Of a DNA stretch of 64,000 nucleotides, positions 1 through 64,000 are shown one piece after another. Positions within the stretch are counted from its first letter, which is position 1, and each line of letters opens with the position of its first letter. The stretch spans positions 44,702,001 to 44,766,000 of the forward strand of contig NW_027266343.1 in the NCBI RefSeq assembly GCF_022045235.1, written 5' to 3'. Origin of the DNA: Haliotis cracherodii. Lineage: Eukaryota. The position numbers were made by a program, and so were the translations under genes. The notes under the pieces were generated by a model that saw nothing but the letters and a program-made list of their open reading frames with translations, did no database searches and was not told the origin of the DNA.

Positions 1-536
1 TTGTTATGGACGAGTCAACTCAATTACATAATCATGACTTTTATTGCACAGAAACGCCCACATGAACCACACAACAATCTCTACATTTGAATGTTAAGAG
101 ATACGTTCACACAACACTTTTATGTGAGAATGTTTAAAAACATTAGTTCACCTAACCGAATTTACCTTTTACAGTATTTCATCTCGGCAAATTAATTTAG
201 TGCTAAAGTTTATTTATTTTATTGATATAGTCTGCGCCGCGTTTTGTAATGTTTTCATATTTTATTTTCTCCCCCTCCCTACCTCCAAATTCTGTTCCAG
301 TATTCCAATCCTAACTCCATTCTAAAATCCATTCCACACTTTACACTATGACCGATATATGGTATGACCCCATTTGATATATCTACTCTAGGATAAGCGA
401 ACATACTGTAGCGGGGAGAAAGCACAGGCGTCCACTATCACCTATGTTTGTGAAATTTGTCAAACCTGTTCCGTCAACGGTGTCTGGCTACATTTAACTA
501 AGGCCTACACGTAACAAATCTGAGAACAAATCTGAC

Positions 537-723
537 CTTCCACATTCTGGCACAGTACACACCAGTCCGGTGTGTTGGTGGTAGACAGGGTGTGCAGTTG
601 ACAGATCTTTTTTATCTGTATCCCAGCGAGATTGTAGGGAAGGCGATGTATGTCCTGATGGGGGTTAGGGGTTGTAGAGAAGCCTCGTACGATAACACAA
701 CGCTGATCAATCCTGTCCTCCAT
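537..723 (-). CDS. Probable first coding exon of a gene running off the left edge, divergent from LYAR; product unknown
   Basis: ATG at 723 opens MEDRIDQRCVIVRGFS...CQNVE, followed by a G|GTCAGA donor-like site at 536. It lies head-to-head with the putative LYAR 5' end. No family recognised. Confidence 0.4.
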
Positions 724-959
724 GATGAAAAGAATCTACTTTCTCTTTCGATTTGAAATATTTCCCCCAATCATACCCCAAAATAGCTCATACAATTAGC
801 ATGATAATAGTGTTATTTTATGACACTCGCCAAGGCTTTATCGGACAGGTATTCTTTTTACCTGTTCGTCGTGTTTACTTACGTATCGCTAATAATGAGT
901 TTTATCATTTCATGTGTTTTTATCGTCTCCAAATACTCAAAGAAGTTTCATAAAATCAC

Positions 960-1080
960 ATGTCGTTGTGCGGAGTTTTCGTTTGCAATGCTGTAAGGGT
1001 CTTTTTCGAGGAGGTAAGCGGCCCGAACAGACAGTGTTGTGCTTCCGGTTGTTTCCACACGTGTCGGAGGGTACGGTTAG
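960..1080. promoter_or_regulatory. Putative CpG-rich, possibly bidirectional promoter and non-coding first exon of LYAR
   Basis: Local CpG enrichment, ETS-type CTTCCGG at about 1042, donor-like GGTAAG (1012) and GGTACG (1070). The first LYAR coding exon starts at an acceptor (TTTTCAG, 2297), so an upstream non-coding exon is required. Confidence 0.4.
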
Positions 1081-2106
1081 TCTGTAATTGTGCTGATACG
1101 GATGCATATACTGGCAACTATAACATCCGCATTTGTACTTTCATGATACTGTCATTCGTGGACAGAATTAGATATTGACATTGATTATTGATTCATGACT
1201 GGCATTGAGACGGGTAAACTAAATGTTCTACTTAATTTTAGGTTAGTCAGTGGCTTCACAGCTTATATTGGTATCTTCATGCGTTACTTCCAAATATGTC
1301 ACGCAGGAAAAAATATTTCTATCCCTTTATTATGCAGATAATAGTCATGTCTATCTTCCCACAGCATGATCATGGCTAAGTCGTCTACTTTATAACTCAA
1401 ATAACAAGAACTCCGAGAGTAAACATGCAAGTGGTAAACCTCCCTTAGGGCTAATTTTAGACATGACAAGCAATATCAAAGGAGTCTATGCCTGGTAAAC
1501 TGCTTTCTTGTCAAAATTCTTAACTAGGTTTATTGTTATGACTTTGACAAAGTATCATTATCTTGGCTACATCGGTAATGGTGGGTTAGTGCTAAACCAT
1601 GTCAAAACGACACTAGATTGGAGAAAACGGCACCAAGATAGACAAAACTGGCATTGCCACCTTGCGTTTCCAACAGCACTGTCTCTTCATAATATTGTTA
1701 TAGTATTTTGATTCCATATCAATAAAACATGAGGTGGACTTTGTATGTCATATTATAGAATTTTATTCTAGTCACTGTTAACACGGATAATTAATGATGA
1801 TACATAATAGTCTTGACTAGCCAATCCAGTGATTGATATCTTGAGCATTGATCCACGCAACTGGCATATGATGACATGCATCAACCTAGTCAGTGAGCCT
1901 AGCCACCCAATCCTGTTAGCCATCTCACAATCTAGTACGACAAGTATAATCACCTCTTACAACAGGCATGGGTTGCTGTAGACCATGATCATGATGGTTT
2001 GTGGCTTCTTATATAGTCTCTAACAACAAACTAGTGTTTCTTTAATTTTTAACAATTTGTATATTCATCATGTTCATGATTACTTAACATTGTCTGTGAT
2101 GTTTGA

Positions 2107-2275
2107 GGGGTGGTCGGGTAGCCTAGTGGTTAAAGCGTTCACTCGTCACGCCGAAGACCCGGGTTCGATTCCCGACATGGGTACAATGTGTGAAGCCCAT
2201 TTCTGGTGTCCCCCGCCGTGATATTGCTGGAATATTGCTTTAAAAAAAGTGGCGTAAAACCATACTCACTCACTG
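2107..2275 (+). mobile_element. tRNA(Asp/Glu-like)-headed SINE family A, about 165 bp. Other copies near 4546-4703(-), 8145-8304, 12761-12918(-), 23932-24102(-), 27118-27275, 27451-27612, 32289-32457(-), 39338-39425(-), 43861-43951, 45511-45669, 45835-45981, 48276-48438(-)
   Basis: A box TAGCCTAGTGG, B box GGTTCGATTCC, GTC in the anticodon-like loop, tail GCTGGAATATTGCT...GCGGCGTAAAACCA(TCAC)n, many dispersed copies. Confidence 0.9.
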
Positions 2276-2320
2276 TGATGTTTGCTGATCTTTTCAGACG
2301 ATTCCTGATTGAGCTTGACC

Positions 2321-5300
2321 ATGGTGTTCTTCTCCTGTAACGTGTGTAACGAAGCCCTGAAAAAGAACCAGGTGGAAAAACACTGCATGACAAAATGTCG
2401 GAACTGTCAGTCAGTATGTTGTATTGATTGTGGCCAGGACTTCTGGTAAGTACAGGAATTTACATTGCAACACTTTGCCTGATTTTATCAAACATGAAAT
2501 CTTGGCAATGTGCTCAATCTTTTTGAGATAAAAAACCTTTGGAATAATCATTGGGGATCCTAGGATTGAAGATGAGATTTCCCCATTTGATCTGTGCGAC
2601 AAACTGGACATAATCAGACTACCGCAACACATTGAAAGGATAAAGCAATGACTCATTTGCTCAGACTCCTTAACTGTGTGAGAGTGGGGTATCCATGTTA
2701 AATTGTGACGTGGTATCTCGTGCTAGGACTATAAAACCAACATCAGTCAAGACTAGTATGTTTGTTTGTTGTTTGATGCCACACTCAGCAATATTCAAGC
2801 TATATGACGTCTGTCTGTAAATAATCGAGATTCGCTGTGCAGAGTTGCATCCCTTGGGCACACCAGAAACCTATGGTTGTGGGATCGAATCCCGGTTTGC
2901 CCCGATTATGTTTCTAGGTTTGTCAGTACCATACCCGTGCTTGTGGGTTTCACCGAAGTGGTAAACGTCTGAGACCTTCATCACTTGGGGCTTTCCTCCC
3001 ACATTAAGCTGACATGCCGCAGTATAACTGGAATACTGTTAAAAGCGTCGTTAAACCCAACTCACTCACTCACTCATAGTGTATGTGTTGTTCAACCATT
3101 TGCTGACATGTTAAGACAAAACAGATCTGATATAGACAATGCAGACAGACTGAAGCGTTAGGTTGTGTTCATGATTTAGTCCTACGTGTCTGAGTGAATC
3201 TGGCCAATGGGACTCCCAGCATGCCCAATGCACACAAAGTGATTCAATTGTCAGTGGTTATGCATATACAGTCAAGCCTCGTTAATCCGACATCGTTGGT
3301 TGCACATGATTGTGTCGGATTAAGAAGTATGTCGGATTAACGAAATTAAGTGATTTGTGATCGAAAATCGGACGTCTTCACGATAGATATTAACCCTATG
3401 TACCTTTTAAAAAAAACAAAAACGAAGTATTTATATCATGTATATTGTCATGTTGTTTATTCATTCATTCTTTAATTTATAATTAATGACATTGCAAAAA
3501 TAATAATAATTTTCCCATTTATACATAACAACATGAACAATAGACACATTACTCACTGAATTTATCACATCAACGACACACGTTTCCTCATGTAAATGCA
3601 AGTGCTACTTTCTTAACAACTTGCTTCATCTACTTAAAATAGTCTGTCAGTGTTTTCTGTTTCTCACATTTTGTACATTATATAGGAACAGCATATTTGG
3701 CATCATCAAGTTAAAATCTTAATATACCAACTTTCAACTACACACGCCATGCATAACCGTGGATTAAATTTCCTCATAAAATGAGTACAGCTTGTGTTCA
3801 GCTCCATTCCTGACTAAGACTGGTAGAAGCATGTTTGTCATGTCTGTTAAACTGTTGTGGTGGTTACAGGGGAAATGACTTCGAGAAGCACACCAAGTGT
3901 ATCAGTGAGGACCAGAAGTACTCTGGGAAGGGGTATGTGGCCAAAGTCAACAAGGGCGAGGCCAAGCAGGATCGATGGATAGAGGTGGGTGAACACTGAC
4001 GCCTTTAGGAAACTCGTTATTGTGACGTTTGACGCATAGGATGTATGCATAGAGCTGTGAGACTCTTGGTCTTTATACATTGCTTGTACATGTTGTAAGA
4101 ATGCTGTGTTAAGCCATGAGACTGATAATCATGATGTTCCCGATGTATTCTCTGGGAATGGTACCAAGTCTATTGACCTGATTTCACTGAATTCCTAAAC
4201 ATTTTGTAATAACGACCATGGTATCTCTCACTTTTATGAATTTAAAAGATTTAATAGTAATCATGTCTATGATGGAACTATGAAAACTGTAACCATGGTA
4301 ACTGTTATTTGTTCATGACATTACAGCAAGTCCAGTCAGCAATAGACAACCAGAAGGGGGGCAACCCCCGACTACGCGGCACCCTGGAGAGCATCAAGAA
4401 CTATCCCAACATTCCACGAAAGAAGAACAAGTTTGAGGTCATTGATTGGAAATTCAAATTTTAAATATCAGTATCTATATATATTGATTATAAATAAGAT
4501 GAACTATTCTGTATGTATATAGATAAAACTTGCCTTATTCTGTATGTAGGTGAGTATGGTTCTACTCTGCTTTTAGCAATATTCCAGCAATATCACGGCG
4601 GGGGACACCAGAAATGGGCCTCACACATTGCACCCATGTAGGGAAATCGAACCCGGGTCTTCGGCGAGCAAACGCTTTAACCGCTAGGCTACCCGACCGC
4701 CCCTAATCCTGTATTTCTGTTATGAAAAATATCCCAGACTCAGTCCCTGCAATAATACTTTTTAGGGGGAAGTAACATCACCACCTTCAAAGCAGTTTTA
4801 GTCCATTAGTCCTTATAAGCATGATAATGACAACATACACCAAAACCCTTATAAATGGCAAATTTCTGCTAGTCCTTATGATACCTTAACTATTAGGCAG
4901 TTTGGCATATAACTGCACACAACAGCATCACTAATTGAAATTTGGGCAAAGAAGCTCAAAATAAGCAGAAAAAATTAATTCAGTTAAGTTTGAGCGTGTT
5001 TTTTAAGTTGGTAATTGTTTCTGCTGATTTTGAGCCCTAGTATTCATTGCCCTATTTTTCAAATAGTGATGCTGTCGTGTGCAGCTATGTTACTAACATT
5101 ACTACATGTGTACCTGTGTTTCACATACATTTTGGCGTAATGAAAATGTCAAAACGAAAGCTTGCATCGTACTATTAACATTACTCTTTTTCACATGAAA
5201 CTATGCTTTTTTTTTACCCCAGTGATTACTCCATAGCTTGAGTTAGGGTTGGAATCTCTGCATCTACTGCCATAGAAGGCACATCAACACATGTCCCTCT

Positions 5301-8300
5301 TGAGATCGGTAGACCACTTATACCATGCCATGCTGAGCTGTTTGATTGTATATTCAACATGTCATTGCGATATTTCAGAATTTCCTGATGAACAGCCTAC
5401 GGATCCGGGATCCTGGTTTAATCTCCCAGCTGTGGAATGTGCTCATGGAGGAGGCCGTCAAGGTGAAACAGAAACACCTGTGGTTCTCAGGTCTTGTTTT
5501 AGTTACAGGTGTCAAGATAACCTACCTCACATATCGATACGTACCAGAGTCACAATAAAATACATTTGAGAATTAGCATTATGTTTTGTGATAGATGGTA
5601 TTATAAAGTCAAGTAGTTATAAGGTGGGGACTCTCAGTAATGCTCAGGGGTTCCCATGGTGACAGATGTGCCAATTGCAAATAAATGTGAAGTACAGTAA
5701 ACTACGTTGATGACGGACACGCTTATAATGAACTGACCACTATAACAAACTTTTTTTATTTATCGGCTATTTGCTTATAACAAACTGAATTCTTGATGGA
5801 TTCTTTTCTAACTTATTTCGAATGGAGGTAGGGGTAATTCCACTTCCCAAACATTCCAGAAACTATCATAAAAAAGATTATCCTTTCGTGTACATGGTGT
5901 AGCCGTGACAACCGCAACAAGTCCTGTTTTCGATCTTACAATGAAATGTTATGCTTAGTTTTGCATAAGTAAACAGTCGACAGGGGATGTAGATTACGAG
6001 ATTTACCAATACCACGATATTAAAGAGTCACACTATAAATCTAGCATACATGTTTCAATTTAATTACTTTTAACCTTTCTCACAACCTCTAATCCAGTGG
6101 GACTCACAGTGGATATTATTTGCATCCATGCTAAATTTGTATGCGTACAGGACACACTCTTTTGAAACCCTGAATTGATACAGAATATAGACATGAAGGG
6201 GTAGCCACATTATGTATTCATTATAGCTTGATGATGCATCAGTGAGTCCCACCTGTGGGGAGGCAGGCTTGACTTTCAGTGTATTGACAGAAGTCAGGTC
6301 AGCCGAATTTGTTAATAATAATAGTCCATTTATATGGTGCTGTACTCCATGAATAAGAATGCTCTAAGTGCTTAGACATTTATTACCCTGGTTGATGGAT
6401 CAGTGTGCACTGAACAATCATTCTCAGCTCCCTGGGGAGTATACACCCCAAGCTGCCTTTAGGCTAGACGGTTAACATCTCATCCTACTGGGTACCCATT
6501 CACTGCTGGATGAACAGAAGCACAATTCGAACAAAGTTATTTGCCCAAGGAGACGCCACATGTGCTACAGGTGCTTCAGTGTGGCAGGACCGAAGCCCAA
6601 CAGTCAAGCTGCAGAATGTGGTCACCCATCTATGGACTCTCCTTGACCGAAATTGCTTAACTTCCCTGACTTGTGACCTGTGCCCTGTTGATGGGACCAT
6701 GTGCAACCACTATAGTAGTGATTCAGCTTGTAGCAGCGTTGGGCTAGCCTAGTTTTTAAAGCATTTGCAGATTCTCCAAGTGGGTACTATTTCTGCAGCC
6801 CATTTCTGGTGTCCTTCCTGCCTTGATATTGCTGGAGTAATGTTAAAAGCAATGTAAAACCATACTCGCTAACCCATTCAGTTGCCGATACGGATCGGGA
6901 TTGCTAAGTCCCCAGTGCACCATACTTGTTGTAAGAGCTGACAAGTGGGTGGGCAGTACAATGGGTGACCTTGACAATTGTGTGTCATTGGTGCACTGAA
7001 AACTGGTGTTTGGATTTGATTGCAAAATCGTTGAAATTAATCGTTTACACCATTTTGTGTTTTTTTTGGTGTTTGAAATATTGAGAATTGTGTATGATTC
7101 GTTGGCTGCTTGGACCTTCTGATCCATCTTTGATTATTTCAGTTTATTAGAACTGCGCCATGATCATTTTCGACAACACGTTTACCTGTCACAGACTCCA
7201 TTATTTGTAGGCCTTGCTGATATCGCTGGAATATCGCTAACTGCGGAGTAATTCAACATTCTCACACTCCCTTGAGCACGCCCCTAATGAACTTGTTGTG
7301 TGTTAAGAGTGAGCATGGACGGCCAAGTCGTCTAAGGGGCCACAATTAGCTCTGCAGAGTTGCATCCCTTGGGTACAAAACTAATGTTTGTGGGTTAAAA
7401 TCCCAGTTCGCCCCCATTATATGTCTAGGTTTGTCAGTGCTGGAGGGTTTCACAAAAGTGGTAAATGTCTGAGACCTGCATTACTTTGGGTTTTCCTCCC
7501 ACATTAAGGTGACACACCATTATATGACTGGAATATTGTTCAAAAGAAAACTCACTCACTCAGTCCCTGTTTTTTCAGAACATGAACCAAGCCGCTCAAG
7601 ACAAGCCGCATGACAATAAGTTAGCAATAAATACTGAAAATACAAACGCTCAAAATGGTGTCAGTGAAAATGGACATGCAGAGAAAGAGCAGAAACTGAG
7701 TAAGAGAGAAAAGAAGGAAGAAAGGAGGAAAAAGATGAATAAGAAGGAGAAGAAAGACAAGGGTGAAGTGGATGATGAAGATGAGGAAATAACAGATGAG
7801 CAGGTGAAAAAGAAGAAGAAGAAGAAACGGAAACACGAGGAAGAGCAGGTTGAGGTGAAGGGAAAGAAGAGGAAGAGGGAGGAGGAAGAAGAGGTGGAGG
7901 AAGAACCAAATGAGCCTGAAGAAGAAGAGGAGGAGGAGCCTGTTAAGAAAAAGACAAAGTTTGACTGGGAAAATGTCATCACTGAAGTGTTGACGTCAAA
8001 AGGGGAAATTGCAATCAAGAAATTGAAGAAGAAAGTGAGTGTTTGTTTGTTGTTTGACAGCGCATTCCGCAATATTCCAGCTCTGCAGCATGTAGAAGGA
8101 ATGAAACACACATATGTGTTTACATTATCTCTTTCTGTCTCCCTGGGGGTTGGGTAGCCAAATAGGTAAAGGGTGGTGGCTCGTCACGGTGAATATCTGG
8201 GTTCGATATCCCACTTGGGTACAATGTGTGAAGCCCTCTTCTGGTGTCGTCCGCTGTGATATTGCTGGAAAATTGCGAAAAACAGCATAAACCAACTCAG

Positions 8301-9005
8301 TCACTGTTCCTCAGTTGATCTCCGAGTAGCTGTAGAATGATTTTCAAACAACAAATATGGCTTTTTACGAGTCAAAGTATGGCATTTATGATATATGTAT
8401 CCATTCTCTGTCAACTAAAGTTCGTTTCAAGGCATCAATAGCGGTAATCTGACCGTGGTTGCTGTTAATAACGGTGATCTTCCGATTGCTTCACACAAGA
8501 TTTTGCCAAAATTAATTAAAACAATATTAAATGGAATTTTGAATAAAATACGGATTTCGTGACATGGTATTACCGGTGTTATGTGCTCACAGTAGTGTCT
8601 GCATTGGGGGAAAAAACATCAAAACTCATTATTGCGTTTATAATGCGCACCCCTTTCTACACAGCTGTGCTTTTGGTGGAAAAGTGTGCACTATATTCAA
8701 GAGAATACAGTATGTTTACAATCTCCATTTCTGTTCCCCAGGTGATGTCCTAATATCTGTAGAATTATTTACATGTATGCGTTAATAATCCCCCTTTCTA
8801 ATCCCTAGTTGATATCTTGAGTGTCTGATTTTCATGTATGTTTACAATCTCCATTTCTGTCCACTAGGTGATATCCGAGTATCTATCACAGATGGGGGCA
8901 CCAAAGTCAGAGGAAAAGCTGTGGGCCAAGTTTGAGAAGAAGGTTTCCAAAAACCCAAACTTCAAAGTGTTCAAAGAACGTGTTAAACTTGTAGCACAGA
9001 CGTGA
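2321..9005 (+). CDS. LYAR: Cell growth-regulating nucleolar protein LYAR; coding exons 2321-2445, 3870-3984, 4327-4437, 5379-5462, 7579-8034, 8868-9005
   Basis: Spliced translation begins MVFFSCNVCNEALKKNQVEKHCMTKCRNCQSVCCIDCGQDFWGNDFEKHTKCISEDQKYSGKGY (LYAR-type C2HC fingers), continues through YPNIPRKKNKFENF, a K/E-rich tract and KFDWENVI...KKLKKKV, and ends at TGA 9003-9005. All introns are GT-AG and frame-consistent. Confidence 0.95.
6405..6690 (-). mobile_element. Decayed SINE with a 5S rRNA-like head (SINE3-like) in a LYAR intron
   Basis: Minus strand GAAGTTAAGCA...CGGTC...GATGGGTGACC resembles the 5S A and C boxes, followed by a SINE-body-like CTGTTCATCCAGCAGTGAATGGGTACCC. Confidence 0.55.
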
Positions 9006-10859
9006 TACAAATTTCTGTTTTATGATGATATCAATAAGCCTACACTGTTAACATGGCCAATGAAAAATAACATTTTTAACAGATGTTTAGATACAGATGA
9101 GTTATCTAAAGACTCGAGGCAATGGTCAAATTGAAATTATTTTTTTGATAAGGGAAAAGGAATTGTTATTCTTAATAATGATACCCAAAATATCATGTTC
9201 AAAATAATTTAAACTTGAAGATGTGGAAATGTATACCATCATGTTATTTTGAACAGCTAGATCCATGGCAATGGCGCCAAAGTACATGAAGACTTTATCA
9301 AGCTGGTCGACTTCTTCGCAGTGCTGGTATACTGCTGAAGGTTGTATCTGTGTAATAGTGAGAAATAATTCTTGAGTGTACAATGTATCTCTTTTGTTAA
9401 TAGTGATAAATACCCTGGACCCATTTCAATCTCTTTTATCATTTGTGGATCCAGAGAGGGGTTGCCTGGTGCTCACCTCCAAAAAACCCTTCTTGCACGT
9501 GTTTCTAGAGTCATTTTTGACAAGGCCACAATCAGTGGAAGGTCTAAAGGGAGGTAACTGTGTATCACTGTTCTACTCCTGTCATCTTTCACTAAATGTC
9601 TGATGTTTCTTTTACTTATTTCTGAAATGGAAATATTTGTTATGTCGTTGAAAAAGAATGGTAATAAAGTTGTCTACAAAGAAGAAAATTGTAACATTGT
9701 TGGTAAATGTTATTCTTATTTAACATGTTTAATGAGATATTATTGTAATAGATACCATGAAGAGAGTCTGCATTGTTCATGGACAGCCTTTGGGGATTCT
9801 GTGTAAGAACTGATCCCAAGCAGCCTTTGCTTGACATAAGAGGCGACTACAGATTCAATGACTTGGTTGATTTGCTGTTGTTTGTTGTTTAACGCAGCAA
9901 TATTCCAGCTATATGACGTATGCTTGGAAATAATCGAGTCTGGACCAGACAGTCCAGGTGACTGACATCATTAGCATCGATCCACGTGACATACGATGAC
10001 ATGCATCAGTCAAGTCTGAGAGCCAGACCACCAGATCCCGTCAGTTGCCTCTTACGACAAGCATAGTTGCCTTTTACGCAAGAATGTGTTCCTGAAGAAC
10101 CTATTCTAACCCAGACACTCTACCCTAAAGTTGATGTTGTACATTGTATCACTTACTGATTTGTCTTGTCTGGAGTTGTTTATTTAAAGGCACAGGTGGC
10201 CCAGTCGTCTAAGGCGCTGCGATTCGCTGTGCAGAGTTGCGTCCCTTGGGCACGCCAGAAACCTATGATTGTAGGTTCGAATATGTTTCTAGGTTTGTCA
10301 GCACCATACCTGTGCTCATGGGTTTCACCGAAGTGGTAAACGTCTGAGACCTGCATCACTTCCGGCTTTCCTCCCACATTAAACTGACACGCCGCGATAT
10401 AACTGGAATACAATTCACTCACTCACAATTTACAGGACACTGTTACATTGCTAAATGAGGCATTAAGCAGCACACAACCAACCATGATTGACGAATTGAC
10501 GTACAGATTCAAGGGTTGCCGTAACGAGATCGGGTGGTCAGGTTCGCTGACCCGGTTGATACCTGTTATTGTATCCCAGTTGCATAGATCGATGCTCATG
10601 ATGTCAATTACTGGATTGTCTGGTCTAGAGTCGATTCTTTACAAACTGCTTGAACATTGCCGAGTGCGGCGTTAAACAACAAACATTCTTGTGTTGTTTT
10701 CTTGTCAAAAGAACAATGTGTGACCATTGGAGATGGTGTGTTATTGTTGCCATGTGGCATGGATCCCTGCCCCATGCTATCAACTACTAGTTTGCCTGGT
10801 CCAGACTGGACCATTTACGGTTCTCTTTGATATGGCTTGAATGTAGTTCATCGTGGCAG

Positions 10860-11568
10860 TAATCACCATTCTACCATGAATTTGGAATTTACTCGATTCT
10901 GATTGGTCAATCAGAGGCTATTAAATCACAATAAACCCCCTCTGATTGAAACAGCTGGTTTGACGTCCGCATCGCCGCGGAAGCTAATATTCATAGAATA
11001 GTACTATTTTCAGTCATTGTCGGTAGGCATATTTGAATAATTATATCTACAATTACAGGTTACAAAATGCACAGATGCGGTTACTACAATATTCAAAGGA
11101 TGTGTGGCAATACATTTCGTGCAGGAAAACACGACAGAAATCAACAAAGGGAATGTATTTACGTTTTGGAGACAACAGAGAGCTTGGAGTTTTGGCGCTT
11201 TTCTATATACGACTGTGATGTCATATCTTTTGCGTCACAATGAGCGATATGACGTCATAATGGTGACGCGCGATGCAGGGCGAAAGCTTTGCAATGCTTG
11301 CTTTGATTTCTTTAGGGATGCCCATCTCATGTTAGCTTACCAAGTTGCCGTGCTTATATGCTTTCAATGCCTGTCATATGTTCGAATGAAGTATTACGGT
11401 GTAAACAAACTGCTTGAGTATATACGGCACCATATTTTGTTCGGTGATTCCGTAATTCAGATTGATAACCCACTCAAAACACTGAATTCAACCCATGCCG
11501 CTTCACTCAGTATATTTGCTAACACCAAAGAGTTCGCGTTTTATTTAGTCATGGTAGAATGGAGATTA
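10860..11568. mobile_element. Non-autonomous DNA element with terminal inverted repeats
   Basis: TAATCACCATTCTACCATGA (10860) and TCATGGTAGAATGGAGATTA (ending 11568) are near-perfect reverse complements. Confidence 0.7.
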
Positions 11569-11722
11569 ACATACTGTTTTCAATGTAGAGCTAGGTTACC
11601 TGTAGATTTAACCGTGCTAAATTTAACATTTGAAACCTCACGCTCAGCGTTCGGTTCCAAATTCAATTTAGCGGGGTTAAATCTACAGGTAACCTAGCTC
11701 TACATTGAAAACACAGTATGTT
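11568..11722. repeat. Palindromic MITE-like hairpin, arms about 45 bp
   Basis: AACATACTGTTTTCAATGTAGAGCTAGGTTACCTGTAGATTTAACC pairs with GGTTAAATCTACAGGTAACCTAGCTCTACATTGAAAACACAGTATGTT. Confidence 0.8.
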
Positions 11723-12519
11723 TATCTCCTAATTCACGGAGGTTTCACTCACTGACTAACTTCTTGGGCTGCTGACAAATAGTTTTGTAAAGATACAGCA
11801 GATCACTTTTGTATCCCAATATGAATGCCAAGATACAATACATTGATTTGCAACCTCGGTTTCACGATACATATTCTACTATACATTACAAATTGTAGTG
11901 GTTAGTGTGTAGTAGTTGATCAGTTTTTGAACAGTCAGTCAAGTCTGGATTCAGGGTTGTGATTCACTAGCAAAGAGAAAGAATATCAACATGTGAAATA
12001 AAAGTACTGCAAAGGGATACAATTCACATCGCACCCATAGTATTGAGATACATATCGCATCGCGACCCCACCATACCGTCACACCTCTACTGACAGAGTC
12101 TATTGTCTGTCTGTCTGTCTGCAACAAATGACACCTCTTTGATGACTTAAATGTTGCTTACTCCAGCTGGCCACAAGAACCACTGTAGGGATAAAAGAAT
12201 ATGCAAGTTCAGTACCGATATAAGACAGTATATAAGTCATATCCTGCCTTTACAGATTAATTTGAGGTCTTTGGATGGGGAAACCCATGAGTATGTGCTG
12301 ACAAGCCAGTGATGATAATCAGGTCGAATCTGAGATTGGAACCAAAGATCATTGTATCCTGGCATGCCTAAGGGAAGCAACTCTGCATAGTTGTAGCATC
12401 TTAGATCCAGGGCTGGCAAACCCCCCATGGATGGAAGAACCAGAACCTGTCTGATGTTATTGTAGGTACATGCTCACACCAGCCATCACTGGTTTGTCTG
12501 GTTCAGACTTGTTAGGTGC

Positions 12520-13010
12520 CAACTGATCTCCCCCAGTTCCCTGTGCAGAGTTGTGTCCCTTAGCAATGCCTGACACACATGGTTTGCCCTGATTATGTTT
12601 CGAGGTTTGTCAGCACCATACCAAAGTTGAAAACATCTAAGATCCACGCCAATTCAGGATTTCCTCCCACATTAAGTTAAGCCATGATATGACTGGAATA
12701 TTGTTCAAAACTCAACTCATTCACTCTCTGTTGTTTCAGAACATCAACCAAACTGCTCAAGAGTGAGTATGGTTTTAAGCCGCTTTTAGCAATATTCCAG
12801 CAATACCATGGCGGGGGACACAAGAAATGGGCTTCACACCTTGTGCCCATGTGGGGAATCAAACCCAGGTCTTCAGCATGATGAGCGAACACTTTAACCA
12901 CTAGGCTACCCCACAGCCATTAACTGCTGGAGCCAAGCAGCATGACAATAAGACAGCAGCTGGCGCTGTGCAAAACACTCCACCTACAAACACTCAAAAT
13001 GGTGTCAGGA
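12520..13010 (+). pseudogene. Decayed partial duplicate of the LYAR intron end and start of exon 7579, interrupted by a SINE
   Basis: TTTCAG AAC ATC AAC CAA ACT GCT CAA...CAT GAC AAT AAG...ACA AAC ACT CAA AAT GGT GTC AG matches 7573-7664, including the upstream SINE remnant. Confidence 0.75.
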
Positions 13011-14338
13011 TACACACCTTGAGATACTACTCATACCGAGTTAAGGACCACCCAATTTGTTCCTATCACTGTTTTATCTGTCATGGCAAAGTTTTACTGT
13101 AGTTATACATGTATGAACAAATCGGGTGAACCTTAACTTCTTGTAATGTAAGTAGTATGTGATAGAAATACCATTCAAAGTAGTGATGAACCCAGCTCAC
13201 ATGTTAATATTTTGATTCTTGCCTCATTTTGACCTTGTACAAAAAACACAAATTGTTAAGTGAGCTGAAGAGCTTGTGGGCTCTTCATTTATAAAGACAT
13301 AGTGACAATAAATATGCTACAGTAAACATACTAATAAAACCATCTCTGGAATATTGCAAGTGGAAAAATGGAATGACTGGAACGGAGCTTGTACACCATT
13401 GTACGCATGCATCACTTCACAAATGTTTTGGTACATATAAACCAAACAGGGTGAGAAATCAACGGAATAGTTTTAAGAAAAATAACTTAATCTGAATAAT
13501 CAAGAATTATTTGCACATACCCCATATACGCAAGTCATAATTAATGTAAACAGATCATACGGAATTATATTAGAAACTAAATATTATACAGAAACACTTG
13601 GAAAACGCATTGTGGATGTTTCTTAATAAGTAACATGACTGGAAGGTTATGTCCAGGTATGACATCTGAATGAGGATTCAAACTCAGACAACACTACTGC
13701 AATGTTGCATGCCTTCAGGCCTAACTGCCACATACCAATTTGTTGGTTCTCTGTCAGTTCGCTGAAAGTTATTTCCCAAATTCCACCATGCCGTTTCCTA
13801 GTTTCCTAATCATCCCTACAATGACTGGTGATTGTGCCTCCTCAGGGTGTTATATCAGCCCTGAATATATACCACAGCTGCTGCAGTCTTATAGTATTGA
13901 CTTCCACCTAAAGTGGGATGTGATCCTACAGAGCTTTCTGCCATTACCATTTCAGTTGAATCATTACAATATTCTGAAAATAATTCCACCAATACAATTA
14001 AGTGAAATATATGACCATATCTTTCTGAAAAACATTTCCTGTAACAGACAAGATAATGAATGACCTTGCTGCAGTGATTGTCACACATATTACCAATAAA
14101 TAATTAATACCCCAAATGAATCAAATATTACCAAAACTGTCTTAATGTATGATTGGAGGTTTACAGATTTTGAAGTTTGGGTAATAGAATATAATGCCAA
14201 GGATTTATTTTCACCAAACACAATGTCGAGAAATGCCAAAAATGATTACTAATTGTTTTGGACGCAAATTACACAAGATATTCCTAACTGCCCCAGTTTG
14301 AGGTTGGATTGTCTCGACCAGGTGACAGTGATAGGATG

Positions 14339-14598
14339 TTTGCTTGTTGTTTAATGCTGCACTCAACAATATTCCAGCTATATGACAGTGGTCTGTAAAT
14401 AATCAAAACTGGACCAGACAATCCAGTGATTGACATTATGAGCATCGATCCACTCAATTGGTATACAATGACTTGCATCAACCAAGTCAGCGAGCCTGAC
14501 CACGCAATCCCATTAGTCGCCTTTTACGACAAGCATAGTCACCTTAAGGGCAAGCATGGGTTGATGAAGATCTATTGTACCCCAGATCTTCACGGGTC
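14339..14598 (-). mobile_element. Retroposon family C, about 260 bp, no tRNA head. Other copies near 1810-1985, 9880-10125, 10515-10685, 19425-19655, 20200-20452, 21030-21289, 24257-24475, 30280-30520, 31968-32140, 32920-33168, 34468-34726, 42315-42510, 43127-43372, 46884-47484, 60918-61147
   Basis: 13-bp target-site duplication CAGTGATAGGATG (14326-14338 and 14599-14611); starts GACCCGTGAAGATC; family tail GCTGGAATATTG...GCGGCGTTAAAC(AAAC)n. Confidence 0.88.
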
Positions 14599-14677
14599 CA
14601 GTGATAGGATGACTGTGTAAATATATATTTATCAAGAAGCTGACAACATCCATTCTATACTTCTGTTTACAGTCATA

Positions 14678-15241
14678 TAGTTTACAACAAGCAAACCCCT
14701 CCCAATGTCTATATTACTGAAATAGTAGCACATGTAGTACATGCAATGTTTCTTGTTCCAAGGAACTTAAATATAAGGTCTGCAGTTGCTATGGTAATAA
14801 CCAATTAATTGACATGCCTGAATTTAATAAAACATCCCCAATCACCATGGCTACATTATAGCATAGAAAAATGTTATAATTGAACATAATTAATGACAAA
14901 AATATTTGGTTTTAAGACAAAGACTTCTGAAAAAATGGAAAATGTTACTACTTACTCTGTAGTTTACAACAAGCAAACCCCTCCCAATGTCTATATTACT
15001 GAAATAATAGCACATGTAGTACATGCAATGTTTCTTGTTCCAAGAAACTTAAATATAAGGTCTGCAGTTGCTATGATAATAACCAATTATTTGACATGCC
15101 TGAAATTTATAAAACATCCCCAATCACCATGGCTACATTATAGCATAGAAAGATGTTATAATTAAACATAATTAATGACAAAAATATTTGGTTTTAAGAC
15201 AAAGACTTCTGAAAAAATGGAAAATATTACTAGCATACTCT
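14678..15241. repeat. Near-identical 282-bp tandem duplication (2 copies)
   Basis: TAGTTTACAACAAGCAAACCCCTCCC starts at 14678 and at 14960. Confidence 0.9.
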
Positions 15242-16247
15242 GTTCTCAATTAGTTGCATAGCTACGGACATTAAGCCCACAAATATGATTATTATGAAAC
15301 CAAAGGATTTTGCAGGACATATCCCTTTACATATATTACATATGGTTCAAATAACCTACAACATAACAGATCTTGCTTCATATCACCATGACAACCTACG
15401 ACATAACAGATCTTGCTTCATATAACCTACAACATACCCAACAGCTGTTAACAGTAATAATACTGAAGGTAATAAATAAGGGAACATGTTTGATATGATA
15501 TCCAGAATGTGTTCTGTAAATGATCGGAGGTTATCTGGCAGTGTTGTGACATTTGATACCAACAGTTCACTTCAAGACTTATTTTGTCAATGTGAAGCAT
15601 TTACATTGAACACAAGTGACTTCCTTCCGCTGTATTGCTGTTCCCTTATTTAATTTGATCAGTATATATGCCATCCTGGTTTAACACCATGTAGATATGA
15701 ACAATATTAACCATGTTTATCAATTCAACGAGTGATGCATACATGACTATGTAGTGGAAACATCTAATAATCATCAAATTATATCTCATGCTCTCTCATT
15801 ATTTCAAGGTTTCATATTGGTTCCTTTTCCATGAAATTGTCATCAAAAATGACCAAAAGATATTTTTCAAAATTGGTAACATGGTTCATCCAAAACTGTC
15901 ACTATGTCCTAAATTTAAAGTCTTCAAAAAGGCTTTCCAAAGACTAAATTAAGTTTTCAAGTACTACTTCGCTGAAAAAAAATAATCAAAATTAATTATG
16001 GGCCACTGAAAATGACAGTACTTTTAAGTATAAATGAATAAATTCAGAACAATCATCTGATAAATAAAAAAATAAAAAATAAACATGAAATTCAAGTTCT
16101 TTTGATCACAAGACGTTTTAAGGCCTTTTCAAGATCAATGCTGAAATCAAAGTGCTTTTCGACCATTGGTGATGATAAAAAAAAGTTCTACAAAAAGGTG
16201 ACTAAATCGTCATCTGTACTTAAGAGACATCCACATCCACACGGGCA

Positions 16248-17414
16248 TTATAGTGCACAGCCATCTTCATAGGGACACGTGTCTTGCTGCACCCATCCCT
16301 TGAGATTGGAGTACACCTGTGCTGGCTGTTTGACATCATGCAGACGTTCACAGAGGCCGCACCAGTTCATACGTGTCCACCCATTAGGGAGCAGCCTATA
16401 ATCCTTCTTCCAGGAAAAATAGGAATTATACAGAGATTCATTCCTCGCAACTTTGAGCAGATATTGAGCCAAAGCTTTGACACTTTCAAAGTCATCCACG
16501 TTTATGTAGGACCCAGGTGGCACCATTGTTTTGTAGTCAGCTCCGCCTCGTACAACCGGGATCTGATCCCGAATAATTGGTCGCCAGAACTTTTCTGACA
16601 AGTAGTCGCGACAATACCCATTCTCAAACGACAAATAGAACTTGTAGTCATCAAACACGTCTTTACAGCTCTTTTTACAATCCAGATTACCACATTTTCC
16701 GTATATGTCAATTCCTACATACTGTTGGAGTTCTCGAACAACATCAATTCTATTGCTGCGATCATTACAGTTGCTGCTCACCCACAATGCCATTTTTGCT
16801 TTCTTCCTGTGGTAATTTTCTTCCCTAAAATGCAAAATTTTGTCTTGAGGATTTAATGGTACCCATTGCCCATATGGAGAAAAGATGGTGGCGTCTTTAC
16901 GGTACCAGCTAGTCCAGTTGAATACACCATTGAACTTGCTCAGTGGGAGATATATATAATAGGGAGGCTCAGTGTTATGTAGAATCCAGATCTGATCTGT
17001 AGTTCGGGACGAGGGTAGCGGACTGTCAAGATGGTCAGATAAATCTCGGACATTGAAAAGCACAGCGTGACTCGACGTGAGGAGGTGTCTGTTTGTGGTC
17101 ACTTCGCAGTTGGTCACTGGACAGTCCTGGAAGACGTTGTGGTCAGCATCCCACACGAGTCCTGTGAAGAAGGATGTCCACAGGAGGACAAGCTTCCGGC
17201 CGTCACCGGTATGGCCAACAGGGGTGCCTGCGTCGGGGAAGACTGTCACAAAACGAGGATCTTTGGAATTGTGGCTCCATTGTGATGGTGGAACACCAGA
17301 CTGGTTGCATCTGAACCTTTTGTAAAGTATAGGTGCCAACACTATTCCTGTAATGATGGCCAACAGTGTACAGAACTTCCTCTGTCTTGGTCGAAATGGC
17401 CATCTTAGAAACAT
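16248..17414 (-). CDS. Alpha-(1,3)-fucosyltransferase (GT10), 388 aa, single coding exon
   Basis: Type II membrane anchor (LLAIITGIVLAPILY), HNTEPP, FNWTSWYRKDATI, VSSNC, IDIYGKC and the GT10 motif YKFYLSFENGYCRDYLSEKFW. Acceptor at 17456 and an upstream UTR-exon donor near 18402. Confidence 0.95.
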   Translation of the reverse strand: MFLRWPFRPRQRKFCTLLAIITGIVLAPILYKRFRCNQSGVPPSQWSHNSKDPRFVTVFPDAGTPVGHTGDGRKLVLLWTSFFTGLVWDADHNVFQDCPVTNCEVTTNRHLLTSSHAVLFNVRDLSDHLDSPLPSSRTTDQIWILHNTEPPYYIYLPLSKFNGVFNWTSWYRKDATIFSPYGQWVPLNPQDKILHFREENYHRKKAKMALWVSSNCNDRSNRIDVVRELQQYVGIDIYGKCGNLDCKKSCKDVFDDYKFYLSFENGYCRDYLSEKFWRPIIRDQIPVVRGGADYKTMVPPGSYINVDDFESVKALAQYLLKVARNESLYNSYFSWKKDYRLLPNGWTRMNWCGLCERLHDVKQPAQVYSNLKGWVQQDTCPYEDGCAL

Positions 17415-18951
17415 TTGGTCAGCATAGCAGACTGGTCACCCTGCAAATTCAACACCTGAAACAACCATGTAAATATTAGGGCCAGGATGGGTAACTCAGG
17501 TACTCAGGTCAGGTGGATCCACAGGACTACCTGGACCCGTGGTTAGTCACATAATGAGAAAAGTTCACTACCACAATTCCATGATTACCTACAAATTTCT
17601 AATGTTCGTACAACTTTCTGAACCTTACTTTCATATGTTTTATGTAAAGATACAGCTTCAGTCAACTTCAGCATATGCATAACCAGATTGTTTTATAGAT
17701 GTACTTAAATACCTTTTGCCAGGGGGTCCGGTAAAACAATTCCTAATCGCACATTTTGTACCCATCTCTTGAATCTACTGTGGGTGTCCGAGTATGAAGT
17801 AAATATGACAATCCCCAACACCTCCCAAAGTCTTTAGTCATTAATGTGGCACTATACAATTTCTTAATCATTGGTGATCTCCTTGATTAATATTTTTATC
17901 TTTACAAGACCACATGTACTTCTGGTTTCATGGAATTTCTAAAGCTAATATTTGTAAACAATTATAAAGTAAACTGTTACAATCTAATTTTAGTGGTCTT
18001 GAGGTGTGTGCACAAATCCTGCAAACAATTTCATTTTTTTGAAACTGGGTATTTTCAAGTATTTTCAAGAACACTTTGTATTTTGTAAATATTGATCAAC
18101 TGTACTCACACGTCTATGTAGAGAACTTACTTGATGGGCCTATAAAATACGATTTATCTTTTAACTTTTTTTTCAGTTCAAAGAGAATAAATGATTTCAT
18201 CACATATCTACCTGCTTTATTTCTCCCATCCCCATGACAACGCGGTAACACAAGAATCACTGAGCAACAGAAAATACAAGCTAGGCCTGCTATAACCTGC
18301 TAGTGCTAATAAGTAATATGATCTACTAGTCATATCATCGGCCCAGGTGTTTTATTTCTTTGAAGATCAACATCTACATACAAAAACAGATACTGTGAAT
18401 ACCTCGGTGTTTTCTCTTTCGAAATATCCTGTACAGTAAAAAAGATCCACTCGGAAAGGATTACAGCTATATATCATATCCAGAATCTTTGTCTCCCAAA
18501 GCCGCAAAATATAGAAGCATCGGGCACCTTCGTGGAACAAAATTACTGAACTCCTCACAGCGCTCAGCTCGTTTTAACGACTGGTGCAATGGATACAATG
18601 CGCATCCGCCCGGATAATTTAGTTCAATATGTCCGTCCTCAGACTAGAGGCCCAGTCGGTAAGAGCCTTTGTTGTGGAGATTTTAAGAGGGGATGTAACT
18701 CTGTCCGTGTACGGTTATTTCGCAGATAGATCAAGTTCCCCAACAGAGACGGATCGAGCCATTTGGCGATTCTCATGGAAACGTGATGCATGTAGCTATT
18801 GTTTTGTTTTTTTGTTGTTGTTTTGTTGGGGGGAGGGGGTTATTTTGTGTTTTAACTTGTCTAAAGTCTCGTGCGAAAGACGAGATTATAATATAAGTAA
18901 AACGACGTGCATAAAATAGAAGCTAGAACTCAAATGTTTATTCAGAACTAA

Positions 18952-19212
18952 GTGAGTGAGTGAGTTGTGTTTAATTCCGCTTTTAACAGTATTCCAGTTA
19001 TATCACGGCGTGTCGAGCCCGAAGTGATGCAGTCTCAGACGTTTACCGCTTTTGTGAAACCCACCAGCACGGGTATGGTGCTGACAAACCTAGAAACATA
19101 ATCGGGGCGAACCGGAATTCAAACCCAATCATAGGTTTCTGGCGTGCCCAAGGGACGCAACTCTGCACAGCGAATTGCTACCACTTAGACGACTGGGCCA
19201 CCCGTGCTCCCC
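18952..19212 (-). mobile_element. tRNA(Leu-like)-headed SINE family B, about 260-280 bp. Other copies near 2831-3075, 7312-7562, 10188-10425, 12520-12725, 28281-28561(-), 53025-53306, 63898-64000
   Basis: A box TGGCCCAGTCG, B box GGTTCGAATCC in better-preserved copies, (TCAC)n tail. This copy has a 13-bp target-site duplication TATTCAGAACTAA (18939-18951 and 19213-19225); the 28281 copy has TATGCTTCAGA. Confidence 0.9.
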
Positions 19213-21603
19213 TATTCAGAACTAATGTGTTGTCATTTTGATATTTAGCTTCCATAATGTCAGTGATGCAAAACAACTCAGATTTAATGTTATTTCGCCG
19301 TGACTTCTAATCATAATGAAGTTTCTGTGAATCTGAACTTGAATATGTCCTCTACCGTGTTTAGCTGTCAGTATGGACAAATGCAGTCTGGACCAGGAGG
19401 CGCGAGGACGTGCATGCCTCTCTCTTTGTTTTGTTTAACGCCGCACGTGTTAATATTTCAGCTATATGACGGTGGCATGTAAACAATCGAGTCCGGGCAA
19501 TCCAGTGATGGATCGTGTGATCAACGATCCAAGCCGTTGACGTACGTTGACTCGCATCAACCAAGTCATTGCGCCTAACCAACCGAATCATCCGATTATT
19601 TAATCGCCTCTTGCGACCAGCATAGCTTGCTTGAACCTTTCTAACCCGGAACCCCAACGCGTGTATGCAGGGCTGCCGCTGCTTTCCTGAGTATGTGCTA
19701 GCATCTTTTTAAGTGTAAGGGCGCCCCACGTTTCCAAACGGTTGTATCCCCGAATGCCTGGGTATAGGTTCCATACCCTGATTCGCGTGGGGCCTGTTTT
19801 TCATACAGGAATGGAATGCGGCAACTCCGTTGACCAATCTATGCACCTGGTGACTGCTCCGCCAATGACAACATTGCAAGGAAACATACATTACATAAAA
19901 ACATATATTGTTTAACCATGCCACATTATGATTACGTGTACGTCGTACCGTGCGCTAGCGACCACTCGATGCTGTCTCTTAAACCATACCTACTATCTTG
20001 TCAAAATATTCACCAGCGAATGTATTAAATAAGCTGAAAATACATAAGACGTGTCTCTCAAGCCTCAAGTACATGTCCCGGGCACCTGTCACGTCGAATA
20101 ATAGCTTTGTGTGTACTTGGATTGAGCCCTACATCAGCTGCTCGTGTCTGGGAAAGAGTGTTACTACTGTTTGGGGTCAACTATCTTGCAGGGAATATAA
20201 TTTGTTTGTTTGTTTGTGTGTTTGTTTAACGCCGCATTCAGCAATATTCCAGTTATATGACGGCGGTCTGTAAGTAATCGAGTCTGGACCAGACAATCCA
20301 GTGATTTACATCATGAGCATCGTTCCACGCAATTGGGACACAATGACATGCATCAACCAAGTCAGCGAGCCTGAACACCCGACCCCGTTAGTCGCCTCTT
20401 ACGACAAGCATAGTCGCCTTTTACGGCTAGCATGGGTTGCCGAAGACCTATTCTCTCAATCTTGTCAGTGTTGAATGCTATACTGACAAGCTACTTCCCC
20501 CCATCCCTCCCACCCCCCACCCCACCCCACCCCCACCCCTAATGTCTGGAATGATATGTAGGTCCATGGAACTTGGACATACAAATGTGAGACAATCTCT
20601 GACAAACGATTTATTAAATCTCCTATCTTTAATATGTTGAAACTTGTACATAAATATGAGCTCTGATATCAGTTGAATAAGTACATTGAATACACCGTTA
20701 TGCCCATGAAATCTACATGAATAATTACCGTAAATGAAAGAGTGAAACGGCACAGCCTCTTGTCATTACATGGGCACATGTCCGTCAGTGAAGATTTAAG
20801 CAGATAATTAACAGTTAGATCAAATAATATTAACATTATCTGGCAACTCCCATTGTGTTATCCTCATTCAAATAGAGCTGTATCAACAATTGTCAAGGTT
20901 AAAGTAAAATAAAGTCTGTCGAGTGTGTGTGGGGGAAAGCAGCAAATTATGTTGCTAAACATATTCTTATGTCATGTGACATTAAATGTACGAGACAAAT
21001 TTATTCTTTAAGGGTACACGTATGTGACATTATTGTTGGTTGGTTGTTTGGTTGGTTTGTTGTTTAACGCCGCACTCAGCAATATTCCAGTTATATGACT
21101 GCTTTCTGTAAATAATCGAGTCTGGACCAGACAATCCAGTGATTGACAGCATGAGCATCAATCTACGCAATTGGGTTCGATGATATTCATCAACCAAGTC
21201 AGCGAGTCTGACCACCCGATCCCGATAGTCGCCTTTTACGACAAGCATGGGTTGCTGAAGACCTATTCTAACCCGGATCTTCACGGGTTGTGATATTATT
21301 GATGTCAACGACTTTGTAAATATATGGACAAGTGATGACGACGTTGTATTGTCCTTTTTGCATGAAGGACATATTGATCATCTTCCCTTCAATATGGGGA
21401 AGAAATGTACGTTATTACTCCAACAGTATCTCTACAAATGGAGATATCTTTTCTTACTACATTATGTTTTGTGACTACTGTACATGTGCATTTTTTTCTG
21501 AGTTGTTTTTTACGAAGTTAACATACCTAAAATTGTAGTCTTCAGTATGGGGGAACTAAATACAATCAATCCTGGACACCAGACAAGGGGGAACAATTCC
21601 TCT

Positions 21604-23628
21604 TCAAAACAATTTATGTCCAGTATGGACCAGAAACTTAAGTTTCTGCCAAAACAAATTGTCTTCCCTTCTCAAATACTCCTTCCTGTTCAACGCTTTC
21701 TTTGCGGCCTCAGACCTTACATTATCAACGTCGATGTTGTTGTAAATAATCATGATGATGTTGGATTCGTGGTCTTTGTGTTTGTGTCGTGCCTGGTCAT
21801 ATTCAAAAGATGTCCAGTTGAGAGCGTTGAAGTATGTGTCAGATACGATGGATATAAACCGCTTGCTTCTGTCAATATAACTCAGTATTTCCTCTGCCTG
21901 TGAAACTCCAACGTCAAAATCCCGTAACGGACAGCAGATTCGAAAGCCTTGATTATTATTTTCCAAATTTTCCAAAAGGACATTTTTAACCCAAAGTACA
22001 ATGTCCATATTGTCGTTATCAAACGACAAGTAACCATGGTAGTCCATCTCCGCTTCGTCATCTTCATACTTGCCAACAGGTTGGACTTTTCTTCCTCTTA
22101 TTAAATACATCACAAATGGAAGCTTTTTCTTTCCCCAAACTCTGCATGCTACAGCAGCGAGTATTACCATGGCAACGGTGATGGTAACGCCTACTGTTAC
22201 GGGAACCACTATAACAGTGACACAGTCAATGCGGTCCTTCATGGCAGATAGTCTGATAGGCGATCCATCCTTGTAGCATACTGATCGCTGATTGGCTGGA
22301 TCGTTACTCGTGACGTCTATCCAATCAGAAACCCATGTTAAATCACAAGAGCAGTCGAGTATGTTTCCTTCCAAATGAACATTACTGAATCGCACAACTT
22401 GTAACTCTTTCGGTAGCGTCATCAGCTGGTTTGAAGCAAGATTAAGCATAGCTATATTTCCCATGACTTGAACAGCTCCCCCTTCTATAACAAACAATCT
22501 ATTATTGGACAAATCCAGGTATGTTACACGTGATAGGTATGATCTAAACTCAAGCTTTGAAATATAATTCCAACTTAAGTTTAAATACAATGGCCCCGAG
22601 GGCATCTGGTCTGGAAATGAGATAAGAGTGGAACACACGACGCTTGTATATTTGTACGCTGGTACACTCTGGCAATGGCAGGAAGTGGGACAGCCTTCAA
22701 TAACAGGACATACCAACTCAGTAATTGGCACGTCCAGTGCATTCTGGCCACTGAGTCTCTTCGGGGTTGCACATTTGAATGATAACTGGTCACGTATTGC
22801 TTTTGACAGCATAAATGTGTCTGAATGCAGTAGATGTCTGAATTCATACAGCATGCAGTCGCATCGCCATGGATTGTTTTGGAGAAGAAACCCCATTGCT
22901 CCAAACTTCATCGTGGTGACTGTATCTGGATCAGCATTAAAGTGGTAGACATCTTTCACAGCGTCTAGGATCCACCCCGAGAAGTTATTGAAGGTGAGAT
23001 CAACCCGATTATTCAGACCTAGTTTTGACGTCCTAAATATGTCCACAATGGTGAGGTTTGGGGCGTTCCGGAAGATGCTGATGTCGTTGTGACTAAAGTT
23101 AAATGTCGAAATTTGATTATTTTTTGTGAAAGGCCAAGGTTCAAAGTAGGTCAGTTTGTTGTAAGATAAATCCACACCTTCGACACAGGTAACATATCCG
23201 TCAAAAGCATGTGGGTCTATCCGGTGAATATGATTATGGGATAGATACAAAAACTTTGCGACAATGCCCTTGATCTCTGGCCCATTGATCTCTGCGATTT
23301 TGTTGTAGGATAGACGAAGATGGTGGATATTGATAGTTAAGTTTTCAAAAAACCCATCCTTAATTTCTGCAATTCCATTGGATGACAAATCCAAGATATT
23401 AATATGTTTATTTATTAAGGATCGAAAGAGTGCAGGTTTGTCCAGAGAACCATTCAGAACTGTGATCAAGGACGAGTTGCAGTACACGTCTTCTGTGTTG
23501 CAAGTACAGTTGGTCGGGCAACTCGAGCTGATATCGCTTGAGGTGAAGAAATTACAGGCAAACATAATATGACATGTCAAAGCGAAAATATATACGACGG
23601 TGTGGATGATTCTAGCATATCCCATCAT
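21604..23628 (-). CDS. Toll-like receptor, multiple-cysteine-cluster (protostome) type, 674 aa, single coding exon
   Basis: Signal peptide, LRRNT (CPTNCTC), LRRs, LRRCT (NPWRCDC), second LRRNT (CPTSCHC), LRRs, second LRRCT (NILDCSC), TM helix (VIVVPVTVGVTITVAMVILAAVA), and TIR domain (YHGYLSF, RDFDVG, FWQKL). Confidence 0.95.
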   Translation of the reverse strand: MMGYARIIHTVVYIFALTCHIMFACNFFTSSDISSSCPTNCTCNTEDVYCNSSLITVLNGSLDKPALFRSLINKHINILDLSSNGIAEIKDGFFENLTINIHHLRLSYNKIAEINGPEIKGIVAKFLYLSHNHIHRIDPHAFDGYVTCVEGVDLSYNKLTYFEPWPFTKNNQISTFNFSHNDISIFRNAPNLTIVDIFRTSKLGLNNRVDLTFNNFSGWILDAVKDVYHFNADPDTVTTMKFGAMGFLLQNNPWRCDCMLYEFRHLLHSDTFMLSKAIRDQLSFKCATPKRLSGQNALDVPITELVCPVIEGCPTSCHCQSVPAYKYTSVVCSTLISFPDQMPSGPLYLNLSWNYISKLEFRSYLSRVTYLDLSNNRLFVIEGGAVQVMGNIAMLNLASNQLMTLPKELQVVRFSNVHLEGNILDCSCDLTWVSDWIDVTSNDPANQRSVCYKDGSPIRLSAMKDRIDCVTVIVVPVTVGVTITVAMVILAAVACRVWGKKKLPFVMYLIRGRKVQPVGKYEDDEAEMDYHGYLSFDNDNMDIVLWVKNVLLENLENNNQGFRICCPLRDFDVGVSQAEEILSYIDRSKRFISIVSDTYFNALNWTSFEYDQARHKHKDHESNIIMIIYNNIDVDNVRSEAAKKALNRKEYLRREDNLFWQKLKFLVHTGHKLF

Positions 23629-25329
23629 TGTTTGAGTGTGCTGAGAGTTTCTTCAAATTGAAAGTGTAATGAAAATGAAAGTTTTACATTCCAATAGAAA
23701 TAAAAAGTTTGTAAGTGAAGTCAGGGTCAAGGTCAAGGTCCAGGCCGGGTTCTCCACTCAGGTTAAAGGTTGCTGCACGAAGTCATTTTGTGGTATCGTG
23801 ACCACCGAGAACATCCTACATGCCCGGTACCTCGAACGAGGGAATATGATTGCTTCCATGGTGTTCTGTTCCTTTGTACACTGCTAAATGTCGGGCAAGT
23901 TTCTTCCCCTGCAAAACACCAACATCGTATAAGTGAGTGAGTGAGTGAGTATGGTTTTACGCTGCTTTTAGCAATATTCCAGCAGTATCACGGCGGGGGA
24001 CACCAGAAATGGGCTTACCACATTGTACCCATTTTGGGAATTGAACCAGGGTCTTCGGCGTGACGAGCGAACGCTTTAACCACTAGGCTACCCGACCGCC
24101 CCCAACATCATATAAGAGACGCAGTAAATTTTGGTTGCATTTTTAGATGTGACCAGGTCATTTCCTACCGACATGGTAGGCATTTAAACGCCACACAAGT
24201 GCCTTCCTTCTTATTATTTGGTACTGTGTCCCATTGCTCTTATTGTGGGAAATATTCCGCACTCAACAATATTCCAGCTTTATGACGGCGGTCTGTAAAC
24301 AATCGAGTCTGGACCAGGCAATCCAGTGATTGACATCATGAGCATAGATCCACGCAATTGGGACACAATGACATGCATCAACCAAGTCAGCGAGCCTGAA
24401 CACCCGACCCCGTTAATCGCCTCTTACGACAAGCATAGTCGCCTTTTACGGCTAGCATGGGTTGCCGAAGACCGATTCTCTCAATCTTGTCAGTGTTGAA
24501 TGTTATTCCAGCTTTATGACGGCGGTCTGTAAACAATCGAGTCTGGACCAGGCAATCCAGTGATTGACATCGTGATCATCGATCTGGGATACACTTGGGA
24601 TACGATGTACACACCTGATAGTGTTCAATGTCATTTCAAGAAAATAATCTTCATACAAAAATCTTTGAAGTCACATAAATAAATGTGCCACTGCAAGCTA
24701 GTCTGTCGAAATAACAGAGTCACGGTTTACTGTTTGAGTATTTGTTCTTGACAAGTAAGCAGACGCTAGCTGTCAGAAATATAGATTACTTAACGAATCC
24801 CGTTCGATACCGTATATTATACAATGGGTGCATTTCAAAACGCATCTAACGAATGGCCGAGTCAGATACGTTTTGAAATAACAACGGTATCAAAAGGGGC
24901 GAGTGTAGTTATTTATTTATAACCCACTATACTCAGCACATTATCTAAATTCAACGTCGATAAAAGCCGTTGTTATCACGTTCGTTGAAATACACTCGCG
25001 ATAAGAACGATATCCAATCGTGAATTGTGATCACGAGTAAAGTTTCAGTTAGTAATAAATATATTTATTTATAACTCGCTTAAACTTTCAAGCATGTACT
25101 GATTCTGGTAATGTAACCGTCAACCCCATTTGTCCACCAGCTAAAGTTTTACCCATTGCAATAAACGGAGAGTCAAAGTAAGAGCAGTCAGTCTCACAGT
25201 CCCTGGACCATGTTACACCCCCTTCTACTAAGCGATTACTGTAACGTTATAGCTCTAAATGAAGCAAGTCTGCATTTTCCACAGGCTCAGGATCTCCCGT
25301 TTCATTACGGATCCTTTTCATTTTAATGG

Positions 25330-26582
25330 GGTTGTTTGTATCTGATAATGGTGCCTGTGGATTGTTTTTGTCAATTACTAAAGCAAAGTATGCTAAAATG
25401 TGGGCCTGTGTTAGAACACCTGCTGGGTTATCTAAATACTTGAACTTGTTAAAGTGTAACATAGGTACCCGTCAGGGATGCATTCTTAGCCCACACGTTT
25501 TTAATATTCAAAATATACTTGTACATTGTATGGACAAACCGTATTTATTACTAAAGACTGTCTAGAAATATATGCACTTATGCATGCTGATGACGTGTCA
25601 TCTATTGATACACCTTTAAATCTACAAGAGAAGATTTGTGCCCTAGAATATGTTTGCAACACCACAGGTATGAAGGTAAATTTGAAGAAAACTAAAGTTA
25701 CAGTATTCAAAAGTGGTTAACATCTATGAGCTTATGACAGGTGAAAATGTAATGGTGTATATATTGAAACTGTGTCGTTTTATCTATATTTGGGTACGTT
25801 GTTCAAGCCTGAACTTGTTTGGACTAAGGCACAAGCTACTATTGCCGCGCGAGTAACAAGGCCACTATGACACTATACAGATAGAAAGATCAAAAGAAAG
25901 TTATACCCTAAAAATATTTATTTAAAATATTTAATGCTATGATTGTGACAATAGTTTGTTACGGTGCAGAATTATAGGGCACCTCATATTGTAAAATTAT
26001 TGAAGATGTACAGTATAAAACGAACAAATGGTTTCTTAAAACGGGTAAAATAAACAAGGCTATGGATTTGGGAGAGTGTAGTAGAGCCCCTCTCCAACTT
26101 GTGTATACGATGGTTACTGATCTTGGATGATCACAGACTGCCTCGTCCATGCTATTCAATGTTTAACTCACTGGACGATTCTGATCGCACCACATGGGCT
26201 ACTCAATCCCCCATATTAAACATATTTTGTTTAAATTAGGATTTGGATATGTAAGGGTAACGCAAGATGTTGGCAATGTGAAGATATTTATTCATCTCTT
26301 TAAACAAAGATTATTTGATAACCTTCAACAGTTCTGTCAGTAGTATATCTGATATATTTTGTAATAAACATTTTGAATCCCAGTTAAATGTAGAAAAATT
26401 TAAACTTTTAAACTTTAAGTTTAAACTTCAACTCTGCTTTAAGCAGAGATTTCTATTGGATATGGAAAGTCCAACTTCTAAGAGAAACTTAGTCGATTAC
26501 TTCATTACCATGCGTAGTTCTTGCAATTAAACACTGTCTGTATTATGGGACTATGCCCTTTTTACTGAATAAACCGTCTGTC
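25330..26582 (+). mobile_element. Decayed 5'-truncated LINE (reverse transcriptase and 3' end)
   Basis: Frameshifted motifs [28 protein letters not shown]; 3' end AATAAACCGTCTGTC. Confidence 0.85.
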
Positions 26583-26612
26583 GGCCTTTGTGTTTGTTTC
26601 TATCAAAATGGA

Positions 26613-26888
26613 AAGAGAATAAATATATGTATTTATTATATTATATTATTATATTTATACTTAAGAGAATAAATATATGTATTTATTATATTATAGTATT
26701 ATATTTATACTTAAGAGAATAAATATATGTATTTATTATATTATAGTATTATATTTATACTTAAGAGAATAAATATATGTATTTATTATATTATAGTATT
26801 ATATTTATACTTAAGAGAATAAATATATGTATTTATTATATTATAGTATTATATTTATACTTAAGAGAATAAATATATGTATTTATTA
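26613..26888. repeat. 50-bp AT-rich tandem repeat, about 5.5 copies
   Basis: AAGAGAATAAATATATG recurs at 26613, 26663, 26713, 26763, 26813 and 26863. Confidence 0.95.
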
Positions 26889-29449
26889 CTCTCTTGTACT
26901 TTACACGTTATCCAAATATGAAAGCACGTTTTGATACCGTTCTTATAACGAGTGTATTTCAACGAACGTTGACACAACATCGTTTTTCGACGTTGGATTG
27001 AGATACCGGGTTGTTTAATTTGCTGAGTTTAAGCGAGCAATCAATAAATTACTACACTCGCTCCCTTGTCAAGCTCGTAGATACCGTTCTATTTCAAAAC
27101 GTTCCTAACTTGCCCAAGGGGCGATCTGGTAGCCTAGTGGTTAAATCGTTCGCTCGTCACGTCGATGTTCGATTCCCGACATGGGTACAATATGTGAAGC
27201 CCATTTCTGGTGTCCCCCGCCGTGACATTGCTGGAATGTAGCTAAAAGCGACGTAAAACCAACTCACTCACTCATTCTAACTCCCCCGTTCGTTAGATAC
27301 GTTTAAAAAAAACACTCATTGTAATAAAGACGGTATCTACGGTATTGGTTTAGTAATCAATATGTACACAGCCCCTTACCAGCTGCTCTGCTTACGGCAT
27401 TCCCAGTGACCTGGAGCCCTACTGACAACGTTCTCAGTCATGTCAGTGTTGGGGCGGTCGGGTAGCCTAGTGGTTAAAGCGTTCGCTCGTCACGCCAAGG
27501 ACCCGGGTTCGATTCCCGACATGGGTACAATGTGGTAAGCCCATTTCTAGTGTCCCCCCGCCGTGATATTGCTGGAATATTACTAAAAGCGGCGTAAAAC
27601 CATACTCACTCTCTTCTCACTAATTATCTCATAAAGGTAGCTTACAACACTAGGGAGAGGTGTGTTGGGGAGACTGATACAGTGGCTAATGACTTGGCTT
27701 GTCAGGTTCGAATCCTGGTTATGACTAGAATGCTACACGTGACATCATACTCACTCACTCATAAAGGAATGAAACAAACTGCAATATTTAACACTAAATG
27801 TTTTACTCTGAGGATCTTAATTATATAATATATGATCTTGTATAGGCATTTGGAAGCTTGAAGAACACGAATACATGGTATTTTGTTCTTGATAACAAGT
27901 TCATAAGTCTTTGTAATGACCTTTCAGGCCTACTCCTTGCCCCTTTATCAAGAAGTAGCCCTGAGACTTCGTTACAAAGAATAAAGAAGTTGTTATCCAT
28001 AACAAGTGTCATGTATTCAGGACGTAATAAGGATATAGTATGTCTCGATGTATTCATATTTTCACGTTATTTCTAAACATACCCTTATTTCAGCCTTGAC
28101 ATTTGTATACAATGTGCCTTGCTCTTACATTTAGTCTCTGAAAGTAAATTATTTTCGTAGAAACAAACAATTTCATTTTTAAAATGAAAAGGAGAATCCG
28201 AACCTGTGGAAAATCTAGACTTCGTTTAGAGCTATAACGTAACAGTAAGGGCTGGGTTGAAGGAAGATATTATGCTTCAGAGTGAGTGAGTGAGTTGGGT
28301 TTAACGCCGCTTTTAACAATATTCCAGTTATATCGCGGCGTGTCAGCGTAATGTGGGAGGAAAGCCCAAATTTATGCAGGTCTCAGACGTTTACCACTAC
28401 GGTGAAACCCACGAGCACGGGTATGGTGCTGACAAATCTAGAAACATAATCGGGGCGAACCGGGATTCGAACCCACAATCATAGGTTTCTGGCGTGCCCA
28501 AGGGAAGCAACTCTGCACAGCGAATCGCGTCGCCTTAGACGACTGGGCCGCCCGTGCCCCCTATGCTTCAGAGACTGTGAGACAGACTACGTGAAAGTCT
28601 GTTTCTTACTATGGGTAAGACTTTGGCTGGCTACATTATCAGAATGAGTGCGTATGAATGAGCGAAATCTCCACCTAGCCAACGCCAATACTACTACTTG
28701 ATTCCTAGTCACACACAACTTAATGGAGAGACTTAATGTGACCACTATATACTCACGTCCTCCATAAAATACGTATCACCTCGTCGACGGCAGCATGTGT
28801 ACTGTCGATTGCATGTATCAAAACTGAACAGGGTGTTCAAACACTACCCATGGGTCGGGGCAGGCGAGGCTACCCGGAAGAAGGTTAACACGCAATCTAA
28901 GACTCAACACCGGTGTCTAGGAATTAGGTCACGTGATAGTCTGCGACGTCTTGTTTGTTTACTTGAGTATTAGCGCGTGTAAGTATAGCTTCGTGTGAAG
29001 TTGAACCGGATACGAAAGCTGCATTCGGATGTGAATTATGTAGGGTAGATTGCAGATACTTTAAACATGCTGCAATATTTCGGTCGTTACTGGATATCTT
29101 TCGATGTTTCTTATCGAGGTGTCATAAATATGCATCAGACACGTATCCCCGCCCTTTTTTCTTACAGGTCACATGACAACGAATATATCGTGTTTTGATC
29201 CCATCCAGACCTGGCGATAGTGTGTATGTAAACTAGCTATGAGTGTGAGAATTGTCTTGATTTAACAGTTTTTTTAGCTTTGCCAAACGCACAAACGTTT
29301 CATCCATTGTAACAGAAAGGAATAGATAAAAAAAAAAGACAAAGCAGTAATGTATTTTATATATCACATTATTCTCCAAACCAAAAATACCATAAAACAG
29401 TCCAATAGTGCGTTTAACCCTGCATCTCATAATATTCGAAAAGTACAGG

Positions 29450-29800
29450 TTAATGTTGAAATGTACCGATAAATGATGAAATGCACCGATTAATGATGAA
29501 ACGCACCGATTAATGATGGAATGTACCGGTTAATGTTGAAATGTACCGATTAATGATGAAATGCACCGATTAATGATGAAACGCACCGATTAATGATGAA
29601 ATGTACCGATTAATGGTGAAATGCACCGATTAATGATGAAATGCACCGATTAATGATGAAATGTGCCGATTTATGATGAAATGTGCCGATTAATGATGAA
29701 ATGTACCGATGATGAAATGTACCGATTAATGATGAAATGTGCCAGTTAATGATGAAATGTACCGATTAATGATGAAAAGCACCGATTAATGATGAAATTT
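29450..29800. repeat. 20-bp minisatellite (TAATGATGAAATGYACCGAT)n
   Basis: About 17 direct copies visible. Confidence 0.95.
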
Positions 29801-29818
29801 CACATTTACATTTATGAA

Positions 29819-30168
29819 CCCTTGTCAACATTCGATCATATAATGTACAATCCAATCTATACACGATGTCAACATTCAGTCATATAATGTACAATCCAAT
29901 CTATGCACCCTTGTCAACATTCGATCATATAATGTACAATCCAATCTATGCACCCTTGTCAACATTCGATCATATAATGTACAATCCAATCTATGCACCC
30001 TTGTCAACATTCGATCATATAATGTACAATCCAATCTATGCACCCTTGTCAACATTCGATCATATAATGTACAATCCAATCTATGCACGATGTCAACATT
30101 CAGTAATATAATGTACAATCCAATCTATGCACGATGTCAACATTCGATCATATAATGTACAATCCAAT
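29819..30168. repeat. About 45-bp minisatellite, about 8 copies
   Basis: Unit CCCTTGTCAACATTCGATCATATAATGTACAATCCAATCTATGCA; it produces the 15-aa periodic spurious ORFs in the track. Confidence 0.95.
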
Positions 30169-30585
30169 GAGTCCGAGGGAAATATGAAACTTTGTTGATC
30201 CAAACAATTTAACAAGGAATCAGTCTGCCACATGTGAAGGGTGACGAAACATGACACCCAACCTCAGTATTGTGTTCCCCTGAAGATTATATGTTAGAAT
30301 TTATCTTCAGCAACCCATGCTTGTTGTAAGAGGCGACTAACGGGGTCGGATGGACATGCTCGCTGACATGGTTGCTGCATGTCCTCGTATCCCAATTGTG
30401 TAAATCGATGCTTAGATGTCAATCACTCGTTTGTCTGGTCCAGATTCGATTATTAACAGACCACCCTAATATACCTGGAATATTGCTGAGTGCGGCGTTA
30501 AACAACACACCAACCAACCAAACATGGTGGTGTTACCATGGCCAAACAGTCTGTTTAATATTTCGGGTATGTAATAGTCTCTGGA

Positions 30586-33500
30586 TCATTTCAATTTAGG
30601 TAGGTATCTTTTCAAATATTCAAATATGTCTCTTATGTAGGTAAAAATGGACCAAGCCTCGCGTTTCCCAACTATGGCTTCATCGATCTCTTCCTTGTGA
30701 GATGAAGCTTTCGAGCCTTTACAGGGACTCTGGAATTCTTGTGTCAGCCAATCCAAGGCGTCTTTAATGCCTGACCTTGAGAGAATGCTGCATCCTATTA
30801 TGTTGGCCCCTGGAAACGTACAGTAAACTACATTTATAACGAAGACGCTTACAACGAATTGACGGATATAACGAACAGGATTTTGTCCCGGCCATTTGCT
30901 GTCTATTTTATCTAAAAGAATTGATGGATATAACGAACACGCTTATGACGAAATAACGAATATAGCGAACTCTCTTTGTGGTTCCATGTGTACTCTGACG
31001 GCGACAATGTTTACGTTAATTATGTTTATTATGAGTGCGGCGTTAAACAACAAACAAACAAAATGATGGAAAAGAAAGAAACCAGTATAGGAATAATTTT
31101 ATCTGCAACGTACTGTGAGCTTTGAGTATTTCCTGGAAGTCCATTGCCTCGGCAACCTCTGGTGCTGTCAAGGCGGCCGGCAGGTCCTGCTTGTTGGCGA
31201 GGACAAGGAAGGGGGTGTTCTTGAGTGCTTCATCCTGAGCGTCAAGTCTCAGTTCGGCCTGGGCCTCCTGTATACGGTCCCGGTCGTTGCTGTCTACCAT
31301 GAACAGGACGACGTCGATGTGTTTGTAGTTGTGCCGGGGATACTGGGGATGGGGAACAATCATCTCATGAACAGCGGCATGATGCGGCGGGGCGCTGCTC
31401 TCCAGCCGTCACATGCTACTACCATTATGCATAACAGTGTCTAGGCCTAACTTGGGAGTGGGGTGATTTGTTTCAAAGCAACGTTGAATAGTATTTCAGC
31501 GCATGCGTCAGCTTGATGTCCGATGAATGTCCGACGCGATTAAATCTTAGACGTTTACCGCTTTGGTGAAAACAACAAAAGTAGACTTGATGGCGGCATA
31601 CCAACAAGCATCATCAGGACACCAAACACACACGGTCTTGGTCAGAATAAGTCATATGCTTGTCTTAAAAGGCGACCACTGTGTCGACGTACAAGTGATG
31701 TTTGATTCAATCGTCTTAATACTGAAACTTCCCGAACCTAGCCGTTTTAGTCCGTTACATTTTATATAATTCCAAAGCTTATTTGTGTTGCTGTGTTATT
31801 TGAGCAGTTGATCTTAAACCATGTGACATAACTCACCACACGCCTTCTCTGCCCCCCGTCAATCAGTGTCAACTTGATGTTGTTGTAGACTAATGTCTTT
31901 TTGGCATCATCTAAAACATAAACCACCGTTATATCTGACATGGCATACAGTCACAGTTCAGGTATCTAACCCGTGAAGATCCAGGCTTGAGTTGTCTTCA
32001 GCAACCCGACTCACGGAATCGGATGGTCGGGTGATGCAAGTCATCATATCCCAATAGTGTAGATTGATGCCCATCGATTATTTACAGGCCGCCGCCATAG
32101 AGCTGGAATAGTGCTGAGTGGGGCGCAAATCAACAAACCCATTTCGGTATGTATACTACATTAACATCACACATCACGAATTGCTCTACACAGTTAATAC
32201 ATAACGAACGAGGTGCAATATAAATGAACGAAAAAACACGGGTTTTTGTTTTTTGAGTTTATTGGCATACACTGATTAATATTTCTTTCGAGTGAGTGAG
32301 TGATTGTGGTTTCACGCCGCTTTTAGCAATATTCCAGCAACATCACGACAGAGGACACCAGAAATGGGCTTCACACATTGTACCCATGTGGGGAATCGAA
32401 CCTGGGTCTTCGGCATGACGAGCAAACGCCTTAACCACTAGGCTACCCAACCGCCCCATAGTTCTTTCGATGTATCCTTGGACAGTTAAACTGTTTGATG
32501 AACCAGTGACCCTAGTGAAATGCAGACTTATAATTTATCATTTAAATACATTGTACCGCAAGGCCCTACTCACAGCGGGTTGGCGGCGTGCCGTGAAGTC
32601 GTGATGTTAGCAGGTAACACAGCGTGGATTTCCCTGCATTATCAAGCCCTGAGATATAAGGACACATGTGACTGGATAAAGCGACCCGTGATCACATTAA
32701 GTTCGTTTGGTCATTTGTATGGTATTATGATATCTTTATAATATACATGTAATGTGATAATATGTATATGCATTTGTACAAAGGGGTTGTCATTCTGAAT
32801 TTCCCGTTTGTAGTTTTCCATTTTCTTTCAAGAAACATTAAAAATAGATTAAAACAAGAACCATTACCATTACCATTAATTTTCTGCTTGTTCTGTTCTG
32901 CTTTTGTAATCAATATACAGACCCGTGAAGATCTAGGGTAGAATAGGTCTTCAGCAGCACATGCTTGCCGTAAAAGGTGACTATGCTAAGCGTAAAAGGC
33001 GACTCACGGGAGTGGGTGGTCAGTCTCGCTGACTTTGTTGATGCATGTCATCGTATCTCATCGATCAATCACTGGATTGTCTGGTTCAGACTTGATTATT
33101 TACAGACCGCCGTCATATAGCTGCAATATTGCTGAGAGCGGCGTTAAATAACAAACGAACTAAACAAAGGAATTGTTATCAATAATATAATATCGTTGCT
33201 ATAATGATTGCTTAAAGCAGTAATTATCAGTCGGGTGAAATAATCAGAGTTTTAATGAAAGGTCATAAGGTAACTGCTATTTCAATAGCCAAAAACAAGG
33301 AAGTTTAAGTGAGTCAGCCTGGTTAAAAAACACTGGTCTGAATGGTGTACGTAATTGTAAACCTTTATAGAATACCTTTAAACGTCACCTACTGCAATTT
33401 AAACTCAAATCAGCAGAAAGACTAAGTTTACGCATACAAAGATGGTAAATTGTTATAATTACTTTATAATTATGGAACATGCTACAGTCCCTTAACTAAC

Positions 33501-33927
33501 TAAATAGGATTCCTTTTAGCATTGTTCATGGATTAATAACACGTGATTTCTGTTCCACAAGACCTGGCTGTAAAACCTGCGAGCTTTAAACATTTTGGCG
33601 TGAAATTGTGGTCATGCGGAAATTGGAAAATAAAATATGTCACTTTTTTTAAAATGGAGCGGATATTGTTTGAAAAATAAATAATTATGGATAAAAGATA
33701 AACCCATGCTCAATCTTTCAAAGACACAGATCTAACTAGGTAGGCCAATTAATTATTATATTAAATCTAATATGTGACGTATTCAGGTCACGTGTTACTT
33801 TTGGTCTTCCAGTCTTTAAATACGACTCGATGACTATCTTGAAGGTAATAAGTACTATATACGTGCCATGCATGAGAACTACAACTTCCTTCCTTAGGCA
33901 TGGCAGCATACTAATATATTGCCCCAT
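30586..33927 (-). CDS. Arf-like small GTPase paralog A (highly divergent); exons 33927-33867, 32648-32574, 31910-31837, 31342-31114, 30809-30586
   Basis: MGQYIS start, G1 GLDNAGKST, altered G3 IDGGQR, FMVDSND, G4 ANKQD, C-terminal WSIFTYIRDIFEYLKRYLPKLK. The frame is open if intron 1 uses a GC donor. Confidence 0.8.
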
Positions 33928-35177
33928 TCCGTCTGTCGACCGTAGACTGTGTCAGCTGGAAGTTCAAGACACCGCAGTTTCGTAATGCGACCGGTCCTCA
34001 TCAATAGTACTTGAATATATCGCCAAGTAGGCTGGTGTGTACAAGTATATATATACCGACCCCACACCGTGGATTTGTTAACCTGGCACAAACATGCTGG
34101 GCGGACGTACGTCACGCTATTTATCGTTGACTGTTATTGATACCGGATTTTGATCTGGACTAGGTCAAAGTACGTTATCTACGTTAATCATGATCATAGA
34201 TGCAACATACGCTGTAACCAGACAAGGTGATAACGTTGAGTGAAGAAGAGTCTGGGGTTTGATTCAAACAATGTATTTTTTTTCCATTTGTGGCAGAAAA
34301 CATATAGATCTACTTTCTCTGTCCGTAACTATAAACAAGGACCGTATGGTGTGTTGCCCGGTATTACAGCTACAGTATTAAAAACAAGCATTGAATGAAA
34401 TGCAAACACGAATTGATCATGAAATTGTGAACGTCAATCGCCTCAATACATATTGACATTAGATTTTGTTTCTTTGTTGTTTAACACCGAACTCAGAAAT
34501 AGCCAAGCTATATGATGGCGGTCTGTAAATAATTGAGTCTGGACCAGACAATCCAGTGACTGATATCATGAGCATCGATCCAAACAATTGACATTCGATG
34601 ACATGCATCAACCAAGTCAGCGAGCCTGACCACCCGATCCCGTTAGTCGCCTCTTACGACAAGCATAGGCGACTATTACGGCAAGCATGGGTTGCTGAAG
34701 ACCTATTCTTTCCCGGATCTTCACGGCTCAAATAATAATGAGACAAATGAGTTTATTCGTTTAATCTTTCAGTTATATATTTTATTAGTTTGGCCATCAT
34801 TTTATCATGAACACCACGATGGTATATTCACAGAACCTGTCAGTTATAATGTCTTACCTCCATACACCCTTCGGCTTCAGTAATTAGAACACGCCATGTT
34901 GTGCATGTTGTTGTTTGTTGTTTAACGCCGCACTCAGCAATATTCCAGCGGTGATGCATTTGAGACTATGAACACTTGCATACACAGGTAAATAACAACT
35001 GAATGAGGTGTGTTATATTTTCCTTTCTTCCTGTACAGGAATAGCTTTTTGTTAGGTGGCAAACTACAAAAATATTATTTGCTTTTGACGGAGTTCGAGC
35101 CCACGGCCCACGAATTGCACTGGACTCTTGATCTCATGCCCTGAGCTTCAACACTTAATTGGGATAGAAGCTCTGCC

Positions 35178-38100
35178 AAGCTGGTTCAGTTATGTGAATG
35201 AAAACTCAAAGTGCACGATTGCAATGGACTTGGCATAGAAAACAAACAGCGCAAAGGTGACGGTAGTGGTGTTGTTTGTGGTGAAAGGGGGGTAATCGTG
35301 TTTGTACAAGAGTTAACACCCTTGCCTAAACTCCGTACACTGTCTCGCTTAAAACTTCACACACGGTGTGTTTCCCTGATCAAAGGGAGATAATAGCGCA
35401 CAGCAAATCAACAGTTACGTCCCTTGCGTCCAAGGGAGGTAAGACTGTTTTGAAAATGAAAACAGGATTTATAGTTACTTCCCTTTGACCATCAACGGCA
35501 CGGCTCAAACCCAAAATGCCATATCGCTGTAGTATGGAGGTAATGCAATAAGCCGGTTGGACCCGCATGCAACTGAAATAGTCGGTGTGCTACCCATGAA
35601 ACGACATCTATTTCCACTCTGCAGATATTCTGCTAATTACAAAACACTGTATGAGTGTATCAAACCGTTTACTGAGTTGTCTCCCTTTGACCTTCAACCG
35701 AAAACAAGCTCCTTCCAGCGGGTGGAACCTTCGTTACTCTTACGATATCATCACTGCCTCTAAGCTGGTTCAGTTACGTGTATTAAAACGTTCACGATTG
35801 CATATCCTTCCTCCTTTATGCGATTCTGGTTTCTTCTAAACATGGACTTGACATAGAAAACAAACAGCGCAGAGAACCATGCATGTGGTAGGCGACAGTG
35901 GTTTTGTTTGTGGTCAAAGGCAGGTAATCGTGTTTGTACATGAGTTTACTCCCTTGCCTAAACTCCGTACACTGTTTCGCTTAAAACTTCACACTCGGTG
36001 TGTTCCCCTGATCAAAGGGAGATAATAGCGCACAGCAAATCAACAGTTACGTCCCTTGCCTCCAAGGGAGGTAAGACTGTTTTGAAAATGAAAACAGGAT
36101 TCATAGTTACTTCCCTTTGACCATCAACGGCACGGCTCAAACCCAAAGAGTCATATCGCTGTAGTATGGAGGTAATGGAATAAGCCTGTTGGACCCGCAT
36201 GAAACTGAAATAGTCGGTGTGCTACCCATGAAACGACATCCATTTCCACTCTGCAGATATTCTGCTAATTACAAAACACTGTATGAGTGTATCAAACCGT
36301 TTACTAGGTTGTCTCCCTTTGACCTTTACCCGAAAACAAGCTCCTTCCAGCGGGTGGAACCTTCGTTACTCTTACGATATCATCGCTGCCTCTACGCTGG
36401 TTCAGTTACGTGTATTAAAACGTTCACGATTGCATATCCCTCCTCCTTTATGCGATCTTGGTTTCTTCTAAACATGGACTTGACATAGAAAACAAACAGC
36501 GCAGAGAACCATGCATGTGGTAGGCGACAGGGGTTTTGTTTGTGGTCAAAGGGAAGTAATCGTGTTTGTACAAGAGTTAACTCCCTTGCCTAAACTCCGT
36601 ACAGTGTCTCGCTTAAAACTTCACACACGGTGTGTTCCCTGATCAAAGGGAGATAATACCGCACAGCAAATCGAGAGTTACGTCCCTTGCCTCCAAGGGA
36701 GGTAAGACTGTTTGGAAAATGAAAACAGCATTCATAGTTACTTCCCTTTGACCATCAACGGCACGGTTCAAACCCAAAGAGTCATATCGCTGTAGTATGG
36801 AGGTAATGGAATAAGCCAGTTGGACCCGCATGAAACTGAAATAGTCGGTGTGCTACCCATGAAATGACATCCATTTCCCCTCTGCAGATATTTTGCTAAT
36901 TACAAAACAATGTATGTGTGAATGAAACCGTTTACTGAGTTGTCTCCCTTTGACCTTTACCCGAAAACAAGCTCCTTCCAGCGGGTGGAACCTACGTTAC
37001 TCTTACGATATCATCACTGCCTCTACGCTGGTTCAGTTACGTGTATTAAAACGTTCACGATTGCATATCCTTCCTCCTTTATGCGATCCTGGTTTCTTCT
37101 AAACATGGACTTGACATAGAAAACAAACATCGCAGAGAACCATGCATGTGGTAGGCGACAGGGGTTTTGTTTGTGGTCAAAGGGAAGTAATCGTGTTTGT
37201 ACAAGAGTTTACTCCCTTGCTTAAACTCCGTACACTGTCTCGCTTAAAACTTCACACACGGTGTGTTCCCCTCAAGCTCCTTCCCAGCGCGTGACACCTT
37301 CGTTACACTCTCGGTAACATCGCTGCCACCAGTGTGGGCGCGGCCATTTCAAGAATCTTGAAATTTGCCCTCCAACCCCATATGTAGTAACGTTTATACT
37401 TTTTTTTATGTCTCTGGGAATGCCATCATATTTCAATTTGAAAAGGTTTACGACTGACCATGTTTTCCAGATGAATTCACTTTGTTGTTTTGATAATCAG
37501 ATTGGTTCGAGATTGCAGACTAACGGAAAATCAACCAACTTCTCCCTTACATTCTTACTATATCAATAACACGATAGTTTTAATGAAACAGAAATTCAAA
37601 TTGACAAACGAAGAAAGTAATTTAGCAGCGATAAGTGTATTCGGCGTCACGACAGTCGTCACTTGTTTGTAAACATAACGGTCATTCGGTTGCGAGTTCA
37701 ACTCCAAGCATGGTTGTGGCCACCTATTCACAGTGGGGAGTTTTGACTGGTGGCAGCGATAGTATAGAGAGCTCCGGGAACGTACTATCGCTGTGAGGAG
37801 CTTGTGTTCCCCTGATCGAAGGGAGATAATAGCGCACAACAAATCAAGAGTTACATCCCTTGCCTCCAAGGGAGGTAAGACTGTTTGGAAATGAAAACAG
37901 GATTCATAGTTACTTCCCTTTGACCATCAACGGCACGGCTCAAACCCAAAAAGTCATATCGCTGTAGTATGGAGGTAATGGAAAAAAGCCTGTTGGACCC
38001 GCATGAAACTGAAATAGTCGGTGTGCTACCCATGAAACGACATCCATTTCCACTCTGCAGATATTTTGCTAATTACAAAAAACTGTATGTGTGTATGAAA

Positions 38101-38375
38101 CCGTTTACTGAGTTGTCTCCCTTTGACCTTTAACCGAAAACAAGCTCCTTCCAGCGGGTGGAACCTTCGTTACCCTTACGATATCATCGCTGCCTCTAAG
38201 CTGGTTCAGTTACGTGAAACACAACGTGCACGTTTGAATATTCATCCTTCTTTATGCGATTCTTTTTTCTTCTTCTAAAACTTGATTTGGCATAGAAAAA
38301 AAACAACATCGCAAAGGGCTCCCTTTTACTTCGAACCGAACAAGCGCCTTCCCAGCGCGCGACACCCTTTGGGGC
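35178..38375. repeat. About 632-bp tandem repeat, about 4 copies, interrupted by a MITE
   Basis: Equivalent positions at 35380, 36012 and 36643; the array resumes at 37805 after the insertion. Confidence 0.92.
37273..37804. mobile_element. MITE with CAAGCTCC...GGAGCTTG ends and 9-bp target-site duplication (Mutator-like); second copy 53932-54462; mini-derivative 63319-63411
   Basis: TGTTCCCCT on both sides (37264-37272 and 37805-37813); near-identical copy at 53932. Confidence 0.85.
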
Positions 38376-39687
38376 TGACAACGTTCGTCTATAGTTCGTT
38401 CCGTCTACAGTGTCATCAAAACAAAGTTATGCATCAGTGATTAAAGGGGTCAGCTTTGACCCCTTCAGAAACTCAGTAGACCAGCCTGTGTAGGATAAGA
38501 TAAAGAAGAATAAGAGACAGTTGAATATATTTATAACAAATAATAACCAAATATAACATAATCAATATTCCTAATTTCTAACATTTCAGCAAACTATTTC
38601 GGAGGAATAATTGTTCTGTACTGCTTCAGCAGACGAAAAAGCACTATGATACCCTTTTTTCTTCTGAAACCTAACACTTAGTGTTGTGTGCCGTTCAACC
38701 ATGTTGTATATATAACACTTACAGTTACTAAAACACATCTGATAAATAATTGACTCATCAGTGTTTTTCAGAAATCTGTTTACTCAAAGGGGAGAATTTG
38801 GTTAATCCTTGAACTATGAACTCCCATAAATGTAAATAAATAATCCTCTTGCTGTTATTAGTAAGCCACGTGTTCGACATGATCGGTGTTTTAACACTAA
38901 AATAATTGAAAGACGTATGAGAGACTACACCAGATATACATGAACACATAAATAGTGTAACAAAAGGGTTAACTTTCGCAATTCAAAACGGATTTGCCTT
39001 TCTGAACAACGTCTATGTTCTCTCTGTAACTCACAAGCAACAGCAGATGATTCCCATTATATATTTCGAAGTCAAGCTTGTGATAACAAAAGATTTTCAC
39101 GTATTCCTAGACGATATTTTACTTGGTCAAATGTGTTTTCATTAAAAAGCCTTTTTCTAACAACCAAACTAAATGAGCTTAAACGTCTATCAAAATATGT
39201 ATAATTTGTATACACCACTTTGAATGCTAAATCTAAATGCACACAGCCTTCTTGGTGTACATATTATATTCATCTCTGTACTTTCTGTATGCTCTTGTAC
39301 CACCGTCGGTGGTCTATGGAATCTGTATTTAGAAAAAGTGAGTGAGTGAGTGAGTATGGTTTTACGCCGCTTATAGCAATATTCCAGCAATATCACGGCG
39401 GGGGACACCAGAAATGTGCTTCACTGAGCAAGATGACGACCTCGCATCAAACAAACTACAATGGACTTTTTATCAAGTTATAATTATCAAAACGAAAATG
39501 AACGTAGAATCCCCGAATGCATAATTGCCGAGATCCACAAAGCCATTCTTGTGCTACGACTGACGTAAGTCTATGTTAAAGTACGGGAGCTACGCTCGCT
39601 TTGTGGAACGGGGCCCTGGCCTCGATTTTAAATGGGACTGGAAGCTCTGCAATAGGCTATTGTGCTATTATCAAAACAGGGATGTGT

Positions 39688-42600
39688 TCAACCCAATTTC
39701 GGTAGGAATGCTTTGAGGGACTCGAGGTTTCCTTTCATATAAGTGGACAGTGACCAGGGAGACTTTTCAGTCTTCTTCTCCGAGGTTGCATCTGTTTCCG
39801 GGTCACAAGGCTTAGCATCCGGGCTTTTCCTTGACGTCTCGATTTCACGAGACAACCAGTTCATGGCTTCATTCAGACCCTCTCCCGTGACGGCGCAGCT
39901 TCCCATAATGGTGGCTCCTGAAACACGTGTAATTGCTCGGTTGACTCACTCGAAGGATAAACTACAGGCAATTGGAATGAGGGATACCTTAAAAGAAATG
40001 GGATTTGGGATTGCTAATGATCTGACAATGTTTCAGAGAAAAGAACTCAACAGGATGAGAACTGAGAACCCCAACAAGCGGTATTACTATAAGGGGGAGG
40101 GTAGTGGGGAGTGAGAGACAACATGTAGAGCCACCAGCAGAGGAAAGGAGACAGCAGAACGTTTACACCCCCTCTAGTAAACGTAATGGACACCCAGGAA
40201 AGAGTACACAGCAGTCCAGACAGAGCAACAGACCATCCCCTAAATCTGGGAGGAGATAGGGGTGCGGCCAGGGCCTGGACGATTTTACGACACATCAACA
40301 TCAATTGTCCAAAACAACATATGATAATGAGATAGGAAATAACATTAGTTTTTTCATTTTGGAACATTTCAGAATTAACTTCAAACATTGAGGATACGGA
40401 TACAATGAATCAGTATTTTGGGCTGAATCATTTAAGAAAATAGATGAGGCACAAGCTGGTTTTAGAGAGGGGTACTCCACTATAGAGACCACGTTTTTGT
40501 GTTACATTCCTTAATTCAAACGTTATTTATCAAGTAATGGGGGGGGGGGGGGGGGGGGGGGAGAACTTTATGTGCTTTTTGTAGATTTTTCTAAAGCATT
40601 TGGCTCAGTTCACCGTGATAAACTTTGGGCCTTGCTAAAGTTACGAAGAGTAAGCAGCAAGATGTTGAAACTATTATCAAGTATCAATAACAAGTAAAGG
40701 CTTGTGTAAGAAGTAATGGTAAGTACTCAGAAGATTTTGAATGCAATGTAGGCGTTCGACAAGGATGTATATTAAGTCCTTTTCTCTTTACTTTCTTTAT
40801 TAACGAGCTGTCAGAGGAAATACTAAACAATTGTAAAGGTGGTATACAGCTACACCCAGATATTGTTAAAATATTTTTTCGTCTGTTTGCCGATGATGTA
40901 ACTTACTGATTTCGAGTACTGTACCCGGACTTCAAAGTCAGATAAATGTGCTGGAGCATTTTTGTGAACAATTTGGTTTAAGTGTTTACACAAAAAAGAC
41001 CAAAGTTATTGTATTTAAAAACGGGAGAAATGGTTGTACTAAGAGAGTTATCTGGACGTAGTTACAACCTATAAATATTTGGGAGTACATTTTTCTATTA
41101 AATTATCTTGGAATTTTCATTCAATACAGGCTGCAACACAAGCAAAGACAATTCTCTATGGGAAACTTAAACGTCTCAGATCTATTGAGAGTGTAAATTT
41201 TAATCTATTTCTTACATTTTTGACACAAAAATAAAGCCAATTCTACTATATGGGGCTGAGGTTTTTTGACTGAGCGTCCAAGTAAGTTACAACTAACTAT
41301 GAGTTTTCAGGATCTGCTTGAACTTCATTGCCTTGGCAACCTCTGGAACTGTCATGGCGCCTGGCAGGTCCTGCTTGTTGGCCAGTACGAGGAAGACGGC
41401 GTTCTTGAATTCCTTCTCCTCAAGCAAACGTTCCAGCTCGTCCCTGGCATGTTCCACGCGCTCCCGGTCGTTGCTGTCAACCACGAAGAGTACGGCGCCG
41501 GTGCCGGTGTAGTAGTAGTGATACAGAGGGCGCTGGAAAACATAGCAAATAGATTGAATATCGTTATATGCTCATATATACTTACATATAAAGTAGTCTA
41601 TTGACATTGATTAATAATGGATAATTCATTTATCTTGTATTAATCGGATATATCGGCGCCATTTTGTTTTGTTCATTTGGCCGTTAGCATATCAAGTTAG
41701 CACGTGCGTTCGTGTGTGTGCCGCGTGTGTGACTGTTAGCTTAACGCGTGTGTGCGCGTGCGTGTGCATGTTTGACTCTTGGCTTGAGGTGTGTATGTGT
41801 GTGCGTGTGTGTCTGTTAAGCTTAACGCGTGTGTGTGTGTGTGTGTATGTGCGTGTGTGTCTCTTAGTTTGACGTGTGTGTGCGTGCGTATGTGAGTGCG
41901 TGTGTGACCGACCAATTGATATTATGGAGGGGGCCTGGGATTTTATCGAAAAAAATAAATTGTCACAAAATGCTTGAAAAAAGATTATGCTTCAGATTAT
42001 TGAAAAAGAAGAAATTGTCGGCCAAAAATAAACAAGACGATTTATAACAAAAGTATTTAGAATTCCCCCGAATATCAAACGGTTGGTCCCTATCTGGCCA
42101 TGATTACGAGAGGACAGTTTACTGCAGCACCTAGTAGCTATGGCTGATGTTGGGTGTGTGGAACTTACAATGGCCGACCTTCCGCCAACATCCCAGGCTA
42201 TGATGTGTATGTTCCTGTAGGACACTGTCTCCTGAACAAGACCTGCAATGAAACCGTATCCAGGTGAGAATTCAGGTTGATCGCCTTCACATTTCTTCTG
42301 TACACAATCTGGGGGACTATGCTTGTTGTAAGAGGAGACTAACGGGATCGGGTGGTCAGGCTCGCTGACTTGGTTGATGCATGACATCGATCCCAATTGC
42401 GTGGATCGATGCTCATGATGTCAATCGCTGTATTGTCTGGTCCAGGCTCGATTATTTACAGACCGCTGGGATATGGCTGAGTGTTGTGTTTAACAACAAA
42501 CAAACGAAACACATTCTGGGGATTCATCTCCAGAACTCGCTGTAATAGTTTTAGCTTATGTGTTTATCAAAATCTGCGGAAGAGGATATGTTTTGTGGAT

Positions 42601-43589
42601 TGTCCTTATATGGCATATATACCCAGCTTGCTGAAAGGATTAACCTCATCCGTCATGACAATAACTCTTCCGACCTTGGTTCGTAGTTCGAATCCCATCA
42701 CAGAAGTGGGATACGTTGCGACCAATACACTTACACCACCCTCAGGCACGACACCCACCTATCGTTGGATTAGTTTCAACGACCTCCCCTAGTTTCAGCC
42801 TGTACAGTATTGTGGATTTCCCTGCAGCGTCCAGTCCTGTAAAGTAACACGACAGAAGCAAAATACTAGTTAACCACGGTATATGCATGTATGAATGTAT
42901 TCAACACGTACTGTTGGTTGGCATATACTTACGTAGGAGGGAGGATTCCCATTCAAAGAGAAAAAAAATCCAAAGTTTAAAAAGGTTTTAGATCACTAGT
43001 ATGAGGATTGTTAAAAAACAAAATTGGACAGTCACACTCATTTTTGAAATAGTGAATACGAAATATATGACGACTGCTTACTTTTGAGAAGAGTATTATT
43101 TTATAGTTTGATATATCATGTGATTTTGTTTGTTTGCTTGCTTGTTGTTTAACGCTGCAATATTCCAGCTATATGGCGACCGTCTGTAAATAATCGAGTC
43201 TGGACCAAACAATCCAGTGACTGATATCATGAGCATCGATACACGCAACTGGGATACGATGACATGCATCAACCAAGTCAGCGAGCCTGACCACCCGATC
43301 CCGTCAGACAAGCATAGTCGCCTCTTATGGCTAGCATGGGTTGCCGAAGACCAATTCTACCCCGGATCTTCTTAAATACACATAATATTAAATATGACCA
43401 AGAGCAACTATGATTAAAGGCATATCATACGAAAATCCGATAATAAGTCACTTTAAAATTCAAAAGAAAAAGAAGAACAAAATACAAAACCTTCAAGAGA
43501 TAACTAACTGTACACCTACCATGCATAATCAGCTTGACTTCGATCTTCTTGAACCATCTCTGTGTAGAGCTACTCAAGTGCTGCCCCAT
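39688..43589 (-). CDS. Arf-like small GTPase paralog B; exons 43589-43520, 42836-42759, 42242-42169, 41532-41298, 39917-39688
   Basis: [55 protein letters not shown] introns with phases 1,1,0,1. Confidence 0.92.
39925..41265 (+). mobile_element. Decayed LINE (ORF1-like piece plus reverse transcriptase fragments), antisense in intron 4 of paralog B
   Basis: ORF1-like [12 protein letters not shown]...[15 protein letters not shown]; RT motifs [36 protein letters not shown] with stops and frameshifts. Confidence 0.85.
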
Positions 43590-45146
43590 GTTGACAGTTG
43601 GGAGTGTCACGGACACGGAAACACAGCTACCTTGTCAGTTGTCACTGAGCGAATGACACAATCATCGCCAACAACGACTGTTACATATACCGCCCCCATC
43701 TCGTGAGTTTGTTTACCTGTCAAATCCACGGTGGCCGGAAGTACGTGTACAATATGCACAGTTTTATCATGGAAGCGAACGTATAATATCCGTGGAAGTG
43801 CGCTAGGATATATGCTTTGACATATTTTGTTTCCGAAACTGAAAGTTCTTTACAGATTCTGGGTACAATGTGAGAAGCCCATTTCTGGTGTCCCCCGTCG
43901 GAATGTTGCTGGAATATTGCTAAATGCGGCGTAAGAACATACTCACTCACTCTTTACAGATTCTGTGGGCTTCAAGTTTGTTTGTTTGTTTGTTTGACCA
44001 CCCGACCCCGTTTGTCACCTCTTATGACAAGCAGTCATGTTTAACAACAGAGGATTGTTCGCTTGGCATGGTGGGTGCCCTGAGCGAGCGTGTTGTAAAA
44101 AGGAAATTCAGGCAATGAATATTTATTCCCAAGAGGTGAATATGTGATACAAATAACTCTTTGAATGTGTTGTTTACACCTGAGAATACAAATCGATTCC
44201 TATGCCGATATATTGGTTCATCAACCGGTTCATATAACAAGTACAAGATGTACACCATAATCCGTATTCAACCATGAAGGAGGGAGTACTCTGTCAATAT
44301 GTCCTGACATAGTCGCCAACAAATCAAAGAATATCTTCTTATTGCCGATGCAAGATTAAACCTTTCCTCGCTCACTATCAAATCGAAGACAAAACAGTTT
44401 TCTCATTATTATCCAGTATTAACTCCTCTCGGCGAGTCTAGAAGGGCACCCTATTAAACTTGTCACTCTAACGTTGGAGGGCTTCAGCGAGGCATCAACA
44501 TAATTCTGTTACACATAAAGCCCTTACACACAATTACAACCACAGATACAGGATTTGGGAAAAAGAGGGGTGCGTTTTATAATTTGGCAATTTTCATGAG
44601 TAAGTTATAGTGTTGTAATTAGTGTACTTCTAGTATGCCCTGTCACCTTCAAAGCTTCCAAATGTATGGATGTTGTGTAGGTTTTATGTTTCTAAAACGG
44701 CCGGGGTGGGGTATGTATTCTACTCAACGTTTGAAAGGGATAAACATGCCGTTCTGATTAAAAATACATTTGACATATGTGAATCAGTTTTGTTTATCAT
44801 GGAAAGAAAAATATCCCTGTTAAAAGTTGAATAGTATATATAGAACATGCCGTATTGACAATTCTGATAACTGTGCAGTCTCACTCCATCCCCTGGCTTT
44901 TGCCGCTCCCTACCTACTACATCAGGCTGCAGCAGTGGTATGGTGTAATCCTAGACCCCCCCTCATATAGTTCATATAACCAGAGAGCATAAAATAGGCT
45001 GTGCAGTACAAGCGCATAGCTAAGATGACTGTCCCTCAATCTTATGGTCTCTGATATAACATAACATGTGTGTTTTATTTTCTTAAATTAAACCAATACC
45101 TGTGATCACAGTATGGGACTGTGCCCGTTATCGTACATGTAGGTGT

Positions 45147-48828
<3,682 letters not shown>

Positions 48829-49065
48829 GTTGAGTTGGGACAAAACACACAGCAAATACCTTTTCAGTTGCTAACACGGTCGGCTCTTCCATAAACCTCC
48901 CTATCTCGTTGTTTTGAAAAAGTATGACTTGAGTGAGACTATGCACAGACTTACACCTCTTTGTACAACGTTGACTTATCGCCTGTCGACGTGAGTAAAG
49001 TATGTAACAATCTTATCATCGCCTTCGCTGTTACACACACTTCGTCATGTTGTAGTCGCTATTTT

Positions 49066-49144
49066 GCCACCGTGGATATGACAGGTAAACAAAACCACGA
49101 GGTCGTGGTTTTATTTACCTGTCAAATCCACGGTGGCCGGAAGT
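49066..49144. promoter_or_regulatory. Palindromic promoter element upstream of paralog C; a single arm upstream of paralog B (43701-43742)
   Basis: 35-bp arms with 2 mismatches and a GG loop, followed by CCGGAAGT. The same TTTACCTGTCAAATCCACGGTGGCCGGAAGT lies upstream of B. Confidence 0.7.
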
Positions 49145-49208
49145 TCGTGGCACTGTAAAATCCGGCAAATTCCAATGTTAGAAGCGCGCGTAAAATATTC
49201 ACATTGGC

Positions 49209-49209
<1 letters not shown>

Positions 49210-49252
<43 letters not shown>
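49210..49252. repeat. (AC)n microsatellite; degenerate (GT)n tract also at 41700-41906
   Basis: Seen directly. Confidence 0.95.
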
Positions 49253-49253
<1 letters not shown>

Positions 49254-49587
49254 CACATCACAGCGGGGGTCACCCCAATATGCCTTCATCCACATTGCAC
49301 CCACCCATATTGAGAAATCAAACCCGGGTTTCCAACTCTTAAACCAGGCTACCCAACCAGGCGAGGTAATCAATATACCCGGCACTTTCCCGGTCTTCAT
49401 ATCACCTGACAAAATTAATGTTCTCTGTGTGTGACATTTAAATTATAGTGACTTATTATATTTAGGGTAATATCAATTAATTGCTGTTTTGCCGTCACCC
49501 AACTGACATTGCTTTCATATACTAAAAAACTCACCAAGTTGTTTTTTCAAGGAAAAGTCTGAACATTAATGTGCCAATGTGTAAAAA

Positions 49588-49858
49588 GAGGCCGACCATT
49601 TGATATTCATATTGTTGCTGCCACAAATATTACATTGCTGAAATGCATGGTTTGTTTTTTTAGAAACAAATATTATGGCGCATAGTTTTAATGAAATTAA
49701 ATAGTTTTAAAAAATATCTGGTTTTGCAGCTGTACCTAAAAAAAAATCTGGCGTGGATACAAAATCTCAGCCCACCACCCCCGCACCCCACCCCACCCCA
49801 CCTCCACACCACCCCATCCCACAGCCAACCTCCCGAATATCAAATGGTCGGTCCCTAA
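49588..49858. mobile_element. Short MITE; related copy at about 41906-42092
   Basis: CCGACCATTTGATATTC and GAATATCAAATGGTCGG inverted ends. Confidence 0.65.
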
Positions 49859-51554
49859 TCCAATACTTTAGACGTCGCGCGAACCGTTGACTAAATCAGT
49901 TATATCAGTCTTACAATAGGCTATTATTTTCCAACCTATGTTAATATTTGCTTTAATGGTGAAAAATACGATGTTAGAACGAGAGACACCGGAGAACGCT
50001 TGACAGTTTTTTCCATTTGTTAGAGAGCCATAAACAAAACATCCTGTTTCTTCACTGGAGGGTATTTCAGGGAAACACATGGCACAGCGGCATAGTCCAA
50101 GGTGGTTTTATTTGAAGCAAGACATACATATAACGGTACAAATATTGTTTAACATTCGGAAAACATATTATTTTTTAGACATGCTGAAAAATGTGCATGT
50201 TTTACATACTAAATTTTTTAATATCATATAAATATTTTCCTTTTTTTATGGAAAGAAATAGAACCCGTAATAGAACACTAAAAGTAAGTTATCATACATA
50301 AACCTAAAACTGTATTTATATTATTTTGTTATTCTTTTCATAGTTTCAAATTGAATCGGGTAAATGTATATTCGGTAATGGTTCAACATGCCGCACACTT
50401 ACCCCGTTTCTCATTTACCAGAGCTACACACGATATAAACCCGTAAAGTGTTTCACAAAAATACCATTGGTATTATCTTTATCATGCTTGATTCTACCTC
50501 GAAGGATCTTTGTCCAAATCCTGAAAATGAATTCATCCAGAGGCGAAACAGACTGACCCAAGCAACATTTCAAGAGATGCCCTACACTGCTTGAACACAA
50601 ATAGCACCCGTCGCGTAACCCTTGGATGTCCATATCATCAGATGCTAAATGTCGCCGGTACATCAATTTCTTCGGGTTAATTACATATGAGCAATTAATC
50701 CTCACTTTACATCTATCATAGTAGCATCACAACAGAAAATATTCATCTCCTCTTTCACAGAGATTCAAGATTTACACATGTTAACATAGTCAAATCTCAA
50801 TGATACTATAAAGACATAGCTTACATATAAATTGCACATTTATCACGTGGAACTTCAGACCGATCAATCGTCCAAATCTGAAAGTTCAAGTTCAAAGTGT
50901 CCTTTCACAGTCCCTTATGCTACAAACATATGCTAAGTACTTACCTACGTTCATATGTAGGTATCCTCAAAAGAACACAAACATGCATGTTTCCTTGTGT
51001 AGGGGACAAAATTCGTGTTACAATGTCCTTCTCTTGGGTTGTCTTTTCACAAGTGATGAAGATACTCAAATATTCTATTTCAATATATCGATCTCATCAA
51101 CAAATAGGTGGACCATTTCCTCATCTGTACAGGAAAACTAAAATTAACGAGTATGTCTTTCACAAGATCTCAAGTTGAACATCAGCTTAGCACAAAGTAA
51201 GAGGTCCATTTCCTCATGTCTAAAGAGGGCATATTATGGTAAAAAAAATCACTTCTGGAGCAGGTATTGTTTTGTGTCCTTTCACAGTCTTATTTCCAAC
51301 ATTGTAGTTCCATTTCGAATTACACACAGAGAGGCCAAGTTGGTTATTTTTAGAGGATGCTGTAGATAAGGCAGTTTTTATTAGGCCAGATCACAAAATG
51401 ATGTTTCATTGTGCACTTTTGTTTATTGCACAAGATCTCGCGCATTCGTTGTGTGATCTTCAGTCGGACTTTGCAGGAGAATGAATTTTCTCTGACATCC
51501 CGCAGGTCTCCCTCTCCGATTAGATTGGGCCCACCCTGAACGGCATCAAGACGT

Positions 51555-52124
51555 CTATTCCTTCACCTTCTTTGCCTCCTCCTCCTCCTCCTTCTTCTTC
51601 TTCTCCGCCTTCTCCCTCCTCTTCTTCATAGCGTCCTCCTCTGCAGCCACGCTCAGGCCGTTGACGATCCTGCGAGCCGATTTGTCAGACTTTGGTACCA
51701 GGAACGTCCTCTCGACGACACGGAATCCATCGTCTCGGGACACGTGGTCTTGGTTGATGATAATCTGGCTGTCCCAAACTGTGTACACTACAGTGACCTC
51801 AACCTCCTCCTCTTTCTCTATTGGTGGCATGACATCCCGACGTGAGAAGCCGAAGGGCGTCAGCTTCAGAGTCTTGGGGTCAGCCATCACAGACTGCATG
51901 CATGAGCGGCGATAGACCTCCTTCTTCTTCTTTGGTTCGAGTTTCTGAGACAATTGACCGCTATGGTCAACTGCCAAGAAAACAGTAGTTTTATCCTTTG
52001 GGACTGTCTTTGTCTTCGACCTAAACAGCTTCTTAAACCTAGAGAATCTGGACTCCGACTTGAGCCCCGGCTTCTCTTTGTCTGTCGTTAGGGCCGGACC
52101 CACGCGGCTATGGATACACCCCAT
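51555..52124 (-). CDS. Intronless orphan ORF, 189 aa, with MGCxxS N-terminus, polybasic segment and K/E-rich C-terminus
   Basis: Long open frame with GC content above its flanks; upstream TGACGTCA (52285) and CCAAT (52305); downstream minus-strand AATAAA at about 51380 and 51425. Confidence 0.6.
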   Translation of the reverse strand: MGCIHSRVGPALTTDKEKPGLKSESRFSRFKKLFRSKTKTVPKDKTTVFLAVDHSGQLSQKLEPKKKKEVYRRSCMQSVMADPKTLKLTPFGFSRRDVMPPIEKEEEVEVTVVYTVWDSQIIINQDHVSRDDGFRVVERTFLVPKSDKSARRIVNGLSVAAEEDAMKKRREKAEKKKKEEEEEAKKVKE

Positions 52125-55100
52125 TCTCAGTGTCTGCTAGTGTCTAACAGTCGTAGCGACATTGCGACACACTGACATGGCGCACTGCATCAAAGCGACC
52201 AATTATGCCCAACGCCATATTGCTGACTGTTCCATGCTGTCGTCTCCATGCAAATGACATTGGGCGACGACGTCGTCAAGCCTGTGACGTCATAGAAGGG
52301 CAGGCCAATCACGACGTCGTCCCTGAACGCGGATATGTAAATACATGAACCTCTTTATAATTGGAATACATCAATATATTACATATCAGATAATTACTAG
52401 GGTATCGTTGCATTAATTTAGAAATTGAACATTATAATCATCAAGTGCTTTAAATAATAACCGTCATACAGCTGGAATATTGTGGAGTGCAGTGTTAAAC
52501 AACAAAAACAAATACCACTAGTAATACCGCAATGAATTAGGTAATTCTCAATAAATACCCCTAAAAAGTTCTATGATTTATCCGATGCTTGATTAAACAA
52601 TAAAAAATATATTTTTGAAACATCCCAAGGTAAATCCGTTTAATAAAGTGTTTGTGGATAAGTGCAGTGTGTTTCAGGTCATATCTGCACACGGAAAACG
52701 ATAACAACATTGTTAAATAAATCCCTGCATGATTCTCCGTTGGGATTGTGGGGTGGGGGGTATCCCTATAGTAGCCAGTTCTTGTCGCAAGATGTGGAAT
52801 ATAGGGATCGGATGGTGTGACCTGGCTGTGTGCCATCGTGCCCCGAAGGTGTACAGTAGATTGATGCTCATTCTATCAACCTTTTGGGTACACTTGCATA
52901 AAGCGATCTTAGTGCTACGACGATCGTAACTCCCATGCTCTATCATAGACTTATACTTGTCGTATCGCTAAGATCGCTTTAAGCAACTGGGCCCTCGTTA
53001 GCCTGGCCAGATTTTTACTTTCATGGGGGCACGGCTGGCCCAGTCGTCTAAGGCGCTGCAATTCGCTGTGCAATGTTGTGTCAGTTGGGCACGCCAAAAA
53101 CCCTGTGATTGTGGGTTCTAATCCCAGTTCGCCCCGATTATGTTTCTGGATTTATCAGCACCGTACCCGTGCTCTTGGGTTTCACCAAAGTGGTAAACGT
53201 CTAAGACATGCACTACTTCGGGCTTCCTACCTACATTAACCTGACACGCCGTGATACAACTGGAAAACTGTTCAAAACAGCGTTAAACCTAACTTACTCA
53301 CTCACTCTATTGCTTACAGGCCGTTGTGGATAAGCTGGACTTGCTGATTGACGTAAAACACTCGAAAATAGTGGGTGTAGCGACAATCAATTGGATGACA
53401 TTCAGCATAGTCATAATACACTCCTCATCGACAATATCCATATTATTAAATGTTTGATTAAATACCTTTGTCAAGGACTTAAGATCAGAATTAAGCAAAT
53501 CATCTATACCTGGAACAAAGTGTACTGCATTCCAGCCGTTTATTCAGCATGTAAATAATATTAATTATTTTCCATCTTGTTTGTATTATTGGCTTTGGGC
53601 CTAAAATACTGAATAAAGTCTGTCTGTCAGTCTGTCTTCCTATACCCTTCACCACGTGAGTGGGCTCGTGAGTGGGCTCGTGAAGTTATCATTTACGCCA
53701 GACATAGTAATTTTATGCCAGCAGTCTGTAAATCAATGAGTGTCCAACAGACAAATTATAATTAATAATATGGGCTGCTGAGTGAGAGTATATATCCAAT
53801 GCCACAGTGAACAGTATACATGCAGGTAATTTAGCTGTTGCTTATTTTTAACTAGCGGCGTGCCTTTGGCTGGCACTTCAATAGAGTTGTCTCTTTACTT
53901 GAGCGTTATCTCCCTTTTTTCGAGGAGCCCTCAAGCTCCTTCCAAGCGCGTGACACCTTCGTTACACTCTCGGTAACATCGTTGCCACCAGTGTGGGCGC
54001 GGCCATTACAAGAATCTTGAAATTTGTCCTCCAACCCCATATGTAGTAACGTTTATACTTTTGTTTAAGTCTTTGGGAATGCCATCATATTTCAATTTGA
54101 AAAGGTTTACGACTGACCATGTTTTTAGATGAATTTACTTTGTTGTTTTGATAATCAGATTGGTTCGAGATTGCAGACTAACGGAAAATCAACGAACTTC
54201 TCGCTTACATTCTTTCTACATCAATAATTCGATAGTTTTAATGAAACAGAAATTCAAATTGACAAACGAAGAAAGTAATTTAGCAGCGATAAGTGCATTC
54301 GGCGTCACGACAGTCGTCACTTGTTTGTAAACATAACCATCATTCGGTTGCGAGTTCAACTCCCAGCATGGTTGTCGCCACATATTCACAGTGGGGAGTT
54401 TTGACTGGTGGCAGCGATAGTTTAGAGATCTCCGGGAACGTACTATCGCTGTGAGGAGCTTGCAATAGCCCGTGAGTAACGAAGGTGTCACACGCTGGGA
54501 AGGAGCTTGATGGAGCTCTCTGTTCCCGGATCCTCCGCTTGGTGTCGCTGCTCTTACTCTGCTTTCCAGTCTGTCCATTCGTGACCAACTCGTGTTATTC
54601 CGGTACAAGCCGAATAGCGACACAATATTGCACACAAAAAAAGGTCACATTATGTTTCCTACAAACCATGGCATAGGTAAAAAATAAATCAGTTAAAAAA
54701 GGGGGCCCGATTTGTTTTTTAGAAAAAAATACCACATTTGGAGAGAAATACACACACAAACACTTCGGTTATTACAAATATACTCAATTGAAGTTAAAGA
54801 ACACCCATGACAGATTAACTACGAATAGGAAAGAATCAGGTGTTATCTAATTTCCTTTGAGTAGTATATATTGTGTCATCTGATGGGTAAATGAAAGGAA
54901 CTCTATCCAGTAAGACCACTTGTTCTGGCACACACGATTTAGTCAGACTTAGTCACAATTACATGGTTATAGTTTTCATGTCATAAAACATCCCGATATA
55001 AAATATGATATTCAACAACAGTAACAAATGTTCAATCAATATCCAAATACAATTGTATCCATAAACAACAAACAATATCACAGTTGGACACAGCAAGGAA

Positions 55101-55638
55101 TTTGACCCACATGACACTGATAGTTTTTTCTTTTGGTTATGGTAGGTGCTCAGGCTTCTACTGGCATACCTCTAATACACGGAAACGTGTATGATAAACG
55201 TATATGTCCTGCTTGAGGGCATGCTAATAAACATTAATATGCTATGTCCAGTAATGTTTAGGTCACTCTGCTGAAAAGAGGAGCCAGGTTGGCCGATTCA
55301 TGTTTACGTATCACAATTGATGCAAGTAAAAGTAACTGCAATGCACATAAAATATACATCACAAAATCTTATTCCTTAAACCATAGTTTGCACATGCTTC
55401 CTCCATCAATCAACCCAACTTGCAGAACAATAATGTAAGTGGTCTGGGCCAGACAAACCCGTGATTGATATGATGAGAAACAATCCACACCATCAGGGAC
55501 ACAATGACACGCTATCAATCAAGTCACCCAGCCTGAGCAATCAGGCCATTTAATTACTTCTTACGACCAGCATAGGTTTCAATTCTAAACTGGAATCCCC
55601 AGAGTCATATCACAGAAAGTTCTTTATCAAATGAAGTT

Positions 55639-58600
55639 CTACCACAATCTTGGCAGCAAGCTTTTGAAAGTTGTAACCGTCCCCTTCACATAAGATGAGA
55701 ATGTCCAGGGTTTCTTGTCACTATCTGAGCCTTCCTGGGATGGAGCCTTATTAGTTTTGTCCTTCGTTTTCCCAGTTTCAGATGAATACCAGGACTGGAA
55801 CCAGTAGCCAGACTTCGGCACCAATTCTTCACTCAGCCAATCCAGTGCCTTAAGCAAGTCACCTTGACCCTCAGGCATCACTGCTGAACATCCAAATATG
55901 TTCATTTCTGAAAAAGAAATGTCACTTTTCCATCAATATAGACCACAATATGATATTCAGTCAGCATGGATATAATTGTCATTGTTGTCATGATCACTAT
56001 TTGTCATGAGCACTTAAAACATAAGCAGTAAGTTTGCCTCTTAATAATGGTTATTCCAGTTAGATTTCTAGGGCCCCAAGTACCCGTGGATACTTGTACA
56101 TTGTATGAGAGACAAGATGGACACTGAGAAGGCAGAAAATTCAATTTAAACATTTAACAGCTCAGTGTAGATCATATTTAGCACTACAATGACTAATTGC
56201 AGATCTACATACATGTAGATACTTTTTATATATACACTTCCAGAATTTAACTATATTACTGATTGCTATATCGTTATGCTTTAAGGTCGATATTAACACT
56301 TCAAACCAATGACCCCCCCTAGATTCTGGGGAAGAATAGGTTCGCAGTGCCAAAAGCTTGTCTCCCTTGGGTCACCAGAGTAGAAAATTCACTCCAAATT
56401 CACAATTTACTAAGGAGGCATGTAGAGCAAACACTCACCGTAGATATTTTGACAGCTTATGAGTGAAACTTAATTTCTCAGTTAGTGTGCACATGTTTTG
56501 GCAAAGCGATGAACAAGTGTGTATTTAATACATACTTCCCCCAATATCTAATATGTAGCGACATTCCAATGAAGACGTCTCAGAGCTATGATGTCAGCCA
56601 ACAAGGTCACAATGCAGCGACGTCATAGTGAACGAAACACTTTGGCGCCGTTCTCATTCATGGCCCATGACATCATACTGCTTTTATCACAACACACAGG
56701 CTTAGACCGATGACATAATGTCATACCACACTGCTTGTATGATAACAAACGGACTTAGATCCCTGACATAAGCCCATACTGCTTCTATGACAACGGACAA
56801 ACAGACCCATGACATAAGCTCATACTGCTTGTATGACAACGGACAGAGCGTCCCATGACATAAGCTCATACTGCGTGTATGACAACGGACAAACAGACCC
56901 ATGACATAAGCTCATACTGCTTGTATAACAACCAACAGAGACCTATGACATAAGCTCATACTGCTTGTATGACAACGGACAGAGCGTCCCATGACATAAG
57001 CTCATACTGCTTGTATGACAACGGACAATCAGACCCATGACATAAGCTCATACTGCTTGTATGACAACGGACAAACAGACCCATGACATAAGCTCATACT
57101 GCTTGTATGACAACCAACAGAGACCTATGACATAAGCTCATACTGCTTGTATGACAACGGACAAACAGACCCATGACATAAGCTCATACTGCTTGTATGA
57201 CAACGGACAATCAGACCCATGACATAAGCTCATACTGCTTGTATGACAACGGACAAACAGACCCATGACATAAGCTCATACTGCTTGTATGACAACGGAC
57301 AGAGAGTCCCATGACATAAGCTCATACTGCTTGTATGACAACGGACAGAGCGTCCCATGACATAAGGTCATACTGCTTGTATGACAACGGACAGAGTCCC
57401 ATGACATAAGCTCATACTGCTTGTATGACAACAGACAGAGAGACCCATGATATAAGTTCACACTGCTTGTATGACAACGGACAGAGCGTCCCATGACATA
57501 AGCTCATACTGCTTGTATGACAACAGACAGAGAGTCCCATGACATAAGCTCATACTGCTTGTATGACAACAGACAGAGCGTCCCATGACATAAGCTCATA
57601 CTGCTTGTATGAAAAGGGACAGAGAGTCCCATGATACAAGCTCATACTGCTTGTATGACAACAGACAAACAGACCAATGACATAAGCTCATACTGCTTGT
57701 ATGACAACCAACAGAGACCTATGACATAAGCTCATACTGCTTGTATGACAACAGACAAACAGACCCATGACATAAGCTCATACTGCTTGTATGACAACGG
57801 ACAAACAGACCCATGACATAAGCTCATACTGCTTGTATGACAACAGACAAACAGACCCATGACATAAGCTCATACTGCTTGTATGACAACCAACAGAGAC
57901 CTATGACATAAGCTCATACTGCTTGTATGACAACGGACAAACAGACCCATGACATAAGCTCATACTGCTTGTATGACAACAGACAAACAGACCCATGACA
58001 TAAGCTCATACTGCTTGTATGACAACCAACAGAGACCCATGACATAAGCTAAGCTGACATTGCCTGCAGATCCTGACTAAAACTAAAACAGAAACACACT
58101 CACTTTTCCCAGAAGGTCTTTGCTCACATAATTTGTTGTAGTTCATTTTTTCCTTGATTTCCTCCACACTCATGGCCGAGCCCAAGTCCTGCTTGTTGGC
58201 CAGGAGCAAAATCACAGCCTCTCCCAGCTCTGGTTCCATCACCAATCTCTTCACCTCATCAGCCATCTCTTCAAGCCTGTCCTGATCAGTGCTGTCTATG
58301 ACAAACATGAGTGCCGATGCTCCAGGGAAGTAGTGTCGGTACAAGCTCCGCTGGAAAAGAGGAAGAGAGGAGGAGGATTGAACAAACTACTGCTTCTTTG
58401 GTATCTTCAGACAAGGACCATACTTGATTAGGGGTGACTATTGGTCTGGAAATCACTATTGCGATAATTATTGATAGTTTTCAGTGTATCATTTTAGATG
58501 GATTTTAGAGTTGAATTAAACCTTGGAACTGTAGTTTCCTTTGAATGTGATAACCATAACAACAATAGAAAGTAAAGTTCGAGATACGACTGATTTGTTT

Positions 58601-61600
58601 TTTCTTTACCCTAATAATTTAAGAAAAAGAAACTTCAACATTAGCATGTGTAAATTACTACCACTCATGATCAAAAGAAAAACAAATTTGAACAGCATTG
58701 CATGTACAATCGAAACTATCAATATTCCTAATTGAAATCAATACTATTGATCGTCAACTAATTACACAATCGATTTATTGACTTTATGTGCTTACCAATA
58801 GCAATTTATCGATATTTCGATTTATCGTGACACTTTATACTTGATACTGTTAATCTGGACAGTTTTGCAAGCAAGAAAGTATTGCAAAATGTGCGCATGA
58901 CACACACTTGCAATAGTTTTATGATGCAGTCATTTTTCAGACCAACAAGAAACAATGATGTAAAGATGCATATTTCTTTTGTTTACTTCTACACATTGTC
59001 AAATCAGCCAATGCATGATTGATTAAATAATATACTCAATTACACATTGTCCTCAGTGTCAAAAGTTTAATCAGGAAAGTTCACTTAGCTGTCACATCTC
59101 ATCAAATTGTTTACATGCCACTGACTAGTCTAGACATAAGCCAGCCAGTTCTTTACTGTTGAATAAACCCTACTCCAACTACAACCACACATGCACCTAT
59201 AGTCAAAGAATTACTGACTGACCTTGGGTTATCATTTCACCGAAGGGTTAAAATCTACAGTATTTGTAGAAATACCTCACAATCTACTTTACAAATACTG
59301 TAGATTGTACTTCAAATGTCTTTCTACAATTGTTAAATTATGTGGTGTCGTTGCTGGAGTGTGTAAATACATTATGACGTCACAGTTGTAATTTATGACG
59401 TCATAAGTATGACGTCATTCATATATCATTGTCAGTTACACTGAAGAGCTGTCATGAGAAAGTCAAAGTACTATGTCTGAAACTGATAAAAACAAGATGT
59501 TGGACTAACATGGTCTTTGTTTTTTATATATTACATGTACACTGAGTGAACATTCGTATGCCTCGTTTTAGTGTGTATGCATATATATACTCTTGTACCA
59601 TCATTTGTCGTTTTTCAGAGAAATAAACTGAAACTGAACCAAGAAGCTTCCTATTTATATACTACTCAAAAGAAGTTAAGGATCACCAGATTCTTTCATA
59701 ATGGTAAAACAAATCTGTCACGACATGAGAGATTACCTATAATTTTTCATGGCGCCACCCTTTCAGTACTTGTACGATGTACAGTTTGGACAAGCTGCAT
59801 CAGACATGTCATATGTAACCATAGTAACATAAGTTTAATGCTGAACATTTCTTCTTTCAATATTTGGGAAAATATAATGTGGCCAAAATTATATCTTGCC
59901 CAATACTTATTTTCATTGTTTTATATACCCAGTTCATATTCTATAGTATTCAGCCATGATCTAATACTTGCTTCAGAATTCCTTGTCTCAAAAGCCATTG
60001 TGATGCAGGAATAAACATAAACTGCACAGAGGGACTGTTATTGTCATTGTCTATTCATTTCAGAAATTAGGGCTGGAACGGAGAACTCGGGTACTCGGGT
60101 GGGTCCTGTCGTTAGTCACCTGATATATTGTTTAATGACAAAAATTCACTATAGCTCAATGGTTAAACTACAAGTCACTAATGTTCGCCTTTCCGTCTTA
60201 CGATGCACACATTCCTTTTGACTTGTATATGTCTGACTACAGATAAAGCTTCAGTTAACTTCAGTGTACGCACGATCTGATCGTTTGATACATGTACCTA
60301 AAGAGTTTTGGCCAGGGCTGCGGTAAAACAATTCCCAATCAGACATTTTGTTCTCAACTCTTGAGACCTGCAGTGGGTACCCGGGTAGGGTCGGGTAGTA
60401 GGGGGTCAGGTATCTAGGTAGTAAATCTGGACTCGTCCCAACCCTATCAGAAATCAGTAACCTAAACAGTGAAACCATCAAGTCTTTCACTTTAGGCAAG
60501 GAAACAAACAACTGCCTCGTCAAAATGGATTACAGTGAAAACCTAATTCATTCAACAATCCACATTCCCGAAAAGCCCTCAACATGCAATTTTTTTCTAC
60601 ATGGTAAATGTGTTTGACAATTGTCCAGAGCAATGTTATTAAAACTACTTACAACTTTGTCCCTCCCGCCGACATCCCACGCTGCTATACTGATATTCTT
60701 ATGTGTAAAATGCTCCACATTAAAACCTGAAATAAAACACAGCGTATAAATGTGCATGGTTATGTTACGGGTTCTTACATGACATGCAAAAAATATCACT
60801 AATACCTATCATCACTGATCATGTCAACATACAATATGTACAAGATAACATGGGCGTCACAATAAAACATGCTGTGTAGATGCTCTAATGGGATCTGCTT
60901 TTCTGACCCAGAGTTATGACCCGTGAAGATTCGAATTGGTCTTCAGCAACCAATGCTTGTTGTAAGAGGTGACTGAAGGGACTGGGTAATCAGACTCGCT
61001 GACTTGGTTGCTGCATGTAATCGTGTCCCAATTGCGTGGATCGATGCTCATGATATCAATCACTGGATTGTCAGGTCCAGACTGGATGATTTACAGACCA
61101 CTGTCATATAGCTAGAATATATCTGAGTGTGGCATTAAACACCAAACATTAACATGATTAAACCAAACTCACTCTCCAAGATAACCAAAGTCATAACCAT
61201 GATAACGTATCTACATAGCATTATCATGATTATATTTACACAATAAACATAGCCTTGTACTTGCCTACTGTTAGAGTGTTGATATTCTGAGACAAAAGTT
61301 GAGTAAATTAATATCACTACTGCTACTTACCTATCAAAATACTAAACAAACAAGACAAAAACTGAGTAGGGCTCACTAATACCCTCGACTTCGATTCCAA
61401 CATACATGATGTATTTCTGAGTTCAAAACATGAAATCAAACTTTGCACTGCACCTCTCCTATTGGCATAGAAACTGTATACCCAATTGAAAAGAATCCAT
61501 GAAGTATTTTTTCAGTTATAGCTTGCATAAATGTAAAAGTAAAAAAAATATTCTAATTTCAAGAAATGCAAACACTGGTAAAGAATCATTTTTTTCAGAA

Positions 61601-63175
61601 AATACACATATCAAAATTTAACTTTGCACTGCATCTCTTCTATTAGTATGGAAACTGGTCCCTAAATTTGAAAATAATCCATGCAACAGTTTTCAAGTTA
61701 TGGATTACATATATGTGCATGTAAAAAAATTAATTAAAAGCTGCACCTCTCCTATAGGTATAAAAGGTGTTTACCAAATTTGAAAAAAATCTATGAAGTA
61801 GTTTTCAAGTTATCATGGTTATAGGTCACACACAAAAATGTCCTCAGAAGGAGGGAGGAAATTCCTTGGTATAACAATATACCCCTGTGCCCCTTTAGGT
61901 CGGGGCACAAAAAACATATCCAAACATACACACATACCAATTGTAGGAATGGTTGTCACCACTTCTCCTTGCGTTAGGATGTACAGAATGGTTGTTTTTC
62001 CAGCAGCATCAAGACCTAATGCAAGAAAGAAGATTGTGTTGAACATGTTAAAGATGACAGACCAAAGCAGATAGGCATGGAATGCACTTTTCTATTCTAC
62101 AGCCTCATGTTGATCTTCAATCAGGTGACTTCTAGTTCTGTTTGTAACCTTGGTAATGTCCCCGGCTTTGAAGAATTCCAAGGGAACATGGTTATACAGT
62201 AGTGAAAAGCAGCCAATTAGAGGTTGGCTCTAAAATAAAATTAGCAATCCTCCCCTTATTCTGTTCACATCTGTGACAAGAAGGGATAGGGATTAGCTGA
62301 GTTTGGTCAAATATATGGTATTCAAATGCAGTGGGGAGAAATCATTGCCTGTAGCTGACATGAGTGATGAGGTTCAACAGTAGCCTAGTCAGTATGTTAT
62401 TGTCTTGCATGTTAATTGGGTCCCAACAGAGCTCTCAGCCAGTCAGACACAATCACGGTTCTGGCTATTGTTCACCCAGCCCTTATTGGAGGGCATGGCT
62501 CATTTATAAAACTTACCCTCAGATTCAGCTCATAAAGTGCAAGTATCATCATGGTTTGGTACAACTTTGCAGAACTGGATACATTTTGTAAAATTGGAAA
62601 TTCAAATATCGCATTGGCACGTAAATAAGGTTAATTTACTCCTTAGCAGTGGCTATCAATTTAAAAACATCAACGTAAGCAGGGGCTTTATATATAAAGG
62701 CTCGATATACAAAGGAAATACAGTAGGGTAACGCAAATATTAGCACTATGAAAATGAACATTAAACTGAGCACACTAACCATTCCAACTAAAAGTTTCTC
62801 ATAACGTCAAATTAAATAATATATTTTTATGTAACAAATTTTTAAAAAAAAACCCCACAGAACTGTCAACTGTCATGATCTATGGAGAAAGGGCCAGGGG
62901 TCTAAATCGTCAAAACTTGACCCTACTGTTGAGCTAGCCAAGAGCCGCGATACCTGGCATTGGGCCAGTGCAGGAAACATTTTCTTGACTATCAGATCTC
63001 GCCGAATAGTCTTGCCCCACATGCTCGGCTAATCATGAACAAGGGGCATCGGTAGTTGTGCCATCTGAAATGAATGTTCTAAGTATGTAAAACAGCAGAT
63101 CTACGCACCAAATATAATAATTTTCATATCTTTCTTCCACCCGAGTGTCGCAAGTTTACAGAGAGAATGTCCCAT
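55639..63175 (-). CDS. Arf-like small GTPase paralog D; exons 63175-63109, 62015-61938, 60726-60653, 58350-58104, 55907-55639
   Basis: [57 protein letters not shown]. Same intron positions as A-C. Confidence 0.93.
56663..58050. repeat. 44-46-bp minisatellite, about 30 copies, in intron 4 of paralog D
   Basis: Unit CCATGACATAAGCTCATACTGCTTGTATGACAACGGACAAACAGAC with variants. Confidence 0.96.
61348..61916 (+). mobile_element. Helentron/HINE-like non-autonomous element with internal degenerate repeats
   Basis: AAACAAGA start, three degenerate TGCACCTCTCCTAT...GAAAA.AATCCATG repeats, and a 3' hairpin TGTGCCCC...GGGGCACA followed by an A run. Confidence 0.55.
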
Positions 63176-64000
63176 TTTCGTCGTTCTCTATGTAGTTTTA
63201 AACGTAAAAGTTTGTCCGTTTGACCGTAGTACTCCTCCAAAGTCAGCAGTTTCATTCACAGTCATCAGGATATAAACGCCTAACCCGCCACGCCTTCTCC
63301 GTCACTGTTTACACGCGGCAAGCTCCTCACAGCGATAGTCCGTTCGCGGAGCTCTCTTATACTATGTTACCGAGCGTGTAACGAAGGTGTCACGCGCTGG
63401 GAAGGAGCTTGATGTTTCGCAAGACGCGATGGCCGGAAGTGATGTAAAAACCGAATTTACTAACCGAACAAAACCGAACAAAGTTGTTCACGCCAACAAA
63501 ATGTGTACTCGCTACCGACTAGTTATCGTTATTTTTTACGTGTTATTTCTGAAGTATTCCGTGTATAAAGTTGACTATACCACTAACTTTGATTTTTCGT
63601 GTCTGTCAGATACCATTTATCTAACAATGATTATCCATAACTATTTACTTTTGATTTCACGATATATTCAGGTTATACAATATTTGTAAAATAGATAAAT
63701 TAGTTTTTAGAATTGTATTTTGGGGGATGACAAAAGTTAATGTGAATCATCGTGGGTGAAGTTTTGTTTACACATGTGTCTTTTCTGAAGTTGTATTCTA
63801 GCAATGTGCTTATAAGGTGTTTTCAATATTTTCTAACACGAGTCAGTTTTGTTATTAATGTTCGTATCAAAATATTTCTCTCTTCTAATGAAAACAAGGG
63901 GGCACGGGTGGCTCAGTCGTCTAAAGCGCCGCTATTCGCTGTGCAGAGTTGCGTCCCATGGGCACGCCAGAAACCTATGATTATGAGTTCGAATCCCGGT

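What the first reader, a model, noticed from the sequence alone, without database searches (positions are those of the whole stretch)
30586..63175. Tandem array of four atypical Arf-like GTPases, all with Arg at the catalytic switch-II Gln position
Seen: four co-oriented 5-exon genes with identical intron phases. G3 reads WDVGGRSAI (B), WDVGGRGAI (C), WDVGGRDKV (D) and, ungapped, IDGGQRRRV (A). G1, G4 and the N-terminal Gly2 are kept. Established: Arf/Arl proteins have WDxGGQ, and loss of this Gln (Arf1 Q71) blocks GAP-stimulated hydrolysis. Inference: a lineage-expanded subfamily that is GTP-locked or uses another hydrolysis mechanism. Its position next to a TLR and its rapid divergence hint at an immune or stress membrane-trafficking role, but adjacency alone is weak evidence. 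DVGGR-type Arf-likes may already exist unstudied in other invertebrates.
Basis: partly seen in the sequence, partly recalled or inferred. Interest (0 to 1): 0.82.

Follow-up and report, generated by a model that had tools for sequence, protein, structure and literature searches.

The report
Abalone tandem array of Arl20 GTPases
The four neighbouring genes are real and encode Arf-like GTPases with arginine in place of the catalytic glutamine. They belong to Arl20, an animal-wide family named in 2021 whose function is unknown, and the arginine is a hallmark of that whole family rather than something new in abalone.

Summary
Four co-oriented (minus-strand) five-exon Arf-family genes lie at 30586-63175, with intron phases 1,1,0,1. 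Copies B, C and D read WDVGGR; copy A reads IDGGQRRRV. Spliced contigs from public runs show that B and C are transcribed and spliced exactly as modelled.

The interpretation needs correcting. This is not a new lineage-specific subfamily. The genes match Arl20, a holozoan Arf-derived clade defined by Vargova et al. 2021 (PMC8358228). That paper's own sequences, from sponge, annelid, limpet, rotifer and amphioxus, already carry WDVGGR plus a C-terminal extension. Its main text never contains the word 'glutamine'.

The gene structure fits the published Arl20 description: three introns absent from the same genome's Arf1-like gene, and one shared with it. What is specific to Haliotis is the expansion. 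The window holds four copies. A fifth, Arl20a-type gene lies on contig C15, and a broken copy of D lies on C1.

Copy A is a degenerate pseudo-GTPase or pseudogene candidate. Its G3 motif is non-canonical, its intron 1 has a GC donor, and RefSeq models do not use its MG exon.

The mechanism is inferred only: either a long-lived GTP state, or a built-in arginine acting like LRRK2 R1398. The immune link rests on adjacency alone. The scan's earlier notes hold no matching finding on other DNA.

The parts
30586..33927 (-). Gene A, 220 aa model. It is a divergent Arl20 paralogue. Exons: 33927-33867, 32648-32574, 31910-31837, 31342-31114, 30809-30586. G1 is GLDNAGKS, switch I is PPTRYD, G3 is IDGGQRRRV, G4 is NKQD, G5 is CSI. 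The intron-1 donor is GC.
   Evidence: Exons 2-5 are 100% identical to H. cracherodii XP_071089765.1 (P0047) and differ at 5 of 200 residues from the H. rufescens orthologue. A sits on a very long branch of 1.33 in the tree. Expression was not tested.
31846..31848 (-). Codon AGA (Arg) of A. In the ungapped alignment it lines up with the switch-II Arg of B-D. The preceding codon is Gln, at the position of the invariant DxxG Gly.
39688..43589 (-). Gene B, 228 aa. Exons: 43589-43520, 42836-42759, 42242-42169, 41532-41298, 39917-39688. G3 is WDVGGRSAI.
   Evidence: Spliced contigs in X10 (503 nt) and X5 (491 nt) join exon 4 (41370-41532) to exon 1 plus 5' UTR (43519-43707). The 151 nt between them matches exons 3+2.
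42178..42180 (-). Arg codon (AGG) of B at the position of the Arf1 Gln71 equivalent.
44215..48828 (-). Gene C, 228 aa, with a 3' UTR reaching at least to 44215. Exons: 48828-48765, 47739-47662, 46695-46622, 46406-46172, 45382-45147. G3 is WDVGGRGAI. Cys6 follows Gly2.
   Evidence: Model. Joints at 45381/2-46171/2 and 46406-46622 have GT..AG ends on the minus strand. X2 contig 20 (1556 nt) covers the 3' UTR, exon 5 and exon 4, plus 152 nt that equal exons 3+2. C is 96% identical to H. rufescens P0206.
46631..46633 (-). Arg codon (AGA) of C at the catalytic-Gln position.
55639..63175 (-). Gene D, 244 aa. Exons: 63175-63109, 62015-61938, 60726-60653, 58350-58104, 55907-55639. G3 is WDVGGRDKV. Cys6 follows Gly2. 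Intron 4 holds a 1.3 kb satellite with a 46 bp unit (56757-58050).
   Evidence: Of the two candidate exon-4 donors, only the one at 58104 keeps the frame open into exon 5. Expression was not tested.
60662..60664 (-). Arg codon (AGG) of D at the catalytic-Gln position.
39688..39860 (-). C-terminal extension of B, with equivalents in A, C and D. It is a linker of about 30 residues followed by a conserved end, PW[ST][LF]S[ST]Y[MV]KG..[LF]K[AS][FL]LP[KR]L.
   Evidence: Alignment. In the AlphaFold2 model of the C orthologue the linker has pLDDT below 50 and residues 210-221 form a short helix at pLDDT about 51. The hydrophobic moment exceeds shuffles clearly only in A and marginally in C and D.

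Best explanation
The region holds a Haliotis-lineage tandem expansion of Arl20. Arl20 is an Arf1-derived small GTPase clade of Holozoa. It has been lost in vertebrates, was named in 2021, and has no assigned function.

Shown here:
- There are four five-exon genes.
- B and C are transcribed and correctly spliced.
- All four keep the P-loop and NKQD.
- B, C and D keep an intact DxxG followed by Arg instead of the catalytic Gln. This Arg is invariant in 22 of 22 aligned family members from sponge to amphioxus.
- Every member carries a C-terminal extension of about 50 residues.

Inferred:
- The proteins are N-myristoylated on Gly2. C and D may also be palmitoylated on Cys6. They would act as membrane-bound nucleotide switches.
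- With Arg in place of Gln, the usual Arf mechanism is unlikely. In that mechanism Gln positions the attacking water and an ArfGAP supplies an arginine finger.
- Most likely the switch-II Arg contacts the gamma-phosphate itself, as a built-in sensor or finger like LRRK2 R1398. That would give slow or GAP-independent hydrolysis and a long-lived GTP state.
- Copy A has lost a canonical G3 and probably no longer cycles. It is a pseudo-GTPase or a decaying gene.
For: - Family identity: the exons hit Pfam Arf.
- Published Arl20 sequences: Vargova et al. define Arl20 by three specific intron positions plus one shared with Arf1/Arf4. Their sequences read WDVGGRDK[IMA] in LgiArl20b, CteArl20, BflArl20a/b, AquArl20a and AdaArl20a/b. 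The variants are WDIGSRDKI in LgiArl20a, WDVGSRSKI in AquArl20b and MDVGGGEKM in CinArl20. The sequences shown all carry C-terminal extensions.
- Database relatives: an HMMER search with exon 4, and a word search with family proteins, returned DVGGR proteins with similar tails from Gigantopelta, Pecten, Ylistrum, Potamilus, Sinanodonta, Solemya, Leptochiton, Ptychodera, Branchiostoma and Oscarella. R69 is invariant in alignment A2.
- Tree: the window genes fall in a starred gastropod clade inside a mollusc DVGGR group. A tree with all 30 DVGGR-type rows held as one clade has a higher likelihood than the free tree, p-AU 0.65.
- Gene structure: the same genome's Arf1-like gene on C9 shares only the PTIG|FNVE phase-1 intron. 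The C15 paralogue, which is the evident LgiArl20a orthologue, has the same exon 2-5 boundaries and phases.
- Expression: spliced contigs exist for B and C.
- Constraint: B-C dN/dS is 0.29.
- Precedent for Arg at the Q61-equivalent position in an active GTPase: LRRK2 R1398.
Against: - No biochemical data exist for any Arl20, so the mechanism is pure inference.
- The published Arl20 intron positions could not be read, because Supplementary Figure 11 is illegible in the held text. Identity of positions is therefore shown only within this genome.
- The named Arl20 sequences from the paper could not be placed in my tree because they have no reference. The link runs through evident orthologues: P0211 for BflArl20, and the C15 gene for LgiArl20a.
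- Deep branches are unresolved. The mollusc DVGGR group has only 81/77 support. In the free tree two environmental DVGGR proteins sit beside canonical Arfs.
- Arg at this position also occurs in some Arl17 and plant Arl13 sequences, so the motif alone does not define Arl20.
- Expression of A and D was not tested.
Confidence: 0.8

Rival explanations
1. These are GTP-locked Arfs. Arg simply abolishes hydrolysis, so the proteins are constitutively GTP-bound. They would then be controlled by expression level, membrane targeting or the C-terminal tail rather than by a GTPase cycle, as in other small GTPases that have lost hydrolysis.
For: - The catalytic Gln is absent in every family member.
- A conserved tail could provide another layer of control.
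Against: - G1, G3 (DxxG), G4, switch I Thr and the interswitch are all conserved in B-D. This fits a working nucleotide switch.
- At the equivalent LRRK2 position, R1398L, designed to mimic the GTP-locking Ras Q61L, increased GTPase activity instead. LRRK2 with Arg at this position hydrolyses GTP.
- No biochemistry exists either way.
Confidence: 0.35
2. This is a new, mollusc- or abalone-specific immune Arf subfamily that arose next to a TLR.
For: - A TLR (LRR + TIR) lies at 21604-23628.
- PARP14-like genes were noted just upstream of the window.
- The expansion is recent and divergence is relatively fast.
Against: - The family with the same motif, tail and gene structure is found from sponges to amphioxus and was already named.
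- A fifth paralogue sits on another contig.
- Adjacency to one TLR is not evidence of shared function.
- No expression data under pathogen challenge were examined.
Confidence: 0.1
3. The array is largely decaying duplicates. Only one copy is functional, and the Arg motif in the others is inherited baggage.
For: - A has a broken G3, altered switch I, a GC donor and a very long branch.
- RefSeq models of the A orthologue use other first exons that would remove strand beta-1.
- A D-like copy on C1 is a clear pseudogene.
Against: - All four reading frames are intact.
- B and C are spliced mRNAs in runs from several studies.
- B-C dN/dS is 0.29, well below 1.
- A differs from its H. rufescens orthologue at only 5 of 200 residues, fewer than C at 9 of 228.
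Confidence: 0.15

Closest known systems
Arl20 (Vargova et al. 2021, Genome Biol Evol, PMC8358228)
   Same: - The G3 motif is WDVGGR.
- RPL[YWFLM]RHY[YF] follows it.
- N-terminal Met-Gly is present, and Cys6 matches LgiArl20b.
- There is a C-terminal extension of about 45-70 residues.
- There are four introns, of which one is shared with Arf1.
- The family is present in molluscs (Lottia has two copies).
- Automatic annotation calls these proteins 'ADP-ribosylation factor-like'.
   Different: - Haliotis has expanded the b-type gene to a tandem array of four.
- B and C changed the residues after the Arg from DKI to SAI and GAI.
- Copy A has a degenerate G3.
- The paper's main text never contains the word 'glutamine', so the Gln-to-Arg change appears not to be discussed there.
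Canonical Arf1 / Arf6
   Same: - Identity is about 50-55% over the GTPase core.
- The best solved-structure matches are Arf1 entries, E 1e-59.
- The fold is the same in the AlphaFold2 model.
- The PTIG|FNVE intron is shared.
- There is an N-terminal Gly2.
   Different: - Gln71 is Arg.
- Trp78 is Tyr in B-D.
- Three introns differ.
- There is an added C-terminal tail.
LRRK2 ROC domain (Arg1398 at the Ras Q61-equivalent position)
   Same: Arg sits directly after DxxG in switch II of an otherwise intact G domain. It was recently proposed to act as a gamma-phosphate sensor (PMC13345514). LRRK2 still hydrolyses GTP (PMC4781896).
   Different: It belongs to an unrelated GTPase family (Roco), is part of a multidomain kinase, and hydrolysis there is linked to dimerisation. 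The preprint states that Arg at this position is unique to LRRK2. Arl20 would be an independent second case.
TRIM23 / ARD1 Arf domain
   Same: It is an Arf1-derived metazoan paralogue with a basic residue (Lys, WDVGGKHKL) at the Gln position.
   Different: TRIM23 has N-terminal RING, B-box and coiled-coil domains and an exon structure like Arf1. The genes here are single-domain, carry Arg, and have a different exon structure.
Arl17 and plant-type Arl13
   Same: Some members carry Arg at the same position, for example WDIGGRDKI in Adineta and P. micra Arl17 and DLGGRK in Selaginella and Physcomitrium Arl13.
   Different: Arl17 is defined by one to three copies of a novel C-terminal domain of about 100 residues, and among animals it is known only from rotifers. 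Arl13 is a ciliary GTPase with a long coiled-coil tail.

Membership tests
ARF family (Pfam PF00025) | Arf-type G domain with G1 GxxxxGK[ST], switch I Thr, DxxG, NKxD and the interswitch | tested here: met
   Exon translations hit PF00025 at E 1e-6 to 3e-23. The motifs are read. In copy A the DxxG is not canonical.
Arl20 | Three clade-specific intron positions plus one shared with Arf1/Arf4 (PMC8358228) | tested here: inconclusive
   A-D have four introns. They lie in the Gly codon before LDAAGK (phase 1), after PTIG (phase 1), after the three residues following the Arg (phase 0), and 24 residues after NKxD (phase 1). Only PTIG|FNVE is shared with this genome's Arf1-like gene on C9. The LgiArl20a-type gene on C15 has the same exon 2-5 boundaries.
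Arl20 | Groups with Arl20 sequences and apart from Arf1/4/6 in phylogeny | tested here: inconclusive
   A-D sit in a starred gastropod clade (96/91) within a mollusc DVGGR group (81/77) that includes the C15 LgiArl20a-type gene. The backbone is unresolved. Holding all 30 DVGGR-type rows, including Branchiostoma and Oscarella, as one clade gives a better likelihood than the free tree, p-AU 0.65. The paper's named sequences, and Arl19, Arl1, Arl5 and TRIM23 references, were not in the tree.
Arl20 | Shared sequence hallmarks of the published members: WDVGGR, and a C-terminal extension beyond the G domain | tested here: met
   The published sequences were read. B, C and D, and 22 of 22 aligned relatives, have the Arg. 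All carry tails. This hallmark is my reading of their data, not a criterion stated in the paper.
Canonical Arf (Arf1/Arf4/Arf6) | Catalytic Gln in WDVGGQ, and the Arf1-type exon structure | tested here: not met
   Arg replaces Gln. Three of the four introns are absent from the Arf1-like gene of the same genome.
TRIM23 | N-terminal RING, two B-boxes and a coiled coil fused to an Arf domain with Lys at the Gln position | tested here: not met
   The genes start with MG directly before the G domain. The contig for B reaches 5' UTR upstream of the ATG. The residue is Arg, not Lys.
Arl17 | One to three copies of a novel C-terminal domain of about 100 residues | not tested
   The tail here is only about 50 residues and is predicted to be a disordered linker plus one short helix. 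No model of the Arl17 domain was available to compare against.

The most novel reading that the evidence does not exclude
Arl20 is an ancient, animal-wide class of Arf GTPases in which a switch-II arginine has replaced the catalytic glutamine for more than half a billion years. This would make it an independent parallel to LRRK2 R1398. It would imply a self-contained, ArfGAP-independent way of sensing or hydrolysing GTP on membranes. The abalone expansion beside TLR and PARP14-like genes would then reflect recruitment of this switch into innate-immune membrane traffic, with copy A turned into a nucleotide-independent pseudo-GTPase.
Probability: 0.15. Interest if true: 0.7.

Novelty: new member of a known kind. 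Interest (0 to 1): 0.42.

Why it matters
Arl20 is one of the few broadly conserved animal small GTPases with no known function. It is absent from vertebrates, flies and nematodes, so it has escaped study. The data here, and the 2021 paper's own supplement, show that an arginine at the catalytic-glutamine position is the family's constant feature. That gives a concrete, testable biochemical question. It also provides a second natural example beside LRRK2 of Arg at the Q61-equivalent site. For abalone genomics the practical results are correct gene models, corrected names (RefSeq calls them Arf1-like or Arl1), and a record of a recent four-gene expansion with one degenerate copy.

Tried and rejected
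I therefore could not fetch Arl20 loci from Branchiostoma, Oscarella, Pecten or H. rufescens. This ruled out comparing intron positions across phyla, testing synteny of the array, and computing between-species dN/dS.
- Illegible figure: Supplementary Figure 11 of PMC8358228 (intron map) is illegible in the held text.
- Flooded search: the profile word search was flooded by canonical and tandem-fused Arf1 predictions. P0161 from Amphimedon turned out to be two fused Arf1 domains, not Arl20.
- Exon 1 of the C15 paralogue was not found within 6 kb upstream.
- Joined models not sent to search tools: the spliced A-D proteins were never sent to a database or folding tool. Searches used exon 4 by reference and database protein ids. 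The joined models were used only inside scripts for alignment, dN/dS and trees. The paper's Arl20 sequences have no reference, so they were read but not entered into any computation.
- Relic exons rejected: tblastn of all four models finds only the 20 modelled exons in the window.
- D exon-4 donor rejected: the donor at AAATTAT|GTGAGC would create a TAA stop at the junction with exon 5.
- Saturated comparisons: dS is saturated for every pair involving D, so those ratios are not usable.
- Structure: AlphaFold2 gave no confident placement of the tail, so I draw no docking hypothesis from it.
- Literature: a search for abalone Arf expression gave nothing specific to these genes.


Full report
**1. 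What is in the sequence**

The degenerate pattern for WDVGGR occurs three times on the minus strand, at 42179-42195, 46632-46648 and 60663-60679. Shuffles give 0.03 expected matches. I assembled four co-oriented minus-strand genes, A to D, from stop-to-stop frames, splice consensus and mutual similarity. Each has five coding exons and intron phases 1,1,0,1. The coordinates are listed under 'parts'.

All acceptors are AG. All donors are GT except the intron-1 donor of A, which reads ATG|GCACGT. The single exons match Pfam Arf PF00025 with E-values between 1e-6 and 3e-23.

G1, NKQD and Met-Gly are present in all four models.

Pairwise protein identity is:
- B-C 72%
- C-D 50%
- B-D 45%
- A-C 48%
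- A-D 32%

All four end in a shared extension of about 50 residues. Its last 20-odd residues are conserved: PW[ST][LF]S[ST]Y[MV]KG...LP[KR]L. No further relic exons lie in the window.

**2. Which genome, and are the genes used**

Exons 2-5 of A are 100% identical to a partial RefSeq protein of Haliotis cracherodii (P0047, XP_071089765.1). C is 96% identical to an H. rufescens protein annotated 'ADP-ribosylation factor 1-like' (P0206). The window is therefore abalone, most probably H. cracherodii.

I laid Logan contigs of four public runs on 41200-47199. The run kind was only guessed to be RNA. The contigs show intron-skipping joints with GT..AG ends on the minus strand at exactly my boundaries. 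For gene C these are 45381/2-46171/2 and 46406-46622. One 1556-nt contig covers a 3' UTR from 44215, exon 5 and exon 4, plus 152 nt, which is the summed length of exons 3 and 2.

For gene B, contigs of 503 and 491 nt join exon 4 to exon 1 plus 5' UTR. The 151 nt between them corresponds to exons 3+2. These contigs come from runs carrying three organism codes and three studies. B and C are therefore transcribed and spliced as modelled. A and D could not be tested, because only one laying call was allowed.

**3. What family it is**

I ran an HMMER search of 1.84 billion representative proteins with exon 4 of C, given by reference. No hit was more than about 62% identical. However, 13 of the 150 best hits carry Arg after D.GG. 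Aligned, these also carry C-terminal extensions of about 45 residues. Cluster look-up names Gigantopelta, Ylistrum, Potamilus, Ptychodera and Haliotis as sources. A profile word search added Pecten, Sinanodonta, Solemya, Leptochiton, Branchiostoma lanceolatum, Oscarella and H. asinina. In the 22-sequence alignment A2 the Arg is invariant.

The literature search led to Vargova et al. 2021 (PMC8358228). That paper defines 'Arl20' as a holozoan group that is probably derived from Arf1 and absent from vertebrates. The group is recognised by three specific intron positions plus one shared with Arf1/Arf4.

The paper's supplementary sequences read as follows:

| Sequence | G3 region |
|---|---|
| LgiArl20b, CteArl20, BflArl20a/b, AquArl20a, AdaArl20a/b | WDVGGRDK[IMA] |
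| LgiArl20a | WDIGSRDKI |
| AquArl20b | WDVGSRSKI |
| CinArl20 | MDVGGGEKM |

The sequences shown all have C-terminal extensions. LgiArl20b begins MGQFMCKLWKAKEV, close to C, which begins [16 protein letters not shown]. The main text of the paper never contains the word 'glutamine'. In the held library no other paper uses the name Arl20 for this GTPase.

**4. Membership tests I could run**

Gene structure.
- The Arf1-like gene of the same genome (contig C9) has introns after PTIG, after NTQG and after ANKQ.
- Only the first of these is shared with A-D, at the same phase, G|GT.
- The other three introns of A-D are absent from that gene. They lie in the Gly codon before LDAAGK, after the third residue following the Arg, and 24 residues after NKxD.
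- This is the 3+1 pattern the paper describes.
- A fifth paralogue, E, lies at G000:C15:1042128-1049407. It reads WDIGSRDKIRPLFRHYYKGTDAVVFVIDSHDRERLDELNYDVIKPA..., which is plainly the orthologue of LgiArl20a.
- E has the same exon 2-5 boundaries and phases. The structure therefore predates the split between the a and b types.

Phylogeny (45 rows, IQ-TREE with LG+C20).
- A-D with the H. rufescens and H. asinina proteins form a starred clade at 97/90.
- Adding Gigantopelta gives another starred clade at 96/91.
- A mollusc DVGGR group that includes E has weak support at 81/77.
- The deep backbone against canonical Arfs is unresolved. The paper reports likewise that the relationship of Arl20 to Arf1 could not be conclusively inferred.
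- Constraining all 30 DVGGR-type rows to one clade gives a tree 4.3 log-likelihood units better than the free search, with p-AU 0.65.

Limits of these tests.
- The paper's intron figure is illegible in the held text.
- The paper's sequences have no reference and so were not entered into computations.

Taking these together, I file the genes under Arl20 with about 0.85-0.9 confidence.

**5. The expansion and its members**

A genome-wide pattern search combined the G3 motif with the conserved phase-0 donor. It finds the three window genes, E on C15, and one more locus on C1.

The C1 locus is a partial duplicate of D. Exons 2, 3 and 5 are 97-98% identical at the DNA level. Exon 4 carries a TAC-to-TAG stop and a 19-bp deletion. 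No exon 1 was found in the fetched stretch. It is a pseudogene.

The genome therefore has at least five intact-looking Arl20 genes plus one dead copy, against two in Lottia.

Constraint by the Nei-Gojobori method:
- B versus C: dS 0.55, dN 0.16, ratio 0.29. Core and tail give similar values.
- A versus B or C: ratio about 0.43, with dS near 1.
- Pairs involving D are saturated.

These values show purifying selection. The selection is much looser than expected for canonical Arfs; that comparison rests on my general knowledge and was not measured here.

**6. Copy A**

Copy A differs from the others in several ways:
- G3 is IDGGQRRR. Either the invariant DxxG Gly is Gln (ungapped reading), or the D-to-G spacing is one residue short.
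- Switch I reads PPTRYDA instead of IPTIGFN.
- RPLY is shortened to YP.
- G5 is CSI.
- The intron-1 donor is GC.
- The tree branch leading to A has length 1.33.

RefSeq models of the H. rufescens orthologue start MVALSSHMCPYIS- or MAKEGS- before GLDNAGKS. They do not use the MGQYISML... exon, and without it the protein would lack strand beta-1.

On the other hand, the reading frame is intact in two species. A differs from its H. rufescens orthologue at only 5 of 200 residues, fewer than C at 9 of 228.

A is best described as a pseudo-GTPase candidate or a gene early in decay. I cannot decide between the two here.

**7. How it probably works**

Shown:
- The G domain is intact in B-D.
- Arg is fixed at the Gln position across the family.
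- The closest solved relatives by sequence are Arf1 entries, at E 1e-59.
- In an AlphaFold2 model of the C orthologue the core is confident. Residues 181-212 have pLDDT below 50. Residues 210-221 form a short, low-confidence helix.
- The helix segment is clearly amphipathic only in A and marginally so in C and D.

Inferred from established Arf biochemistry:
- Gly2 myristoylation, plus possibly Cys6 palmitoylation in C and D, would anchor the proteins to membranes. The paper's predictors flag C6 of LgiArl20b as palmitoylated.
- With Arg where Gln normally orients the attacking water, and where an ArfGAP inserts its own arginine finger, the canonical GAP mechanism is unlikely.

Two readings remain. 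One is a long-lived GTP state. The other is an intrinsic arginine that contacts the gamma-phosphate.

LRRK2 is the relevant precedent. Its ROC domain has R1398 at the Ras Q61-equivalent position and still hydrolyses GTP. The R1398L mutant was designed to lock GTP but increased hydrolysis instead (PMC4781896). A 2026 preprint proposes R1398 as the gamma-phosphate sensor and calls Arg at this position unique to LRRK2 (PMC13345514). Arl20 would be an independent second case.

TRIM23 carries Lys at the same position. Some Arl17 and plant Arl13 sequences carry Arg.

**8. Immune context**

- A single-exon TLR with LRR and TIR domains lies at 21604-23628.
- A fucosyltransferase lies at 16248-17414.
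- Earlier notes of this scan place PARP14-like genes just upstream of the window. I did not check those notes.

This context is suggestive, but it is adjacency only. The fifth paralogue lies elsewhere in the genome. No challenge expression data were examined. I give the immune reading about 0.1.

**9. Verdict**

The family is already named Arl20, and the Arg belongs to the family rather than to abalone. New here are:
- the abalone gene models
- the four-gene expansion
- the degenerate copy A
- the D pseudogene on C1
- the explicit statement that Arg-for-Gln is the invariant hallmark of Arl20

This is a new member of a known kind, of moderate interest.

Noticed in passing
G000:C15:1042128-1049407 (+), loci L001 and L008: A fifth Arl20 paralogue lies outside the window. 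It reads WDIGSRDKI and is the evident orthologue of Lottia LgiArl20a. Its exon 2-5 boundaries and phases match the window genes. Exon 1 was not found within 6 kb upstream.
   Followed up: partly
G000:C1:34583001-34593000 (-), locus L010: A partial duplicate of gene D. Exons 2, 3 and 5 are 97-98% identical at the DNA level. Exon 4 has a TAC-to-TAG stop and a 19-bp deletion, and no exon 1 was found in the fetched stretch. It is a dispersed Arl20 pseudogene.
   Followed up: yes
window 56757-58050: A 1.3-kb satellite with a 46-bp unit, about 28 copies, about 90% matches. It fills much of intron 4 of gene D, starting directly after exon 4.
   Followed up: no
window 42200-42600, 43000-43400, 43800-44000, 45400-46000, 46800-47200: Short interspersed repeats in the introns and between B and C. 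Thousands of contigs from every run laid match them. The loose-end consensus (…GTCACGCCGAAGACCCGGGTTCGATTCCC…) looks tRNA-derived, suggesting a highly expressed SINE family.
   Followed up: no
window 35597-38033 (-): At least four copies of a repeat spaced about 630 to 1170 bp apart. Each opens with the same frame, MGSTPTISVSCGSN..., and they lie between genes A and B.
   Followed up: no
window 21604-23628 (-) and 16248-17414 (-): A single-exon Toll-like receptor of 674 aa (LRR_8, LRRCT, TIR) and a GT10 fucosyltransferase of 388 aa lie downstream of the array.
   Followed up: partly
G000:C12:54809201-54810700 (-), locus L006: A single-exon Arl4/Arl19-like gene of 185 aa. It has Lys at the catalytic-Gln position (WDVGGKDNM) and a basic C-terminus. 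It is another Arf-family member of this genome without the Gln.
   Followed up: no
window 29438-30168: Two adjacent tandem arrays lie just downstream of the stop codon of gene A. One has a 20-bp unit (18 copies) and the other a 45-bp unit (8 copies).
   Followed up: no

Follow-up and report, generated by a model that had tools for sequence, protein, structure and literature searches.

The four Arf-like genes that lie in tandem in a 64,000-nucleotide window of the Haliotis cracherodii genome (the window being the whole stretch of DNA analysed) all encode a G domain followed by a polar linker and a terminal tail of 22 residues. Judged from sequence comparison, this tail is under purifying selection; it is basic and, by calculation, amphipathic to a moderate degree. 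The genes, designated A to D, very probably belong to the Arl20 subfamily, and in B, C and D the residue at the position of Gln71 of Arf1 is an arginine. We lean towards the reading that the tail is a second, nucleotide-independent membrane anchor, which would choose the target organelle, and that Arg71 in B, C and D would lead to poor hydrolysis of GTP.

The Arf family's members are taught as N-terminally anchored switches, the membrane binding of which is tied to GTP and terminated by a GAP. In the parts of the literature drawn on here, classical Arfs are described as binding to membranes via a myristate together with an N-terminal amphipathic helix that is released by GTP (PMC12554972), as having no detectable intrinsic hydrolysis and requiring a GAP (PMC12554972), and as having Gln71 as a key catalytic residue (PMC12485133, PMC3012027). 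Arl20 is described, in the part of its defining study used here (Vargova et al. 2021, PMC8358228), as a group that arose from Arf1, occurs in unicellular holozoans and invertebrates, has been lost in vertebrates and is of unknown function. Proteins of the Arl20 type are currently filed as “ADP-ribosylation factor 1-like” or “uncharacterized”.

The Arl20 family has already been named, and the terminal helix and the arginine at G3 are apparently undescribed, although a brief mention elsewhere may exist. Six modes of membrane attachment are given in the part of PMC8358228 covered here, and a C-terminal helix is not among them; the word “amphipathic” is absent from the main text of that paper, and in its intron alignment, as far as this was covered, the termini have been trimmed. 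In literature searches (subscription journals lying outside their range), Arl20 together with ARF was found only in the work of PMC8358228, and Q71R together with Arf1 was not found. Judged by title or abstract opening, no article on Arf C-terminal extensions or helices dealt with the Arl20 tail, and none on abalone infection dealt with genes A–D.

The locus and its gene models

Genes A–D each have five exons, all lie on the minus strand, and in each model the last exon is closed by the tail:

30586..33927, minus strand: gene A, divergent probable Arl20 paralog, 220 aa; exons 33927-33867, 32648-32574, 31910-31837, 31342-31114, 30809-30586
39688..43589, minus strand: gene B, probable Arl20 paralog, 228 aa; exons 43589-43520, 42836-42759, 42242-42169, 41532-41298, 39917-39688
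45147..48828, minus strand: gene C, probable Arl20 paralog, 228 aa; exons 48828-48765, 47739-47662, 46695-46622, 46406-46172, 45382-45147
55639..63175, minus strand: gene D, probable Arl20 paralog, 244 aa; exons 63175-63109, 62015-61938, 60726-60653, 58350-58104, 55907-55639

The introns are GT-AG, the sole exception being intron 1 of A, whose donor is GC. The H. cracherodii database proteins P0343 and P0001 are letter-identical to models C and D, respectively; among the fetched proteins compared there was no exact match for models A and B. The ortholog of B in H. asinina is P0019, and the ortholog of C, P0017, is 98% identical. In contigs from public runs that may be RNA, the last introns are skipped: that of C (45381-46171) in four of four runs from three studies, and that of D (55907-58104) in four of four runs from four studies. 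In these contigs the tail exon is joined to the G-domain exon precisely as in the models. No contig pieces over A or B were among the matches listed. A fifth tailed gene (hereafter the C15 gene) is situated on contig C15 of the same genome, outside the four-gene array. A Toll-like receptor gene and a macro-domain gene lie beside the array.

Placement in Arl20

The Pfam Arf domain is recognised in D with an E value of 7.5e-56. A search with D gave 3,262 matches, the best 120 of which included many Arf-like proteins of 213–232 aa with similar tails, from gastropods, bivalves, rotifers, a sponge and a hemichordate. Compared by eye with the published Arl20 proteins (in the material of PMC8358228 used here), P0020 is identical to OcaArl20, P0111 is nearly identical to AdaArl20b, and the C15 gene is the ortholog of LgiArl20a.

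A tree built on the G domains of 54 rows separated 31 tailed rows (A–D, C15, P0020 and P0111 among them) from the 23 others (Arf1, Arf4, Arf6, Arl1, Arl2, Arl4, Arl5, Arl19 and TRIM23) at 92/93, short of a star; sparse columns had been dropped from this tree (162 of 246 kept), three rows retained part of the tail and one was mis-trimmed. Within it, A grouped with B and C (support 97/89). A second tree, for which the G3 residue was masked and the trimming corrected, brought all 23 of the 23 Arl20 rows together with P0341 (SH-aLRT 80). In both trees, the support for the Arl20 grouping is moderate. Arl17 had been considered as the sister or ortholog of Arl20, as hinted by the common loss of Gln71 and by complementary ranges; the masked tree is not in support of this.

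The gene structure given for Arl20 in the part of PMC8358228 used here comprises three unique introns and one that is common to Arf1 and Arf4. In the abalone, a phase-1 intron in the glycine codon of switch I (IPTI/GF) is common to A–D, the C15 gene and the Arf1, Arf4 and TRIM23 genes of the genome. For the three further introns of A–D, no counterpart at an identical codon and phase was seen in the 12 other Arf-family genes modelled (with some 5′ exons left out); two of the three coincide with introns of the C15 gene, and the remaining one, the last, is off by two codons.

The C-terminal tail

The first-pass annotation of this DNA had claimed that the four Arf-like paralogs have a conserved C-terminal extension, ending in a probable amphipathic helix, and this stands. 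A six-frame scan recovered the four 22-residue tails verbatim as first quoted, each ending at a stop codon:

30589..30654, minus strand: putative tail helix of A, 22 aa, net charge +3, first among the four in amphipathicity
39691..39756, minus strand: putative tail helix of B, 22 aa, net charge +2, in the segment singled out by the first-pass annotation
45150..45215, minus strand: putative tail helix of C, 22 aa, net charge +4
55642..55707, minus strand: putative tail helix of D, 22 aa, net charge +3
39757..39846, minus strand: polar linker of B, 30 aa, under weak constraint as judged by sequence comparison and dN/dS

The segment singled out (39688..39860) covers, in B, the end of helix α5 together with linker and tail (frame 39858-39688). 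The linkers of A–D are, as described at first pass, polar and variable, being 28–40 aa in length, and the whole C-terminal extensions (linker and tail) are 50–62 aa. In four comparisons (three ortholog pairs with H. asinina, and B with C), 19 of the 22 tail residues (86%) are identical, against an identity of 70–75% over the G domain's C-terminal half and of 53–60% in the linker. The dN/dS values for B versus C are 0.10 for the tail, 0.28–0.31 for the G domain and 0.81 for the linker, all of them rough, the regions being of 22–92 codons each. Synonymous differences within the tail are high.

The tail had been said to be conserved even in A, which holds for the hydrophobic pattern but not for the sequence, as just 6–11 of the 22 residues are shared with the other three. 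Between the tails of A and C, 30 of 66 bases differ and nine hydrophobic positions are retained; this was seen in 92 of 50,000 neutral simulations (92 of the 19,743 that had no stop), the nine positions having been picked post hoc, after the four tails had been seen. In abalone paralogs and orthologs, conservation also includes the Lys of the polar face, Gly, and a terminal Leu-Pro-basic-Leu motif.

The exact motif appears to be confined to abalones. A profile search with the tail alone, which had been suggested at first pass, gave a divided answer: among 341 fetched proteins, five from Haliotis matched strongly, but only three others matched, and weakly (E 0.09–0.3). With the last exon of D alone, two proteins were found (from 21 candidates), both of Haliotis, and a genome search with the last exon of B matched A, B and C and missed D and the C15 copy. 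Since these last-exon searches recovered few members of the family, the tail is a poor search handle. No Pfam model covers it; in the ESM Atlas, residues 180–228 yielded nothing above 0.84 by features or above a TM of 0.5 by structure, and the whole protein yielded generic Arf clusters only.

The hydrophobic moments of the tails (positions 3–18) are 0.75 for A, 0.51 for B, 0.58 for C and 0.54 for D, and shuffling of the 22-mers gives p values of 0.011, 0.084, 0.035 and 0.040, respectively, so that only B misses 0.05. Each tail has a segregated hydrophobic face and a basic or polar back. A helix is also present in both AlphaFold2 models: that of D (34-row alignment) has an Arf fold, a disordered linker (pLDDT <50) and a helix at residues 226–238 (pLDDT ~52–54), and that of P0017 (51-row alignment) has an Arf fold, a disordered linker (pLDDT <50) and a helix at residues 210–221 (pLDDT ~51). 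In both, the terminal helix is undocked and of low confidence, never above about 54, so that no docked state is predicted, and neither model has a predicted coiled coil or rigid spacer. A homodimer prediction for P0017 scored 0.00, which carries no weight either way. The structure search matched Arf/Arl chains that covered the G domain alone, the best being Arf1, Arf3-type, Arf6 and Arl1 chains. Two other kinds of anchor were ruled out: a transmembrane anchor, by a maximum 19-residue Kyte-Doolittle mean of 0.06–0.39, and a prenyl anchor, by the absence of Cys and of a CaaX box from the four tails. A terminal PTS1 is likewise absent from the four tails.

Arginine at G3 and the tail across the subfamily

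In B, C and D, G3 reads WDVGGR, with an arginine codon at the position of Gln71 of Arf1:

42178..42180, minus strand: Arg codon of B
46631..46633, minus strand: Arg codon of C
60662..60664, minus strand: Arg codon of D

In the part of the PMC8358228 supplement used here, 18 of the 19 published Arl20 proteins have Arg at this position and none of the 19 has Gln. The terminal helix appears to be an ancient trait of the whole subfamily: in the same material, a linker and an aromatic, basic, two-faced terminal helix can be seen by eye in 14 of the 19 (amphioxus 2, acorn worm 1, rotifer 4, limpet 2, annelid 1, sponges 2, Monosiga 1, Capsaspora 1), while 3 of the 19, all from choanoflagellates, have no tail and 2 are ambiguous.

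Of the 341 proteins fetched, a single readable G3 was present in 296, with Arg in 69 (Arg-type), Gln in 218 (Gln-type) and another residue in 9. An extension of at least 25 aa is present in all 69 Arg-type proteins versus 52 of the 218 Gln-type proteins, counts which are not independent trials, since the proteins had been picked for their likeness to tailed queries and are redundant and related to one another. The Arg-type extensions comprise 62 tails of 29–75 aa, 2 second G domains, 3 Arl17-like domains and 2 long low-complexity tails. There is no extension in 166 of the 218 Gln-type proteins, and those of the other 52 look mostly like read-through or mispredicted ends. The named Arg-type matches with tails come from molluscs, rotifers, sponges and a hemichordate.

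As a control for amphipathicity, Gln-type rows from a profile search of 1.84 billion representatives were used, the best 150 matches of which were mostly Gln-type Arfs with stray extensions, so that this search did not chart how far the subfamily extends. The best terminal moment is 0.50 in Arg-type proteins (n = 69) versus 0.39 in Gln-type extensions of 25–120 aa (n = 40); within-sequence shuffling gives p<0.05 for 6/69 Arg-type proteins versus 1/40 controls, and p<0.2 for 27/69 versus 6/40. The extension, helix included, has an interquartile length of 39–48 aa across the subfamily, and in several relatives acidic or polar residues continue past the helix.

The N-terminus, the effector surface and gene A

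All four products have Gly2, which is followed by Ser6 in A and B and by Cys6-Lys7 in C and D; myristoylation is predicted for three of the six Arl20 table rows of PMC8358228 that were considered. By calculation, A, C and D have an N-terminal helix of weak amphipathicity: the best 11-residue moments are 0.25 (A), 0.59 (B), 0.13 (C) and 0.37 (D), and those of three Arf1 genes and of Arf6 in the same genome are 0.62–0.72 and 0.43, respectively. For 59 Arg-type proteins the median is 0.57, versus 0.68 for 71 classical Arfs. In the same 59 proteins Thr48, Phe51, Trp66, Arg75 and Tyr81 are invariant, and the effector triad (Phe51, Trp66, Tyr81) and Thr48 thus appear intact across the subfamily. Trp78 is replaced by Tyr or Phe in 27 of the 59, and is Trp in 71 of 71 classical Arfs.

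Gene A stands apart. As noted at first pass, its switch regions have diverged: Trp66 has been lost, the glycine of G3 (DxxG) is out of register, and much of switch I is degenerate. Its frame is open, the dN/dS of its G domain is ~0.45–0.6, and its tail is the strongest of the four. Its product is probably a pseudo-GTPase. Four features had escaped the first-pass annotation: the probable identity of the genes as Arl20, the spread of the tail through the subfamily as an apparently ancient trait with an exact motif confined to abalones, the replacement of Gln71 by Arg in B, C and D, and the weakness of the N-terminal helix in A, C and D, which has a bearing on the way in which a second anchor would be used.

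What the tail may do

The first-pass interpretation is borne out in part, as regards a selected, basic and amphipathic putative helix on a disordered linker; the membrane anchoring, and any particular organelle for it, would be a proposal. If the tail is a second membrane anchor, the following picture can be envisaged. Gly2 would be myristoylated, and the tail helix would insert shallowly into an anionic or loosely packed membrane, which would keep the protein on the membrane whatever nucleotide is bound and offset the weak N-terminal helix. With the N- and C-terminal anchors on the same membrane, the pair could act in coincidence detection. Arl20 of the B/C/D type would be mostly GTP-bound, and might serve as a long-lived landmark or scaffold for effectors of the Arf type rather than as a fast-cycling coat switch, whereas the product of A, given its broken switches and its strongest tail, might be a pseudo-GTPase targeted to membranes and modulating its paralogs. 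What Arg71 would do is an extrapolation from mutants of Gln71/Gln61, and Arg71 could help catalysis instead. Further points against the anchor reading are that amphipathicity is moderate (with so few Arg-type tails, 6/69, at shuffle p<0.05, and with B at p 0.084), that three choanoflagellate Arl20 proteins in the published set of 19 have no tail and two others are ambiguous, that myristoylation was predicted in just three of six rows there, and that an ortholog identity of 86%, polar face included, exceeds what a pure lipid anchor would need and fits a protein-binding site equally well.

A less likely idea is that the tail is a protein-binding helix which, rather than binding lipid, regulates the switch by docking onto a receptor, an effector, another Arl20 or the groove of the G domain that accommodates the N-terminal helix. 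The high identity among abalones, including the polar-face Lys, the Gly and the terminal Leu-Pro-basic-Leu, would suit such a role, as would the moderate hydrophobic moment, and the groove would be left free by a weak N-terminal helix; but across the subfamily only the pattern of the tail has been kept and not its sequence, despite conservation of the G-domain surface, and in neither AlphaFold2 model does the confidence of the helix exceed ~54. A two-ended tether, as proposed at first pass, with the myristoylated N-terminus on one membrane and the tail on a second, so that organelles are bridged, is considerably less probable. A disordered linker of 28–40 aa would span ~10–14 nm when extended (0.35 nm per residue), and a switch poor in hydrolysis might make such a bridge stable; against this, the linker is short and similar across the subfamily (as the interquartile extension of 39–48 aa, helix included, indicates) and neither a coiled coil nor a rigid spacer is predicted. 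Since both termini of the Arf fold are on its membrane-facing side, binding in cis is simpler than a tether.

Basic, hydroxyl-rich amphipathic helices at the end of a chain resemble signals of the mitochondrial or peroxisomal routes, and the tails, with net charges of +2 to +4, are of this kind. A sorting signal for an import or insertion receptor (at the mitochondrial surface or on the peroxisomal membrane route), which would not itself bind lipid, is improbable to a slightly greater degree than the tether, in that a hydropathy of 0.06–0.39 is too low for a transmembrane anchor, neither PTS1 nor CaaX occurs in the four tails, and acidic or polar residues continue past the helix in several relatives. 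Finally, the likeness of the tails could be no more than a trace of recent tandem duplication or of gene conversion, with the tail as a neutral read-through extension. A, B and C do form a strongly supported abalone clade, to which the restriction of the exact motif to abalones may be added; yet the adjoining linker, though encoded by that very exon, has changed to a much greater extent, the tail has many synonymous differences, comparable tails are found in lineages ranging from Capsaspora and sponges to amphioxus, and the contrast in dN/dS between tail (0.10) and linker (0.81) contradicts neutrality, so that this explanation is very improbable indeed.

If a second membrane anchor is what the tail provides, then Arl20 (kept from Capsaspora and sponges as far as molluscs and amphioxus) would break both rules of the Arf family, by a C-terminal anchor and by the loss of the catalytic Gln. 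For a subfamily that is functionally blank, the terminal helix and the Arg at G3 are two marks for annotation. A wider and rather improbable scenario would combine a rewired Arf cycle in Arl20 (a GAP-resistant switch, a C-terminal anchor plus myristate as a seventh attachment mode, and convergence with IRG proteins) with the tandem abalone array, including its pseudo-GTPase copy and the adjoining Toll-like receptor and macro-domain genes, making of these proteins an invertebrate cell-autonomous defence GTPase that senses damaged or foreign membranes or bridges two membranes.

Comparison with known systems

The closest analogue in terms of how the protein may work is Irgb10, a 47 kDa IRG protein that oligomerises on pathogen vacuoles. 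It belongs to a different GTPase family and has a pair of anchors like that proposed for Arl20: its targeting needs both an N-terminal myristoylation motif and a C-terminal amphipathic helix (PMC3681737, in the part used here), and such a pair is therefore workable.

Within the Arf family, Arl13B has a functional C-terminal extension, and so has Arl4, in this respect like A–D. The extensions of these two are, however, of the basic NLS type or coiled-coil, versus a terminal amphipathic helix on a polar linker in A–D, and the abalone Arl4 falls outside the Arl20 group in the 54-row tree. The extension of Arl4 contains a C-terminal NLS (PMC3424131, in the part used here). Arl17 is like Arl20 in being Arf1-derived, in having a C-terminal extension and in lacking Gln71, with Arg or Cys in most of the sequences (by eye, in the material used here), but its defining mark is a 100-residue C-terminal domain in one to three copies (PMC8358228, in the part used here). 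This domain is absent from A–D, the extensions of which, at 50–62 aa, are disordered but for one helix, and three Arl17-like proteins lie outside the Arl20 group in the masked tree.

With classical Arf1, Arf4 and Arf6, A–D have in common the fold (TM-score ~0.92 by target, over ~170 columns) and Gly2, and the Arg-type group has in common Thr48, the triad Phe51/Trp66/Tyr81 and Arg75. They differ in that B, C and D have Arg rather than Gln71 and A is degenerate at G3; further differences are a weaker N-terminal helix, 45–65 extra C-terminal residues and different introns. The first-pass annotation was right that classical Arfs have no such extension: their chains end a few residues past helix α5, to which A–D add a linker of 28–40 aa and the tail of 22 aa.

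The published Arl20 proteins, in the part of PMC8358228 used here, are those most like A–D, with an Arf1-like G domain, an invertebrate host, Arg at G3, similar tails, and four introns of which one is common to Arf1 and Arf4. What distinguishes the abalone from these is the four-gene tandem array with a fifth copy on another contig, and the presence in that array of A, a member with broken switches.

Gene A and the introns and coding extension of its paralogs

Gene A, one of the four tandem Arl20 genes (A–D) of the array, lies at:
window 30586-33927, minus strand, gene A

Its intron 1 has a GC donor, its switch I and G3 are degenerate and its branch is long; its reading frame is still open, and of the four genes it has the C-terminal tail helix of highest amphipathicity. 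Judged from its sequence, gene A is a candidate pseudo-GTPase.

Intron 4 carries repetitive material in B (identified by eye) and in D, and D has an additional coding segment:
window 40515-41250, plus strand, decayed reverse-transcriptase-like retroelement fragment, intron 4 of B
window 56800-58060, tandem repeat with units of about 40 bp, intron 4 of D
window 55790-55830, minus strand, additional aromatic segment of D, directly after alpha5, the last G-domain helix

The aromatic segment, which the H. asinina ortholog of D retains after alpha5, forms a short helix (187-195) in the predicted structure, and is possibly an additional membrane or partner contact.

Neighbouring genes

window 16248-17435, minus strand, one-exon GT10 fucosyltransferase (domain match)
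window 21604-23652, minus strand, one-exon gene for a Toll-like receptor, with matches to LRR and TIR, some 7 kb away from gene A
window 51555-52136, minus strand, open frame between C and D
G000:C80:44775001-44785000 (L007), plus strand, macro-domain-like exons (by eye), about 10 kb past gene D

We take the L007 exons to resemble a PARP14/15-type gene. The product of the open frame, which had no match in Pfam, is basic with a charged run at its end, and the Gly-Cys right after its first Met makes dual acylation possible on sequence grounds.

Other Arf-family genes of the genome

G000:C15:1042100-1049400 (L004, L005), fifth Arl20 gene
G000:C2:6236000-6312900 (L013-L017), five Arl19-like genes clustered in tandem
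G000:C12:54808500-54811500 (L024), Arl4-like gene

The fifth Arl20 gene, of which limpet Arl20a is the ortholog (by eye), has Arg at G3 and a tail helix unlike those of A–D, with two cysteines and then a polar end. In the Arl4-like gene, Lys takes the place of Gln71. Given the Arl19-like cluster and the Arl20 array, both vertebrate-lost Arf offshoots have therefore expanded in H. cracherodii.

Comparison with Arl17

In the G-domain tree with the G3 residue masked, the Arl17-like proteins P0314, P0322 and P0340 and Arl20 were not joined. By eye, Arl17 likewise lacks Gln71, with Arg or Cys in most sequences seen (these three proteins and part of the supplement of PMC8358228), and the ranges of Arl17 and Arl20 are nearly complementary.
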